A stretch of 64,000 nt of DNA from Nitrosopumilaceae archaeon (GTDB lineage Archaea; Thermoproteota; Nitrososphaeria; Nitrososphaerales; Nitrosopumilaceae). The stretch is from NCBI GenBank assembly GCA_965200155.1, contig CBDATR010000024.1, positions 192,001 through 256,000 of the forward strand, written 5' to 3'. The notes below the pieces were generated by a model. It was not told the origin of the DNA. It was given only the letters and a program-made list of their open reading frames with translations, and made no database searches. A program made the position numbers and the translations under genes. Below, piece after piece: positions 1 through 64,000 of this stretch; positions within the stretch are counted from its first letter, which is position 1, and every line of letters begins with the position of its first letter.

Positions 1-2
1 TA

Positions 3-485
3 ATGATTGGTAAATTTGAATACAAAGAGATTAACTTTAGTGACATACCTCAAGCTGTAGCAAATGGGACGGTGGATGCCGGTCTTATAATTCACGAGGC
101 CCAGATCACTTTCGAGCAGTATGGTATTGAAAAGATATTGGACACAGGTAAATGGTGGAATGACATAACCGGCGGACTTCCGGTACCGCTGGGAATAAAC
201 GTGATGAAGAGCTCGTTGGGCGCCGATACAATACAAAAGTTTGACGCATATTTACAAGAATCCATACAGTACGGACTGGATCATGCAGCTGATGCCTTAT
301 CATATGCAACAAAATATGGGCGAGATACACCAGAAAAGACACTGGACAGGTTTGTGAAAATGTACGTAAACCCGGTAACAGTAGATATGGGAGACAGAGG
401 GGAAGTATCTATACGAAAACTGTTTGAAATGGCAAAAATGAAAGGGTTGGTATCAGACTTTGATCTCACCATAGCAGATAGGTAA
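3..485 (+). CDS. mqnD: MqnD-like 1,4-dihydroxy-6-naphthoate synthase, 3' part (gene starts before the window)
   Basis: DAGLIIHE, WW...GLPVPLG, SIQYG and FVKMYVN motifs of the MqnA/MqnD family. Confidence 0.8.
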   Translation: MIGKFEYKEINFSDIPQAVANGTVDAGLIIHEAQITFEQYGIEKILDTGKWWNDITGGLPVPLGINVMKSSLGADTIQKFDAYLQESIQYGLDHAADALSYATKYGRDTPEKTLDRFVKMYVNPVTVDMGDRGEVSIRKLFEMAKMKGLVSDFDLTIADR

Positions 486-620
486 CTGGCAAATGCGTAG
501 ACCGTATTCACATAATGTTACACTGTTAGCGTGATGGGGTGTAAGTTTACATGACAAAATAGAGTAGTTTTTGATCATATAGTCCAAGTATTTTTATTAT
601 GATTTGTAGAGTAGATATTT

Positions 621-1013
621 GTGAAAGTGTGGCATGGTGCTGAGCATCTAGCATGTGAAGATGGATACTACATTGTGCTGGAGTCATTAATGCACTATGA
701 GAAAAAACTCAAGGGTTTGATGGCTGGCTCCAATCTTGGCAGCGCCGGAACTTTTGGTATAATAATACGCCAAGCTGCGTCAAAGAGACTCCCATTGGTT
801 CAGGCTACAATCTCATCAGTACAAGAGTTCATGACCGGGGACAAGACGGCAGAATCATTGGCCGAGAACGTATCCACAATAACTAGTGCCTTGGAATGCT
901 ATGAGGCAGACCTAAAAGAAGTACACAGCGAATCCACACAGGCAACAGAAAATAACAAATTGCGATCCATAAGAGAGACTAAAAACAAAATAAACAGCTT
1001 TGAAGACTCATAA
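621..1013 (+). CDS. Hypothetical protein
   Basis: 130-aa ORF with helical composition; no motif recognised. Confidence 0.5.
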   Translation: MKVWHGAEHLACEDGYYIVLESLMHYEKKLKGLMAGSNLGSAGTFGIIIRQAASKRLPLVQATISSVQEFMTGDKTAESLAENVSTITSALECYEADLKEVHSESTQATENNKLRSIRETKNKINSFEDS

Positions 1014-1235
1014 CTTCTTTACATACCAATCCAAGTAGGGAAGCAGCTTTTTACATACAGTGTGACGCTCTTGTGGAGTCACATTTCGGGCTGCATTTAT
1101 CTTTGATCTCAGGTATTCTCTTGTATCGGCGGTACGCAGCTCTTGGCATACCCGATCCAATATATCAAGTAAATCATCTGCGCTCATATTATTAAATTCC
1201 GCTTGTGCTCGACTTACATCACTTATCAATGTCAT
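1008..1235 (-). CDS. Small hypothetical protein
   Basis: 75-aa ORF convergent with the previous gene, ends LLPYLDWY. Confidence 0.55.
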   Translation of the reverse strand: MTLISDVSRAQAEFNNMSADDLLDILDRVCQELRTADTREYLRSKINAARNVTPQERHTVCKKLLPYLDWYVKKL

Positions 1236-1435
1236 AGTAGAGGCATGATATAGGCGCTTTTTTAACTGTAAAGACCGAGTTCTATGCCATTACTTCATAC
1301 AGAAAAGCAGGATACAGGATTGTGCAGAAGACTATATTACTGAGAACAATTCTAATCTGTCTCTTTTTTTGTAATATAATACGAATATGTGGTAATATTC
1401 CAAACTGATATATTTGGAGTGAGCTGATTGAAGAC

Positions 1436-1672
1436 ATGGTGGGGATGTCAGTAATTTTAGTATTTGTAATACCCTCGATTTTTACGGTCACATTTGGCGC
1501 AGCTGTATTGACTGGCGTACTAGGAGAGTTAGATAGGGAACTAAATTTGTGGCCCGGCAACGGCCATGACTCATCGGCACATGGCGTATCCACCATATCG
1601 GTGCTAGGACAGGATGTAGTCCAACACGTAAACGGAGGAGTTCAATTAGGTTATGTCTATTCACCATGGTAA
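1436..1672 (+). CDS. Small membrane/secreted hypothetical protein
   Basis: N-terminal hydrophobic helix then DRELNLWP; stop overlaps the start of the next gene. Confidence 0.55.
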   Translation: MVGMSVILVFVIPSIFTVTFGAAVLTGVLGELDRELNLWPGNGHDSSAHGVSTISVLGQDVVQHVNGGVQLGYVYSPW

Positions 1673-2859
1673 TAAAGGAGGGATATCCGGTGACGGATGG
1701 TGACAAGCAGGAGCCAAAGTCGGCAGAGCAGGACAAGGTATCCCAAACCATACCAGAAAACAAGGATGATGTAAAAGCAGAAGTGGCAAGTACAGACAAG
1801 CAGGAGCCAAAGTCGGCAGAGCAGGACAAGGTATCCCAAACCATACCAGAAAACAAGGATGATGTAAAAGCAGAAGTGGCAAGTACAGACAAGCAGGAGC
1901 CAAAGTCGGCAGAGCAGGACAAGGTATCCCAAACCATACCAGAAAACAAGGATGATGTAAAAGCAGAAGTGGCAAGTACAGACAAGCAGGAGCCAAAGTC
2001 GGCAGAGCAGGACAAGGTATCCCAAACCATACCAGAAAACAAGGATGATGTAAAAGCAGAAGTGGCAAGTACAGACAAGCAGGAGCCAAAGTCGGCAGAG
2101 CAGGACAAGGTATCCCAAACCATACCAGAAAACAAGGATGATGTAAAAGCAGAAGTGGCAAGTACAGACAAGCAGGAGCCAAAGTCGGCAGAGCAGGACA
2201 AGGTATCCCAAACCATACCAGAAAACAAGGATGATGTAAAAGCAGAAGTGGCAAAGGTCGATGCAGTAAATACTGATCAAAAAAGTAAATCCAGCAAGAA
2301 TGCCACCACGGCGAAGAAGCCTGCAAGGACCAGAAAGACAACGACGAAAAAAACTACAAAAACCAAAACAAGGAAAACCACAACAAGGACAAGAAAAAAG
2401 TCCACTAAAAAGTCCGAACCGGACCTTCCCGCCACACTAGAAGAAGAGTTAGCACAACAGCTTACCAACGAGGAAATTGAGAATTTCCAGATAGAAAAAG
2501 TGGATATGGATAGTCTTACAAACAAAGTATGCGATATATTAGTACAGACAGAGTCCAATTCCATGTTACAAGCCAATCTGTACAAAAAACTAAAACTAAG
2601 TCCACGAAACGGGGCTCGTCTATCACTTAAGCTGGAGCGCATGGGAATTATAACTCGGGTAAAGTTAGTAGAGAACGAACGCTGGACGTATAATCTAATA
2701 TTAAAGAAGACTCCGATCAGTACTGTCTCATTAGTAGATGCGCCCTGTCTAATCTGTCCCAAGGAACAACTATGTACCCCCGAGGGAGATATCAGTCCTA
2801 GTACATGTGTGTACATCAAGGATTGGGTAATGGCAGATATTAAACGAAAGTCAGCATGA
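1666..2859 (+). CDS. Winged-helix transcription-regulator-like protein with C-terminal Cys cluster and N-terminal 31-aa repeats
   Basis: LYKKLKLSPRNGARLSLKLERMGII HTH, PCLICP..C..CV cluster, K/T-rich linker; overlaps rlmE start (ATGA). Confidence 0.75.
   Translation: MVIKEGYPVTDGDKQEPKSAEQDKVSQTIPENKDDVKAEVASTDKQEPKSAEQDKVSQTIPENKDDVKAEVASTDKQEPKSAEQDKVSQTIPENKDDVKAEVASTDKQEPKSAEQDKVSQTIPENKDDVKAEVASTDKQEPKSAEQDKVSQTIPENKDDVKAEVASTDKQEPKSAEQDKVSQTIPENKDDVKAEVAKVDAVNTDQKSKSSKNATTAKKPARTRKTTTKKTTKTKTRKTTTRTRKKSTKKSEPDLPATLEEELAQQLTNEEIENFQIEKVDMDSLTNKVCDILVQTESNSMLQANLYKKLKLSPRNGARLSLKLERMGIITRVKLVENERWTYNLILKKTPISTVSLVDAPCLICPKEQLCTPEGDISPSTCVYIKDWVMADIKRKSA
1702..2254 (+). repeat. 93-bp perfect tandem repeat, 5 full copies plus one nearly full
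   Basis: Units start at 1702, 1795, 1888, 1981, 2074, 2167 and encode DKQEPKSAEQDKVSQTIPENKDDVKAEVAST. Confidence 0.97.
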
Positions 2860-3446
2860 ATATTCTAGAGGCGCGCAGGGACCATTATCGTAAACTTGCC
2901 AGAGAACAAGGATACAGGAGCAGGGCTGCATACAAACTCAAGGAGATCAACAAATCATACCGAGTAATAGGGCCAGGATTCTTTGTTCTGGACCTAGGTT
3001 GTGCTCCGGGGGGTTGGACGCAGATGGCCGTAAGACTGGCAGGAAACCGTAGCAAGGTGATGGGCGTAGACACATCATTTGTTGAAGAAATACCAGGTGC
3101 CAGAATAATACGGGCCAGTGTAGACGATGATTTTTTGGTGAACGACATATTGGAATATTTTGGCAGGAAAATCAATGCGGTGATATGCGATATGTCTCCA
3201 AAAGTCACCGGAAACTGGGTTGTAGATCATGCACGACAAATATCTCTGAATTACTCCTGCTCCAAGATAATGGATAAAGTACTAGCGCGTAAGGGCAATG
3301 CAGTATTCAAGGTGTTTGATGGAGAATATTCTGAGGAATTCAGGTTATACATGAACAAAAAATTTGCCAAGACCAAAACTACAAAACCTAAAGCTAGTCG
3401 CAAGTCAAGTAGCGAACTATACTTAGTGTGTCTAGGATTTAATTGA
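2856..3446 (+). CDS. rlmE: 23S rRNA 2'-O-methyltransferase RlmE/FtsJ
   Basis: GYRSRAAYKL, VLDLGCAPGGW, KPKASRKSSSELY. Confidence 0.95.
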   Translation: MNILEARRDHYRKLAREQGYRSRAAYKLKEINKSYRVIGPGFFVLDLGCAPGGWTQMAVRLAGNRSKVMGVDTSFVEEIPGARIIRASVDDDFLVNDILEYFGRKINAVICDMSPKVTGNWVVDHARQISLNYSCSKIMDKVLARKGNAVFKVFDGEYSEEFRLYMNKKFAKTKTTKPKASRKSSSELYLVCLGFN

Positions 3447-4607
3447 AGTCATAACGCTGCACACCTCTTCCATGGACGCATCGGTCCTAAATCCCGAAGG
3501 TGAGAGGGATGTGGGGGACGCATTAAAGCCTAGTTCCCCAAGATACTGTATCATACTTACAAGTCTGGGTGGGCCACCACGTATGCGAGATGCCACTTCG
3601 TCCAGCGTATAGAACGTGGCTGGCAGCGTAGCCTCCTTCCTGCATTTTTCCAGTATGGTGTTATAGCATCCCCCCAGCACATCGTGATCCATACGTAACA
3701 TGCCTGTCACAAATCTCTCATCAAATATACGTCCGACCCACAAGGGGCCCGCGATTCCAGCAATCTCACCACACAGAGAGCAACGAGTCTCCAGCTCACA
3801 AGTGGTGTGACGATATCCACATGCATAGCAGTGCGCAATATACCCCACCATACACTCGCCCGCATTGGGGTGTATAGTGACATATGTCCTGTAATAATGC
3901 ATATGGGATTCCACGTATAGTGGCGCTATACGCTTACCCAACCGCCCTGCTACTGAGCTCATGCACCCCAATATCAGCCGTAGTGCGATCTCCGAACCGT
4001 ATACAGTACGTATGGGGACCCCACCGTATATGCGACGGCATGCTGCACTGTGTACCCCACCCAATACCATCAGATCCGTCGCGGTGAGTGCGATTATGCC
4101 ATCATAAGATGTGGCCCTGAGAGCGCAATCCATATACGGTGCAGGTGAGCCAAATGGATCCACATCTACTATATCACCCCTATTCTCAGGAATGGAATAA
4201 TCAGAGAGGAATCCGCATGCTTCGTCTGTTCTAAATTCTACATTATTCAGTCTATTAAGCACGGATCCACGACGGGCCATCTCTATGCCTTTGGGGTTGA
4301 TATCATTGATGATGACCCTATCAATATCCAATTCTGTGGCAACCCGTAATCCACGAGCCCCGGTTCCCGCCATTGCATCAAGATACGTATGGGGACCTCC
4401 TCCGGACTTTGGGAGAGCTCCGCACACTGCCAAGGTCAGGTCCCTAGTTACCTTGGCGCGGGGATTAAAGAATGCAGGATTTCTTGGAGGAGTGATGCGT
4501 TTAAGCGAGTCCGTAGGAACTATAAGCTGTGTACTGCCCTCCGTGATACGCGTAGTGTCATTCTCCACAATAGTGCTGTCATATTGGTTTAATATAGAGT
4601 CAGGCAT
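3432..4607 (-). CDS. trm1: tRNA (guanine26-N2)-dimethyltransferase
   Basis: AFFNP, DAMAGTGARGLR, DVDPFGSP, LTATD, AGPLWVG, GFRTDA. Confidence 0.93.
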   Translation of the reverse strand: MPDSILNQYDSTIVENDTTRITEGSTQLIVPTDSLKRITPPRNPAFFNPRAKVTRDLTLAVCGALPKSGGGPHTYLDAMAGTGARGLRVATELDIDRVIINDINPKGIEMARRGSVLNRLNNVEFRTDEACGFLSDYSIPENRGDIVDVDPFGSPAPYMDCALRATSYDGIIALTATDLMVLGGVHSAACRRIYGGVPIRTVYGSEIALRLILGCMSSVAGRLGKRIAPLYVESHMHYYRTYVTIHPNAGECMVGYIAHCYACGYRHTTCELETRCSLCGEIAGIAGPLWVGRIFDERFVTGMLRMDHDVLGGCYNTILEKCRKEATLPATFYTLDEVASRIRGGPPRLVSMIQYLGELGFNASPTSLSPSGFRTDASMEEVCSVMTSIKS

Positions 4608-4667
4608 ACGTTTTCACTCATATTGCATTTCACCGCATAATTGAACTGTAAGGAATGGTAGTTATAG

Positions 4668-4759
4668 GTATGAGTTCACCTGTGTCTAAATTTACGCATA
4701 ACTGATCGCGACAGTTAATGTGATTTGTACATAAGATTCTGGAAGACGTGAACTCATAC
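4668..4759. mobile_element. MITE family A (IS66-derived), 92 bp
   Basis: TIR GTATGAGTTCAC/GTGAACTCATAC; 8-bp TSD AGTTATAG. Confidence 0.95.
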
Positions 4760-4982
4760 AGTTATAGTGGACCAGCTTGTCCATATTTTATCGATATAGT
4801 TATCACCTTTTGGTACTTTGTGCACAGATCTTGCAGGAATGATCGCCCGATTCCCCCATAGAACTATGTAATTCCTGTCCTGGTTTGATTTTATTCTGTC
4901 TAAATTTACGCGTAAAGGATCACATCATTACCATGGTGTGTGCGCGATCAGAGTTGTGGACCGGGCTTGACCCACTTGCACA

Positions 4983-5835
4983 TAGCGGTCACCATAAGTC
5001 TTTGAGAACATGGCACCTCGTTCCTGGACGATACATGGCTTTGGCTTGTCACCATTATTCCCGCCCTGACGCCTCCGGTTGGTCGGGAAATGGTTCCCCC
5101 CGGACGACACGCTCTGCCACTCCTACAGGGAAACCGGTTACTAAACGCCGCGTTGATATCGGCGTGAAATTCCTGGTTACATATTGAATGTGTCCCTAGT
5201 TGATCGTGATTTGTTGTCAACGTGTCCACACACGTGATAGGTCTGGCTCGTTGGGCGGGTAAATCGCCCCCTCGTGTATCTCGCTGGCACAGCCACCAAT
5301 TCAATCCCCAGTGCCTCGCACTTTTGTACTACTTTCCGGCGGAACTAGCCTACCCGGTTCTCGCGCATGGAGCGGTTCATTGTTATTTTGTGGTTCTCGC
5401 CATGACTGGTCATTACTTTCGGTGATAAATCCTCTAGTACTACCTTGCCTGCACCTTTGGTGACCGCGCGGACTACTCTATTCATGGAGTCGTTCGCGAT
5501 ATTATTCGCTTTCTGTCGTAGTTGAATGATTTTCTTCTCAATCTTTCGCTTCCTGCGCTTACCTTTTCGCGTTCTAATACTCTGGAGTGCGCTAATCTCC
5601 CGTAATATGGAACAATGTCTCATGTTATGGATCATCGTGTTCCCGTTGGTGTCAGCTGTTACAGCTAGATGTTTCCTGCCGACACCCACGCCGCGAACAA
5701 CGCCGGTCTATGGTTTCTCCCGTATATTGATGTGAATCTCGAATTGACGCTCCCTGCTCTTGTTAACTCGTTCCACTATCTTGAATGAGCGTATGTCCCA
5801 AGAATGATCGATTGGTTTGGTTGTTCTCACCACAC
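4983..5835 (-). pseudogene. tnpB: 3' half of TIR-bounded tnpB element (RuvC-II, Zn finger, RuvC-III, right end), cut by an IS481-like copy
   Basis: GVGRKHLAVTAD, VVLEDL, SQT.HVCGHVD, ADINAA with stops/frameshifts; right TIR TAGCGGTCACCATAAGTCTTTG. Confidence 0.85.
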
Positions 5836-6794
5836 TCAATAGTACGAAAAGTAAGTCCGCTTAGGATCCGGCGTACAGTAGTTCAGATTGCACAAGCCAG
5901 ATGATAAAGAGAATAACAGAGGAATCAAGACAAAAGAGGCGTTGCCGCAACCAATATAGCTCAAGACCTGAAACAAGACACGTACGAAGATTGTGAACCA
6001 GAGGACGGGAACGACTCGAGTAAAGATGGGCAGGCCCATGATACCAATCACCGCTGCCCAGATACGAATGGTAACTGAAGCATATCACAAGGATCCCACC
6101 GGAGTAGTACGTATTGCAAAGAGGCTTAGACAGAATTACAATATATCGCGCAGTATATCGCATAATGAAAAAGAACGGTACGGCAGGATCATCACCTACA
6201 AAGTCAGAGTGGGTACGCTATGAGCGTAAATATTCCAATGCAATGTGGCACTGGCATGTCATGAAAAGATGAGCGCTTCAAGGGACTGAATCTCATAGAT
6301 GATGCATCCAGGTGTATAGTCGGGGTGGCACTATTTGAGCATGCAACCTCAGAGAACGCCACTCTATTACTGAGACTGGCAATGAAACGATTCGGCGCCC
6401 CTGCATCTTGGATAACGGCGCGTGTTTCGTAGGACAATAAAAGGGCAAGAAAAGCTGGAAACCCACTATTCTAGGAAGAACTGCTGGATCAAGACATCAT
6501 ACTAATCAATTCCAGACCATACCACCCGCAGACAAATGGCAAACTGGAGCGCTTCCATGGAATGATTGAGGACGAGGGGACTCTTATTTAAGAGTCCAAT
6601 GAGATATGGCATTATGACAGTCTCCGGGATTATTTAGACTACTACAATGAGAGAAGATTGCACTTCTCACTGGATAGATAACGGCGAGACACCACTCCAG
6701 GAATAAAAAGGCGATCCAGACAATTAGGGCAAATGATGCAAAATGGATGGAGTGAGATGCCAATGACTAGCGGACCGACTTTTCATACATTACA
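5836..6794 (+). mobile_element. IS481-like element copy 1, transposase decayed
   Basis: Ends TCAATAGTACGAAAAGT and ACTTTTCATACATTACA; frameshifted MGRP, WVRYE.KYSNAMWH, DDASR, HPQTNGKLERFH, YYNERRLH. Confidence 0.88.
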
Positions 6795-6883
6795 TTGGTT
6801 GAGCGAAGCGCTTTGTGAATCGTTCCTGCACACGACAAGCCAACTTATAGTTTACAATCACACGCGCCGATTTTTAACAGTTG

Positions 6884-6908
6884 TTGGACCATTCATAGAA
6901 TGGCCCCC
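6884..6908 (-). mobile_element. 25-bp hairpin micro-insertion
   Basis: Minus strand GGGGGCCATTCTATGAATGGTCCAA flanked by CAA on both sides. Confidence 0.7.
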
Positions 6909-7065
6909 TTGATTCTAAGCGCCGATTTCTTAACAGCGCCAAATTGACACACCTGTTCTCAAACCCATGTACCCTTTTTTACACTTCATTCTATGTACCT
7001 ACTTCTTTACAGCGCCCTCAATACACAATAGTGATATATAGCATACATGGGTGGTTGTATTGCCA

Positions 7066-8643
7066 ATGTCTGGAAAGCGCATAGTACTCACCGCAGACAG
7101 AAGTCTCATGACCAACTATCGGGGTAATTTTCTGTATGGATTCATTGCATGTGGTCCCTATGAAGTCCTTCCTGAATGGGTGTTTGACAAGGTGTTCTGT
7201 CCCGCTGTGGAGACGGATACTAAAACTGGTGAGGCCAAGGTGGCACAGGTGGGTCTGCGTAGAGTGGAAGGTGCACTGCTTCAGGGATATGACAAGAAAG
7301 ATGTCTTTGTGGCCAATCCGGACTATCTCACCAATGCCATAGGCCCGGATACTAAAGTAGTTGGAATAAATGTGATGGATCCTTTGGGTATGGCCCCTGT
7401 AACTACCACAATGTCTCCTGAGAAGCTTTCCTATGTGGCAATGAAATTCAAAAAGATGTGCGCGAGCATAATACAGCTAAAGAAAAAATATAATTTTCAT
7501 GTAGTCGTAGGGGGCAACGGCGCATGGGAGCTAGCCAAGTCTGATCGTATGCAGATACACGGTATCGATACGGTGGTGGTAGGTGAGGCCGATGAGTTGG
7601 CACTGGACTTGTTCCACGATTTGGAGCGGGGTGACGCACCAGAATTAATGCACTGCTTTGTAAAGAACATACAGAATATCCCAATAATTCGCGGACCCAC
7701 AGTCAACTCCCTTATAGAGGCCATGCGAGGCTGCGGGCGAGGCTGCGACTTTTGTGATGTCAACAAGCGCTCAAAGAAGGATCTGCCACTAGACCGCCTA
7801 CAAAAGGAGGCTAAGCTGAACTTAGATTATGGCTTTGACTCTATTTGGCTTCATTCTGATGAAATGCTACTATACGGTTGTGACAACCGAGATTTCAGGC
7901 CCAATCGTGATGCCATTACGGAACTTTGGCGCGGCTTGAAGGGTATGGGTGCCAACTTTGTTGGTACTACGCACATGACCTTCTCCGCGGTGGCCGCGGA
8001 CCCGGATCTGATGAGGGAGATATCTATGATAAACCGCCAGCACGAGTCCGGTCGATGGTTGGCCACCAACCTTGGTATCGAGACAGTATCGCCAAAGATG
8101 GTCAAGAGGCATCTGGGTGTAAAGACTCGTCCCTTCTCTGCTGATGAATGGGGAAGCGTTGTTCGGGAGGGTGCCACTGTCCTTAACAAGAATCACTGGT
8201 TCCCTGCCGCAACCATAATAATTGGCTGGCCTGACGAGACACCCGAAGACATTCAGTATACTATAGACATGATGAACGACTTTAGGACTATGGATTTCCG
8301 CGGTCTTGTGGCACCACTCCTGTATCAGGACTTTAGCGAAAAGAACTCCATGCATTTTGGTAACTTAAACGAGGCACAGTTTACCCTATTTTGGAGGTGT
8401 TGGGAGAACAACCTTCGTGTCATTAATGACATAATTCCAATCATACTTCGTAACAAGACCTATGGTCCTCCCATGAAGCTGTTCATGTATGGGATAATAA
8501 AGGCAGGGACGTGGGCAATAATGAGGTATTTGAGGGGGCTGTGTAAGGATCTCTTTAACGGGAGAACTCCTGATGACATTATAGAAAAATACTCTAGAAG
8601 CAGATCCGTCTCGGCACCAAAGATACAGACAAAGAAGCTCTAG
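7066..8643 (+). CDS. B12-binding radical SAM protein, GDGT ring synthase (Grs)-like
   Basis: CGRGCDFC motif; N-terminal IVLTADR, DPLG and VVGG.GAWEL pattern recalled from Grs-type enzymes; ATG at 7066 preferred over GTG at 7051. Confidence 0.75.
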   Translation: MSGKRIVLTADRSLMTNYRGNFLYGFIACGPYEVLPEWVFDKVFCPAVETDTKTGEAKVAQVGLRRVEGALLQGYDKKDVFVANPDYLTNAIGPDTKVVGINVMDPLGMAPVTTTMSPEKLSYVAMKFKKMCASIIQLKKKYNFHVVVGGNGAWELAKSDRMQIHGIDTVVVGEADELALDLFHDLERGDAPELMHCFVKNIQNIPIIRGPTVNSLIEAMRGCGRGCDFCDVNKRSKKDLPLDRLQKEAKLNLDYGFDSIWLHSDEMLLYGCDNRDFRPNRDAITELWRGLKGMGANFVGTTHMTFSAVAADPDLMREISMINRQHESGRWLATNLGIETVSPKMVKRHLGVKTRPFSADEWGSVVREGATVLNKNHWFPAATIIIGWPDETPEDIQYTIDMMNDFRTMDFRGLVAPLLYQDFSEKNSMHFGNLNEAQFTLFWRCWENNLRVINDIIPIILRNKTYGPPMKLFMYGIIKAGTWAIMRYLRGLCKDLFNGRTPDDIIEKYSRSRSVSAPKIQTKKL

Positions 8644-8969
8644 GAATCCGTAATCTCTGCTAATGCCTTGTCGGCTATTGTGTGACGTTTTGGCGTAAGT
8701 ACAATAAAGTAAATCTTGTCTGCCCGCTCTATGGATTGAACACTATGGTACTCGTTGGCTGATACATCAAACTCATACGTACCAGATTCTATCGTGCCCT
8801 TGGCATATACCATGAGAAAATTCTCTGTTAACGCGCCCAACGGTATGAATGACATTGTATGACCTTTGTAACAATTTATGGGTAGCGTATTTTTCATTGG
8901 GGCAGCCGCGGAGGCCAAAAACATAAAGACATCCTCTATACTGGAAAATTCCTCGTATTCTATATTCAT
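8640..8969 (-). CDS. Hypothetical protein
   Basis: 109-aa ORF directly downstream of the CFI-box gene on the same strand. Confidence 0.7.
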   Translation of the reverse strand: MNIEYEEFSSIEDVFMFLASAAAPMKNTLPINCYKGHTMSFIPLGALTENFLMVYAKGTIESGTYEFDVSANEYHSVQSIERADKIYFIVLTPKRHTIADKALAEITDS

Positions 8970-8990
8970 GAATGAGAAAGTTTGTGCTCA

Positions 8991-10091
8991 CTATAATAAT
9001 CTATTATGTCTCTGAACGTGCCCGTATGCCTTGTATGCTACAAGTGCTGGCGCGCCTACATACATCATTGCATTCAGGGCTATGACCAGCATACCCCATC
9101 CTAATACCGATGCATCAGAGCCTTCCTCTGCCAAGTCCATGATGGATAGAGTGGTGAGCATGGGTGTAATGCCAACTTGTACCAATTCCCTGAATACTGG
9201 GTTCTGTCGTTCCATGTCTGCTATGGGTGGTGATATGGCATAGTATAGAGTGTTAAATCCGCCCATAAACGCGGAGCCAACCTCGGTACTCATTACCGTA
9301 TTGTCTCTGACTTCCCGCAAGAATTGTACTTGTGGGGCCATCTCTGTTCCAAAGGCTGCAGTGGCAATTAGACAAGAACCGGACCCTTGTGCTGGCTCAC
9401 TGATGGGGACGCATGATCCGTCAACAAGCTCTGTACCATCCCCGCACGTCAATGGTTGTGGCTCGGTTTCCTGCTCTGGTGGCGGGGGTATGACAACGGG
9501 CTCCTCTATGATCTTACAAACTCCGTCAACAAGCTCTGTACCCTCTTCACATACTGGCTCTATCACCACTGGCTCCTCTACTACAGGTTCCGGTATTATC
9601 TGACAAACTCCGTCAACAAGCTCTGTACCCTCGCCGCACATTGGTACCGGTTCCGGTATTATCTGACAAACTCCGTCAACAAGCTCTGTACCCTCTTCAC
9701 ATACTGGCTCATCTGATACGTATGATACAATCAATTCGGTAGTGGTAGTTAGGTATGCGACTCGCACTGTATAATCTCCGCTCTCTTTCCACTGTGTGCC
9801 GCCTGTTGTTATGGAAAACGAATAGTCACCATTGGAATCTGGCAGAACTTGAGTCACACTAACTCTATTCCCAATGGGATTCAACACTTGGACGGTTATG
9901 GCTCCCATGAATTCGGAGTCTATATCCTTGATGGTACCGGAGATGGTAATCATGTCCATGCCCCGGAATGAGTCTTTGTCCGCTTCTGCAGTTATGGGGG
10001 GTATATTGTGCTCATCCGCCCAAACCACACTCATCGAAGATGTCACTATAACAACTGCAAGCAATGCTACCGCAGCCTTCATGTTTGCCAT
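8991..10091 (-). CDS. Secreted CFI-box-CTERM protein with CxEGTELVDGxC repeats
   Basis: Signal peptide, Ig-like domain, four Cys repeats, SCLIATAAFGTEMAPQVQFLREVRDN, C-terminal TM. Confidence 0.88.
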   Translation of the reverse strand: MANMKAAVALLAVVIVTSSMSVVWADEHNIPPITAEADKDSFRGMDMITISGTIKDIDSEFMGAITVQVLNPIGNRVSVTQVLPDSNGDYSFSITTGGTQWKESGDYTVRVAYLTTTTELIVSYVSDEPVCEEGTELVDGVCQIIPEPVPMCGEGTELVDGVCQIIPEPVVEEPVVIEPVCEEGTELVDGVCKIIEEPVVIPPPPEQETEPQPLTCGDGTELVDGSCVPISEPAQGSGSCLIATAAFGTEMAPQVQFLREVRDNTVMSTEVGSAFMGGFNTLYYAISPPIADMERQNPVFRELVQVGITPMLTTLSIMDLAEEGSDASVLGWGMLVIALNAMMYVGAPALVAYKAYGHVQRHNRLL

Positions 10092-10262
10092 GCTATTGCC
10101 TGAACTTATTTGTATTTAAACGCATTTTTGTTTGTGACTGCTGTGTAATTTCTTATATGCCGGTACATATAGACTGTGTTCTTCATACATGCGCATGGGT
10201 TCACATACGTCTGAATTTACGAACAGTAGATCTGCCAATTTACTGCAACAGTTTTATTTGAA

Positions 10263-10793
10263 TTGGTAATGGCTGTAATTGTGGATCTCAAATCGGTAAT
10301 TGCGGATCATCCTGATTTTCCAAAACCGGGGATTCTGTTCCACGATTTTGCCCCGCTACTTCGTTACCCAAATGCTCTTGAACAGGTTATATCTGACATA
10401 GAAAAACATATTCCATCAGAGTCTGTTGATGTGGTGGCTGGTATTGAGTCTAGGGGGTTTATCCTAGGTATGGCTATGGCTCTGCGATACAATACGGGTT
10501 TTGTAATGATACGCAAGAGTGGCAAGACACCCGGCCAGACAAAAAAGATATCTTATACCATAGAGTATGGCAGTGACACCATGGAGATAAAGCAGGACTC
10601 CATATCGGAGGGGCAGCGTGTGCTGATATGTGATGATCTGCTAGCTACTGGTGGAACTGCGCGCGCAGCTGTTGATCTTGTGGAGAGTGTTGGAGGTGTT
10701 GTTGCCGGATTGGCGTTTATAATTGAGCTTGAGGATCTTGGCGGCCGTCAACTTATATCTTATAATACCCACAGTGTGATCACTTATCCATGA
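10263..10793 (+). CDS. apt: Adenine phosphoribosyltransferase
   Basis: DFPKPGILF.D, GIESRGF, VLICDDLLATGGT; exact start uncertain. Confidence 0.95.
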   Translation: MVMAVIVDLKSVIADHPDFPKPGILFHDFAPLLRYPNALEQVISDIEKHIPSESVDVVAGIESRGFILGMAMALRYNTGFVMIRKSGKTPGQTKKISYTIEYGSDTMEIKQDSISEGQRVLICDDLLATGGTARAAVDLVESVGGVVAGLAFIIELEDLGGRQLISYNTHSVITYP

Positions 10794-11572
10794 TAGAGAT
10801 AGGTATATTCGGCGGTACCGGTGTATATGATCTCAGTGCACTAAAGAATGTGGAGCACATAAAACACACTACGCCATATGGTGATCCTTCTGATGAAATT
10901 GTGACCGGTACTTTCAAGGGCAGGCGTGTCGGTTTCCTTCCGCGACATGGTCGCAAGCATAGCATAGCGCCACATATGATAAACTATCGTGCTAATATAC
11001 GAGCCTTTGCGGATTTGGGTGCAACCAGAATAATATCACCATCGGCAGTTGGCAGCCTAAAGCAGGAGATAAAACCAGGCCATCTGGCACTACCCTCCCA
11101 GTTTATAGACAACACAAAATCCCGCATAACCTCGTTCACCGATATAGATAGTGTAATTCACATATCCGCGGCCGATCCTTTCTGTCCCGAGTTACAGGAA
11201 CATGTAAGAAACGCGATTCGGGAGCGCAACATGACCCTTCACAATAACTGTACCTATGTGTGCATAGAGGGTCCGAGGTTTTCCACACGAGCTGAATCTC
11301 ACATGTATCGCAGTATCGGCGCAGACATAATTGGCATGACATTGGTGCCTGAGTGTCCATTGGCTAGGGAGGCTAGGCTGTGTTACGTATCATTATCCAT
11401 GGTGACAGATTATGATGTATGGGCTGATCAACCAGTGACTACCAAGGAGATAATATCGATCATATCAAGTAACGCCCAACATTTCAAGGAAGTACTAGAG
11501 ACACTGGTGGGTAGTATCCCTCGTAACCGTGAATGTTCGTGCGCTCATGCACTGGATGATGCCACGTTTTAG
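10790..11572 (+). CDS. mtnP: 5'-methylthioadenosine phosphorylase
   Basis: GIFGGTG, TPYG.PS, PRHG, EGPRFST.AES, VTDYD. Confidence 0.93.
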   Translation: MIEIGIFGGTGVYDLSALKNVEHIKHTTPYGDPSDEIVTGTFKGRRVGFLPRHGRKHSIAPHMINYRANIRAFADLGATRIISPSAVGSLKQEIKPGHLALPSQFIDNTKSRITSFTDIDSVIHISAADPFCPELQEHVRNAIRERNMTLHNNCTYVCIEGPRFSTRAESHMYRSIGADIIGMTLVPECPLAREARLCYVSLSMVTDYDVWADQPVTTKEIISIISSNAQHFKEVLETLVGSIPRNRECSCAHALDDATF

Positions 11573-11847
11573 CTATCTGCAAAACTTTCCCGTTGCAGTC
11601 CTGGGGGCAAATTAAGATTTCCGTGAACCAAGTCCCGCTGCAGTACGTCGATTATGTCATCAGGATCATGTTTGCGCACTCTAAGTTGGTGAACAGTATC
11701 GTCAGTAAGTTTGACTCCAATGTTCTGGCCCCCAATCCTGCCAAAAGCAATGGCCGTGAACTCAAATGAGTGCCCATCTATGCTAAAGTGGCCTGCAATC
11801 TTTGCCGCCATTTGATTTCCGTCCACCGACTCGATATCTATCTTCAT
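11569..11847 (-). CDS. Hypothetical protein
   Basis: Last gene of an overlapping minus-strand run 12809-11569; IAFGRIGGQN. Confidence 0.7.
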   Translation of the reverse strand: MKIDIESVDGNQMAAKIAGHFSIDGHSFEFTAIAFGRIGGQNIGVKLTDDTVHQLRVRKHDPDDIIDVLQRDLVHGNLNLPPGLQRESFADS

Positions 11848-12275
11848 ATCTCTACCGCTTGGTTTATGTGCTCATCCACCAAAAAGCTCCAGTAGCCATC
11901 TTCCACAACCGAATAGTCCTCTACACAAAGATCCACTATCTTCTCGTCTATGCGCTCATGCTGTATCTTTCCACTCTCTGGTAGCCGCACCAAGGACCAT
12001 CTGTCCTTGCCCTTTTGCTGCTTTGACACTAAAACCCCCCACTTTTCATCATCTGCTATGTAAGGCATGCCCACTATGTCTGCAATGGCCTCTATGCCCA
12101 ACTGTTTTTCCTCACAGAACCGCTTTTTACACACGCCACAGCGCCATACATCCACCGAGCCTATGGTTCGCTCTTGTATGTTTATGTTGATGACCCCAAA
12201 ATATACCGGCTGATGGTTACATGACTCCAACACCAGTAACTCCCGTTCAACTTTATTTAGTCCTTGCATCATCAT
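11844..12275 (-). CDS. Hypothetical protein with CxxC
   Basis: WRCGVCKKRFCEE; translational coupling to neighbours. Confidence 0.72.
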   Translation of the reverse strand: MMMQGLNKVERELLVLESCNHQPVYFGVININIQERTIGSVDVWRCGVCKKRFCEEKQLGIEAIADIVGMPYIADDEKWGVLVSKQQKGKDRWSLVRLPESGKIQHERIDEKIVDLCVEDYSVVEDGYWSFLVDEHINQAVEI

Positions 12276-12597
12276 AGGGTTGCTCTAGGGCAACCCCTAT
12301 ACTGTCCACATTCTTGTTTCGCCCAAAGGGAATGTCCTTGCTCTCGCACATACGGCGATACATGTTTACTGCTGTGAAGCGCGGATGCATTGCCTCGTAT
12401 TCTGTAGCACTGTACTCTATGAATGCGCCTAGGAGCACTAGCGATTCAGCGGCACTCTTGGCCTGACTCTCGGATACATCTAAGTGCCTGGCCATGGTTG
12501 GGCAGTCCATTTTGCCTTGTGTAGTTACCAGCATATACAGGTCTGTCTGCATGTCCGTAAGTCCGATGTCCTTGATCAGGATATCTCTTACACTCAT
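12253..12597 (-). CDS. TrmB-like helix-turn-helix protein
   Basis: IGLT..Q..LY..L...G...C..MA..L pattern; EAMHPRF. Confidence 0.7.
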   Translation of the reverse strand: MSVRDILIKDIGLTDMQTDLYMLVTTQGKMDCPTMARHLDVSESQAKSAAESLVLLGAFIEYSATEYEAMHPRFTAVNMYRRMCESKDIPFGRNKNVDSIGVALEQPYDDARTK

Positions 12598-12809
12598 TTC
12601 TCCGGATCTCTCTTTACTAGGAATCGCTTTGCAAACTTTATGGAGAGGATCATTGCAATAAAGTGGACAGATGATCCTGCAATGGCTGACACAATAAGAT
12701 CATCAAGGATGAGCCACATGACCAGAAATACGGTAATGGAGGGAACTGTTGCAATCGCTCCTATGGCGCTTCCCCGAATGAGTATGTCCTTGCCGCTGAG
12801 ATTTGCCAT
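12594..12809 (-). CDS. Small two-TM membrane protein
   Basis: Two hydrophobic helices; overlaps the next start. Confidence 0.7.
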   Translation of the reverse strand: MANLSGKDILIRGSAIGAIATVPSITVFLVMWLILDDLIVSAIAGSSVHFIAMILSIKFAKRFLVKRDPEK

Positions 12810-12985
12810 GACATGGGAAGAGTTGTCGGGTAATTAAAATTACCATGTCCCATGGTTCTGGTTCCACCGGATTGATGTGCTTTCATACCAATAACTGGGC
12901 GCCCCTCATCTATCTCCCTCTTGCGACATCCTGTATAATGATGGCAAAAGCGTAACCTAGAGAGACTTGATTACCACACATGATT

Positions 12986-13127
12986 GTAACCGTTTAGGTC
13001 GCGTAAAAGATCAGATGTCTAGGCGATAAATCCATGGACATGTGTGAGATGGTATGACAGAAAAAGCAAGGGCGGATATGTTCGCGGTGTATTTTGAACG
13101 GTTGCCTAGGTGAACCTAAACAGTTAC
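12986..13127. mobile_element. MITE family B (IS66-like GTAAC ends), 142 bp, degenerate
   Basis: GTAACCGTTTAGGT ... ACCTAAACAGTTAC; interior similar to 63646-63787; TSD eroded. Confidence 0.8.
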
Positions 13128-13293
13128 TACATAATTTGTTACATGATTCACTTTGCTCATCACTTATGGTGGCCAGGAATGCGCTTCTTGACATACGCTG
13201 GAGTGCCAGAATCGTGCACCAAACTATTCGCATCCTGATTTATGCATATTATTTTACACGAAGACTTATGGAATACACCATACAGGATTCTTT

Positions 13294-13923
13294 GTGGAGT
13301 CGTATCTGGAGATTGTACTGAATCTGGTAGGCTTTGCCGTAGGATTGACCATTGGCATCATGTCACTGATAGGATATCGTAACACTGCGAGTCCAACCAT
13401 GCTGCGTCTGTCCTTGGCATTTTTGCTGGTGTCTGCCGGATTTGTGGTGGTGTGGTTGGGCTATATGGGCGGCATACTGCCTTCTAGGCCCGGGCAACCC
13501 GGATGGTGGTTGGTAACGCTGGGGATTGGAGTTCAGACTGTGGGATACTTCTTTATCGCATTCTCTCATGGCATAAAGTCATTCTTCCCAAAGTCGCGAT
13601 ACCTAAGAAGTGTGGTCACATTTCCATTGTTCATAGTATCCTCGGTGCAGGCTGAGCACATACTGCGCTCCATATCGTTTATCTTGCTGTCTTATGGCGC
13701 CATTGAGACCATACTGTCATATCTAGAACGCAGAAACCGCGGTGCACTCTGGGTATCCTGCGGTCTTGGAATGTTGGCACTGGGAGAGTTTTTGGGATGG
13801 TATTCTGCAATATTTCCGGATTCGTTGCTGTATCCCGCATCACTGGTTATAAAAATAGGCGGCCTAGTGGCCCTGTTTGTGCCCATAAGCAAAATCCCGT
13901 TCCAGCGTATACGGCTGGAGTAG
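13294..13923 (+). CDS. Polytopic membrane protein
   Basis: About 6-7 hydrophobic segments. Confidence 0.75.
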   Translation: MESYLEIVLNLVGFAVGLTIGIMSLIGYRNTASPTMLRLSLAFLLVSAGFVVVWLGYMGGILPSRPGQPGWWLVTLGIGVQTVGYFFIAFSHGIKSFFPKSRYLRSVVTFPLFIVSSVQAEHILRSISFILLSYGAIETILSYLERRNRGALWVSCGLGMLALGEFLGWYSAIFPDSLLYPASLVIKIGGLVALFVPISKIPFQRIRLE

Positions 13924-13984
13924 AGCTCATGCAGTATGGGTTAAACGATCCGAATATTTTCATACTTCTGTAGCATGGTATGAC

Positions 13985-14254
13985 ATGACCAAAAGTATAA
14001 CCCGTATACAGCTAATGTGCGAGATATTGACCTATACAGAGAATGAAGTTATGGTTGTGGACTTGAGTCGAGAATCCGGCGCATCTCGTCGCAGAGTATA
14101 CAGAACACTGCAAACGCTAGTCGAATGTGGTTTGATAAAGCAGCTTTACAGCCAATCCGGCGGAAGATACCGCATAAGTCCGCTGGGTCGACACTTTCTG
14201 AAAGAGTACAATTTGTTCCGGACATTCACAGAAAAATACGGCCTACCAATGTAG
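13985..14254 (+). CDS. Winged-helix DNA-binding protein
   Basis: TRIQLMCEIL...L..LVECGLI...YRISPLGRHFL..Y archaeal wHTH pattern. Confidence 0.8.
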   Translation: MTKSITRIQLMCEILTYTENEVMVVDLSRESGASRRRVYRTLQTLVECGLIKQLYSQSGGRYRISPLGRHFLKEYNLFRTFTEKYGLPM

Positions 14255-14259
14255 ACGTA

Positions 14260-14514
14260 TCATTGGGAAGGTGGACTGGACTGATCACATTGGGGACACC
14301 CAGATTCATTCAGTACACTCCCACACTGGGCGCATATGCCATGACCAATGTCTCTAAGTATCTGCCGCTGACGCATCTCGCTGAACGCCTTGATACCAAA
14401 GAATACTGCCGCGGCAATGATCATTGCATATATCGGCGCCAAGAAAGGCACTAGTCCCAATGCCAGTAATACTACACCGGCTAGCAGGATGCTGTCGCGC
14501 CTTTGAAACTTCAT
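14260..14514 (-). CDS. Small membrane protein with C-terminal zinc ribbon
   Basis: Two TM helices then CAQCG...CPQC. Confidence 0.75.
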   Translation of the reverse strand: MKFQRRDSILLAGVVLLALGLVPFLAPIYAMIIAAAVFFGIKAFSEMRQRQILRDIGHGICAQCGSVLNESGCPQCDQSSPPSQ

Positions 14515-14657
14515 GAAATAAGGATTGCTATGATATTGATAAAAATTTGGGGCTAGGACACTTGTTTTTGATCATCTACTCACAACTCTAACTCTTCCTC
14601 ATTGCCCCTGTAATGCTTGATGGGTGGGGGAAATGTGTTTTACTGTATGGTTGCTTA

Positions 14658-15510
14658 TAGCGGTCACCATAAGTCTTTGAGAACATGGCACCTCGTTCCT
14701 GGACGATACATGGCTTTGGCTTGTCACCATTATTCCCGCCCTGACGCCTCCGGTTGGTCGGGAAATGGTTCCCCCCGGACGACACGCTCTGCCACTCCTA
14801 CAGGGAAACCGGTTACTAAACGCCGCGTTGATATCGGCGTGAAATTCCTGGTTACATATTGAATGTGTCCCTAGTTGATCGTGATTTGTTGTCAACGTGT
14901 CCACACACGTGATAGGTCTGGCTCGTTGGGCGGGTAAATCGCCCCCTCGTGTATCTCGCTGGCACAGCCACCAATTCAATCCCCAGTGCCTCGCACTTTT
15001 GTACTACTTTCCGGCGGAACTAGCCTACCCGGTTCTCGCGCATGGAGCGGTTCATTGTTATTTTGTGGTTCTCGCCATGACTGGTCATTACTTTCGGTGA
15101 TAAATCCTCTAGTACTACCTTGCCTGCACCTTTGGTGACCGCGCGGACTACTCTATTCATGGAGTCGTTCGCGATATTATTCGCTTTCTGTCGTAGTTGA
15201 ATGATTTTCTTCTCAATCTTTCGCTTCCTGCGCTTACCTTTTCGCGTTCTAATACTCTGGAGTGCGCTAATCTCCCGTAATATGGAACGATGTCTCATGT
15301 TATGGATCATCGTGTTCCCGTTGGTGTCAGCTGTTACAGCTAGATGTTTCCTGCCGACACCCACGCCGCGAACAACGCCGGTCGATGGTTTCTCCCGTAT
15401 ATTGATGTGAATCTCGAATTGACGCTCCCTGCTCTTGTTAACTCGTTCCGCTATCTTGAATGAGCGTATGTCCCAAGAATGATCGATTGGTTTGGTTGTT
15501 CTCACCACAC
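14658..15510 (-). pseudogene. tnpB: 3' half of TIR-bounded tnpB element, second copy
   Basis: Near-identical to 4983-5835, same ACCACAC junction with IS481; TA outside the TIR. Confidence 0.85.
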
Positions 15511-15550
15511 TCAATAGTACGAAAAGTCCGCTTAGGATCCGGCGTACAGT

Positions 15551-15659
15551 AGTTCATATTGCACAAGCCACGAAAGGCTATGGTAAAATTCTAGCAGTCA
15601 GTTGCTGACCATGCGTGTACGAAGTTCATATTGCACAAGCCACGAAAGGCTATGGTAAA
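15551..15659. repeat. 37-bp direct repeat x2 around a 35-bp unique insert (CRISPR-like unit)
   Basis: AGTTCATATTGCACAAGCCACGAAAGGCTATGGTAAA at 15551-15587 and 15623-15659. Confidence 0.92.
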
Positions 15660-16347
15660 GAGAATAACAGAGGAATCAAGACAAAAGAGGTGTTGCCGCC
15701 ACCAACATCTCAAGACCTGAAACAAGACACGTACGAAGATTGTGAACCAGAGAACGGGAACGACTCGAGTAAAGATGGGCAGGCCCATGATACCAATCAC
15801 CGACACCCAGATACGAATGGTAACTGAAGCATACAGGAAGTATCCCATAGGAGTAGTACGTATTGCAAAGAGGCTTAGACAGAATTACAATATATCGCTC
15901 AGTATATCGCATAATGAAAAAGAACGGTACGACAGTCTCATCACCTGCAAAGTCAGAGTGTGTGCGCTATGAGCGTAAATATTCCAATGCAATGTGGCAC
16001 TGGCATGTCATGAAAAGATGAGCGCTTCGAGGGACTGAATCTCATAGATGATGCATCCAGGTGTATAGTCGGAGCGGCACTATTTGAGCATGCAACCTCA
16101 GAGAACGCCGCTCTATTACTGAGACTGGCAATGAAACGATTCGGCGCCCCTGCATCTCGGATAACGGCGCGTGTTTCGTAGGGAAATAAAAGGGCAAAAA
16201 GAACTGGAAACCCACTATTCTAGGAAGAACTGCTGAATCAAGACATCGTACTAATCAATTCTAGACCATACCACCCGCAGACAAATGGCAAACTGGAGCG
16301 CTTCCATGGAATGATTGAGGACGAGATATGGCATTATGACAGTCTCC

Positions 16348-16439
16348 GTATGAGTTCACGTCTTCCGGAATCTTATGCACAAATCACATTAACTGTCGCG
16401 ATCAGTTATGCGTAAATTTAGACACAGGTGAACTCATAC
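16348..16439. mobile_element. MITE family A, 92 bp, nested in IS481 copy 2
   Basis: 12-bp TIR; TSD CAGTCTCC; other IS copies show the empty site. Confidence 0.96.
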
Positions 16440-16617
16440 CAGTCTCCGGGATTATGTTGACTACTACAATGAGAGAAGATTGCACTTCTCACTGGATAGA
16501 TAACGGCGAAACGCCGCTTCAGGAATAAAAAGGCGACCCAGACAATTAGGGCAAATGATGCAAAATGGATGGAGCGGGATGCCAATGACTAGCGGACCGA
16601 CTTTTCATACATTACAA

Positions 16618-17013
16618 CTAAACCTTGGAGAGATGTATATGTACAATCTTCCATGTGTCTTTTCTTATCAGAACAAAGGTGGCCCTACCATCTATGGTTA
16701 TGTACTCGCCGGTGTAATTCTTGTTATCCACCAACATGCCCTTCTGCCTCAATTGTGTAGCGACTATTGCCGTATCCCCAAATATACTGACCTTTGGATT
16801 AATCAACGAATAGTCATAATCAGATATGCTGACAAAACGGAGCTCCTCTAGCATTAGCGTAGTGGTAAAGTCCTTCATGTCGTACGGCGGAACATCACTA
16901 AAGCTGGTGAACCGTGAGTCGTTTAGTTGTAGCGATTTGAGCATGGCAATATTTTTCGATACGCCAACATCAAAGAACGACTCCACTATCTCCAGCACAG
17001 CAGCCTCCGACAT
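16618..17013 (-). CDS. SnoaL/NTF2-like protein
   Basis: PKVSIFGDTAIV, GRATFVL...WKIVHIHLS. Confidence 0.85.
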   Translation of the reverse strand: MSEAAVLEIVESFFDVGVSKNIAMLKSLQLNDSRFTSFSDVPPYDMKDFTTTLMLEELRFVSISDYDYSLINPKVSIFGDTAIVATQLRQKGMLVDNKNYTGEYITIDGRATFVLIRKDTWKIVHIHLSKV

Positions 17014-17087
17014 GCTAGGAAATTGGTATAAGGGGGTTTTTGTGTTTTCTGTTTGCTAGAAACGTAATCGATTAGGACGCTCAAGTA

Positions 17088-18645
17088 TAGCACTCACCAT
17101 AAGTCTTTGTAGGGTATGAGACCGTACTTATATATAACTACTACTAGAGTAAAACCATAAATAACATAATTCAGACCGTCATTATACCGTTGAAGAGTGA
17201 TAGAGAGTTCTCCCTGCGCGCCAAGATGTTTGGTTACACATCCGATTATGTCTAATAGAGCGGTGTCCGAGATCACGCTGGGTGGTTACTACATACCCGG
17301 AACCACTCTTGAATTGAAGCATGATCCGGCCAAGGTCAAGAATAAGAACGAGTCCGCCAAGTCACCATATGGCCTAAAGAAGGGTGTGATTCATTATACG
17401 TGAATCAGCTACCGCGTTCTAGAACGGCTATCAGGGGACGGTTTACCCGTCCAACAAGAATTGTTTGTTCCTGGAATTGACAAAGTGGCGCCGTGATATT
17501 GAATGGGTGCGTGAGTTACAAGCTAACTATGGCTGGGGTGCCATACTACAGGCGTCTGTCGCGTGCAGGCGCGCGTACGAGGATCATTCTAATTACATAC
17601 CACACCGGCGTGACAGATCATACTATCATGTGTAAGACCACCAATCCGCCGCGGTGAGTTAGAGTTGAACCTGTGCGGTTTTGGTGTGGTGAGAACAACC
17701 AAACCAATCGATCATTCTTGGGACATGCGCTCATTCTAGTGGAACAAGTAACCAATAGTAGGGAGCGTCAATTCGAGATTCACATCAATATACGGGAGAA
17801 ACCATCGACCGGCGTTGTTTGCGGCGCGGATGTCAGCGGGAAACATCTAGCTGTAACAGCTGACACCAACGGGAACACGATGATCCATAACATGAGACAT
17901 CGTTCCATATTACGGGAGATTAGCGCACTCCAGAGTATTAGAACGCGAAGGGGTAAGCGCAGGAAGCGAAAGATTGAGAAGAAAATCATTCAACTACGAG
18001 AGAGAGCGAATAATATCGCGAACGACTCCATGAATAGAGTAGTCCGCGCGGTCACCGAAGGTGCAGGCAAGGTAGTACTAGAGGATTTATCACCGAAAGC
18101 AATGACCAGTCATGGCGGGAACTGGAAAAGAACAATGAACGTATGAGTTCACCTGTGTCTAAATTTACGCACAACTGATGGAACAGGTTGTTCTAGTTAA
18201 TGTGATTTGTGCACAAGATTCCGGAAGACGTGAACTCATACCAATGAACCGCTCCATGCGCGAGAACCGGGTAGGCTAGTTCCGCCGGAAAGTAGTACAA
18301 AAGTGCGAGGCACTAGGAATTGAATTGGCGGCTGTGCCAGCGAGATACACGAGGGGGCGATTTACCCGCCCAACGAGCCAGACCTATCACGTGTGTGGAC
18401 ACGTTGACAACAAATCACGATCAACTAGGGACACATTCAATATGTAACCAGGAATTTCACGCCGATATCAACGCGGCGTTTAGTAACCGGTTTCCCTGTA
18501 GGAGTGGCAGAGCGTGTCGTCCGGGGGTGGGGAACCATTTCCCGACCAACCGGAGGCGTCAGGGCGGGAATAATGGTGACAAGCCAAAGCCAGGTACTGT
18601 CCAGGAACGAGGTGCCATGTTCTCAAAGACTTATGGTGACCGCTA
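17088..18645 (+). mobile_element. tnpB: Full-length TIR-bounded element carrying a tnpB pseudogene, TA on both flanks
   Basis: TA-TAGCACTCACCATAAGTCTTTG ... CAAAGACTTATGGTGACCGCTA-TA; RuvC motifs GADVS, VVLEDL, ADINAA; no transposase inside. Confidence 0.85.
18141..18241. mobile_element. MITE family A, 101-bp variant, nested in tnpB
   Basis: 12-bp TIR; TSD CAATGAAC. Confidence 0.96.
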
Positions 18646-18650
18646 TAGTG

Positions 18651-20138
18651 TCAACCCTCAATACAGTCCATTCCAAACTCGCTACAGAGAATTAGGTGTA
18701 TATCCTCGATAACCTTGCCCTGCTTGAATGGTGTTATAAAGTCCACATCTATATTGTATAATAGTAATGCCTTCTCCCGCTCAAGACCAAGATCTATGTA
18801 ATAATCCATGGCAACTCCATTACAGTTAATCGTGCAACTATTCAGGTATGACAGCGTTTGCCAGAAGGGATCACTTACATACAGGTCCAAGTCAAGCACG
18901 TTCCCGGATTTTATGGCTTGCCTACTTGCTTCGAATAGTTGATCAACTCTGTACAGGTTATCCGGGCCACCAACCATTTCTGCCAATGCATCATCTATGG
19001 ATGACACAGAATCAAGTTTTTCGTATTGGGCTTCATACTTTTTGATCAAGTACTTGAAGTATAGTGTCTCGGCTTTTGTGTCATATGAAACAGAATCATC
19101 TAACAGTTCTGCCTTCTTGGCTACATGGGCAACAACGCAATCAGAGAATGGCATCCCGCCAAGAAAGTCATACCAGAACTGACTCATTACTTCTGCATGT
19201 TGATCTTGAATCATTTCAAGAGAAGATCCTGGCGGCGGAGGAGTGTAGGAATTGACATTGGTAAAATCGCCGTCTAGCAGAGGCGGGTTGTAGGGACTTG
19301 TGCAAGTGGGCGGATCCACTGTGAAGGAAGACTGCGCAAGTACCACATCAAGATCTGACACACTTGTAACAAAAGCAGTGTAATCACCATCATTCAGTGG
19401 CGACGTTACAGTGATGGTATTATTGATTGAAGATTGGGGAAGTACAGTCTGACTACCATCAGACTGTATGAACGTGTAGAAGGGGCCAATATCTGAAGTA
19501 TCCCAAGACAATGTCACCATTTCGATGCCTGTATCGGTGTAATCAACACTGCTATTAACAACAGGAACACTGGCAATATTTGTAAATACACCGTCGGTTT
19601 GTGGTACTGATCTCATTATATCAAAAGTAGTAATTGCGTATAGATTATTGTCGATGGCCCCTATCAGATATGCAGTATAGGAACCAATATCCAGTGGATC
19701 GCTTATGATAGCAGACGTGTCTGTACCTACCTCCAAAAGCATAACGTTGTTGTTGCCGGAATCCCTGATCTGAATCTCAAACGGGCCCGCATCAACAGTA
19801 TTCCAGGATAGAACCACAATCCCATTCGCATCGGGATCATATACGACAATACTGTTTGCTACATTATCTGAGAATGATGTAGATTCCTGGTATTCAACAT
19901 ATACTCCAGATATCTCGTTGTTTATGCGATCCATATATTTTTCGCAATCGGCGGTCTGGAAGTTGTTAGCCTTGCACGTGTTAAAATGGGCTGTGCTCTC
20001 CCTTTGTATATTATCTGCATATAACACATCCTCACCAATGGCTATACCCAAAAGCGCTATCACCACTAAGCTAGCAGATACAACAACCATCGAGTATCCT
20101 ACCTTCGCGTGGTTGCGCGGTGACTTCATTGGCGTCAA
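18651..20138 (-). CDS. Membrane-anchored hypothetical protein with two beta-rich repeats
   Basis: 495 aa, N-terminal TM, two (V/T)LSW.T.D.GPF...G.YTA modules; ends 3 bp from the tnpB element flank. Confidence 0.7.
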   Translation of the reverse strand: MTPMKSPRNHAKVGYSMVVVSASLVVIALLGIAIGEDVLYADNIQRESTAHFNTCKANNFQTADCEKYMDRINNEISGVYVEYQESTSFSDNVANSIVVYDPDANGIVVLSWNTVDAGPFEIQIRDSGNNNVMLLEVGTDTSAIISDPLDIGSYTAYLIGAIDNNLYAITTFDIMRSVPQTDGVFTNIASVPVVNSSVDYTDTGIEMVTLSWDTSDIGPFYTFIQSDGSQTVLPQSSINNTITVTSPLNDGDYTAFVTSVSDLDVVLAQSSFTVDPPTCTSPYNPPLLDGDFTNVNSYTPPPPGSSLEMIQDQHAEVMSQFWYDFLGGMPFSDCVVAHVAKKAELLDDSVSYDTKAETLYFKYLIKKYEAQYEKLDSVSSIDDALAEMVGGPDNLYRVDQLFEASRQAIKSGNVLDLDLYVSDPFWQTLSYLNSCTINCNGVAMDYYIDLGLEREKALLLYNIDVDFITPFKQGKVIEDIHLILCSEFGMDCIEG

Positions 20139-20309
20139 TCGCTAATTCACAAGATTTAATCCTTTCATGTCAGATCACGAATAGTTGCCAAGTTTCATGT
20201 ACCCTAACATTGGACCTGGCACGCTTCACATACAAGGACCACATAGTCTCAACCGCAAGACTCGGTTTACAGGAAGCTACGTACTGGACTTACCGCCCAG
20301 CAAGGATGA

Positions 20310-20560
20310 ACATGACTTTGGCTTGTCACCATTCACATTAGCGCTACGGGACTACCCGTCCGGGCAGGGAATCGGGTGTAGCCGAATTTGACACTAGTAT
20401 ATGCGACTGTTTTATCACACATTGCAAGTATTGCGTCGCGACAGAGCAAGAGCGGCATGCACTGATCCTCCGCAGGTACTGACTGCAATGATTATCCAAG
20501 TTCGCCAATACACAAATTTGCGCAAAGCTGATCGCCATTAGCCCGATTTGAACACAATGG
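20310..20560 (-). pseudogene. Diverged tnpB 3' remnant
   Basis: CTTTGGCTTGTCACCATT shared with the tnpB element 3' region; decayed Cys-rich frame; boundaries approximate. Confidence 0.45.
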
Positions 20561-20562
20561 AC

Positions 20563-20656
20563 ATTATGCAAATAGGTCTTCAAAGCAACGGAGTTCAAAA
20601 TGATCACGTATAAAAAATCCACCACTATCGTGGATTTCCTGACCTTTATGCATAAT
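20563..20656. mobile_element. MITE family C, about 94 bp
   Basis: Imperfect TIR ATTATGCAAATAGGTC / GACCTTTATGCATAAT; homologous copy at 58024-59818 is split by IS66. Confidence 0.7.
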
Positions 20657-20731
20657 CTCTAATGATTAAAGGAGGCGTACACATCCATTGTTGCACCAAA
20701 AATTAAAAGATACGTCTTACGCCATTAGCTT

Positions 20732-21262
20732 GTGAGGGGATTAATAGTGGGAAGATTCCAGCCTTTCCACCTAGGCCATCTGGAGTTAGTATACCAAACT
20801 CTTCGGGAATGTGACGAAGCAATAATTGCCGTAACAGGCTCCCAGTTTAATTATATTGACAAGAATCCATTTACTGCGGGGGAGCGAATAGACATGATAT
20901 ATGAATCCCTGCGCGATACAGAGATAGACCCAAATAGATACATGGTTTTGGGGATTGAGAATCAAAATAATGTTGCGGTTTGGGTTTCATACCTAAGAGC
21001 CGCATTACCAAAGTTTGACAGGATATACAGCGGGAATTCTTATGTATCCATGTTGTTGGCAGGGTCATACATACCAACAATACCGCCAGACTTTGTCAGG
21101 AGGGAATCTCTTAACGCAACTGCAATTAGGAATAAAATACGCGAGGGCGATAAGTGGCAATCTTTGGTGCCAGACGCGGTTGTCCGCCATCTAGAACGCA
21201 TAGGCGGTGTGGAAAGGATAAAGACCATTGGAAGCTCAGACACGGATCCTACCCGATGCTGA
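20732..21262 (+). CDS. nadM: Nicotinamide-nucleotide adenylyltransferase
   Basis: GRFQPFHLGH, NPFTAGER, W..LVP. Confidence 0.95.
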   Translation: MRGLIVGRFQPFHLGHLELVYQTLRECDEAIIAVTGSQFNYIDKNPFTAGERIDMIYESLRDTEIDPNRYMVLGIENQNNVAVWVSYLRAALPKFDRIYSGNSYVSMLLAGSYIPTIPPDFVRRESLNATAIRNKIREGDKWQSLVPDAVVRHLERIGGVERIKTIGSSDTDPTRC

Positions 21263-21379
21263 ATGAATGCACATCGCTCATGTCCAATCTGTGTCTGTGG
21301 ATCAAAGAAATTTCGCAGACTTGACACTAAATCACTAAGACTGCAATGCATTGTCTGTGGTAACGAATTTAGCTTGTGA
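21263..21379 (+). CDS. 38-aa zinc-ribbon microprotein (absent from the ORF track)
   Basis: MNAHRSCPICVCGSKKF...LQCIVCGNEFSL; ATG directly follows the nadM stop. Confidence 0.55.
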   Translation: MNAHRSCPICVCGSKKFRRLDTKSLRLQCIVCGNEFSL

Positions 21380-21380
21380 C

Positions 21381-22332
21381 TCAATAGTACGAAAAGTAAG
21401 TCCGCTTAGGATCCGGCGTACAGTAGCTCAGATTGCACAAGCCAGATGGTAAAGAGAATAACAGATAAATCAAGACAAGAGGTGTTGCCACAACCAACAT
21501 AGCTCAAGACCTGAAACAAGACACGTACGAAGATTGTGAACCAGATAACGGGAACGACTCGAGTAAAGATGGGTAGGCCCATGATACCAATCACCGCCAC
21601 CAAGATACGAATGGTAATTGAAGCATACAGCAAGGACCCCGCCGGAGTAGTACGTATTGCAAATAGACTTAGACATACATATCGCGCAGTATATCGCATA
21701 ATGAAAAAGAACGGCACGACAGTCTCATCACCTGCAAAGTCAGAGTGGGTACGCTATGAGCATAAATATTCCAATGCAATGTGGCACTGGCATGTCATGA
21801 AAAGATGAGCGCTTCAGGGGACTGAATCTCATAGATGATGCATCCAGGTGCATAGTCGGAGCGGCACTATTCTAGCATGCAGCCTCAGAGAACGCCGCTC
21901 TATTACTGAGACTGGCGATAAAGAGATTCGGCGCCCCTGCATCTCGGATAACGGCGCGTGTTTCGTAGGACAATAAAAGGGCAAAAAGAACTGGAAACCC
22001 ACTATTCTAGGAAGAACTGCTGAATCAAGACATCATACTAATCAATTCCAGACCATACCACCCGCAGACAAATGGCAAACTGGAGCGCTTCCATGGAATG
22101 ATTGAGGACGAGGGGACTCTTATTTAAGAGTCCAATGAGATATGGCATTATGACAGTCTCCGGGATTATATAGACTGCTACAATGAGAGAAGGTTGCACT
22201 TCTCACTGGATATAGATAACGGCGAGACACCACTCCAGGAATAAAAAGGCGATCCAGACAATTAGGGCAAATGATGCAAAATGGATGGAGCGAGATGCCA
22301 ATGACTAGCGGACCGACTTTTCATATATTACA
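21381..22332 (+). mobile_element. IS481-like element copy 3
   Basis: Same ends and decayed transposase. Confidence 0.88.
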
Positions 22333-22515
22333 ACCACACCAAAACAGCACAGGCCCAACTAGAACTCACCACGACGGATTGGTGGTCTTACACGTGATAG
22401 TATGTTTATGTTATTTTCACGCCGGTGTAGTATGTCATTGGAATGATCCTCGTACGCCCGCCTACACGCGACAGACGCTTGTATATGGCACCCAGATCAC
22501 AAATTGCTTGTAGTG
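22333..22515 (-). pseudogene. Internal 5'-side fragment of the tnpB element
   Basis: Reverse complement aligns with about 17515-17690; begins ACCACAC at the IS481 right end. Confidence 0.75.
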
Positions 22516-22700
22516 GGAGTATGTGTCTAAACTTGAATGTGATGGATAGCAACGATTAGTATGATTTAGACACGTAATTGAAGACGTAAACTCATACTGG
22601 TATTGCACATTTTATGAGTCGTCCTCTTTTGGTATTGATCCCTTTTAAACCAGTAACAAAAACTTATGGTATTCACTATGATGTCTCTGATAATTCAGAT

Positions 22701-22827
22701 GTAACCATTTAGCTTGCGTTAACATCTAAACAATAAATCATAGACGTATGTGAGACATTATGAAAAAGAATGGGGCATGCTAGCGGTGTATTTTAGACGG
22801 TTATCAAGGGGTGACCCAAACTGTTAC
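22701..22827. mobile_element. MITE family B, degenerate
   Basis: GTAACCATTTAG ... GTGACCCAAACTGTTAC; interior similar to 12986-13127. Confidence 0.65.
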
Positions 22828-22836
22828 AGTTCAATC

Positions 22837-22928
22837 GTATGAGTTCACGTCTTCCGGAATCTTGTGCACAAATCACATTAACTGTCACGATCAGTTATGC
22901 GTAAATTTAGACACAGGTGAACTCATAC
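22837..22928. mobile_element. MITE family A, 92 bp
   Basis: 12-bp TIR; TSD GTTCAATC. Confidence 0.96.
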
Positions 22929-22986
22929 GTTCAATCTGTCCTGCATCATTAGACAACAATTTATGGCGCATCAGCGTAGCTACATA

Positions 22987-23139
22987 ATGAACTGTAATGC
23001 ATGCCATCACACCTACGCCGCTCATGTACAAGACCACGGTTCCGCTTCCATACTAAAACTAGGTCGGTGTAACATACCCGGTTGTTCTTGTGATCAGTTT
23101 CAAGAATCTATACGTAAAATAGATGAGGAGTTGGATTAA
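22987..23139 (+). CDS. 50-aa Cys/His metal-binding microprotein (absent from the ORF track)
   Basis: MNCNACHHTYAAH...LGRCNIPGCSCDQFQESIRKIDEELD. Confidence 0.7.
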   Translation: MNCNACHHTYAAHVQDHGSASILKLGRCNIPGCSCDQFQESIRKIDEELD

Positions 23140-23149
23140 CTGTTCATGG

Positions 23150-23254
23150 CATTGTCTTGATTCTTCTTTTCACCTATGCCCTTTCGTGGCTTGTGCAGCC
23201 TGAAATAGCCCGTGATGGTACGCCGGATCCTGAGTGCTCTTTTCGTACCATTGA
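23150..23254 (-). mobile_element. IS481-like left-end fragment
   Basis: TACGCCGGATCCTGAG...CTTTTCGTACCATTGA. Confidence 0.7.
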
Positions 23255-23278
23255 CTTGACTATGACGTACCTGTGACA

Positions 23279-23596
23279 TCAATTGCATGATGGCTTCAAC
23301 GCAGTAATAACACGATCTGTTATGCGCCTTCTCTCGTACTCATCAGACTCAAACATGGGTAGTATTGCCAGATAGAGATTCTGCTCAGAGCCTGCCATAC
23401 TAATCCAGCACTTGAAGGAGTCCATAGACGTAAAAAACGCACGATCATGTGTTTGTTCGCATACTCCTGCATATGTGGGCCTGAACTGATCCTTGTCTCT
23501 TGATAATATTATGTAGACCACTTTCTCCATAGGTGGTCCCCAATCATCTAGTGGTACCGGGCCCAAGAACTCGTAGTGAAGTATTTGTATGCTCAT
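23279..23596 (-). CDS. Conserved-looking hypothetical protein
   Basis: 105 aa, YEFLGP.PL..WGPPMEKVVY...LYLAILPM...P.CN. Confidence 0.75.
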   Translation of the reverse strand: MSIQILHYEFLGPVPLDDWGPPMEKVVYIILSRDKDQFRPTYAGVCEQTHDRAFFTSMDSFKCWISMAGSEQNLYLAILPMFESDEYERRRITDRVITALKPSCN

Positions 23597-23771
23597 AGTA
23601 TGGTGTAATATGCGCGCCTTTTTTCCTTTGCGTATGGAAAGAACTCCTCAATAGTACGTAAAGTTAAGCATAGCTGAGATCGCGCCAATTTTCCCTAGTC
23701 ATAGCTTTTCGTATGATTATGGTGAAAAATATATCTCAAGCACGTAAGATACAATAATTAAAAATTAAAAA

Positions 23772-26105
23772 TTAGTTAACTGAGTTGGTTGTTAACGAAT
23801 ATGAGCCGGTGTTTCTCCAGCCGTCTTCGGTTACCTCCCAGATACTATAGTCTCTGGGACGAAGGTCGCCATCTTCATTTAATGCTGTACTTCCTATAGC
23901 TCCTACATAGTTCTCTGCCAAATCAATGAATACGCTCTTTAGTGAACCTGCATCAGTGGCACCAGTCTGTAATATTGACATGCCTACCAACCAAGATATA
24001 TCATATGCATTGTTAACATATGTTATGGGCACCTCACCTAGCTTATCCACGAAGTACTGCTGAACCCTAGTGTGTTTGTTATTATCCGGTTCAATTATTT
24101 GCAACGCCGTCAAGTTGGTTTCTGTTACAATCTCGCTCGCAATTGGATCATTCAAAATGTTGGTCTTTTTGGCCAGTGTCTCGGCTCCGAACCACTGAAC
24201 TTGATTTAGCACGTCATAGTTACTGGCTGTCTGCAATATTTGTATGGACTCGTCAAACGCAACAAGGAACACGGCTACATTCTCAGCACCATGCTCGTTC
24301 ACTGCACTCTGCACATCATCGGCTAGCGCCTGTACAGATACACTAAATTCCACTAGGTCTGGGTTGTATCGCACACCTTCGTAGGAAACTTTACCGCTGT
24401 TCTCAAAGTTGGCTTTGGTGGCCTCAACTAGTTGGTCACCATAGTCATCTCCTCTCCATATGGAAACAAACGCCTCAATATCGCGGTCCACAAGCAATCC
24501 ACTTACTGCGCTTGCCTGATAGACGTCATCTGACGCAAGTCTGAATATACTGTCATTCGGAATCGCCAAATTGGACGCAGTTGAGCAGCAGCTGATGAGC
24601 ATCATGTCATTTGTGTCTGCATATGCCTTTGCGTTGGTGACTGTGGAACTTATTCTAGGTCCAATTACAACATCTATTCCTCTTGAATAGAGTGTCTGAA
24701 CTTTTTCTAGCGCTACCGAAGGATTAGTGGCCGAATCTTCTGAAACTATAACCATATTCCATCCTGCATCTATGCGATCAAGAATCCGATTAAAGTCATC
24801 AGCGCCTAATTGTGTAGCGTCTCGTGTATCATACCCTGTGGAGTCTTGACGACCAGTAAGTGGGTATAGAGATCCTATCATCACATCACCTTCCGGCTGA
24901 TTTGAAGCTAGTACAATATCTAGCTCACCTACGTATTTTGATACTACAGTCCATGAACCATCTACTATGCTAAGTATATCATAGTCCACTCTTGCAATAT
25001 CACCGTTCGCATTTAGCGCAATGTCTGTCATGGCACCACTATAATCACTGGCGATTATGGGAATATACTCTTTGATGGCATCCGCATCAGTACTACCTGC
25101 TGCTTCAATGGCCGAGCCTATTACCCATACAGTATCGTACAATTGAAGATCGTATGGTGTTGGTGTGCCGCCTTGCTCAACAATGCGTTGGTTCAAGTCA
25201 TTAGCTCTTGGACCTTCACTTTGTATGAATTGTATGCCGGTTAGGTCTACGTCATTCACGAATGCAGAGGTACGATCCTCGGTTAGGTGCGCATCTCCAA
25301 CTAGACTACTTGAAGTAAACCATTGTACCTCCTTGAGTGTAGAATATCTATCTGCGGCTTGGAATAATTGCAAGCCATCGCCCTCAAGGGCAGCCACAAA
25401 GACTGCCACTTTGTCTGCTCCGTACGTCTCTATTGTGCTGCTGACATAGGCGTTTAGATGATCGGCCTCTTGCGAAAAGTCTGTATCAAGAGGGTTATAT
25501 CTTAGACCGGTCTGTACAAATCCGCCATAGTTCGTGCTAAACTCTGTGGAAAGGGAAACTATAAGATCATCACCGTAAGTGTCTGCTCTCCACACTGGCA
25601 CAATTGCCTCGATACCATTTTCGCTTAATATCCTAGCTACTACTTGTCCCTGATTTTCGTCGCTGGCTTCAAGCCGGAATATGTTATCTCCCGGTATGGC
25701 CATACTCGCTGCTGTGGATGTTGGTGATACCATAATAACACCATTCTCGTCTGCAAAGCTCTTGAGCAGAGACACCTCTGCGCTTGTGAATGGCCCAACA
25801 GTTGCTGTGATTCCCCTTGCATGTAATGACTCAAGTCCACTTTGTGAACGTGCATTATCACTCTCTGTATCAATAATTACTATTTCAAGAGACCATCCCG
25901 CTCCGCTCTCGGCCAGATAGGCATTGAAATCTTCTACTGCCAGATCTGATACAACTTGGATGTTTTCAAGCTGTTCTACTTCTCCTGAAAGTGGATACAA
26001 TCCGCCTATTTCCACTGTGCCAGTAAGCTGAGCTGATGCCACATTTGGCACCATAGCTACCAACACTGCCATGGAAGTTATCATCAAAATACTTCTTACT
26101 TTCAT
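23772..26105 (-). CDS. Tandem two-domain ABC substrate-binding protein, branched-chain amino acid (LivK) family
   Basis: Two IG.LYPL(S/T)G ... IFRL..D..Q ... YD ... LN..GD domains; signal peptide at MKVRS (26105); the upstream 73 codons of the track ORF are IS5/intergenic DNA. Confidence 0.88.
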   Translation of the reverse strand: MKVRSILMITSMAVLVAMVPNVASAQLTGTVEIGGLYPLSGEVEQLENIQVVSDLAVEDFNAYLAESGAGWSLEIVIIDTESDNARSQSGLESLHARGITATVGPFTSAEVSLLKSFADENGVIMVSPTSTAASMAIPGDNIFRLEASDENQGQVVARILSENGIEAIVPVWRADTYGDDLIVSLSTEFSTNYGGFVQTGLRYNPLDTDFSQEADHLNAYVSSTIETYGADKVAVFVAALEGDGLQLFQAADRYSTLKEVQWFTSSSLVGDAHLTEDRTSAFVNDVDLTGIQFIQSEGPRANDLNQRIVEQGGTPTPYDLQLYDTVWVIGSAIEAAGSTDADAIKEYIPIIASDYSGAMTDIALNANGDIARVDYDILSIVDGSWTVVSKYVGELDIVLASNQPEGDVMIGSLYPLTGRQDSTGYDTRDATQLGADDFNRILDRIDAGWNMVIVSEDSATNPSVALEKVQTLYSRGIDVVIGPRISSTVTNAKAYADTNDMMLISCCSTASNLAIPNDSIFRLASDDVYQASAVSGLLVDRDIEAFVSIWRGDDYGDQLVEATKANFENSGKVSYEGVRYNPDLVEFSVSVQALADDVQSAVNEHGAENVAVFLVAFDESIQILQTASNYDVLNQVQWFGAETLAKKTNILNDPIASEIVTETNLTALQIIEPDNNKHTRVQQYFVDKLGEVPITYVNNAYDISWLVGMSILQTGATDAGSLKSVFIDLAENYVGAIGSTALNEDGDLRPRDYSIWEVTEDGWRNTGSYSLTTNSVN

Positions 26106-26152
26106 TTGTGTTATATGCCAATATTTAACTATAAAAATGATTAGTATAACAG

Positions 26153-27333
26153 AGTTTGTTGCATAACTGACTTTGACAGAATACCGGTTCCCCATGTCGT
26201 AATCTACGTTGCTGCCGCGTCCACCCACTCGTTGTACTCGTATGTTATCCCATTTCCGCGCCATCAATCCGTGCCCGAATAATCGTTTGAACGGGAACCG
26301 GCTCTGATTATCTCGATTATCCATCGCCTGTTGTACCCTTTTGCCGCCTTCTAGTACTGCTTGTTTTCGGCCTTTTCCTCATCAGAAAGGCGGAAAATGG
26401 GCGATTCCGGGCTTCCTCCAAGACTGCAAGTCCCCATGAGTCGCCTCTCCTTTGGTGGAATTTAGCTGAAGTGGAATGGTTGTCCGGATTCGATTATCAC
26501 TGCACAATTTCATGTTATCCCTGGACGCGTATGCGCCATCTGCAAGCAACTCGAGGTTGCATGCGCGCTTCTCATCATTATTCAGTAAGAGGGACACACC
26601 GTTAGTCAGCGCCTTTCCGGGTTGTGGCTTATCTGTTGGTCCTGCCAGGGATGGCAACTGTTGCAATGGGTCCGGAACTTTCCAATTCCAGGGTGTGCTC
26701 CCTGTCCAGTTGTGGCTCTTCTGCATACGAGTCCAGTACTGCATTGTTTAACATGCGCGTATCCCCAACCCACTCGCCGGTAACCGTAAATGCATATGCT
26801 CTCCCAGTCCGCGAGCATTGATGAATCCGCGTCTCTTTTTCCATTTGGTTCTAATCCACTCGCCACGATTCAAGGCCGGTCGAGTCCACAATCATTGGCC
26901 CTCGTCAGCTTTTTGTCTGTGCCGACAATCATGCCATTCCCCTTGTTAATGTCAAGATCTTTTACGCGTCTGTATATTGTGGAGTAGTGCGGGGTTTGAT
27001 GCCCTTCCAGTAGTCCTGCAAGGAATCCGGATACCTGCCTGTATCTCACACCTAATGCCGTTCTCAGTGTCATGTAACATGTCCACGACATACCGGTAGG
27101 GAGCACCCTCCTTGTTATGGTTAGCCTTTTCAATCCCATGCATGATCAAAGCCAAATAGCCTCCCGCTGGACGTACTTGGAATTGTCGGTGAATACCATC
27201 AAGTTTGTTTAAAAAGTCTCAGCTATTAATGCTTGGATCCAATCTAGTAATCACTGACAGAATGAACGAAAATACTCAAACCGTTCCTCACATACATTTT
27301 TAATCTAACTTGTTTGGAGTTATGCAACAAACT
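26153..27333 (-). mobile_element. IS5-family (IS903-like) element, transposase decayed
   Basis: 16-bp TIR AGTTTGTTGCATAACT; fragments HYSTIYRR, LLADGAYAS, FKRLFG..L.AR..DN. Confidence 0.82.
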
Positions 27334-27339
27334 ATCATT

Positions 27340-27438
27340 GTATGAGTTCACCTGTGTCTAAATTTACGCACAACTGATCGCGACAGTTAAAGAATCGGTT
27401 CTTTTGTGCACAAGATTCCGGAAGACGTGAACTCATAC
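27340..27438. mobile_element. MITE family A, 99-bp variant
   Basis: 12-bp TIR; TSD CTATCATT. Confidence 0.95.
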
Positions 27439-27484
27439 CTATCATTTGCACAACTGATAAATAATATCAATAGTAAAGTTCAAG

Positions 27485-28408
27485 TTGTTCATATCCCCGG
27501 TGTATTTTGACGCCATAGTGTTCTCCAGCCTGTTGGTATTACTTAGCTTGGGGCTCACCCTCACATACCTCACCACCAGGGTACCCAATTTTGCTCATGC
27601 GTCATTTGCCACCATAGGCGTATTCATGACGCTGATAGTCATACGAGTCTGGGAGTCAAATCCCTACATAGCCATACCCATCGCATTTGTGATATCCGGT
27701 CTCGTAGCCGTTGCATTATATGTCACCGTGCTCAAGCCCCTTGCCAAAAGAGGGGCGACAGAGGCCATGCAGATGATCGCAACCCTGGCATTTGACATGA
27801 TACTTATCGCGGCCCTGAACATATTAGCCGATTATCTGACAGACTTGTTCCGCATAAAGGCAAGGGAGTTTACCCTGCGCAGTTACGACTTGGATTTTTT
27901 TGACCTGCCCATGATAGTGGTCGTAGCCCCCCTTGCGGTAATTGCAATAGTCGTGACACTATACTTCATGCTCAAAAAGACAAAGTTTGGAATTGCGGTA
28001 CGCGCCGCCACGGTGAATCCGGACCTCTCCGGCACTGTGGGAATAAACGTAAAGGCCGTCTTTGCCGTGGCGTGGATAATAGCAGGGGGTTTGGCAGGAA
28101 TAGCCGGAGCCCTGATGGCACTGTGGTTCCTGGGAGATCCCAACTTGGGGCCACTCATAATACCCAGTATCTTTGCGGCAAGCATAGCTGGCGGTTTTCT
28201 GAGCATATTCGGAGCCGTAGCCGGTGGACTTTTAGTGGGATTTGCAGAGGTCCTGGGCACACTCTTCTTGGCTGGCCAGCTGGGTTCCTGGGTTATCGCG
28301 TATAGGCCACTGATACCCCTTATCATAATAGCCATTGTTCTAATGTTCATGCCCCATGGCATCACCGGTGTAAACTGGTACAAGATAAGGAGCAGGATAT
28401 GGCGCTAG
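27485..28408 (+). CDS. livH: Branched-chain amino acid ABC permease, LivH-like
   Basis: LGLTL.Y...VPNFAH, TKFGIAVRA, GLAGIAG, P.GI.G. Confidence 0.85.
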   Translation: MFISPVYFDAIVFSSLLVLLSLGLTLTYLTTRVPNFAHASFATIGVFMTLIVIRVWESNPYIAIPIAFVISGLVAVALYVTVLKPLAKRGATEAMQMIATLAFDMILIAALNILADYLTDLFRIKAREFTLRSYDLDFFDLPMIVVVAPLAVIAIVVTLYFMLKKTKFGIAVRAATVNPDLSGTVGINVKAVFAVAWIIAGGLAGIAGALMALWFLGDPNLGPLIIPSIFAASIAGGFLSIFGAVAGGLLVGFAEVLGTLFLAGQLGSWVIAYRPLIPLIIIAIVLMFMPHGITGVNWYKIRSRIWR

Positions 28409-29460
28409 ACTCTGCGTTTATCTTCATAACCGACCTTATTGCCATATTTGCAATATACGCCATCATAAACCTGAGTCTTAATCTGGAGTTCGGGTACGCG
28501 GGCGTTCCCAACTTCGGCAAAGTGCTCGCAGTGGGAGCTGGCGCTTTTGTGGCCGCCTCTGTACCAGGCCGCATAATAGCAGGTATAGCCGGTGTCGAGG
28601 GAGATTACATACAGCAAAATCTCTTTGTGGTATCTCAGCTAAACGATTGGCTGGTACTTAATGCAGGCATAGGCATAGTCATATTCCTGTTTACGCTGGG
28701 GATTGCAGCAGTGGTGGGTGGCGCCTTGGGTGCCATAACTGCATATCCTGCTCTGCGACTGCGAGGGGATCACCTAGCCATCACGCTACTGGCCTTTGGG
28801 GAGAGCATACGTATTATAGGAAACAACTTCCCACCACTGGTAGGCGGTACGCTGGGAGTGCAGGTTCCGGATCCGCTCTCATTCTTGCCTGACGAGGTAA
28901 GGTTTCCCGCCGCCAGTATCATCCTGCTCGCAATGGCGGCCATAGTTTACGTATACTGCGAGTATACAATCCGCTCGCCATTGGGACGCTCCCTGCGGTC
29001 ATTACGGGACAACGAGGTAGCTGCCGAATCAGTAGGAAAGGATGTGAATCGCATGCGCATCAAGACAATCATGGTAGCTTCTGCCCTGGCTGCCATCGCC
29101 GGTGCCCTCTATGCCATATACGTAAGCAGTACAATTGCCATCGCGTATGATCGCGCCAGCTGGACTTTCTGGCCATTCCTTATGATTCTCATAGGCGGTT
29201 TGGCCAACAACAAGGGCATACTCCTGGGAACACTGATATTTGTTGCACTGCGCAAGTTAATCATATTCTTCAAGGACTCTTTCCAAGGGTTTGTTCCGTT
29301 TGATGTGGTGTGGCTGGACCTGCTACTGCTAGGAGGCATACTGCTTGTAGTCCTGCTCTTCCGCCCGCAAGGAATAATTGCCGAAAAGACAACCCACACA
29401 CTGGGCTCACCCAGCAGGGCAAAGGGCGTAAAGCGCATATTCAACCTGCTCTTCCGGTGA
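28399..29460 (+). CDS. livM: Branched-chain amino acid ABC permease, LivM-like
   Basis: LNLEFGYAG..NFG, LRLRGDHLAI.LLAFGE, SPLGRSLRSLRDNE, RPQGI. Confidence 0.88.
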   Translation: MALDSAFIFITDLIAIFAIYAIINLSLNLEFGYAGVPNFGKVLAVGAGAFVAASVPGRIIAGIAGVEGDYIQQNLFVVSQLNDWLVLNAGIGIVIFLFTLGIAAVVGGALGAITAYPALRLRGDHLAITLLAFGESIRIIGNNFPPLVGGTLGVQVPDPLSFLPDEVRFPAASIILLAMAAIVYVYCEYTIRSPLGRSLRSLRDNEVAAESVGKDVNRMRIKTIMVASALAAIAGALYAIYVSSTIAIAYDRASWTFWPFLMILIGGLANNKGILLGTLIFVALRKLIIFFKDSFQGFVPFDVVWLDLLLLGGILLVVLLFRPQGIIAEKTTHTLGSPSRAKGVKRIFNLLFR

Positions 29461-29589
29461 TATACGCGTCATGCCATAACGCCGGTATATCCGGCTACAG
29501 AATCGCCCTATAAGACACGACCCAAATGGCGCGTCAACAGACACTGTTGATTCACTAGAATACTGATAAGATCCCGTGATCTACACACG

Positions 29590-30264
29590 TCAGGGCCAGG
29601 CAGCGCACTCAGGTATATCACGATTTGGTACAAGGATACAAATTCCCGTTTCGCCTGTATGTTCCGCATCATCGGCAGTGCCAAACTTGCCATCCGGTCC
29701 CACCATCTCAGGATCCCAGTCAGTACTATTGCGCATCATATACTGCCCTATATTCGCGGGACCCTCCTGTATTGTGATGGGTCCCAGGCATTCGCCGTCC
29801 GGTTTGCATATTATTATTCTGTCACCCTCATCAATCTCGTACGCAGGAGGAAGGCTGCGGGGATCCTCTGCATATACTGGAAGTCCAGAGAAATCCATGC
29901 TCAGGAATAACGGAGTACCAAAAAAGTCAACGGTTGCCACATCTTCTACACAGGTACCGCCTATACACATCTCATATGGCATACCCGCGTACAATGCCAT
30001 GTACTCCGGCTCAAGTTCTGGCACTATCTCGGCAACCGTGGTCACGGCATCCTGCGCGGCAGGTATTATCACATCGGTGGCATCAATTACCTCTTGTACT
30101 CCCGGAACGTCCTCGCGTATATCCGAGATGGTCTCATCTACACTGTCGCGTACGGGAACAAACTGCTCCAACAAATCGGTCTGGTATATCAGGTAGTATA
30201 ACGAGAACCCCACGGCTCCCAGTATTATTATCACCTTTATGAGACCAAGTATCATACAATTCAC
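29590..30264 (-). CDS. Membrane-anchored acidic hypothetical protein
   Basis: N-terminal TM, paired Cys, GPDGKFGTADD motif. Confidence 0.65.
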   Translation of the reverse strand: MNCMILGLIKVIIILGAVGFSLYYLIYQTDLLEQFVPVRDSVDETISDIREDVPGVQEVIDATDVIIPAAQDAVTTVAEIVPELEPEYMALYAGMPYEMCIGGTCVEDVATVDFFGTPLFLSMDFSGLPVYAEDPRSLPPAYEIDEGDRIIICKPDGECLGPITIQEGPANIGQYMMRNSTDWDPEMVGPDGKFGTADDAEHTGETGICILVPNRDIPECAAWP

Positions 30265-30383
30265 CCCTGTTGTGTTTTTGATTGCATTTTTAGCTTATAA
30301 CCAGATGCCCAGGTTTGATAGTAGTGCGCGTCCATGCCATAGATTTTGACTACAAGATGGCAATCCGCTATCGGTAATACAGG

Positions 30384-30484
30384 GTGTGAGTTCACCTGTG
30401 TCTAAATTTACGCACAACTGATGGAACAGGTTGTTCTAGTTAATGTGATTTGTGCAGAAGATTCCGGAAGACGTGAACTCATAC
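30384..30484. mobile_element. MITE family A, 101-bp variant
   Basis: TIR with one mismatch; TSD AATACAGG. Confidence 0.95.
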
Positions 30485-30680
30485 AATACAGGCGTTACGG
30501 TAATGACAGAACGGCATCTCGGGGTACTGGTCTATCGCCGGTACCATAAAGACGTGACTGATATGCCCGGACTTGAATACAGACTAATGAAAAAGCGGCC
30601 GGAAGGGCATAAATGACAGGATCCAGAAAGAATGGATGGCACATGACCGGCAGACGTAAATACGCATACGAGAACCAGAC

Positions 30681-30920
30681 GCAACCGTTTAGGTCGCGTA
30701 AAATAACAGACAACCATCATGGGCATTTGTGAGGTATTATGATAGAAAAGGCAAGGTATGAGTTCACGCCTTCCGGAATCTTGTGCACAAATCACATTAA
30801 CTAGAACAACCTGTTCCATCAGTTGTGCGTAAATTTAGACACAGGTGAACTCATACAAGGCAAGAAGAGATATGCTCGCGTGTATTTCAAACGGTTGTCT
30901 ACGGGTGACATAAACGATAC
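30681..30920. mobile_element. MITE family B interrupted by a MITE A
   Basis: GCAACCGTTTAGGTCGCGTAAAA ... GTGACATAAACGATAC. Confidence 0.75.
30756..30856. mobile_element. MITE family A, 101-bp variant, nested in MITE B
   Basis: 12-bp TIR; TSD AAGGCAAG. Confidence 0.96.
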
Positions 30921-31020
30921 GGGTCAGACTGTATGGGACAGATACATTAATTCCACACACGTGTAATTTTATTATAAAATATGTCATTCTGTTTAAATAA
31001 CCGCAAGAATACTTGTTGAT

Positions 31021-31368
31021 GTGGCTAGAAAAACCACTCTGCCCCAGCTTGTGAAATATGACGTGTCGCAAAAGATTCTACAGACACTGGCAGATGCAGA
31101 GGCCCGGGCCCTACTCTTCTCTGTCATAAAGGAGAAGAAAAGTGCCGCGGAGCTAGCCGAGAACCTCAATATCCCACTTAGTTCAGTATACAAAAAGCTG
31201 GCCACACTAGAGGAGTTAGCCCTTATCGAGGTTTCATATACAGTAGTGGAGTACACACGGAAACGATTCAAGATGTATTATAGCCGCATAGCCAAGGCAG
31301 AGATCGATATCCGCAAGCCCCATTTAGATCCGGACTCGCTGAGACTCATCCCCAACTTAGGCTCATGA
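31021..31368 (+). CDS. ArsR-like winged-helix regulator
   Basis: KSAAELAENLNIPLSSVYKKL..LEELALI. Confidence 0.85.
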   Translation: MARKTTLPQLVKYDVSQKILQTLADAEARALLFSVIKEKKSAAELAENLNIPLSSVYKKLATLEELALIEVSYTVVEYTRKRFKMYYSRIAKAEIDIRKPHLDPDSLRLIPNLGS

Positions 31369-31709
31369 CCAGCAGGTCTCCAGTAATACGGATGAGTGAG
31401 TTTGACGTAACGCAGAGGATCATAGAGGCGGTAAGTAGTGTGAGTACTAGGGCCATCCTATTCTCCGTGTTGCACCAAGCCAAGGATGCCAATCATATCG
31501 CCATGGAGCTGCAGCTCTCCGTATCTACAGTATACAAGGCACTTACACATTTGGAGAATCTGGCACTAATCGTTGTAGAGAGATATTCGCTGGACGATGG
31601 AAAGAAGATCAAGATGTATCGGAGCCGCATAGGCCGTGTAGAGATAAACATGACCGGAACAGAACCAATACTGAACCTTTATCCCAATATCAAGGACCAG
31701 AAGGCCTAG
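31365..31709 (+). CDS. ArsR-like winged-helix regulator, paralogue of the upstream gene
   Basis: DV(S/T)Q.I...RA.LFSV...S.VYK.L..LE.LALI...KMY.SRI shared by both. Confidence 0.85.
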
Positions 31710-33366
31710 TCACTGCCCCCCGGGACGCGGATCCTGCCAAGGCGGCATACTTTGCTAGGGCACCATGCGTATAGTTGGGTTTTGGTGGACTCCATGCCTT
31801 CTTGCGGGATTCCATGTCATCTGCCAGTACATCCAGGGTATTGGTCTCGATATCTATCCTTATTGTATCGCCATCACGCACCAGCGCGATGGGTCCGCCT
31901 ACATATGCCTCCGGGGATACATGGCCAACCATAAACCCCCTGGTTCCGCCGGAGAATCGGCCATCAGTAACCATGGCAACCTTGCGGCCCAGTCCCTGGC
32001 CAACCAGCGCTGCCGTAGTAGAGAGCATCTCCCGCATTCCGGGCCCACCCCGGGGCCCCTCATACCGTATTACCACTACATCACCCTCGTTTATCTCCCC
32101 CCTCGAGACACTCTGGAAGGCTAGCTCCTCGCGATCAAATACCCTAGCCACACCTGTAAACTCGGTCATCTCTACACCCGCGGTCTTTATGACTGCACCC
32201 TCCGGCGCTAAGCTGCCGTACAGTATGACGGCGGTTCCCTCATCATGTATGGGACTATTTATGTCCCGGAGTATGCACTGCTCGGAGGGCGGGGCTTGCG
32301 CGGATTCCACATTCCCTGAAATAGTATTCCCGGATACTGTTATACAGTCACCGTGAAGTAGTCCGTGTCGCAACAGCATCCTCATTACGACAGGGATACC
32401 GCCTATCCGGTCTAGGGCATTCATTACGTAGTTGCCCCCGGGCTTCATGTCGGCGATGTGGGGGGTTCTCTTGCGTATGCGCTCAAAGTCCCCATAGTCC
32501 AGGCTTATTCCGGTCTCGCCTGCCAGCGCCAGTATGTGCAGTATACCGTTGGTAGAGCCCCCCAGAGCGTTAAGTATGGTTATGGCATTCTCAAATGCCT
32601 CAAATGTCAGTATGTCTGAGGGTCGTATACCGGTCTCCAGCAGACTCACACAGGCCGCACCACTCTTGTATACCATATCCTGGCGCCGGGGATCCTCCGC
32701 GGGAGGACTGGCGTTACCGGGCATTGCCAGCCCGATGGCCTCCGATATTGATGCCATGGTATTGGCGGTAAACATGCCACCACAGGATCCGGCGCTGGGA
32801 CAGGCAGCATTCTCTATGTCGCTGAGGCTCTCCAGGCTTATCTTTCCCGCATCATATGCACCCACGGCCTCGTATACATCCACTACCGTAAGCTCCCGGC
32901 CATCCAGTATACCGGGCATTATGGTTCCCCCATACACAAAGACTGAGGGTACATCCAGCCGGGCCATGGCCATCATTGTTCCGGGCAAACTTTTGTCACA
33001 ACCGGCCAGTCCCACTAGGGCATCATACTGGTGGGCGCGCACCATAAGCTCTATGGAATCTGCTATCACCTCCCGGGACACCAGCGATGACTTCATGCCT
33101 TCATGACCCATAGCGATTCCGTCGCTTACGGCAATAGTACCAAACTCCCGGGGTGTCGCACCCGCATCCAGGACCCCCTTCCTGGCAGACTTGGCCAAGT
33201 CAGGTAGGTGTATGTTGCACGGTGTGGCCTCATTGCCTGCATGGGATATTCCTATCATGTGTCTTGAGAGATCCTCGTCATTGAGCCCCATGGCCTTGTA
33301 CATGGCACGGTGCGGAGCCCGGGACGGGCCATCCAGCACGTTCCTGCTGGATATGCCCTCCTGCAT
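31690..33366 (-). CDS. ilvD: Dihydroxy-acid dehydratase
   Basis: [38 protein letters not shown]. Confidence 0.97.
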
Positions 33367-33369
33367 GTA

Positions 33370-33969
33370 TTAGCGCACCAGTTCCTGCCGATCCAGCTCG
33401 TCCAGCAGCTCAGAGATATCGTCCGCAGACTCGTCCCCGTAAGTTATCAGTATACGATCATCTTCCATGGGTACGTAGGTTCGTATGTCGTTTACCTCCT
33501 CCCGGTTTATGAAGAATCGCAGCTCGTAATCATCATTGGTACAGAATTCGCGTCCGCTGGGAAAGACATAACATTGATCCGTAAGACCGATATCCAGCGA
33601 CTTGAAGAGTGAGTCCAGCGTTACACCTGTGGCGTGCCGGTGTATGGTAGTACCGTCAAGGTTCTCAAAATGTATCCACGGTGACTGGATTTGATATCCC
33701 TCCTCGTGGAAGGGGAAGGTATCCCCAAATATCTTTACCAGTATTCCCGTGTGGGCGTGATCACTGTTCATTGCCCCGGCTCCAAAGGGAGCTCCGCCTA
33801 TATCCTCGGGGTCTATATTGACAAAGGACCAAGCGGACCAAGCAACTATGGCCCCTATGGCACCCAATACGGCTATGGCTATCATGGTGTGTTTTCGTTT
33901 CTCTGCAGTATGCTTTGCGGCATAGCTTTCACGCTTCTGCTCCCGCTCACGCCTCTCCTTGCGCCCCAT
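33370..33969 (-). CDS. Membrane-anchored hypothetical protein
   Basis: Basic N-terminus, one TM, HAH...WIHFE..DG.TIHRHA, DRILITYG. Confidence 0.75.
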   Translation of the reverse strand: MGRKERREREQKRESYAAKHTAEKRKHTMIAIAVLGAIGAIVAWSAWSFVNIDPEDIGGAPFGAGAMNSDHAHTGILVKIFGDTFPFHEEGYQIQSPWIHFENLDGTTIHRHATGVTLDSLFKSLDIGLTDQCYVFPSGREFCTNDDYELRFFINREEVNDIRTYVPMEDDRILITYGDESADDISELLDELDRQELVR

Positions 33970-34024
33970 TCTGTAATGGTATGGTGACCATACGGGCCTA
34001 ATTAAGCTAATGGATTGATCACGC

Positions 34025-34198
34025 GTAACCGTTTAGGTCACCCCTTTGTACTTCATTTCCTTGGACTTCCTGTTCTGGATAACCGGACCTAGACGAACGT
34101 ATTTGAAAACAGGTCAGTATTCCGTTATCACAATTACTCCCACAAGATCGTACCCAGACTTGTAATTTGTTGTTCTTTTACGCAACCTAAATGGTTAC
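34025..34198. mobile_element. MITE family B ends with a different interior, 174 bp
   Basis: GTAACCGTTTAGGT ... ACCTAAATGGTTAC; flanks TGATCACGC / TGACCACGC. Confidence 0.75.
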
Positions 34199-34312
34199 TG
34201 ACCACGCCCAACCATACCTGTACTGTGGGCTGGAAAAGAATGACAGAACTCCAGTATAATCCACAGATACCCAGTGGCAATCAAATAAATAAAAACCGAC
34301 AACCCTCTGCAT

Positions 34313-34729
34313 ATGGAGTGCGTCTTTTGTGAGATCGTGAAAAAAAGACGCGACGCATATATCATATATGAGGATGAGTATCACCTGTCCTTTCTTGACC
34401 GGTACCCCGTGGTACGCGGGCACACACTGGTGATACCAAAAGAGCATCATGATACAATTAACCACATGAAGCGGGAATCTGTGGGGGAACTATTCTCGCT
34501 GGTGCCGCTTATAGCCTCGGCCGTACTGGAAGCGACGGGAACTGCCGACTATAACGTGGGCCAGAACAACGGACATGCCGCCAAACAGGTGGTGCCCCAC
34601 GTACATGTCCACATAATACCGCGCCGCCCCCATGATCATATAAACTGGTCCTCCCGCCTGCTGCCGTCACGGGAAGAGTTTCAAGAATTAGCCCATTGTT
34701 TACGAAGTATCATGTCATCCCGGTCTTGA
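34313..34729 (+). CDS. HIT family hydrolase
   Basis: CVFC, GHTLVIPK.H, HVHVHIIPR. Confidence 0.95.
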   Translation: MECVFCEIVKKRRDAYIIYEDEYHLSFLDRYPVVRGHTLVIPKEHHDTINHMKRESVGELFSLVPLIASAVLEATGTADYNVGQNNGHAAKQVVPHVHVHIIPRRPHDHINWSSRLLPSREEFQELAHCLRSIMSSRS

Positions 34730-35507
34730 GTGCACGGACAAAGGACTCCACGTTGGACTCCATGTCGTCGAACCGGGACTTTTCCATTACATTCAGGATG
34801 GCGCTGCCCACTATGACCGCGTCCGCACCCGCATCCACGTATCTGCGAGCATCCTGGGCCCCGCTTATGCCAAAACCTATGCCCACCGGTATGTTACCGG
34901 TTACGCTCTTTATCCTGTCCAGTGCCCGTACGGCATAATCCTGCACACCGGTACGGGCTCCGGTGGTACCATATACCGCAACCATGTACAGGAATCCCGT
35001 AGTGATTCTGGCGATACGAGCAACCCGTTCTGTCTGGGTATTGGGGGAGACCAGGAATATTGTATCAACACCGTGGCGGCGTGCAGATTCCACATAGGAA
35101 TGTGACTCTTCCGGGGGCATGTCCGGCAGTATGATGCCATCTACGCCATTAGTCGCGGCGCCAGAAGCGAATGCCTCATATCCCATACTGTACGCTATAT
35201 TAGAATATGTCATGGTAACAAGGGGTACATCGGTGAAGGCCCGTATACGGGATACCATATCATAATAGGAGGATATATCCATACCATTCCCCAGTGAGAC
35301 ATCGGCTGCCTCCTGTATGGCTGGCCCATCGGCCAGTGGATCCGAGAAGGGAAATCCCATCTCTATTATATCTGCGCCGCCCTTTACCAACCCCCTTACG
35401 GCAGATATGGTGGACTGGTTATCGGGATAGCCTGCCATGACATATGCTATAAGGGCCTTCTTTCCGGATACGGAGAGGGTATCGCTAATTCTTCCCATGA
35501 TTATCAT
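34710..35507 (-). CDS. trpA: Tryptophan synthase alpha chain
   Basis: [26 protein letters not shown]. Confidence 0.97.
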
Positions 35508-36648
35508 ACTTCCGTACTATATCCATATCCTTGTCTCCCCTACCAGAGAGAGTCACCACTACATTCTGACTGGAATCCATGGTAGCAGCTATCTTTGTCG
35601 CCACGGCCAATGCATGAGCTGACTCCAAGGCAGGTATTATTCCCTCGGTACGGCATAACATGTGGAACGCTTGAATAGTCTCCTCATCATTGGCTGTAGT
35701 ATATTGTACCCTTCCGGTATCCTTGTAGTGCGCGTGTTCCGGACCAACTCCCGGGTAGTCAAGACCCGCAGAGATAGAGTGTGTCTGAGATATCTGACCC
35801 GCATCATCCTGCATGAGATAAGTCATCATTCCGTGCAGTATGCCCGGTCTGCCGGCACTCAGGGGTGCAGAGTGCAACCCCGTATGGATACCCCCTCCGG
35901 CCGCCTCCACACCGACTAGCCTGGATCCTGTATGTATTAGTGGACGGAATGTGCCTATGGCGTTTGATCCTCCACCCACACAGGCTACCGCGCAGTCCGG
36001 CGAGCCCAGCTGGTTCAGAATCTCCCTTCCAATTACACTCTGAAAGTCCCTTACCATTACAGGATATGGATGCGGACCCACGGCGGATCCCAGCAAGTAG
36101 TACGTGTCCTTGACGTTGGTAATCCAGTCCCGGATGGCCTCGTTAATGGCGTCCTTGAGTGTCTTTGATCCGGACTCGACCGGTATGACACGAGCGCCAA
36201 GCAGTTCCATCCGATACACATTGAGCTTCTGTCGAATGGTATCCTCACTGCCCATGTACACAACAACCTTCATGCCCAGGGCCGCACAGGCCATGGCGCA
36301 GGATACACCGTGCTGGCCAGCACCGGTCTCCGCGATTATTCTTGACTTACCCATGTGCCTTGCCAGTAATGCCTGACCCAGGGCATTGTTTATCTTGTGG
36401 GCACCACCATGACACAAATCCTCCCGTTTAAGGTATATGTGTGCCCCTCCTACCTCCCTAGAGAGGTTCCTGGCCAGGTACAGGGGCGTGGGCCTGCCAG
36501 CAAACTCTCGCAAGTATGTATCAAGCTCGCCCCGGAAGGCGCCATCATGTAATAGTCGCTTGTACTCATGAGTCAGTTCCTGTACTGCGGGCACCAGCGT
36601 CTCCGGTATATAGCTGCCACCATACATGCCAAATCTCCCATCAGTCAT
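35485..36648 (-). CDS. trpB: Tryptophan synthase beta chain
   Basis: [31 protein letters not shown]. Confidence 0.97.
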
Positions 36649-37415
36649 AACGCATTCACCAGTTCATCCACACTTCCTTTAATGTTGTCCTTTGCCATAA
36701 TGCTACTGCCCACAAGAAAGGCCCGGGCCCCACACTCCCATAGGCGCCGTATGTCATGCGGCGTTGATATACCGCTCTCTGATATAATGATACGGGCATC
36801 CCCGTATCCTGTCAGTACCTCACATGTTGTATCAAGGGATATCTCCAGGGTATCAAGATTGCGGTTGTTAACACCGATTATGTCACATCCAGTGAACAGT
36901 GCCCTATCCAGCTCCGCCCTACTATGTACCTCCAGCAATACCTGTATGCCGTATTGATGTGCTGCATCTATGAACTGGTCCATATTCGTGGCATAGCCTG
37001 CATCAAAGACTGCCTGTATCAGCAGTATGCAGTCTGCCCCCATCCTGTGCGCCGCATGTACCTGTGCATGATCCACAATGATATCTTTCATAAGAACAGG
37101 GACCGGCACCTCCCGGCGCACTCTCATTAAATATTCCGGCGAGCCACCAAACATGTATGGTTGCGTAAGTACCGACAGGGCGGCAGCGCCACCGGCAACC
37201 ATGGCCCCAGCCACCGTCTCCGGCTCTATCATGTCATGTATGATACCCCGTGACGGCGAAGCAAATTTCACTTCAGATATGATGGGCACAGTCCTGCCTC
37301 GCAGGGCCCCCACAAAATCGCGGCCCCCCGGCACAGATTCCTGTATGTTGTATGTACCCTCCCCGATGGCACGGCGAGAGTTGTCCGCAAGTTGGCGAAG
37401 AATACCGCCTCTCAT
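36645..37415 (-). CDS. trpC: Indole-3-glycerol phosphate synthase
   Basis: [28 protein letters not shown]. Confidence 0.96.
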
Positions 37416-38449
37416 GTCAGATTCTCCAATATACTGATATCACCCATATCCCGGACAAAATTTGACAGTGTCTTTTGCGCTTTTCCGGACATTATAATCT
37501 CCATGCTCGTCTCAAAACCATCCCCCATACTGTCTGTATGTCCCGCAACCACCAGCGCTCCCGCGGCATTCATTGCGGTAGTATGGATTATGGGAGCCTT
37601 GGCGGTACCGGATACGGCCCCCACAAAGGCTGCCATTGCTTCCTGCTCATCTTTTACACAAATGTCTTGTAGAGTTGCGCGCCCTATCGACAGGTCTTCG
37701 GGTAGTATACTCTGCCGGGTATGGCAACCATCCCTGTACAGCACGATATGGTTAGACGATGTGGGAGAGAGTTCATCCAGCCCATCACCGGAGACCACGC
37801 TCATGTTGCATTTGGATCCCCTCCTCTCCAATATTCTGGGTATGCGGCTCAGCATATGAATAGGCACCCCCACCAGCTGGCGCCTCACACCGGCCGGATT
37901 GCACAGGGGGCCCAGCAAGTTGAATATGCTTCTGCGACCCAGCAGGCGACGGGCCCCGGCGGCATGTCGTACTGCAGGGTGATACCTTGGCGCAAACATA
38001 AAGCAGATATTGTGACGGCCCAGCGCCCCGGCCACGTCCTCCGGTTCTGCCATGATATCGCACCCCAGCATCTTGAATATGCCCGCGCTCCCCACACCTC
38101 CGGAGCTGGAGTGATTCCCGTGCTTTGCCACGCGAACACCTGCTGCCGCGGCCACAAAGGATGCCGCGGTGGATATATTAAAAGTACGCTTTCCGTCACC
38201 GCCGGTTCCGCACATGTCCAGTACATCATTGTAGTTGTGCATTACCGGTATCATCATCTCTGTCATGACATCCAGCATACCTTCTATCTCCTCGTCGGTC
38301 TCGCCCCTGTTGGCCAACATTTCCAGTATGTGAACCTTGGATTCGTCGGTACCGTCACCGGACATCATGTATCTCATTATGACTGCGGCCCCGCGGGAGT
38401 CCAGGCTTTCACCGCGCCCAATTGTTTGAATGACATCCTGTACGTTCAC
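37412..38449 (-). CDS. trpD: Anthranilate phosphoribosyltransferase
   Basis: DMCGTGGDG..TFNIST, KHGN, FNLLGPL.NP. Confidence 0.96.
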   Translation of the reverse strand: MNVQDVIQTIGRGESLDSRGAAVIMRYMMSGDGTDESKVHILEMLANRGETDEEIEGMLDVMTEMMIPVMHNYNDVLDMCGTGGDGKRTFNISTAASFVAAAAGVRVAKHGNHSSSGGVGSAGIFKMLGCDIMAEPEDVAGALGRHNICFMFAPRYHPAVRHAAGARRLLGRRSIFNLLGPLCNPAGVRRQLVGVPIHMLSRIPRILERRGSKCNMSVVSGDGLDELSPTSSNHIVLYRDGCHTRQSILPEDLSIGRATLQDICVKDEQEAMAAFVGAVSGTAKAPIIHTTAMNAAGALVVAGHTDSMGDGFETSMEIIMSGKAQKTLSNFVRDMGDISILENLT

Positions 38450-39033
38450 CTTCTTGCCTCCTCCAAAAAGTTTGCAATCATACCCATTCCGTACTGAGTC
38501 ATTATGGATTCCGGGTGAAACTGTACCCCGAACACCGGGTGCCTGCTGTGTCGCACGGCCATAACCTCCCCGTCATCCTGCGCTGTGGCATTTATTGTCA
38601 GACATGCGGGGATAGTGCTCTTCTCGCCAACCAAGCTGTGATACCGTGTGGCGCGCAAAGGCGTGGGCAGGTTGGCAAATATGCCGGTCCCGTCATGTTC
38701 CACAAGACTGGTCTTGCCATGCAGTATGTGGCCGGCGTTAGTCACCCGGCCACCATACGCCTCCACTATTCCCTGGTGGCCAAGGCAGACGCCCAGTATG
38801 GGAGTGGTTTGGGACATCTCCTTTATGACTGAGGAGCAGGCACCAAAGTATCTTGTATTCGACGGAGTGCCGGGGCCGGGCGATATTATGATGCCATCAT
38901 ATCCGGATCTGCGTATTATGTCAGGCGATACCGCATCATTCCGTAGTACATCACATGTGGCACCCAAGCTTCCCACGTATTGTGCTATATTATACACAAA
39001 GGAGTCATAGTTATCGATTAGAATAACTCTCAT
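38446..39033 (-). CDS. trpG: Anthranilate synthase component II
   Basis: IDNYDSF, SPGPG, GVCLGHQ, QFHPES. Confidence 0.96.
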   Translation of the reverse strand: MRVILIDNYDSFVYNIAQYVGSLGATCDVLRNDAVSPDIIRRSGYDGIIISPGPGTPSNTRYFGACSSVIKEMSQTTPILGVCLGHQGIVEAYGGRVTNAGHILHGKTSLVEHDGTGIFANLPTPLRATRYHSLVGEKSTIPACLTINATAQDDGEVMAVRHSRHPVFGVQFHPESIMTQYGMGMIANFLEEARR

Positions 39034-40376
39034 GAGCCATCATCTATTACCTGCAGCATGGCGCCAGCCTTCTCCTGTGTCTCCTCGAACTCCCTGGATG
39101 GTTGTGAGTCATGCACAATACCCGCGCCCGACTGCACAAAGCCGGTACCGCCTTCCAGGAATATGCTGCGTATGGTAATGGCAAAGTCGCAGCACCCGTT
39201 GGCCGAAAAGTATCCCACGGCACCGGCGTATGGTCCCCGGGCATGTGGTTCCAGCTCATCTATTATCTCCATGGCCCTGACCTTGGGGGCTCCGGAGACG
39301 GTTCCCGCCGGAAATATTGCCCGGAACGCGTCGAACATGTCTTGGGTATCATCCATCCTGCCCTCCACATGAGTAACCATATGCTGAACATGGCTAAATC
39401 GCTTCACTTCCATGAGCGAGAGGGGACGCACAGTTCCCGGTTTGCAGACCCGGCCTATGTCATTGCGACCCAGATCAACAAGCATGGTATGCTCTGCTAA
39501 TTCCTTGGGATCTGTCCTCAGATCCTCGGCCAGTTGTGTATCCTCATCATGGTTACCGGTTATGCGCCGGGTGCCTGCAATGGGGAATGTCTCTACCCTG
39601 TCGCCCGTTATTCGGACTAGCATCTCCGGCGATGCCCCTATTGCGGTACGTCCACTCATTCTCAAATGGAACATGTATGGTGAGGGATTGAGTTGTCGCA
39701 GGCGCGAGTATAGAATTATGGGATCTCCGGATGCGCTAAAAGAGAATCGCCTGGATAGTACCACCTGAAATATGTCTCCATCATATATGTACTCCTTGGC
39801 TTTATCCACCATACGGGAGAATGCCGCCTCATCCAGGTTGGAGTGAGGTGTCGTGGCCCGGAATGGCTCCCATTGCGCATCATCGCCATCCAGCATATGG
39901 GATCTATCCTCATCGTACCAAAAGTACACCATTCGGCCGGTATCCTTGTCATAAGCGATGCCATCATCATACAGTCCGAATTCAAAGAGCGGTTGTGGCA
40001 CGTGGTGCGACTGCGGTATCTTCTCTGTGAGTTGTACTGCATCATAGTTAACCATACCTACCGCACCACCCACGTACCGGTGCCCATCATACTCCCGATG
40101 CGGCATCATGTCCCTGAGTACGGCCATAGGGTCCTGCGTTTTTATCACATCGATGTGCTCTCCGGTCTGCAGCTCCACACGACCTGCATATCCTCGCACT
40201 ATACGGGGAGGATTAAATCCCATAACCGATGTTTGGGCCATCTCACCTAGCTCGGTGAGGGACTCGAATAGAAAGGAGTGTGGATACCTGACGCAGATAC
40301 GGCTGTAGAGATCAAATGGATCCGTGTAGTTGCGTATGAGAACTGTTCCCGGCGGATTGTCCCCAAATATGTCCAC
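39030..40376 (-). CDS. trpE: Anthranilate synthase component I
   Basis: GDIFQVVLS, NPSPY, PIAGT, EHTMLVDLGRND, FPAGTVSGAPK. Confidence 0.96.
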   Translation of the reverse strand: MDIFGDNPPGTVLIRNYTDPFDLYSRICVRYPHSFLFESLTELGEMAQTSVMGFNPPRIVRGYAGRVELQTGEHIDVIKTQDPMAVLRDMMPHREYDGHRYVGGAVGMVNYDAVQLTEKIPQSHHVPQPLFEFGLYDDGIAYDKDTGRMVYFWYDEDRSHMLDGDDAQWEPFRATTPHSNLDEAAFSRMVDKAKEYIYDGDIFQVVLSRRFSFSASGDPIILYSRLRQLNPSPYMFHLRMSGRTAIGASPEMLVRITGDRVETFPIAGTRRITGNHDEDTQLAEDLRTDPKELAEHTMLVDLGRNDIGRVCKPGTVRPLSLMEVKRFSHVQHMVTHVEGRMDDTQDMFDAFRAIFPAGTVSGAPKVRAMEIIDELEPHARGPYAGAVGYFSANGCCDFAITIRSIFLEGGTGFVQSGAGIVHDSQPSREFEETQEKAGAMLQVIDDGS

Positions 40377-40625
40377 CCATGAAACACAGGAGAGACACGG
40401 TTAATTTAAGTGGTTTCTTGGCAGGAAAATTTGTGGTATAACTCAGCCAAATTAAATAAAAATTGTATGACTGGATTCAGGCATCAATATGTGTGAATAT
40501 CTGTAATGACATTAGCCGACAACGCCATGTTCGGCGAGGTCTTACGTTTATGAACCGGAATCATAACACAAGGCCAAGGAGAGTACCCCCATGCAATCGT
40601 TCCCGGATAATGATTGTCGTCGTAA

Positions 40626-40696
40626 TATAGTGGTCACAATAAGTCTTTGACATGTAAGACGGGGATGATATATGGCAAATGTATAGCGCCCACCAT
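40626..40696. mobile_element. Two orphan ends resembling the tnpB-element TIR
   Basis: TATAGTGGTCACAATAAGTCTTTG at 40626 and TATAGCGCCCACCAT at 40682, the latter abutting IS481 copy 4. Confidence 0.5.
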
Positions 40697-41667
40697 TGTA
40701 ATGTATGAAAAGTCGGTCCGCTAGTCATTGGCATCCAGCTCCATCCATTTTGCATCATTTGCCCTAATTGTCTGGGTCGCCTTTTTATTCCTGAAGCGGC
40801 GTTTCGCCGTTATCTATCCAGTGAGAAGTGCAATCTTCTCTCATTGTAGTAGTCTAAATAATCCTGGAGACTGTCATAATGCCATATCTCATTGGACTCT
40901 TAAATAAGAGTCCCCTCGTCCTCAATCATTCCATGGAAGCGCTTCAGTTTGCCATTTGTCTGCGGGTGGTATGGTCTGGAATTGATTAGTATGATTCTTG
41001 ATCCAGCAGTTCTTCCTCGAATAGTGTTGGTTTCCAGTTCTTTTTGCCCTTTTATTGTCCTATGAAACACGCGCCGTTATACGAGATGCAGGGGCGCCGA
41101 ATCGTTTCATTGCCGATCTCAGTAGAGTGGCGTTCTCTGAGGTTGTATGCTAGAATAGTGCCGCCCCGACTATACACCTGGATGCATCATCTATGAGATT
41201 CAGTCCCTCCTGAAGCGCTCATCTTTCATGGCATGCCAGTGCCACATTGCATTGGAATATTTATGCTCATAGCGTACCCACTCTGACTTTGCAGGTGATG
41301 AGACTGCCGTACCGTTCTTTTTCATTATGCAATATACTGCGCGATATGTATCATGTCTCAGTCTCTTTGCAATACGTACTACTCCGGCTGGATCCTTGCT
41401 GTATGCTTCAGTTACCATTCGTATCTGGGTGGCGGTGATTGGTATCATAGGCCTGCCCATCTTGAGTCATTCCCGTCCTCTGGTTCACAATCTTCGTACG
41501 TGTCTTGTTTCAGGTCTTGAGCTATGTTGGTGGCGGCAACACCTCTTGTCTTGCTGAATCGCTTCGTGATTCTCTTGATTCCTCTGTTATTCTCTTTATC
41601 ATCTGGCAATGAAATAGTCAGCTACTGTACGCCGGATCCTAAGCGGACTTACTTTTCGTACTATTGA
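40697..41667 (-). mobile_element. IS481-like element copy 4, inverted
   Basis: Reverse complement of the same element; shares private indels with copy 5. Confidence 0.88.
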
Positions 41668-41707
41668 TTATAGTGCATATGAGTACACAAAACATGTGTT
41701 TTTAATA

Positions 41708-42001
41708 TTATAGCACGCGTTTATTATATTCTCCAAGTTTTTGTTTGTATATCCTGCTACGAGGTTTTTGGCGAACCCTGTAGTTACAACAGTTGCAGAA
41801 CCAGCCATTGGTATTCTTGATGACAGGGGTTCCGTCCTTTGTATGGCATCCTTGATTATCCATCCACATGTCACATATTTGACACCGTACCTGCCCGGAG
41901 CCATATCTGGTGGTTCCGTGAGGTTTTTTGACTTTGTAGCTTTTACAAACCCCTCTACAAACACCTTTCCGTACCTGCTCAATCATACCATACGTAGACA
42001 T
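41708..42001 (-). CDS. Zinc-binding hypothetical protein
   Basis: CRGVC..YK, RY..GQ.RCQIC, FCNCCNYRVR.KPR. Confidence 0.75.
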   Translation of the reverse strand: MSTYGMIEQVRKGVCRGVCKSYKVKKPHGTTRYGSGQVRCQICDMWMDNQGCHTKDGTPVIKNTNGWFCNCCNYRVRQKPRSRIYKQKLGEYNKRVL

Positions 42002-42109
42002 AGCATGTATAAAAGAACTCCAAACATTGTCCGTGATTTTGCCCTGTTTTGGCGTCTACCCCCAAGTTTTTACAGATTATATTTCATGGCTTCACACACT
42101 AAATGGTGA

Positions 42110-42330
42110 AACCTGGCAGTTTGCCATCACACTTCTCATACAAGACGACCATTGGGTGTGGAGGCCCGGCGCGGTGTTAACGTTTGCGTGAATTCCTGGT
42201 TATTTGGTGCAACTTAATCTATACCTAGTGAAACTTGTTACATGCCGTGATACCGGCCACCTACATGCCCTTGGCGGAGATTAGTGTCATCAGAATCTTG
42301 CTCTGTAATCTCACAACCATTGCGGGGTAC
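42110..42330 (-). pseudogene. Highly decayed tnpB 3' remnant
   Basis: CGCGGTGTTAACGTTTGCGTGAATTCCTGGTTA resembles the ADINAA-coding segment; boundaries approximate. Confidence 0.35.
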
Positions 42331-42529
42331 TGGTGAATTTGAGCGACATTTGTGATTGGTGGGAGATGATTCTGTCATACAAAGTACAAATTCGCGGTGG
42401 GATACTAAATCTTGCAACCAATCTGATAACTCATTTTATGGCATGAATGTGTGCCTGAGTCTGGGACAACTTGGGCGATTACCTTTGCGCATGTATTTTT
42501 ATGTGACAATGATAATGTTGATTCATAAC

Positions 42530-42946
42530 ATGAGAGTGGAGCAGGAAGTGCGAGTAAGCGGTTCGCTTCAGTCGGTTTGGGATATAGTGTCCGATATTGA
42601 TTCGGAGCCAAAGTACTGGAAAGGGACCAAGAGTATTCGCAACATTACGCGAGATGGAAACAATATACATCGCGAAATTATCATAGCATTCAGAGACCAA
42701 AAATGTGTCCAGGAGGTAACCATACACCCGCAATCCAGTATAGAGTTCAGGTTTGTTCAGGGAATTATATCTGGCACCAAGAATGTGCTGTTGAGTGAGC
42801 GGGAAGGCAGTGTTGTAATAAGGGTGATCTGGGACATTAAACTTAGTGGGGTTATGGGTATGTTTGGAGGAATTATATCCGGCCACATAAAAAAAGGAAC
42901 ACTACAGGCTCTGAAGTCTATCAAACGTGAAGTGGAGTGCTTATAG
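42530..42946 (+). CDS. SRPBCC / polyketide-cyclase-like protein
   Basis: VWDIVSD....PKYW; likely start MRVEQ at 42530. Confidence 0.85.
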   Translation: MRVEQEVRVSGSLQSVWDIVSDIDSEPKYWKGTKSIRNITRDGNNIHREIIIAFRDQKCVQEVTIHPQSSIEFRFVQGIISGTKNVLLSEREGSVVIRVIWDIKLSGVMGMFGGIISGHIKKGTLQALKSIKREVECL

Positions 42947-44136
42947 AATTACTAACTGACATACTACATTATGCAGCTCTGGCCATCCTGCTGGGTGTGT
43001 GCGTTGCGTGGGTAGTATTGTTGCGTGGGATCATACGCTCGCACAAACTTACGCCACGCCTGAATAGTGGTGCTTTGTGTAGTGACACTCCCAAAGTATC
43101 GGTTATACTGCCTGCTAGAAACGAGGAGGATTATATCGGCAGGTGCCTACAGAGCTTGGGGGGCCAAGATTACCCAAATTACGAAATCATTGCAATTAAT
43201 GATTCCTCTCAAGATAATACCAAAGATATAATCCTACAACATGCCAAGACAAACTCTCGTATCATACTTGTTGATGCGAAACCTAAACCCGATGGATGGA
43301 TGGGCAAAAACTGGGCTTGCATGGAGGGGTACAGACGGGCCAGCGGTGAATTATTACTGTTCACAGATTCAGACACATCCTTCTCGACAGATATTATATC
43401 CAGTGCTGTACATCACCTCACTACAAATAATCTTGATGCCTTGACGGCTATTCCTAGAATACGGGCGCAGGACTTTTTGACACGTGTAACACTCCCAATG
43501 ATATCAGTATTCCTGCATACTCGATTCTCTGCATTACGTGTAAATGATCCAAAACAAAAGACAGGATACTTTTTTGGAAGTTTCTTTATCATGCCTCGTA
43601 CCATATATGATGCCGTAGGTACGCACACAGCCGTACGTCGTGAGATCATAGAGGATGGTGCCCTAGGGAGAATGGTTAAGGATATGGGTCTCAAACTAAT
43701 GATGGTCAGCGCCATTGATCGTATTGATGCAGTGTGGGCACGGGATGGTAATACATTATGGAATGCGCTAAAACGTCTCATGGTACCGCTCTCCTTACAG
43801 AGTACTTGGTTGGGTGTGGGGATATTGGCTGCGGTATCTTTTCTTTTGTTCGCGCCTTTTCCGTTGAGTGTATACTCCTTACTCTATGATGGGGCTCCAA
43901 TATGGTTACTGACTACATCTTCTGCAGCATCACTGATGATATTGTGCGGGGCTATGCTGGAATCTCGTATTTTGCGTATAGGTGTACTTAGCGCGCTAGC
44001 ATGTCCACTGGGCGGTGCCATGATTGTGGGGGGATTTCTGTCCGGACTGATTAGGGCAGGTTCACAGAATTCCGTATCGTGGAGAGGGCGCAGATATACG
44101 CTAAGGAATCATGCTCAGGCGCCACTTGACATATGA
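42937..44136 (+). CDS. GT2 glycosyltransferase, membrane-bound
   Basis: VSVILPARNEE, GWMGKNWAC, FTDSD, EDGALG, VSWRGR.Y. Confidence 0.92.
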   Translation: MLIELLTDILHYAALAILLGVCVAWVVLLRGIIRSHKLTPRLNSGALCSDTPKVSVILPARNEEDYIGRCLQSLGGQDYPNYEIIAINDSSQDNTKDIILQHAKTNSRIILVDAKPKPDGWMGKNWACMEGYRRASGELLLFTDSDTSFSTDIISSAVHHLTTNNLDALTAIPRIRAQDFLTRVTLPMISVFLHTRFSALRVNDPKQKTGYFFGSFFIMPRTIYDAVGTHTAVRREIIEDGALGRMVKDMGLKLMMVSAIDRIDAVWARDGNTLWNALKRLMVPLSLQSTWLGVGILAAVSFLLFAPFPLSVYSLLYDGAPIWLLTTSSAASLMILCGAMLESRILRIGVLSALACPLGGAMIVGGFLSGLIRAGSQNSVSWRGRRYTLRNHAQAPLDI

Positions 44137-44206
44137 AAAACTAGTGTTTTCTTTAGTCTGTATAATGTGACAAAAATTTTTAGTGTGAGTTATACGAACA
44201 TGGATC

Positions 44207-45328
44207 ATGCGTACTTCAATACTAAGCTTGATTGTGGGTATAGTGGTGGTTGGGGCAGTGATAACCGCGCTATACGTGCCCACTACATTGGAAACAGACC
44301 CTGTATCTGTGGATGTTCCTAATTACATTGCATTTGAGCCCGCTAGCGCTCAGGAGAATCTAACTCTTGTGGACATATTCCAAATGTCTGAATCCGGAAC
44401 GGTGCAAATAGTCACTTTGCGGAATGATACACTCAGTAATAATAGCGTAGGATCCGGCTTTGTGTTTGACAAGATGGGTCATATAGTAACAAATGCACAC
44501 GTAGTACGCGATAGCGTGTCCCTGGAGGTTACCTTTCTGGATGGCAGGTCATATGAGGCAGAGCTTGCCGGTGCAGATGAGCACACTGACTTGGCCGTGA
44601 TCAAGGTTGAGACGGATCCTGATCTACTTTCCCCCCTGCCCATTGGAGACTCTGGCATTCTACAAGTGGGCCAGGGGGTGGCTGCCATTGGCAATCCATT
44701 CGGACTGTCCGGTTCAATGACCGCGGGAATAGTTAGTCAGGTTGGGAGACTGCTTCCTGCAGGTCAGTCAAACTTTTCAATACCTGATGTGATACAGACC
44801 GACGCGGCCATCAATCCAGGCAACTCTGGCGGTCCCCTGTTAAATATGCGAGGTGAGGTCATTGGAGTGAACACGGCCATACAGACCGGTACTGGTGAGT
44901 TTGCTGGCGTGGGATTTGCCGTTCCCTCACAGACGGTTCTAAAAATAGTTCCTACCCTTATAGAGGATGGCGAGTATCAACATCCTTGGATTGGTGTGTC
45001 CGGGACAGATATAAGCCCCAGATTGGCAAATGTACTTAATCTTACGGACACCCGTGGATTTCATGTCGTGGCGGTCGTGGAGGACAGCCCCGCGCACAAG
45101 GCTGGCTTGCGTGGCTCCAACCAAACAGTGCAGTATGAGGGTGTAGTGTATGTTGTGGGTGGAGATGTGATAACAATGGTAGATGACGTTACTGTACGAA
45201 AAATCTCCGACATTTTGTTACATTTACAGCGCTCAAAGGCAGTTGGCGATGAAATACTAGTCCAGCTGTTACGGGATGGGAAAGCTTTGGAAAAAACCAT
45301 AATCCTAGAGAAACGTCCAGTCCCATGA
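44207..45328 (+). CDS. htrA: HtrA/DegP serine protease with PDZ domain
   Basis: GSGF, TNAHVV, DLAVIK, QTDAAINPGNSGGPL, SPA.KAGL. Confidence 0.95.
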   Translation: MRTSILSLIVGIVVVGAVITALYVPTTLETDPVSVDVPNYIAFEPASAQENLTLVDIFQMSESGTVQIVTLRNDTLSNNSVGSGFVFDKMGHIVTNAHVVRDSVSLEVTFLDGRSYEAELAGADEHTDLAVIKVETDPDLLSPLPIGDSGILQVGQGVAAIGNPFGLSGSMTAGIVSQVGRLLPAGQSNFSIPDVIQTDAAINPGNSGGPLLNMRGEVIGVNTAIQTGTGEFAGVGFAVPSQTVLKIVPTLIEDGEYQHPWIGVSGTDISPRLANVLNLTDTRGFHVVAVVEDSPAHKAGLRGSNQTVQYEGVVYVVGGDVITMVDDVTVRKISDILLHLQRSKAVGDEILVQLLRDGKALEKTIILEKRPVP

Positions 45329-45336
45329 AAAGTATG

Positions 45337-45508
45337 ATAATTGCTTAGACCACTTTTCCATATATGCTGCCAAAGCAGAGACTAAATCCTGTTATTTCAC
45401 TACACAGTATAGGATTGGCAGGGACCATTTCCTACCGGTTTGCTTATGCTTGCTTACCGGATTGTGCCATGAAAACATATCTTAATCCGGAGCGACCTAA
45501 ACGGTTAC
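45337..45508. mobile_element. MITE family B relic
   Basis: Intact end GCGACCTAAACGGTTAC ending at 45508; other end only 11/17 matching. Confidence 0.45.
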
Positions 45509-45559
45509 GTGCTATGATGCTCGCCTGTCTTTGTGTGTGTGCGGTTACCTTTCTTTGGG

Positions 45560-45873
45560 ATCTGGTCCATAATCTTCGTACATGTCTTGAACTAATGCTT
45601 GGGCCCTGGGCTATTTGTGACGGCAGCGCCCTGCGACGCACGTCGCGCCCTCTCCTTCCGCGCATCATAATGCTTGGGCCCTGGGCTATTTGTGACGGCA
45701 GCGCCCGGTGGCCGCGCCGTTAAAGCGACATACTGGATTCCAATGCTTGGGCCCTGGGCTATTTGTGACGGCAGCGCCTCTTTCTGTCGCGATTCCTCTC
45801 TTTACCATGTCGCTTGTGCAGCCTGAACTACTGTGCGCCGGATCCTGAGCGGAATTACTTTTCGTACTATTGA
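45560..45873 (-). mobile_element. Diverged IS481-like left-end fragment hosting the CRISPR-like array
   Basis: TCAATAGTACGAAAAGT end; encodes IAQ..SISSRHVRRLW HTH. Confidence 0.8.
45594..45778. CRISPR. CRISPR-like mini-array: three identical 37-bp repeats, spacers of 38 and 36 bp; repeat derived from IS481 coding sequence
   Basis: AATGCTTGGGCCCTGGGCTATTTGTGACGGCAGCGCC at 45594, 45669, 45742; no cas genes or leader; function unproven. Confidence 0.65.
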
Positions 45874-45932
45874 CCAAGTGTAACTCACCATACTGGAATA
45901 GACCTAGAATGAGATAACTAGTCATGGAATGA

Positions 45933-46940
45933 TCAGTACTTGTCAAGACCAGTTGGTTCTGGTTGCAATGATGATTCCATTTCGAACTGTTCTGGTAGTT
46001 GGTCTATGATCCTGTCTGACGCTATTCCCACATAGACCAACCGCTCTATTATGGCGCGTACCATGTCACCATTCACGCCCTCTAGTGGATAATTCGTGAT
46101 GCCACTCTCTGCATTGGAACGATACTTGTATCTGTCAACGAACCATCCTACAGGCGTTCTACCATTGACTGAGTAATGGATTGTTGGTATGTTATCGTAT
46201 ACTAACACGTTATCCAGTAGTAGTTTGGATTGATCAACTATTCCCTTTGGTCCGGGACCGTCATTGGGTTTCTTACCAAAGGCTATTTTTTCGGGAGCGT
46301 CAGGTATTGGAACCAGCGACTCGCCCAGATTGTAACGGGGGCCGGTCTCATAATTGAGATGCAAGTCAGCTAGCTGTCTACCTGCTTTCATGAATGAGTG
46401 GAAATCGGGCGCCATGGGCATGTTTGGAAAACCGCGAACGAGGAATACCTGGTACTTGGTACGATAGCCGGGGTGGTGTAGAATCCCATACGTATAGTAG
46501 AATATATCCTCCTTCGTTATAGCATCATCATGGTATCGGTTCTGGTATTGTTTCAGCGCCCAGTCTGTAATGTTATCATTCATTTCGTCACCATCATTGT
46601 TGTTATTTTGTTTCTTTACTTTCATGGGAAAGCACTGGGACGGTGCAATGTTGTTGAGATCCGGCGTCATTCCCGTTATGAATACTGAGAACTCGCCCTT
46701 GATCTTGTTGGGTACTATTATCGCCAGGTTCTCGTATGGTGGACTGGTGGACTTACCTTGTGGGTGTTCTCATTATTTTTGTTCTTTGTACGCAAGGGTA
46801 AACAACGAGATGTTTCATGTACATGGATGTCCGGTGTTATATCGGTGACTAATGTTGAGAATTCACCCTTTATTTTATTAGGTACCAAGGGGACTCTTAA
46901 AGAAGAGTCCAACAAGGACTGTCATCAAATCGTACTATAA
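45933..46940 (-). pseudogene. Silent duplicate of the Type ISP C-terminus with two further TRD cassettes
   Basis: 45935-46577 is a colinear, ungapped copy of 48182-48824; preceded by two KIKGEFS...PD cassettes. Confidence 0.88.
46889..46912 (+). mobile_element. 24-bp hairpin micro-insertion
   Basis: CAA-GGGGACTCTTAAAGAAGAGTCCAA-CAA. Confidence 0.75.
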
Positions 46941-46958
46941 CCGGATACACCCTGGCCA

Positions 46959-47369
46959 TTATATCCCACCTGCATATTTAGGGTGAAATGCCGGAATTCC
47001 CACCATGGTGGCCACCTTAAGCATTCCCCGATCAAGCGTAATCAGGCCAATTCCATGTATGCGGCACGTGGCCAGAATGCGGTGATCACCATTATGTGCA
47101 TAGTGATACTGGTTACGTAGCATTTGGGCGGTATCCTCAAGATCTGTGGGATCCGATATTATGCCGACGCGTCTCTCAGCAAATATCTTGTGCAGGCTAC
47201 CAAGAATTGCATCAACTGTCAGGTTATGTACCCGTCTGAGCTCCCATAATACTTGGCGACACAGCACTATCTTATATTGCTTGCCCTTAAGCTTGTCTCG
47301 CAGTTTACTGACGACCGAGGCGCCCTCCATTATGCCTATTACAACGCATGTGTCAACGGCTATTTTCAT
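46959..47369 (-). CDS. PIN-domain (VapC-like) ribonuclease
   Basis: IAVDTCV, V.WEL, GDHRILA, LITLD. Confidence 0.88.
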   Translation of the reverse strand: MKIAVDTCVVIGIMEGASVVSKLRDKLKGKQYKIVLCRQVLWELRRVHNLTVDAILGSLHKIFAERRVGIISDPTDLEDTAQMLRNQYHYAHNGDHRILATCRIHGIGLITLDRGMLKVATMVGIPAFHPKYAGGI

Positions 47370-47664
47370 GATAATGGTATGCTAATATAGTTATTATTGA
47401 TTACTTACATAGTATTGTTAGTATCCATAGTATTAATAATATAATAAATAATTAATATGTCCAGGCACACTCTTATCTGCTTCATTGTCTATATTGTGAC
47501 TTCTATTGACTTAAGTGCTTATTTTGAAAAATTTTCCATACAAACTTGGGCGGCTTAACGCGAATATTACAGCTATGTGATTCAAATTGACCCTGTGGGC
47601 ATGGACTTATGCACACGTGTTTAGATTGAAAATTTTTCAGGGCACTGATCCTATACAGACCTCT

Positions 47665-48020
47665 ATTACACGCCCCCCTCCTTACTACTATGCTACACAC
47701 TTTGTGCATCTAACTGCTTAGTTCATTTGTATAACACCTATTATTTAGCTGCCGGCACGCCCCTGGGCTTCTTATGCTATTGATCATATGCCATATATCC
47801 ACACACGCCCCTGAGCTTATACTATTGACATGACCGCCCCTTATGCCACTGCTCCTTATGGCGCCCCCATATTTCCACACACGCCACTGCTCCTTATGAT
47901 CTCCATATGTCATGACGCCCCGCCCCTGGGCTTACATATCCGCCATGCTCCTTATGGCGCCCCGCCCCACTGTCACTGCTCCTTATGGCGCCCAGAATGC
48001 CGCGACTCCTTATGCCGGTT
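47665..48020. repeat. Degenerate short-repeat tract
   Basis: Recurrent GCTCCTTATG(GCGCCC) and CACGCCCCTG(A/G)GCTT motifs with irregular spacing. Confidence 0.75.
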
Positions 48021-48161
48021 ACCTAGTGAGTTAAATTTTCGAGGACAAGTGCCTTACTATAATACGGAACGCTTCAAAAGACTGATCATTCCAACTCATG
48101 TTAACACTATTCTCTATGTACTGACTTCTTAACAGCGCCCCATATGCGCTAGACGAATATT

Positions 48162-51100
48162 CTAGGGAATAGGCGCCTTGTAGTACTTGTCCAGGCCGGT
48201 TGGTTCTGGTTGCAATGATGATTCCATTTCGAACTGTTCTGGTAGTTGGTCTATGATCCTGTCTGACGCTATTCCCACATAGACCAACCGCTCTATTATG
48301 GCGCGTACCATGTCGCCATTCACGCCCTCTAGTGGATAATTCGTGATGCCACTCTCGGCATTGGAACGATACTTGTATCTATCAACGAACCATCCTACAG
48401 GCGTTCTACCATTGACTGAGTAATGGATTGTTGGCATATTATCGTATACTAACACGTTATCCAGTAGTAGTTTGGATTGATCAACTATTCCCTTTGGTCC
48501 GGGACCGTCATTAGGTTTCTTACCAAAGGCTATCTTCTTTGGAGCGTCAGGTATTGGAACCAGCGACTCGCCCAGGTTGTAACGGGGGCCGGTCTCATAA
48601 TTGAGATGCAAGTCAGCTAGCTGTCTACCTGCTTTCATGAATGAGTGGAAATCGGGTGCCATGGGTATGCTTGGTAAACCACGAACGAGAAATACCTGGT
48701 ACTTGGTACGATAGCCGGGGTGGTGTAGAATCCCATACGTATAGTAGAATATGTCTTCCTTTGTTATTGAATCATCATGGTATTGGTTCTGGTATTGTTT
48801 GAGCGCCCAGTCTGTAATGTTATCTTTCATGGAGTCATCGTCTCCTGTACTTTCAGTGGGAATACCTGACCATTTGGTACTACTTGTAGATCCGGTATCA
48901 TTCCCGTTATGAAGCAACTCCACTCGCCCTTGATCTTGTCGGATACTATTATCGCCAGATTTTCCTGTGTAATTACCTTCTCCGGTACAGGACCTAGATT
49001 TTGGTCTGCCTTTACATGGTGAGTGGTGAGTGGTGAGTGGTGAGTGGTGAGTGGTGAGTGGTGAGTGGTGAGTGGTGAGTTACCTACCTCTTGTTCATTC
49101 TCTGCATTTTGTTTCTTTACTTTCATGGGGAAGCACTGGGATGCCTCGTGAATGTGTAAGTCCGGTGTGGTGTCTGTGACAAATGTTGAGAATTCACCTT
49201 TTATTTTGTCCGGTACCATGATGGACACGTTCTTGGTGTCTGGGCGTGGGTAGAATAAGGGTATACGGTATGTGCTGGTGATAAAAGTCGTATCAAAATA
49301 GAGATATTGTTTGAAAAATGGTCTATACAGAGACATTCTAATGTTGGTATCATGGAACATTAGTGGTTCATCTAGTTTCCGTATACTATTCTGAAGATCT
49401 TCATTCCATGCAACATATTTCTTATCCTTGTCAAAATTTTTCTTCAAGTCCTGCTTGGCACAATGTTCTATTGTTCTTCTCATATTCTCTTCCAGGTCTT
49501 GGGGCGATGCGTTGTATACCCAAACATCTCTGTGTGTTTTCAATCCGTTAGAGTACATATGAAATAGAGTATTGACTGTCTTACCACGTTTTCCCTCTTT
49601 ACTTCCCATTGAAGTCATGGAATCCCATCGTTCACTGGTATCACCACGCTGTTCCAACCAGTCATGATAACGGTCTGGTGTTATAATTTGCCAGTCTTGT
49701 ATTCCGGCGATGGAGCCATATTCTTTTATCTTTTCTAGTTTCTTATCCCTGTCCAGATAATCACCAATGTCGTGGTAGTGGATGGTGCAAGATTGTTTGG
49801 CCGGGTTCTTAACTAGTATGGTTATGGCTGTTGCCTCACGGGAGCCACCGCCAAACACATTGCCTGCCTCGCGCCTTCGTTGTTCTCCCTGTGTTTTTGC
49901 ATCACCTCGTAAATTGAAACAGTAGACATCCGTGAACTCCATTCCAAGACAGGCGCGTATGCCTGCTTCACTATTCCCAGTGATATATGCGGATGGTGTG
50001 ATTAAACCGATAACTCCGGAATCACCTATTCTTTCTGATACCCAGCGGAGGGCCTTGATGTAGGAGTTGTATAACCCTCTAGTGTTCCCTTTGGGCGCGT
50101 TTTTGATGTATGTCTTTGACACACTATCTCCCAGATACGGATGCGAGACATTCTTGTTATCCTCATTGGCCGTCTTCTGACCGCCACTATATGGCGGATT
50201 CCCCACTATGACATTGACGTAATCCATATTCTGCCGTTTCACCCTAGTCATGGCTTCCTCCAGGGAATCATCTGTAATCTTGATCTGCTTCTTACGCTGT
50301 TCGGAATCCAGCCTGTATGAGGGGCTCTGTGCGAATGTATCCAGGTATGATATCCCGCCAAATGGAACATACTCCCCGCTCTTTTTCTGGTATGATGCCT
50401 CAATATTGGACATGGCGACATAGAATGCCGGTAACATTATTTCATTCGCGTAAATATCATTCTGGTACTTGTCAGGTAGTGCATCATCACTGATCATCCC
50501 TCGCTCTATTAACTGGGCAAGGAATATCCCGGTACCGGTGAACGGGTCCAGCACCTTTACTGCTCTATCATTGAATGTTTTCCCAAACTCCGATTCTAGT
50601 ACATGAGAGACTGATGAAATAATGAAATTCACGATTTCGACTGGTGTGTGTACGATTCCATGTTTGTCCGCGGACTTTTTATCCGAGCCAATGAAGAATG
50701 CGTCATATATGGCGCGCAGGAAATCCTGCTTGGCATCCGGCTCCTTGAATAGTTCAATGTCTGCCTGTATGCCCGTATAGAATGCCTCGAACTGTTCTAG
50801 TTGTCCCTGTATGTTTAGTCGTTGCATGGTATTATCGAATGCTGATGCCACCGGGTTAGCATTCTTGGGGAACATTACATTGAATACTCTGGACATTACA
50901 GCATGCTGTGATAATGCACGAATGGTCTGCTCATATGTCAACGTGAATCCGACTATATGTTTCAGGTTCTCGTGTAATTGTTCAATGATGGGCGCAGTTT
51001 CCGGCTCAATTTTGATTCGCTGTTTCAGTTTGGTCTCTATTATTACGGCTTGCTCCCCTAGTCGCTTGCCCATGTTGGCGTGGTAACTGGCATCGCCAAG

Positions 51101-53218
51101 ACTCAGTATGACATTCTGTACATCCTTTAACAACTTGTCACTGAGTCCTGCCCCCAGTGTACGAATAATCCAGTCATTCAGTCTTGGTGGTATTTCTGAC
51201 GGATCCGGTGGCTCATGTTTACCACTCTTTCCCGACTTGGACAGTACATACTTGTTCAGTAGCTTTTGCAGTCCATCATCATGTGCTGTGATCGCACGTA
51301 ATATCTTGCTTATCTGCTCGTACCGTGTGTTCCTTTTCAACACATGATGTGGATCATCACCCTTCAAGACTGGGATGGGGACTATAACGTAACCTGTTTT
51401 CTTTCCCTCTGATTTTCGCATTACTCTACCAATACTTTGTATTATGTCGATGGGTGAGTTCTTGGGTTCCATGAATACAACGGCATCCAAGGCTGGAACG
51501 TCCACGCCCTCCTGCAAGCACCTGGCATTACTGAGTATACGAATCTCCTTTGGATCACTATCACTATTTCGTAACCAGTCTATCCGCGCTCCCCTGTCCA
51601 GCGAGTTGGTAGAACCATCAACATGCCTCGTTACAGTCTTGTAACCGTCCAGATCGGGATCAGTCTTTAGTAGTCTCTCGCTTAAATTATCAAAGCTTAA
51701 TGTTTCCTTCGTGATTTTATCAAGCTTGAGTGGTTTCTTTGCCTTGTCCATGTTCCTGCCATGATTGGAGAACAACTTTGACGCTTTTATGGTGTTGAAG
51801 AATACCATCACCCTCTGTAAGGGCCGGAATTCCTTAGTATCACCATCATATGTGATCGCCTTACAGATACTGTTCACTTTTGACATGTAGTCTATGTCCA
51901 TATCCTCGTAATCCTTGAGATCATCACCATGTTCCCTTGCAGCCTTGATGATTTCACCATACGCATCATTCTCATCAACCTCTGGTAGTATTATTTTGAA
52001 AGGTGTGAGTAGTCCAATATCGACCGCTTTTGAGAATGGTAAGTCATATAGTACATCGCCATATTTCTCATTATCCATGGAGTATACTTCCAGTCCTTGA
52101 TCCGTGGCATCCTTTCTACCCTTTTCTGTATAGACACGGGGGGTGGCAGTCATGTAGAGCCGCCTCTTGGCTGGAACCTCGCTATTCTTGTGTGCAGTCA
52201 AGTAATAGGATTCCTTGATTTTCTCGGCGCCAGTGGTGCGGTGGGCCTCATCGAATAGAATTAGATCAAATATACCATTTCTGTCCCGTATGGCTTTTCC
52301 CACACGCTCCACTGAATTATACGTGGAAAATATGACACGCATACCTTTTCGGTTCTCCATAGAATGTAGTTGCTCCTTTATCGTTTCCACATCTGTGGAT
52401 GGTTGTATGGGACACTCAGTGATGGAACCTGCCTCATCTGTACCGGACGACTTGTCAGAGCATACTGCCATGTACTGATGTTCTATGGAACGGTTATCTG
52501 CCCACTCTCTCATCGCCTGCGGTATCAGTGATATTGACGGTACCAAGTATAGAACAAGACCATCTTTCCCTGGAATGGTTTCTGCGATATGGAGTGATGT
52601 TATGGTCTTGCCAGTCCCACATGCCATGATGAGCTTACCGCGATCTGCACCCTGTAGTCCGGTGACTACTCTTTGAACTGCTTCCTTCTGGTGATCTTGT
52701 AATGTCTTTGGTTTCACTGCTCTCTTCATTCCACTCCAGTCAATTCTGCTCTGGCGGAGATCAGCCTTCATGAGTATTGAGTAACCGGATTCTTCGAACG
52801 GTTTTACAATATTCCTGCTTACGTGCGCCCCTGTGAATACAAGAATGAGTCTGTCCATCTTTTTACTCTCCTTTACGACAAACATGTTTGAGATCTGATT
52901 CTCGTGGATACTGGAATCATCATTCCAGCACTTGCACTGAATGCCAACTAACTTGTCATCCTTGTCTCTGGCAACCAGATCAATTCCAATGTCCGGTTCA
53001 CGATACCAGTCATGGAATAGTTTTACTTCCTTGAACTCATTCTTGTATATGCTGTCATTCTTGAAGTAGTGTAGCATTAGTTTCTCAAATCGGACACCAC
53101 GTTCAGTCTTGCTAACTTTACTGCCCTTGCGGCTGATATCCTTTTCATCATCGGTCTCCGCACGTAGCCTTGCTAATGCTTGATCAAAAGTTTCCACTAT
53201 TCCTGGAATGATTCCCAC
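48162..53218 (-). CDS. Type ISP (LlaGI/LlaBIII-like) restriction-modification enzyme, currently split by a frameshift (ORFs 53218-48827 and 48923-48162)
   Basis: Mrr-like DIGIDLV..IQCK, MACGTGKT, DEAH, TATPR, QSIGRVMRK, LDPFTGTG, NPPY, C-terminal DIFYYTYGILH. Confidence 0.92.
49018..49080. repeat. (GGTGAGT)9 heptanucleotide microsatellite inside the R-M gene
   Basis: 63 bp perfect; encodes (SPLTTHH)3. Confidence 0.97.
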
Positions 53219-53258
53219 CCAAGTATTAGTATATTGTGTTGGTTGGCTGAGCGACTCT

Positions 53259-54308
53259 TCAATAGTACGAAAAGTAAGTCTGCTTAGGATCCGGCGTACA
53301 GTAGCTGACTATTTCATTGCACAAGCCATATGGTAAAGAGGATAACAGAGGAATCAAGAGAATCGCGAAGCGATTCAGCAAGACAAGAGGTGTTGCCGCA
53401 ACCAACATAGCTCAAGACCTGAAACAAGACACGTACGAAGATTGTGAACCAGAGGACGGGAATGACTCAAGATGGGCAGGCCTATGATACCAATCACCGC
53501 CACCCAGATACGAATGGTAACTGAAGCATACAGCAAGGATCCAGCCGGAGTAGTACGTATTGCAAAGAGACTGAGACATGATACATATCGCGCAGTATAT
53601 CGCATAATGAAAAAGAACGGTACGGCAGTCTCATCACCTGCAAAGTCAGAGTGGGTACGCTATGAGCATAAATATTCCAATGCAATGTGGCACTGGCATG
53701 TCATGAAAAGATGAGCGCTTCAGTGGGGACTGAATCTCATAGATGATGCATCTCATTATTGCGATATTATATTTAACGCGCATTTTACGCTTCAGGGGGG
53801 ACTGAATCTCATAGATGATGCATCCAGGTGTATAGTCGGGGCGGCACTATTCTAGCATACAACCTCAGAGAACGCCACTCTACTGAGATTGGCAATGAAA
53901 CGATTCGGCGCCCCTGCATCTCGTATAACGGCGCGTGTTTCATAGGACAATAAAAGGGCAAAAAGAACTGGAAACCAACACTATTCGAGGAAGAACTGCT
54001 GGATCAAGAATCATACTAATCAATTCCAGACCATACCACCCGCAGACAAATGGCAAACTGAAGCGCTTCCATGGAATGATTGAGGACGAGGGGACTCTTA
54101 TTTAAGAGTCCAATGAGATATGGCATTATGACAGTCTCCAGGATTATTTAGACTACTACAATGAGAGAAGATTGCACTTCTCACTGGATAGATAACGGCG
54201 AAACGCCGCTTCAGGAATAAAAAGGCGACCCAGACAATTAGGGCAAATGATGCAAAATGGATGGAGCGGGATGCCAATGACTAGCGGACCGACTTTTCAT
54301 ACATTACA
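53259..54308 (+). mobile_element. IS481-like element copy 5, carrying a 37-bp duplication with insert
   Basis: Same ends and decayed transposase. Confidence 0.88.
53716..53824. repeat. 37-bp direct repeat x2 (one mismatch) around a 35-bp unique insert (CRISPR-like unit)
   Basis: CGCTTCAG(T/G)GGGGACTGAATCTCATAGATGATGCATC at 53716-53752 and 53788-53824. Confidence 0.92.
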
Positions 54309-54724
54309 ATAATTTTAGACTGTTCCAGAAGTGGCGCATCTCTTCTTTCAAGAATCCTGATCAGCTTACCGTTCGCGCCTATAATCATGGCTAGGCTGTC
54401 CGGCAGTTTCTGGATGTGCCATCCGGCCGTTATTGGACAAATTAGTATTTATGCTTACGGTTATACTCTTTCTTTGTGCAAGCTAGACACTTCTTTGATG
54501 ATTCTATCTCTTCATCCTTCTTCTTGCGCGTAGCCTCTAACCCTGCATACTGAGCTTTTTGCATCTTGATGAGCGCATCGTTCTCCTTGGATGTTTCTCT
54601 TTATCTCATCCATAACTTTGGCATATTCCTCGCGTAGTATCTTGGCTACCGGGTCTTCCATCTGATTGCATTTACTTAATCAGGATGATGTTTAGTGAGT
54701 GTGTTGGGCGACCTAAACGGTTAC
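54309..54724 (-). mobile_element. Truncated IS66-like element with family B end and decayed coiled-coil ORF
   Basis: End GTAACCGTTTAGGTCGC; ATG at 54661 gives MEDPVAKILREEYAKVMDEIKR then frameshifts; cut by IS481 copy 5. Confidence 0.55.
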
Positions 54725-56761
54725 TCGTCCGCTCTGCTCAACGCTTGTAAGCTGTTCCTTCCGTTTCTTGAGAATTGCGAATACACCCAGAATGGATGCC
54801 ATCCATACTGCCGTCAGTAGCATATTGGATATGGATACATACATGAATGGTATTGCATCCACAAGATTGCCCCGTATTGTACCGGCGCGAGAGTGTATAT
54901 CTATCATAAGGGTCGAGTATGCCGCACTATTCTCAGGTATTGTGACAGCTGTATCCAGGTTTTCGGACATATGGATCAGATCCCCGCGAATCCGGCCAAA
55001 GTCAGTGGTTTCAGTAGGAAACAGCCATACAGGGTTTTTGTTGTCAGGCAGCTTTGTCAAGGTCACATCAAGGTCTACTTGTATTGAATCCAAATGGGCG
55101 CGCAAAACTACCGGATCTGATGTACTCATTATGCCCTCCAGGTGCCCTCGAACACGATCTACAGGATAAATGTCTTGATGGTAACCATAAAACGCAAAGA
55201 ATACCCCCACTACTATAATCGCAGCTATGCCGATCATGGCGGCCTTGTATGCTCTTTCTGCCATCCTCTCTTCCTTGGTTACCTTGCGAGGGGTGACAGA
55301 TTTATGTCTTTTAAATCTAGAATGCATCAGGCTCATAGACGCCACATAGAGATAACCCACCGTCTGTATTGCAATGATTGGTGCAAATACAGGCTGCAAA
55401 TAAAGAATGGAGATCAGTATACCCACCACGCCATAAATTGCAAAAAATAATTCTAAAAGAGTGACTTTGGTAAAGGGTAAGTTGTATGCATTACTCTTCC
55501 AATCATCTTTTGACTTTAGAACACCATACTTGGGCGTACGGTGAAACACGTTCTTTTTCCCCACCACAGCATCAAATACTGCAACAGTGTTGTTTACAGA
55601 CAATCCTGCACTATATATGAACAGATAGGGTAATGTCTTTGCCTTCTGTCGCCACGACTCATGATATATATTCTGTAAAATCATCATGTACGCCCCCGGA
55701 CCCATAAGTATGTAGGCACCAATGGTCAACGCAGGTATGAAACTAACAATATAGAGATTTACCCCCTGCGCTAGCAGTACAGGTAACGCAAGGAACTGTA
55801 TTAACATGAAAGGATACACTATGTGACGGGTAAGCTGTACAAATGCCTGAACCTTTGTGCCAAAACTAATACCGCGCTTGACTATGATATCTGACAATAG
55901 CTTTATGGCGCATTGAACTGAACCCTTTGCCCACCTAAACTGCTGTCGTTTGACCGCATTCATTTGAACCGGAAGCTCAGCATCAACGACCACATCAGGA
56001 AGAAATACACACCTCCAGCCCTTCATCTGAGCCCGGTAACTCAAATCTAGATCTTCAACCAGCGTGGCTGTATGCCAGCCTCCAGCGTTATCTATGCACT
56101 CCCGACGCCATATTCCCGCCGTCCCATTAAAGTTCATAAACAGATGAGAATCACTCTTTGCTTTCTGCTCTACCAGAAAATGAAAGTCTAATGATATGGC
56201 TTGAGCCTTGGTCATAGAGGAGTAGCCCTCATTTGCATGTCCCCAACGACATTGTACCAAACCTATCTCCGGGGAAGAGAAGTGTGGGATTGCCTGCTTC
56301 AGAAACCATTTTGGTGGCATAAAATCCGCGTCAAATATGGCCACAAACTCTGTATCAGTAGATTTCATAGCATGGCGCAAGGCTCCGGCTTTGTATCCAT
56401 GTCGGTTGTCTCGTCTCACATACTGTATCTGAAAGCCGCGCTTTTGATATTGTCTGGCAGTATCCTGTAAAAGCAGAGATGTCTCGTCATCTGAGTCATC
56501 CAGTATCATGATCTTCAACTTGTCCTTAGGATAGTCCATGGAACACACCGAATCAACCAATCGCTTAGCCACATACTTTTCATTGTATATTGGAAGTTGT
56601 ATTGTGATGGTAGGCGTTCCCAAGTCCGCGACCGGGTGCATCTCCCTACGAGTCAGCGCTACATACACCAAGTAGTAGAAGTTGCATGTATACGCAGTGA
56701 TCACTATTGCAGAAAGTATGAACATATCTAAAACAAATTGGTAGAATATGTTTGGCGCCAT
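54713..56761 (-). CDS. Cellulose-synthase-like GT2 glycosyltransferase
   Basis: IQLPIYNE, GYKAGAL, FDADF, VEDLD, QQFRWAKG, multiple TMs. Confidence 0.93.
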   Translation of the reverse strand: MAPNIFYQFVLDMFILSAIVITAYTCNFYYLVYVALTRREMHPVADLGTPTITIQLPIYNEKYVAKRLVDSVCSMDYPKDKLKIMILDDSDDETSLLLQDTARQYQKRGFQIQYVRRDNRHGYKAGALRHAMKSTDTEFVAIFDADFMPPKWFLKQAIPHFSSPEIGLVQCRWGHANEGYSSMTKAQAISLDFHFLVEQKAKSDSHLFMNFNGTAGIWRRECIDNAGGWHTATLVEDLDLSYRAQMKGWRCVFLPDVVVDAELPVQMNAVKRQQFRWAKGSVQCAIKLLSDIIVKRGISFGTKVQAFVQLTRHIVYPFMLIQFLALPVLLAQGVNLYIVSFIPALTIGAYILMGPGAYMMILQNIYHESWRQKAKTLPYLFIYSAGLSVNNTVAVFDAVVGKKNVFHRTPKYGVLKSKDDWKSNAYNLPFTKVTLLELFFAIYGVVGILISILYLQPVFAPIIAIQTVGYLYVASMSLMHSRFKRHKSVTPRKVTKEERMAERAYKAAMIGIAAIIVVGVFFAFYGYHQDIYPVDRVRGHLEGIMSTSDPVVLRAHLDSIQVDLDVTLTKLPDNKNPVWLFPTETTDFGRIRGDLIHMSENLDTAVTIPENSAAYSTLMIDIHSRAGTIRGNLVDAIPFMYVSISNMLLTAVWMASILGVFAILKKRKEQLTSVEQSGRVTV

Positions 56762-56789
56762 ATGGCCCTATGATGTCTAGACGTATATT

Positions 56790-57746
56790 TTAGGCCTTTT
56801 GCTCAAATATCTTGATGGCCTGGGGCGGACACACACCTTCGCAGGCTAGGCAGAATATGCAGTCAGGCTCCTTGGACATGAGCGGCTTCTTCTCTGAGGC
56901 AGAGTTACCAGGCGTGTCAAACCATTCATAAACAGAAACAGGGCATGCATCAATACAGGCACCGTCAGCTACACATATGTCAAAGTCTACCGAGACATAT
57001 TCGCCCCATACGCCCATGACAGCATTATCCTCTCCTCGCCGACCCCAAGTTTTAATAGTGTGATCTGGTGCCTTGTATGGCTTGGATGAAGGCATCTTTG
57101 ACTTGTAATCTACGTCTATTGGCCCCGGCTTTGCTCCATCAGGTACCTCCACTTCCTCTTCTACCAGTGCGGCAGTTTGACCAGGAGTGACGGCTAGTTT
57201 TGGTTTAGGTTTAGCATTAGGTACTATCTTGGCCAACGGGGTCAACTCTTCAAGTCTGGCAATCGCTTGAACATAGTCCAGTTTTTCCATCTTTTTGAGT
57301 GCCTCCACCATCTTGTCTGCCAGTATGGTGTTACGAAGTATTGTATCAATCATCATCTTTGCAAAATGATCTGCCTTCTTCCTGTAATCACGAACCCATT
57401 GGGGATCACCAAATTTTTCTATAGGAAATATCTGATATATTATGTCAACTACCTCGCCAGTTACAATCTCTATAGTTACAGAGAGGTCTACTGTCTCAAA
57501 ACCGGGCGCATCTTCATCCCCCCCGCTTCGTTCAGTCCATCCATATGTGGCATAGACACGATCCGCGTACGCATCCATAGTGAAAGTCTTCTTCATGCCA
57601 TCGTGTACAGACTGAATCTCTTTTGGATCTTCGAGTTTAATGGGCAAACGATATAGTCCAAGCTTGAACCCGTGTAATGGATAGACACCACGCTTAGCAG
57701 TGGGCGCCTCCATAGACCAAACCCTATCCTTAAGAAGCAATGACAT
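56790..57746 (-). CDS. Protein with C-terminal 2x[4Fe-4S] ferredoxin domain
   Basis: CVADGACIDACP and CIFCLACEGVCP. Confidence 0.88.
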   Translation of the reverse strand: MSLLLKDRVWSMEAPTAKRGVYPLHGFKLGLYRLPIKLEDPKEIQSVHDGMKKTFTMDAYADRVYATYGWTERSGGDEDAPGFETVDLSVTIEIVTGEVVDIIYQIFPIEKFGDPQWVRDYRKKADHFAKMMIDTILRNTILADKMVEALKKMEKLDYVQAIARLEELTPLAKIVPNAKPKPKLAVTPGQTAALVEEEVEVPDGAKPGPIDVDYKSKMPSSKPYKAPDHTIKTWGRRGEDNAVMGVWGEYVSVDFDICVADGACIDACPVSVYEWFDTPGNSASEKKPLMSKEPDCIFCLACEGVCPPQAIKIFEQKA

Positions 57747-57795
57747 GTATTATTATTAGAGACCATGGTTTTAAAAATGTTATTAGAGTTTACAG

Positions 57796-57887
57796 GTATG
57801 AGTTCACGTCTTCCGGAATCTTGTGCACAAATCACATTAACTGTCGCGATCAGTTATGCGTAAATTTAGACACAGGTGAACTCACAC
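57796..57887. mobile_element. MITE family A, 92 bp
   Basis: TIR with one mismatch; TSD GTTTACAG. Confidence 0.95.
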
Positions 57888-58046
57888 GTTTACAGTGCTA
57901 CCGGATCAAGAAATCCAGCGTGCGCAGGCAATGACACCACACAATAATTACATTAGTTGATAAACTAAATTTGAAAAGCCACAATATAATAAAAAATGAT
58001 AACAAACATGTTTTGCGTTGAACATTATGCAAATAGGTCTGCAAAG

Positions 58047-59741
58047 GTATGAGTTCACGTGTTTTGATCACATAATAATATAGAATACATCCCAGTTTTT
58101 TTAATTATAACTGCATTCTGGCAGCAACCTCGTTCATTACAGAAAGGCCCTGAGCCCTCCATGTCTGAACACATGATACGAATGTGGACATGCGGCGCAT
58201 TGCCCTTTCGCCACCCTTTATCTGGCCACTAATCTTGCGGAATACCACTGCGTATCGCAAAGCCTGCTCCGCTGGATTGTTGGTGGGCTCTACACTGTCA
58301 TATTCTAAGAATACGAACATGCCGGGTATGGCCTTATTCAATCCTTTTACCTTCTTTTGTAGTTCAGTATCATCAACATCACAGTATTGATGCAGAATGG
58401 ATTCTGCTCCTGTCTCAAATGAGTGTCGTAATTGCGCGGACGGCCCGCAGTGATTCAGGGATTCCCGTGCGCTCCGGAACAATCCTTTCAGGTCGTTGTC
58501 AAGTTTGATCCGGGCGTCCTGAGCACCGGGATCGATATAGAATCCTGCATGTAATGCCTGGGTATCGCGCAATAAATGCGCCCAACACAACTGGTGCTTC
58601 CCACCGTCATCAAACCGGCGGTACACAACGTACCTGTCCGTTACTATCGCTCCCTGGTAACCGTTCAGGTATTTGTTCACTACATTTGAACTCCTACTTT
58701 TGTCATATATGGACATCATCCACTCTTCGGCTCGCATCCCCCATACCCAGCCACGCCTACCCGCCAGTGATATACCAGTTTCGTCCACATGAATGCTGGG
58801 TGATTTTATTATATTCTCATGAATTGTTTCCATAAATGATTCACATGCATCGGCGGCCCTGGCAATTATGTTGTTTACTGCACCCACCGATATATTTAGG
58901 CCGAAGAGATCCCTCGAAATTACAGGTATGCGTTTTATTGGAATCTTTTCCGCACGCAATGCAGTGATGGCACCGCATAATTGAACCCCAAAACTACCAC
59001 TCTTTGGGACGCCCGCTGCTGGGGCCAGTTGTTTTTTGCCGCACCCACACGCAGCCATTTCTATCACATGAAGGGTCTCCTCTATTTTGGCTGGTATTAA
59101 TTCCGTTATGTGTCGTTGTTTCCAACCAATTTTTGTCATTATATTGCCGCACTCACATATTGGTGTGTACTCAAAGGTGTGATGCACTACTCTGCCGGGG
59201 TTGTGGGAACGGGAAACCCCCTTGTGTCCCTTTTGAGCGCCAGCCTTTTTGGCTGATTTAGTACTGGCTTCTTTCTGTTGCTTATTATCTCCCTGTTTTC
59301 GCTTCTGCTCCTCCTGTTTTCGCTTCTTGTACTGGAGGGATTGAAGGGATGGTGGCGAGTGAGCATTCTCATAATATTTAAGTCGCGTTGTGATTACCGC
59401 AATTTTCCTGTCTTTTTCTACTAATTCCTCTTTCAATTCACTTACATAATTCCTAATAATTTGGAAATCTTGTGTGAGATTTCGTATTTCTTTTATGGTG
59501 TGTGACATATATGCTTCCAATACTCTCACACGTTCCTTGTAATGTGCAAGATCTTTCTTGTAATCCTCAATATCTTTCTTGATAGACGCAAGGGTATCCT
59601 GAAGAAGTTTATTTTCCAGTTCCAATTCCTTATAGGACCGGCGTCTTCTCATTAGATTCTTATTGCAAATTTGGTATTTAAGTAAAATATTGTCATACCA
59701 ATCTATATCTTAGTGAATGATCAAAACACGTGAACTCATAC
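58047..59741 (-). mobile_element. Intact IS66-family element, single-ORF type, 1695 bp
   Basis: Perfect 24-bp TIR GTATGAGTTCACGTGTTTTGATCA; 8-bp TSD CTGCAAAG. Confidence 0.95.
58105..59652 (-). CDS. IS66-family DDE transposase
   Basis: Coiled coil, N.HSPPS, GAQKGHKG, Zn finger, HVDETG, QLCWAHLLRD, PTNN.AE.ALR..V..RK. Confidence 0.95.
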   Translation of the reverse strand: MRRRRSYKELELENKLLQDTLASIKKDIEDYKKDLAHYKERVRVLEAYMSHTIKEIRNLTQDFQIIRNYVSELKEELVEKDRKIAVITTRLKYYENAHSPPSLQSLQYKKRKQEEQKRKQGDNKQQKEASTKSAKKAGAQKGHKGVSRSHNPGRVVHHTFEYTPICECGNIMTKIGWKQRHITELIPAKIEETLHVIEMAACGCGKKQLAPAAGVPKSGSFGVQLCGAITALRAEKIPIKRIPVISRDLFGLNISVGAVNNIIARAADACESFMETIHENIIKSPSIHVDETGISLAGRRGWVWGMRAEEWMMSIYDKSRSSNVVNKYLNGYQGAIVTDRYVVYRRFDDGGKHQLCWAHLLRDTQALHAGFYIDPGAQDARIKLDNDLKGLFRSARESLNHCGPSAQLRHSFETGAESILHQYCDVDDTELQKKVKGLNKAIPGMFVFLEYDSVEPTNNPAEQALRYAVVFRKISGQIKGGERAMRRMSTFVSCVQTWRAQGLSVMNEVAARMQL

Positions 59742-60166
59742 CTGCAAAGTAACTAAGTTCAAAATGATCATGCACAAAATTCATTGCTATCATGTATTCC
59801 CTGACCTTTATGCATAATCTCCATTATCATATCCATAACTAAATTATTTTATTATAATAATTTCCCAAATTTTTGTATCGAATAATCCACTGTAGTACAA
59901 ATGACATATGCAAATACATGCATAGATAAACTCACAAATTCAAACATAAACAAATGCATATTAATTTAAAATTGTAGGAAAATTAGCATTTCTACATATT
60001 TTATTGTACACTAAAAATTTAACATGTAAACAAATCTAAATTTGTACACATAGAATTAATTTCGTGTAAACATATACGCAATTGTGTTCTACAAATTTAG
60101 AATTTAAACATGCATAGAGTACGCATTCAACTAGAATTAAATATACCAGCCAATACCACAAAAAAT

Positions 60167-60424
60167 ATGGAAATACACGTATACGACACGTATGTACGAG
60201 CAGCCGATGGCCACACAATGCATTTTGATGTTATTACTGGAGAGAAGGATCACGACAAAGCCATAGAATTTGGCAAAGAGTGGTTGGTATCAATAGGAGA
60301 AGGCGATGCAGTTATCACTACCAAAGAATGCCAATTCTGCCACTCTCAGGGTGCGCCAAAAGAGGTAGAAGAATCTATACGGGAACACGGATACTACATA
60401 CAGAAGATGCAAGGTTGCCCTTAG
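60167..60424 (+). CDS. DUF2024-like small protein
   Basis: MEIHVYDTYV...HFDV...ECQFCHSQ; likely start 60167. Confidence 0.82.
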   Translation: MEIHVYDTYVRAADGHTMHFDVITGEKDHDKAIEFGKEWLVSIGEGDAVITTKECQFCHSQGAPKEVEESIREHGYYIQKMQGCP

Positions 60425-60490
60425 TTGTAATTTTATGTTTTTTATGTAAACGATTTACATATCAATGATCAACTGTTTGGTAGCGCGATT

Positions 60491-60582
60491 GTATGAGTTC
60501 ACGTCTTCCGGAATCTTGTGCACAAATCACATTAACTGTCGCGATCAGTTGTGCGTAAATTTAGACACAGGTGAACTCATAC
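60491..60582. mobile_element. MITE family A, 92 bp
   Basis: 12-bp TIR; TSD GCGCGATT. Confidence 0.96.
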
Positions 60583-60877
60583 GCGCGATTCACCATCAAT
60601 TCTCAAATAGCCTGTGTATATTGTTCAATACATGTAGATGGTCTGGACCCCATAGAATTGAGAATAGATCTCAATGCACATTTTTTAGATTCAAGAGAGC
60701 ATGGTTGACAAAAAGCACCAATGAAGTCTGGAAGAGAAGGTCCGGATTATTTTAGGGACATTAGACTCGGCAGCAGTCACCGCAGAGATCTGCAGGCGAC
60801 ATTACATATCGCCCCTCACACTATACATGTGGAGGTAAAGATTCCCAAAGGCCGGTTCTGAGGGATTGTACAGAAAC

Positions 60878-61841
60878 TCAATAGTACGAAAAGTAAGTCC
60901 GCTCAGGATCCGGCGTACAGTAGCTGACTATTTCATTGCACAAGCCATATGGTAAAGAGAATAACAGAGGAATCAAGACAAAAGAGGCGTTGCCACAACC
61001 AACATAGCTCAAGACCTGAAACAAGACACGTACGAAGATTGTGAACCAGAGAACGGGAACGACTCGAGTAAAGATGGGCAGGCCCATGATACCAATCACC
61101 GCCACCCAGATACGAATGGTAACTGAAACATACGGCAAGGATCCCGCCGGAGTAGTACGTATTGCAAAGAGGCTTTAGACAGAATTACAATATATCGCGC
61201 AGTATATCGCATAATGAAAAAGAACGGTACGGCAGGATCATCACCTGCAAAGTCAGAGTGGGTACGCTATGAGCGTAAATATTCCAATGCAATGTGGCAC
61301 TGGCATGTAATGAAAGATGAGCGCTTCAGGGGACTGAATCTCATAGATGATGCATCCAGGTGCATCGTCGGGGCGGCACTATTCTAGCATACAACCTCAG
61401 AGAACGCCACTCTACTGAGATTGGCAATGAAACGATTCGGCGACCCTGCATCTTGGATAACGGCGCGTGTTTCGTAGGACAATAAAAGGGAAAAAAGAAC
61501 TGGAAACCCACTATTCTAGGAAGAACTGCTGGATCAAGACATCATACTAATCAATTCCAGACCACATCACCCGCAGACAAATGGCAAACTGGAGCGCTTC
61601 CATGGAATGATTGAGGACGAGGGGACTCTTATTTAAGAGTCCAATGAGATATGACATCATGACAGTCTCCGGGATTATGTTGACTACTACAATGAGAGAA
61701 GGTTGCACTTCTCACTGGATATAGATGACGGCGAAACACCACTCCAGGAATAAAAAGGCGACCTAGACAATTAGTGCAAATGATGCAAAATGGATGGAGC
61801 GGGATGCCAATGACTAGCGGACCGACTTTTCATACATTACA
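60878..61841 (+). mobile_element. IS481-like element copy 6
   Basis: Same ends and decayed transposase. Confidence 0.88.
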
Positions 61842-61894
61842 TACAACGCCACAATGAGTAAAGACTTATAAAGTAATGGTACGGTATTTGACCT

Positions 61895-62890
61895 ATGGAA
61901 AATATACGACTTGACAGCCTAGAAGGTGTCGGACCAGTAACTACAAGAAAACTGTCCGATGCCGGTGTCCACAACATAATGGACCTCATAGTACGTGGAC
62001 CGGTAGAAATTGCAGACATAGCAGGTATGGAAAAAGATACCGCCGAGAAGATCGTGAACAAGGCTCGCCAGCACTTATCAGAGGGCGGCATGCTTGCCAA
62101 AGAATTCGTCAGTGCAGCAGACATCTATAAGCGGCGCCAAGAGATAGGCCGCATAAGTACAGGTACTGAGTGCTTGAATAAACTCTTTGAGGGAGGTATT
62201 GAAACGCAGGCACTTACAGAAGTATACGGTGAATTTGGATGTGGCAAAACACAATTTTGTCACACACTATGCGTCATGGTACAAAAGTCCATAGAGGAAG
62301 GTGGTCTTGAAGGAGGAGTTTTGTACATAGACTCTGAGAACACATTTCGTCCAGAAAGGATAGTCTCCATAGCTCAGGCAAACGGTATGGATCCCCAAAG
62401 GGTCTTGGATAACATCACGGTAGCCCGAGCATATAACAGCTCTCACCAAGTACTCATATTGGAAGAGGCCGGTACGGTAATTCAGGAAAGTAACGTAAAG
62501 TTGCTTGTTGCAGACTCTGCTGTCGGCCTATTTCGATCAGAGTACCTAGGTCGCGGGACACTATCCGAGAGACAGCAAAAACTAAACCACTTTGTACACC
62601 TGTTATCACGTATTGCCGAGACATACAACTGCGCCGCAGTTGCGACAAATCAGGTCATGTCCTCACCGGACGTATTCTTTGGAGATCCAACAAAGCCCAT
62701 AGGCGGCAATGTTGTAGCACACACATCCACTTATCGTGTGTACTTTAAAAAATCAGGCAAGAAAAGAATAGCACGTATGGTAGACAGTCCACACCATCCA
62801 GAAGAAGAAGTTATCTTCGCCATAAGTGAGGCGGGAGTAGTAGATCCCGAGGAACCAAAGAGGACTAAAAAATCCAAAGATGCAGCATAG
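61895..62890 (+). CDS. radA: DNA repair and recombination protein RadA
   Basis: N-terminal HhH, TEVYGEFGCGKTQ, FRPERI, YLGRG.L.ERQQ, PIGGN. Confidence 0.97.
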   Translation: MENIRLDSLEGVGPVTTRKLSDAGVHNIMDLIVRGPVEIADIAGMEKDTAEKIVNKARQHLSEGGMLAKEFVSAADIYKRRQEIGRISTGTECLNKLFEGGIETQALTEVYGEFGCGKTQFCHTLCVMVQKSIEEGGLEGGVLYIDSENTFRPERIVSIAQANGMDPQRVLDNITVARAYNSSHQVLILEEAGTVIQESNVKLLVADSAVGLFRSEYLGRGTLSERQQKLNHFVHLLSRIAETYNCAAVATNQVMSSPDVFFGDPTKPIGGNVVAHTSTYRVYFKKSGKKRIARMVDSPHHPEEEVIFAISEAGVVDPEEPKRTKKSKDAA

Positions 62891-62947
62891 AATACTTCGT
62901 ACTTGTTTTTACATTGAGCATGTTGCAGTTTATTAGGTACAATTTTC

Positions 62948-63039
62948 GTATGAGTTCACCTGTGTCTAAATTTACGCATAACTGATCGCGACAGTTAATG
63001 TGATTTGTGCATAAGATTCCGGAAGACGTGAACTCATAC
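62948..63039. mobile_element. MITE family A, 92 bp
   Basis: 12-bp TIR; TSD CAATTTTC. Confidence 0.96.
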
Positions 63040-63147
63040 CAATTTTCAATGATAGTGCACAGTAACCGGTATCTAAAATCATGCCAATTGTCACAATCAG
63101 TCATGTGTGGATTTAGGCACAAACGAATGCGTATAACGTCTGTAGTT

Positions 63148-63239
63148 GTATGAGTTCACGTCTTCCGGAATCTTATGCACAAATCACATTAACTGTCGCG
63201 ATCAGTTATGCGTAAATTTAGACACAGGTGAACTCATAC
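63148..63239. mobile_element. MITE family A, 92 bp
   Basis: 12-bp TIR; TSD CTGTAGTT. Confidence 0.96.
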
Positions 63240-63279
63240 CTGTAGTTTACTGTGCCGGAGTTGAACTTGCCTGCTTATG

Positions 63280-64000
63280 TATAGATCCCACCATAGTCTT
63301 TGCAGGGTATAGGACCGTACTTTTATAGAACCACTACTAGAGTAGAATCCCCATATGATGGATGACATAACCCGGACCGTCATTATACCGTTGAAGAACA
63401 ATAAGGAATTCTCCCGGCGCGCAAAGATATTTGATCACACGTCCGATTATATCCATAACAGAGCGGTGTCCGAGATCAGCCTCGGCGGTTACTACATACC
63501 CAGAACCACTCTTGAATTGAAGCATGATCCGGCCAAGGTCAAAAACGGTTCAAGATCACCATACGGCCTAAAGAAGGGCGATCCACTCTACGTGAATCAG
63601 CTACCGCGTTCTAGAACGGTTATAAAAATGGCTTGTTCCTAGAATGTAACCGTTTAGGTCACCCCCGGGCAACTGTTCAAAACACACCGCTAACATGTCC
63701 GATCTTACTTTTTCTATCATGCTGCCTTACATATGTCCACGAATTTACCATCTAGGTGTTGATCTTTAACTCGACCTAAACGGTTACCCTAGAATTGACA
63801 AAGTGGTGCGCAGAATACGATTGGTTGCGCCAGTTACCAGCTAACTATGGCCGGGTACAATACTACAGGCGTCTGTCGCGTGGAGACGCACGTACGAGGA
63901 TTGTTCTGATTATATTCCGCACCGGCGCGACAATGAAAGAATCATACTGTCTTGTGTTGCGCCACCAATTAGACGTGGTGAGTTCGAGTTAGGCTTGTGC
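63280..64000 (+). pseudogene. tnpB: Left part of another TIR-bounded tnpB element, running off the window
   Basis: Aligns with about 17086-17670; RTVIIPLK...NRAV, LTKW...WLRQL. Confidence 0.8.
63646..63787. mobile_element. MITE family B, 142 bp, nested in tnpB
   Basis: Perfect 15-bp TIR GTAACCGTTTAGGTC; TSD CCTAGAAT; empty site near 17470. Confidence 0.93.

Follow-up and report, generated by a model that had tools for sequence, protein, structure and literature searches.

We observed that four inserts of 35–38 bp, bordered by duplicated 37-mers, interrupt three loci of a 64,000-nucleotide stretch of DNA from a Nitrosopumilaceae archaeon (the window), as the original prediction had described, and genome comparison indicates that these units are very probably off-target, full-site spacer integrations by the resident type I-G Cas4/Cas1–Cas2 machinery. 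The duplications have the length of the resident repeat (36–37 against 36 bp), the inserts fall inside the resident spacer range, apparently intact cas1 and cas2 genes are present in the genome, single-copy empty sites exist, and the targets share features of the leader-repeat junction, in the form of a weak resemblance and of hotspots with the same boundaries. On the strength of these sequence features, Cas4/Cas1–Cas2 is the probable catalyst at the off-array sites.

The assembly (G000) is a draft of 51 contigs and 2.38 Mb, 87.6% complete. The host is a sponge-associated archaeon with an IS-laden symbiont genome, 29% of which is repeated. The features of the window are as follows (positions in the window; no strand is assigned).

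15551–15587: locus 1 target, copy 1; 37 bp, in a degraded multi-copy IS element, identical to 15623–15659
15588–15622: locus 1 insert; 35 bp, reproduces the host sequence G000:C10:132853-132887, 35/35 identical
15623–15659: locus 1 target, copy 2; 37 bp
45594–45630: locus 2 target, copy 1; 37 bp, within a divergent member of the locus 1 IS family
45631–45668: locus 2 insert 1; 38 bp, copy of host DNA at G000:C10:225709-225674
45669–45705: locus 2 target, copy 2; 37 bp, the three locus 2 copies being identical
45706–45741: locus 2 insert 2; 36 bp, source not found
45742–45778: locus 2 target, copy 3; 37 bp
53716–53752: locus 3 target, copy 1; 37 bp, one mismatch to copy 2
53753–53787: locus 3 insert; 35 bp, G+C 9/35, source not found
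53788–53824: locus 3 target, copy 2; 37 bp, one mismatch to copy 1

The three duplicated 37-mers proved mutually unrelated in sequence, as had been proposed. At locus 1 the donor match ends precisely at both insert borders and so sets the duplication at 37 bp, and the 37-mer is present singly, as an empty site, in three sister copies of the element. The first insert of locus 2 matches its donor at 36/36 positions by BLAST, and 39 nt are identical once the match is extended over both junctions; for the second insert, the rest of the assembly held nothing near full length, and viral contigs gave no exact match. Many sister copies, ~70–80% identical (about 75%), cross this site with a single copy of the target. 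At locus 3 the empty site is seen in 28 sister copies, and the target is also occupied in another IS copy (G000:C34:19810) by a different insert; the window insert has no self copy in the assembly, and exact searches of viral and metagenome contigs returned nothing. The single empty sites that had been reported in sister IS481 copies were thus found for all three loci; the IS481 label itself is tentative, an 80-aa ORF fragment adjoining locus 3 giving a weak match to the IS481 transposase model (E = 3.9e-6). It is true that the inserts have no match within the window, as had been claimed, yet two of the four exactly reproduce host sequence of contig C10. A 23-nt repeat pair at 47791–47889 looks like a low-complexity coding repeat and was rejected as an event.

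A scan of the 2.38-Mb assembly for direct repeats 55–99 bp apart returned 24 cases of length 36 and 38 of length 37, with 1–7 cases of any other length, and a period peak at 72–74, an excess that chance comes nowhere near explaining. The peak anticipated at 37 bp is therefore present, together with one at 36. Candidates with a duplication of 33–42 bp and a period of 69–78 numbered 72, from which five protein tandem repeats or MITE copies were removed (C12:2392, C22:46844, C40:6293, C29:837 and C25:10561); when copies with a common insert were scored once, there remained 63 distinct inserts, whose targets fall into 53 clusters. Among these 63 events, the duplication is 36 bp in 21 and 37 bp in 28, the period is 72 in 26, 73 in 18 and 74 in 8 (overall range 71–75), and the inserts measure 34–40 bp, mostly 34–39. 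Target copies are identical in 49/63 events, and where the donor fixes the duplication ends the length is exactly 36 in three events and exactly 37 in two. Sister IS copies supply an empty site for many events, all three window loci included; a DNA search for orthologous empty sites in relatives gave matches only to flanking genes, at other places. Two of the 63 events, those of the families C10:6462 and C10:210130, may have arisen earlier and been passed on as IS copies multiplied, or may be repeats internal to the IS.

The enzyme had been expected outside the window, and it was found on another contig (C9). The single Cas1 match in the assembly (308 bits) is a type I-G Cas4g/Cas1g fusion of 549 aa (NCBIfam cas4g_cas1g, 711 bits), in which the Cas4 and Cas1 motif residues invariant in five homologues are intact. 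A 91-aa Cas2 follows; both are open frames scoring above the family cut-offs. The canonical array (C9:71011-92087) consists of 289 repeats, each 36 bp, and about 287–288 spacers of 34–57 bp (mostly 36–38, mode 37), with periods of 71–76 (72 in 84 cases, 73 in 101 and 74 in 63). Cas3g, Csb2 and Csb1 lie downstream of the array, and a lone leader-plus-repeat on C43 is the sole other carrier of the canonical repeat. The large subunit Csx17/Cas8g had no match in G000; since the same model matched only 1/5 relatives and 0 control genomes, nothing firm can be said on interference. In relatives with a homologous Cas4/Cas1 and 36-bp repeats events are few, with 0 across 400 kb of G005 and about 4 across 800 kb of G006.

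The lone Cas1, its Cas2 and the matching array dimensions bear out the core of the original prediction, off-array spacer acquisition by a Cas1–Cas2 integrase with a fixed ruler. Its strict 37-bp ruler does not hold: genome-wide the duplications are 36–37 bp and track the canonical 36-bp repeat. Likewise, the search for cas1/cas2/cas4 and an array of 37-bp repeats and 35–38 bp spacers recovered the genes and spacers mostly of 36–38 bp, but repeats of 36 bp. Against our reading stands that many duplications are 37 bp, though the canonical repeat is invariably 36 bp.

Comparison of the inserts with the genome showed a near-full-length host copy elsewhere for 32/63 off-array inserts and for 0/287 canonical spacers (Fisher p = 4e-28); for the other 31/63, genome comparison identified no source. 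Host chromosome copies at this frequency, and in two of the four window inserts, show that the inserts are not chiefly the record of exposure to foreign DNA that had been suggested. Maximal donor matches are mostly 36–38 nt, and because the donor loci are distant, local slippage, raised as a possible source, is excluded. One insert, at C25:4760, shares 26 nt with canonical spacer 58, with an 11-nt shift and on the opposite strand; the common sequence is absent from the remainder of the genome. A check for a common PAM had been proposed, and none was significant at 25 single-locus donor sites (P = 0.565 in a test across all patterns); TTN occurs at 9/25 of these sites against 4.9 expected (P = 0.048, uncorrected). 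A comparison with virus and metagenome sequence had also been proposed; cores of inserts or spacers, three searched against viral contigs and two against metagenome contigs, gave no exact match. Comparison of 20 kb of the canonical array with 50,697 phage records gave zero matches, and no protospacers of canonical spacers were found in these records or by the exact core searches of viral and metagenome contigs.

We observed a clustering of events at C9:62500–71010, beside cas4/1 and the leader, where five are found against 0.23 expected (Poisson P = 4e-6). None of the five is more than 8.5 kb from cas1 and the leader, and two of them are located between cas4/1 and cas2. Some targets are hotspots, entered by independent inserts at identical boundaries: at least six times at one, four times at another and twice at three more. 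Aligned in register with the repeat and the final 10 nt of the leader (46 positions), targets resemble the leader-repeat weakly but significantly (mean 15.8/46 vs 13.95, sd 0.34, at random sites; 0/300 control sets as high), with enrichment at repeat positions 5, 11, 12 and 34. This controlled comparison was used instead of an unsupervised motif search, which was set aside as hotspot-dominated and uncontrolled. The internal inverted repeats that had been pointed out do exist in the targets, but random 36-mers show them just as often (mean best stem 3.68 in targets vs 3.73 in controls, P = 0.66).

Repair or replication independent of Cas proteins, by template switching or templated insertion at breaks, could have copied distant pieces and duplicated the flanks. 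Such an origin would suit the half of the inserts copied from far host loci, the undetectable PAM and a genome rich in break-making IS elements (29% repeated). These processes, however, come without a ruler, whereas both lengths are fixed here, at the values found in the resident CRISPR system. The clustering beside cas1, the overlap of one insert with a canonical spacer of non-genomic origin and the in-register likeness of targets to the repeat argue against it further, and we consider it very unlikely.

A slightly smaller probability attaches to some other enzyme of mobile elements, either a transposase or a Cas1 resembling a casposase, that made the duplications and left the inserts as tiny cargo. 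IS elements of several families (IS481-, IS66- and IS5-like fragments) are abundant, but the inserts are mutually unrelated and lack common terminal repeats, save for copies inherited by IS duplication, and the only Cas1-family match in the assembly is the CRISPR-linked fusion. No transposase is known to produce target duplications of 36–37 bp, and those of casposons are far shorter, at about 14–15 bp. IS or transposon insertion was rejected as the duplications enclose no conserved ends or recurrent identical cargo, and a casposon (a Cas1 homologue, a kilobase-scale element and a short duplication) was rejected given inserts of 34–40 bp and a lone, CRISPR-linked Cas1.

Less probable again is that selection maintains the units as working mini-CRISPR arrays, whose products might serve as guide or regulatory RNAs. 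Three loci now hold two inserts each, and self-matching inserts could in principle regulate; yet several events destroy long ORFs, and the "repeat" differs at every locus, which leaves no one processing enzyme able to recognise them all. The off-array loci also fail as functional CRISPR arrays because no repeat is common to the units, each locus having its own, unrelated one and the canonical repeat being confined to C9:71011-92087 and C43, and because no locus holds more than two inserts. The period is a multiple of three in 33/63 events against 100/287 array periods (p = 0.005); this excess sits in repeated elements (19/28) and is absent from unique sequence (14/35), and coding selection is therefore not claimed. 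Insertion into neutral sequence, as originally proposed, was partly right, although some events disrupt long ORFs, and the seeding of new arrays may hold only in that three loci have gained two inserts. Least probable of all, to the point of being negligible, is an artefact of mis-joined reads in a repeat-rich metagenome bin, which a draft bin in 51 pieces, 29% of it repeated, might invite, but an assembler cannot place 35–38 bp distant copies between exact 36–37 bp local copies 63 times, at least one flank is single-copy in 35/63 events, and similar units are present in a closed single-contig relative.

We propose a mechanism for off-target integration that draws on the known Cas1–Cas2 reaction. 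The complex would load spacer-sized DNA of about 35–38 bp and attack both strands of a non-CRISPR site 36–37 bp apart, as it does on its own 36-bp repeat. Gap repair would then copy the stretch between the attack points, yielding target copy, insert and target copy. Self-derived inserts would persist off-array, where loci without a common repeat should yield no crRNA, while self spacers in the true array would be removed by autoimmunity. The IS-laden symbiont genome presumably tolerates and fixes such insertions.

Off-target integration itself is already known; its natural scale and the self-derived share are new. Nivala, Shipman and Church (Nat Microbiol, 2018) reportedly described non-canonical integration creating "neo-CRISPR" loci with the type I-E system of E. 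coli; the events are said to be rare and to occur under Cas1–Cas2 overproduction, with "circumstantial evidence" in two other species. As far as that work is described in outline, it has in common with ours a spacer-sized insert with a repeat-length duplication at non-CRISPR genomic sites, and the idea that such sites seed arrays. In contrast to that account, the events here are natural, 63 in one 2.4-Mb archaeal genome, and involve a type I-G Cas4/Cas1 fusion, a 36–37 bp ruler and inserts of which half are self-derived. Cas1–Cas2 of P. furiosus integrates off-target in vitro at repeat-like sites with attack points 30–31 bp apart (PMC6698737). The one-repeat-length spacing and scattered positions in common with the repeat recur in our events (36–37 bp, with a weak likeness), but the P. 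furiosus targets described there are plasmids in vitro, with G/C preferred at the borders, whereas here the products are fixed in the genome and the target logo is much weaker (PMC6698737). The type I-U/I-G system of Geobacter sulfurreducens, also with a Cas4/Cas1 fusion, acquires plasmid DNA with TTN PAMs for 50% of unique spacers (PMC6547450). In that system as in ours, the protein family is the same, spacers are predominantly ~36 bp long and the array lies downstream of cas2; unlike there, no donor PAM is significant here and half of the off-array inserts are chromosomal (PMC6547450). Self-targeting spacers within arrays likewise represent host DNA of spacer length caught by the adaptation machinery, but here the self pieces are all off-array (32/63) and none is in the array (0/287).

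These events appear to form a rare natural record of a CRISPR integrase misfiring at about sixty off-array places, half of the inserts being self-copied. Off-target integration has been shown in vitro and, according to papers citing the work, described in cells under overexpression; its natural frequency and cost are poorly known. Because 63 fixed natural events belong to one identifiable type I-G system, they suffice to address target preference, the slack of the ruler (36 vs 37 bp) and donor preference. The self contrast (32/63 vs 0/287) makes the question of uptake discrimination versus later selection testable with natural data. CRISPR adaptation also appears as a mutagen, with ORFs disrupted and an insertion inside the cas operon of a repeat-rich symbiont genome, and three loci apparently caught at the two-spacer stage bear on the possible origin of new arrays. 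We tentatively suggest, as a plausible reading that we do not yet favour over others, that the integrase writes across the genome often enough to shape it and that the off-array inserts are an unselected ledger of uptake. If so, this shaping would cover broken genes, in-frame blocks of 24–25 codons, insertion in the cas operon and two-spacer proto-arrays; and since the ledger is about half self with no clear PAM, the array would be all-foreign mainly through autoimmune purging after uptake, not through discrimination at uptake.

The window carries three loci at which a 37-bp target is repeated around short inserts, with anatomy and coordinates exactly as first described:

15551-15587 and 15623-15659: locus 1, a 37-mer in two copies with a 35-bp insert between them
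45594-45630, 45669-45705 and 45742-45778: locus 2, another 37-mer in three copies, with inserts of 38 and 36 bp
53716-53752 and 53788-53824: locus 3, a third 37-mer in two copies differing by one mismatch, with a 35-bp insert

We refer to such a unit, a spacer-sized insert between two target copies outside a CRISPR array, as an off-array event. Sister copies holding the target once and without insert were found for locus 1 (n = 3), for locus 3 (n = 28) and, at about 75% identity, in large number for locus 2; single, empty targets in other copies of the same repeated element were likewise seen for many events. An 80-aa IS481-like ORF fragment (E 3.9e-6) next to locus 3 lends weak support to the earlier IS481 label, and the internal inverted repeats once singled out in the targets are no more frequent than in random 36-mers. 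Two unrelated tandem repeats also lie in the window: a 93-nt (31-codon) unit in six head-to-tail copies, five of them identical (1702-2259), and the 7-nt unit TGGTGAG (49017-49087) within a 1463-aa minus-strand ORF (48827-53218).

The window is C24:192001-256000 of the source assembly (G000), which comprises 51 contigs and 2.38 Mb and is 87.6% complete. Its rRNA genes fit archaeal models and the sequencing runs containing window DNA are labelled sponge metagenome; it therefore represents a sponge-associated archaeon. We scanned it for off-array direct repeats 55-99 bp apart, as the original prediction had proposed. The scan recovered the sharp peak expected at 37 bp (38 cases), but also a second at 36 bp (24 cases), with other lengths represented 1-7 times each; repeat periods peaked at 72-74. 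A duplication of 33-42 bp with a period of 69-78 yielded 72 candidates. Five of these were discarded, being tandem repeats in proteins or copies of a MITE; with copies sharing an insert counted once, 63 distinct events in 53 target-sequence clusters remained. Most look recent, since 49 of the 63 have two identical target copies. The whole-assembly scan placed no event on the small low-GC contigs (C2-C4, C6, C8, C14-C18 and others), which probably represent contaminants of the bin, from the host or elsewhere, judging by their 36-41% GC (45-51% in the core) and microsatellites; they also hold protein-like tandem repeats.

The putative integrase, expected to lie outside the window, was located on contig C9. 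The only Cas1-family match in the assembly is a Cas4/Cas1 fusion of 549 aa that scores 711 bits against NCBIfam cas4g_cas1g; after it come a Cas2 of 91 aa and the array of a type I-G system. All Cas4/Cas1 residues invariant across five homologues are kept, including the D...ExK and Cys-cluster motifs, which we take to be the Cas4 nuclease and Fe-S sites. The locus and its surroundings, with a related sequence on contig C43, are as follows:

C9:64500-66000, upstream of cas4/1: fragments of a HaeIII-like restriction enzyme and a D12 methyltransferase, two of them with off-array events
C9:70400-70590, between the cas4/1 stop and the cas2 start: two insertions, adding 148 bp
C9:71011-92087, after cas2: CRISPR array, 36-bp repeat in 289 copies
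C9:100750-103430, past the cas effector genes: DUF1156 anti-phage-associated gene
C43:128228-128263, minus strand: second leader-like sequence with one canonical-type repeat (3 mismatches) and no spacers, adjoining an IS end; may be a truncated or newborn array

Array repeats are exact in 287 of 289 copies, the most diverged (4 mismatches) standing at the far end. The 287 canonical spacers measure 34-57 bp (mode 37), giving periods of 72 in 84 cases, 73 in 101 and 74 in 63. Downstream, on the opposite strand, lie genes for a Cas3-extension protein, Cas3g, Csb2 and Csb1, and after the Cas3g/Csb2/Csb1 block IS5 fragments occupy the expected place of the large-subunit gene; Csx17 was not found in G000 with a model that hit only 1 of 5 relatives and no control genome.

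We then asked where the inserts come from. The original prediction regarded them as a record of foreign DNA, and here it needs its main correction: for 32 of the 63, a copy of nearly full length (≥94% identity) exists at another place in the genome, as against none of the 287 canonical spacers (Fisher p = 4e-28). The donor, that is, the host locus matching the insert, is a single place for 26 of these inserts and multi-copy for six. The locus 1 insert is a copy of C10:132853-132887 in the same genome, and the first of the two at locus 2 is a copy of C10:225709-225674. Local slippage as a source of the inserts is ruled out because the donors are distant. At their longest, donor matches mostly span 36-38 nt, as canonical spacers do. 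In five events the donor fixes the insert at both ends, and the duplication then measures exactly 36 bp in three of them and exactly 37 bp in two, including locus 1; the proposed ruler is not strictly 37 bp, and its slack off-array is about one base.

Contig C10 (540 kb, 22.7% of the assembly) supplies 15 of 25 single-locus donors (p = 6.6e-5), dispersed along the contig, which has no GC-skew turn; targets, unlike donors, are distributed in proportion to contig size. No PAM pattern at donor sites was significant (best of all patterns, P = 0.565). TTN, described as the PAM for the I-U system of Geobacter (PMC6547450), fits 9 of 25 donor sites against 4.9 expected (P = 0.048 before correction). 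Searches of phage records (50,697, with 20 kb of the canonical array) and exact searches of viral contigs (three insert or spacer cores) and metagenome contigs (two) found no source for the other 31 inserts or the canonical spacers; some of the former may derive from the 12% of the genome missing from the assembly.

Several observations tie the events to the CRISPR machinery. The insert at C25:4760 and canonical spacer 58 share 26 nt, on opposite strands and with an offset of 11 nt; this stretch is absent from the rest of the genome, so the two were drawn from the same DNA. A second overlap, 14-16 nt shared with spacer 72, could be coincidental. The 8.5 kb upstream of the leader hold five events against an expectation of 0.23 (P = 4e-6): three in degraded restriction-modification genes just upstream, and two between cas4/1 and cas2, where the target duplication has preserved both the 3' end of cas4/1 and the start of cas2. 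Here the integrase has apparently inserted DNA into the operon that encodes it. Targets are also hit repeatedly. One 36-mer in an IS66-like transposase gene has received at least six independent inserts with identical boundaries, another target four, and three further targets two each; the locus 3 target is among those hit repeatedly, with a second insertion at C34:19810. When aligned in register with the repeat and the 10 leader bases preceding it, targets match at a mean of 15.8 of 46 positions, compared with 13.95 (sd 0.34) for random sites treated identically, and none of 300 random sets reached the observed value; the excess falls on repeat positions 5, 11, 12 and 34.

We observed the anatomy of the units, the length match, the empty sites, the donors, the clustering, the hotspots and the target resemblance directly, and we are highly confident that off-target full-site integration by the resident Cas4/Cas1-Cas2, as the putative acting enzyme, explains them best. 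Lacking a common repeat, off-array units would give rise to no crRNA, and self-derived inserts could therefore persist; self spacers within the array would be purged, leaving them only off-array. Off-target integration as such is already known. One in vitro study of P. furiosus documents it at sites that resemble the repeat and are spaced by one repeat length (PMC6698737), and papers citing the relevant work mention it in vivo for E. coli, with 'circumstantial evidence' in two other species. Our full-text literature search returned no report of dozens of events in a natural genome, nor of a sponge symbiont. What is notable here is the scale, the I-G subtype and the self-derived half of the inserts.

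Repeated DNA (another copy at ≥80% identity) makes up 29% of G000, and both flanks lie in such DNA for 28 of 63 events (p = 0.012). Its families include an IS481-like element of about 1.1 kb, with ~90 copies and no long ORF in the copies examined, and a 92-nt palindromic MITE-like unit with hundreds of matches. At several unique sites, removal of the insert restores long ORFs (495, 523, 407 and 326 aa); other events are in frame and the host ORF remains open. In the 503-aa IS66-like transposase ORF at C24:459383-460891 (minus strand), a 72-bp off-array unit sits in frame: 12 residues are duplicated, 12 new ones are gained, and the reading frame remains open.

Cas4/Cas1 fusions 58-66% identical to this one occur in five other genomes, four of the same genus and one of the same family, and repeats are 36 bp in all three relatives whose cas loci we examined. 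The same scan found no CRISPR-like unit in 400 kb around the cas locus of one relative, G005 (10.6 expected at G000 density), and three candidates in 800 kb of the closed genome G006 (C1:867871, 1037483 and 1129538; 21.2 expected). A fourth, older-looking G006 unit (C1:983328) is separated from the cas4/1 gene of that genome by about 370 bp. All four have 36-38 bp duplications and 72-bp periods, and G006 carries a type I-G system like that of G000; the two inserts tested have no second copy in G006. The lineage therefore shows the phenomenon at a low level, from which G000 stands out both by its number of events and by their self-derived share. Its abundance of events may reflect weakened selection in a symbiont laden with IS elements, or an integrase that is more active or less specific.

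Follow-up and report, generated by a model that had tools for sequence, protein, structure and literature searches.

The phenomenon closest to the locus described here is the placing of spacers outside the proper array by the CRISPR adaptation machinery. In Escherichia coli, off-target activity of the type I-E Cas1-Cas2 proteins produces so-called neo-CRISPRs (Nivala, Shipman & Church 2018, Nat Microbiol 3:310; via 10.1101/148544, PMC7054753), and the target is reportedly duplicated by one repeat length (Nivala 2018). That work used over-produced Cas1-Cas2, and the natural cases amount to 'circumstantial evidence in two other species' (citing preprint 10.1101/148544). The Cas1-Cas2 proteins of Pyrococcus furiosus, whose repeat has 30 bp, carry out off-target full-site integration on plasmids in vitro (Grainy et al. 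2019, PMC6698737). For isolated arrays, too, off-target acquisition is among the origins that have been proposed (Shmakov et al. 2020, CRISPR J, cited in 10.64898/2026.04.27.721218), and mini-arrays are found in viruses (PMC8616872). As regards the choice of spacers, the Cas4-Cas1 fusion of type I-G systems (formerly I-U) is reported to select PAMs efficiently (Almendros et al. 2019, NAR).

The locus analysed here is a three-repeat array in an archaeal genome of the family Nitrosopumilaceae; by the window we mean the whole stretch of 64,000 nucleotides that was analysed. The array is very likely a natural product of off-target Cas1-Cas2 integration (a 'neo-CRISPR') by the resident type I-G system, the role of the enzyme being inferred from the scars in the genome and not from an integration assay. 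It resembles the E. coli neo-CRISPRs in two respects: spacers would be placed by Cas1-Cas2 outside the array, and repeated use of a site can yield a new array. It differs from them firstly in being a natural record, in an archaeon and in a type I-G system with a Cas4-Cas1 fusion, and secondly in scale, since 63 distinct ectopic spacers are found at 61 loci, about half of them self-derived and some of them spread by IS copies. With the P. furiosus reaction it shares the repeat-length spacing of the cuts, and in both cases the sites have bases in common with the leader-repeat junction and with some positions of the repeat, while the identity to the repeat is low (43% in P. furiosus, PMC6698737, and 11/36 in the window). 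Unlike the in vitro products, those described here are fixed in a genome, with a repeat of 36 bp and the motif CAGT|vTTKC....SC. Isolated, orphan and mini-arrays are likewise small and away from cas genes; however, the repeats of such arrays are mostly identical or close to a cas-linked repeat, whereas here each locus has its own 'repeat' made of local sequence. The resident system itself has type I-G kin, with the Cas4/Cas1g fusion, 36-nt repeats and a consensus ATTTCCGCG..CGCGGCCTCATTGAAGC common to four distantly related loci. Unlike what is reported for the fusion studied by Almendros et al. 2019, the self protospacers found here have a weak TTC at most (4/32). In the full-text literature searched, no paper on a natural genome bearing dozens of these scars turned up, but Nivala 2018 and Shmakov 2020 may contain natural examples. 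The kind is already known; the instance is new, at an unusual scale and richness.

The preliminary description of the array, made from sequence alone, had reported three identical 37-mers, with spacers of 38 and 36 bp, built from the helix-turn-helix part of a transposase. The three 37-mers are confirmed: they lie at 45594-45630, 45669-45705 and 45742-45778 on the + strand, their starts being separated by 75 and 73 nt; in 100 shuffles no match was obtained, and the whole 2.38-Mb assembly (51 contigs, 87.6% complete) contains three matches at <=3 mismatches, all of them the copies in the array. The spacer lengths of 38 and 36 bp are right for a 37-nt parse; a repeat of 36 nt with spacers of 39 and 37 nt is the better one, because the 39-nt identity of spacer 1 to C10:225673-225711 fixes its right border between 45668 and 45669. 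A unitig from public reads, 45630-45668 (39 nt), which is common to two loci, agrees with a spacer 1 of 39 nt. The two inserts have no kinship to each other or to the repeat. The array is built as follows.

45587-45605, + strand: leader-repeat-like junction TTGAACT|AATGCTTGGGCC, the presumed integration anchor, with 9/19 matches to the canonical junction.
45594-45629, + strand: ectopic repeat copy 1, identical to the other copies, adjoining the leader-like flank by the junction motif.
45630-45668, + strand: spacer 1, 39 nt, GC 0.69, self-derived, the reverse complement of C10:225673-225711.
45669-45704, + strand: ectopic repeat copy 2, identical to the other copies.
45705-45741, + strand: spacer 2, 37 nt, GC 0.62, no source found.
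45742-45777, + strand: ectopic repeat copy 3, identical to the other copies.

The neighbours of the array are an HtrA-like protease gene and a Type ISP fragment; there is no adjacent leader and there are no adjacent cas genes, these being located on contig C9. The repeat does not match the repeat of the resident array (11/36 positions identical in register), and it has no match in Rfam at E <= 1.

The sequence in which the array is embedded is a diverged piece of an IS481-family element, listed here together with five 'empty' homologous sites in other copies of the element, in which the repeated segment is single-copy, and with two further scars that also lie in IS481 copies of the window.

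45544-45873, - strand: diverged left-end fragment of an IS481-family element, hosting the array (BLAST homology at 45873-45755 and 45619-45544, ~82% identity to other copies).
5938-5968, + strand: 'empty' homologous site in an IS481 copy.
21481-21511, + strand: 'empty' homologous site in an IS481 copy.
41513-41543, - strand: 'empty' homologous site in an IS481 copy.
53389-53419, + strand: 'empty' homologous site in an IS481 copy.
60986-61016, + strand: 'empty' homologous site in an IS481 copy.
15551-15659, + strand: second scar of the window, in another IS481 left end, with exact 37-nt copies 72 nt apart and a spacer from C10:132853.
53716-53824, + strand: third scar of the window, inside the IS481 copy 53259-54308, with 37-nt copies (1 mismatch) 72 nt apart.

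In the alignment, the sequence of the element runs from its terminal TCAATAGTACG... to the first repeat and resumes past the last repeat (...AGTTCAAGACATGTACGAAGATT). The IS segment quoted in the preliminary description occurs five times in the window at <=3 mismatches and aligns with the repeat. The five 'empty' paralogues represent the unoccupied version of the site, but they are only ~80% identical to it; an orthologous empty site was found in none of 30 relatives, which are too distant for this purpose (the flanking protease gene is ~70% identical). At the third scar, the matches of the IS copy 53259-54308 to its paralogues overlap by ~36 nt where this copy has its repeat-spacer-repeat. 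In addition, the homologous 36 bp in the IS481 copy at C5:82614 took a different spacer. This site and the window site have a common border beside AGTTCAAGAC, while the other border has been moved by a 2-nt indel between the copies, as expected of an anchor combined with a 36-nt ruler.

A BLAST survey of the genome detected 96 left ends and 97 right ends of the element, which combine into 81 paired copies, mostly of 925-1050 bp, the majority of them broken. The top match of the best-preserved copy is NF033577 (IS481), at 142.7 bits and thus below the cut-off of 224, and the same copy matches the Pfam family rve (PF00665) above the cut-off, at 46.6 bits. The earlier statement that the minus strand of the repeat encodes ALPSQIAQGPSISSRHVRRLW is correct, and the peptide is present in the ORF 45444-45668 (-). 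The helix-turn-helix label could not be confirmed: the frame reading GVAATNIAQDL matches no Pfam family at E <= 10, and the repeated segment maps upstream of the recognisable transposase ORF.

The genome contains one match to Cas1 and one to Cas2. The Cas1 protein is a Cas4g/Cas1g fusion of 549 aa (NF049935, 710.7 bits, cut-off 560) and Cas2 has 91 aa (67.7 bits); neither has an internal stop. Beyond the main array there are genes for Cas3g, a Cas3 extension, Csb2 and Csb1, and together with the Cas4g/Cas1g fusion they identify the system as type I-G. A search for Csx17/Cas8g gave no match, but it is uninformative, as the control for that search also gave no signal anywhere. An IS element lies directly upstream of csb1. 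The main array (C9:71011-92087) has 289 repeats of 36 nt, 287 of them identical, with the canonical sequence ATTTCCGCAGCCTAACGGTTGCGGCCTCATTGAAGG, which is predicted to fold into an 8-bp hairpin with a 12-nt tail (-14.3 kcal/mol). Its spacers are most often 37 nt long (101 spacers), followed by 36 (85), 38 (63), 35 (16) and 39 nt (15), so that 280/288 fall between 35 and 39 nt, and their mean GC is 0.46. The canonical repeat was found in 0/30 relatives, and the closest Cas4/Cas1g that the species collection contains has 51% identity.

Two observations on the surroundings of the system may be added. The region past the I-G effectors (L007, C9:92000-111000) contains an IS element (DDE_Tnp_4), then a DUF1156 methyltransferase, a DUF499 protein and an SNF2-type helicase, and has the look of a defence island. 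Elsewhere, at C43:128228 (-), a single isolated copy of the canonical repeat, with 3 mismatches and leader-like sequence before it, abuts an IS481 end; this copy appears to be the remnant of a second CRISPR locus.

The array of the window is one of many. Our catalogue lists 67 repeat-spacer-repeat pairs at 61 loci, with 63 distinct spacers and a different 'repeat' at each locus; 56 loci have two repeats, four have three and one has four. Seven further candidate pairs, on contigs with a GC of <=0.44, were excluded from the catalogue. (The GC is 0.35-0.44 in 29 contigs and 0.45-0.52 in the other 22; the low-GC contigs may represent a separate replicon, a virus or a different organism.) The lengths of exact direct repeats in the whole genome peak at 36 nt (24 cases) and 37 nt (28 cases). 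Exact pairs of 36-38 nt have gaps of 34-39 nt in 41 cases, as opposed to 17 cases at all other gaps between 1 and 125 nt, and a scan tolerant of mismatches shows the offset peak at 72-75 nt. The ectopic spacers are 35-39 nt long in 63/63 cases, and 46/67 pairs have identical 36-mers; depending on the analysis, 42-47 of the 67 pairs were used where exact repeats were required. The length of the target duplication and that of the insert are thus those of the resident repeat and spacer. About half of the sites (30/63) are within repeated elements. No scars were found in about 83 kb of flanks of seven distantly related I-G loci from other organisms.

The scars are also in excess near the resident system. 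Within 10 kb upstream of the leader of the main array there are 5 ectopic spacers, as against 0.29 expected. Among them is a double ectopic insertion at C9:70400-70589 (= L006:18401-18590), with three repeats and units of 74 nt, which is placed exactly between the cas4-cas1 fusion and cas2 and leaves both ORFs open. Three further scars (C9:62504, 64791 and 65221) lie among broken genes upstream. As for the effect on genes, 6/20 loci in unique sequence are in open frames of >=150 aa, and among these 20 loci none shows an ORF shortened by >=30%. The length of the inserted unit is in frame in 33/63 ectopic cases as compared to 101/287 (Fisher p = 0.015), but this bias is not concentrated in the unique-sequence sites (9/22), and we regard it as a possible, weak hint only.

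A de novo motif search was carried out on 42 sites in both orientations, with 20 sets of random sites treated in the same way as controls. Only one of the two borders yielded a motif, c-a-s-t | v-T-T-(G/T)-C followed by (C/G)C at +10/+11; its information is 6.39 bits, against 3.92 +/- 0.23 in the controls (maximum 4.39). All informative positions agree with the canonical sequence GCGCAGT|ATTTCCGCAGCC (junction CAGT|ATTTCC....CC). A test that avoids circularity leads to the same result: the mean number of matches to the canonical 19-mer is 7.93 as compared to 6.40 +/- 0.24, and 0/2000 controls were as high; the window junction, with 9/19, is above the control mean of 6.4. At the leader-distal border only position 35, the last base of the repeat (C/G), stands out, and when compared over all 57 nt of leader plus repeat the sites match hardly better than the controls (20.7 vs 19.8), i.e. 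the target signal is confined to the junction and does not extend over the whole site. The window site has a motif score of 8.2 on the + strand and 0.7 on the - strand. However, this orientation (+) is opposite to that chosen by the motif for the homologous site C5:82614, and the orientations of single sites are therefore shaky.

The direction of growth can be read from a second repeated element, present at 66 loci, which carries the hot-spot 36-mer CTTGTAATGTGCAAGATCTTTCTTGGTAGACGCAAG; 13/66 loci have 2-4 repeats, and the hot-spot loci include C10:83012, C24:460667, C24:500845 and C10:6462. Most of the hot-spot arrays have the spacer ACGTAGG... in common, so that its spread is due to copying of the element; its place is always the end far from the leader-like flank. 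Adjoining this flank are another shared spacer and, at C24:500845, the unique ones. As the old spacer is far from this flank and the new ones are beside it, the arrays grow at the motif side, in the way that real arrays extend at the leader.

For 30/63 ectopic spacers a separate protospacer exists in the same genome, whereas 0/288 spacers of the main array match the genome outside arrays; for two ectopic spacers the only matches are in other copies of their own array. In the window, spacer 1 corresponds to the first codons of a gene with a NAC domain (NAC PF01849, 40.9 bits) at C10:225673-225711. For spacer 2 the rest of the assembly gave no match, and its 29-nt core has no exact match in the collections viral_contigs and metagenome_contigs. 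The search for protospacers suggested by the preliminary description gave a source in the genome for spacer 1 and none for spacer 2. As for a PAM, there is no clear motif beside 15 exact protospacers, and 32 near-full matches show a weak T-T-C upstream, with an exact TTC in 4/32; a PAM as weak as this is odd for a system containing Cas4. The same description had held that spacers alignable to host sequence would speak against a nascent array. This applies to spacer 1 and yet does not refute the reading, because integration that is off target and unselected should hold such self-derived spacers, as is the case for 30/63 ectopic spacers.

Two further features concern the supply of spacers. The ectopic spacer at C25:4806-4833 overlaps spacer 58 of the main array by 26-28 nt on opposite strands, and both probably come from the same foreign DNA. 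The single-copy self protospacers are biased to contig C10, which has 15/26 of them while accounting for 24.5% of the bases (binomial p = 3e-4). We can only suggest that this may reflect an effect of replicon, copy number or DNA ends on the supply of prespacers.

All junctions of the window array are present as unitigs, at a depth like that of the flanks, in three runs from two studies that are not on record as RNA, and the array is therefore not an assembly artefact. The three-repeat form is the only one in these three runs. Forms with one or two repeats, which had been proposed as a check, were not seen in the contigs of four runs, but contigs drop rare variants. Metatranscriptome contigs cover the array at a depth of 5-8, as compared to 26 at the neighbouring protease gene. 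These contigs show neither strand nor ends, and RNA libraries can contain DNA. On neither strand does the repeat of the window array form a hairpin (its folds, at -6.5 and -5.5 kcal/mol, are weaker than those of most shuffles), and for this reason we consider processing of the array into crRNAs unlikely. This is an inference from the lack of a hairpin and has not been tested.

These data can be brought together in a simple scheme, which remains inferred. In the decayed fragment of the IS481-family element, the integrase would dock on a short sequence similar to the leader|repeat junction, cut there and then, guided by a ruler, 36 bp further on the other strand. A prespacer of 35-39 bp would be joined in, with gap repair duplicating the 36-bp stretch; the second spacer would then come from another event at this junction, the order of the two events being inferred. 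The same process would have given rise to at least 61 loci in the genome. The arbitrary 'repeats' lack the canonical hairpin and handle, and the units would probably not be made into working crRNAs; we propose that this is why self-derived spacers survive there and not in the main array. The simplest reading is that self spacers are lethal in the expressed main array and harmless in unprocessed scars. Its sole support is that the ectopic repeat has no hairpin and no Rfam match, and processing is untested. The core of the preliminary description, i.e. that a non-CRISPR site in IS DNA was used twice and a nascent array is growing there, is supported by the dimensions shared with the resident array, the intact Cas4-Cas1 and Cas2, the empty IS paralogues and the 61 loci with a junction-like motif. 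What can be said against it is that there is no direct proof of Cas1-Cas2 making the insertions, their role being inferred from the scars, and that the excess of scars in this genome has no explanation.

Several other explanations have to be discussed. One possibility is that the array arose off target and has since been co-opted as a transcribed guide or antisense RNA, with the NAC gene or IS481 transcripts as conceivable targets. In favour of this are the metatranscriptome contigs over the array, the match of spacer 1 to the start of a housekeeping gene, and the fact that no form other than the three-repeat one occurs in the runs not on record as RNA. However, the contigs show no strand or ends and may derive from DNA, the repeat has neither hairpin nor handle for the Cas5/6-like Csb2, and sixty similar loci with unrelated spacers favour neutral scars, so that co-option is very unlikely. 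We give equally little credit to a Cas-independent origin, i.e. slippage, template switching or break repair that copied pieces of the genome between duplicated 36-mers. It is true that close to half of the inserts duplicate host sequence and that there is no clear PAM. On the other hand, such processes are not expected to give a fixed duplication of 36 nt with an insert of 35-39 nt, and the sharp peak is at the dimensions of the resident CRISPR; the border motif mirrors the canonical leader-repeat junction and new units are on the motif side; the scars are in excess beside the CRISPR leader; and one ectopic spacer overlaps a spacer of the main array by 26-28 nt. The weakest explanation, a genuine small array of a second CRISPR type, orphan or IS-borne, that resembles the IS by chance, can claim the regular layout of repeats and spacers, the identity of the repeats and the presence of the region at low depth in an RNA library, but it is all but excluded, as the repeat and both flanks are colinear with single-copy IS481-family sequence, only three copies of the repeat exist in a genome with a single Cas1, the repeat has no hairpin on either strand (as opposed to -14.3 kcal/mol for the canonical one) and no Rfam match, spacer 1 is the start of a host NAC gene, and 60 other loci have the same dimensions with a different 'repeat' each. 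A casposon or a second Cas1 was also considered and rejected, since the genome has a single Cas1 match.

Natural off-target integration by the resident system remains the preferred reading, and a bolder version of it, which we consider likely, is that this archaeal genome, which occurs in sponge metagenomes, is a natural long-term record of rampant off-target adaptation, with at least 63 spacers at 61 places. If this is true, the scars are not filtered by autoimmunity and therefore sample what the integrase takes up ahead of any selection, about half of it self DNA with a bias to one contig. Arrays would be born from arbitrary sequence, grow with polarity, be copied by IS elements and act as an insertional mutagen. 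The origin of new arrays and the capture of self DNA before selection are open questions, and most work on them has relied on over-expressed proteins of E. coli. The present genome offers a natural setting for them, with dozens of datable off-target events that have a target motif, a marked contrast in self spacers (30/63 vs 0/288), and arrays of three and four repeats growing from non-CRISPR sequence. It also points to a seldom-counted cost of CRISPR adaptation, namely insertion mutations of 71-75 bp across the chromosome. As regards annotation, such loci should not be labelled as CRISPR arrays or tandem repeats.

Finally, we mention some gene fragments. Two C-terminal fragments of a Type ISP restriction enzyme (PF18135) lie in the window at 45933-46670 and 48162-48923, beside an ORF of 1463 aa at 48827-53218 (all on the - strand). 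TnpB-like (OrfB_IS605) fragments were noted at 5345-5689 (-) of the window, named from its sequence only, and at L006:6111-6755 (-), the latter with 27.3 bits, below the cut-off. The sequence of the Type ISP fragments recurs at five other places of the genome with 96-98% identity.
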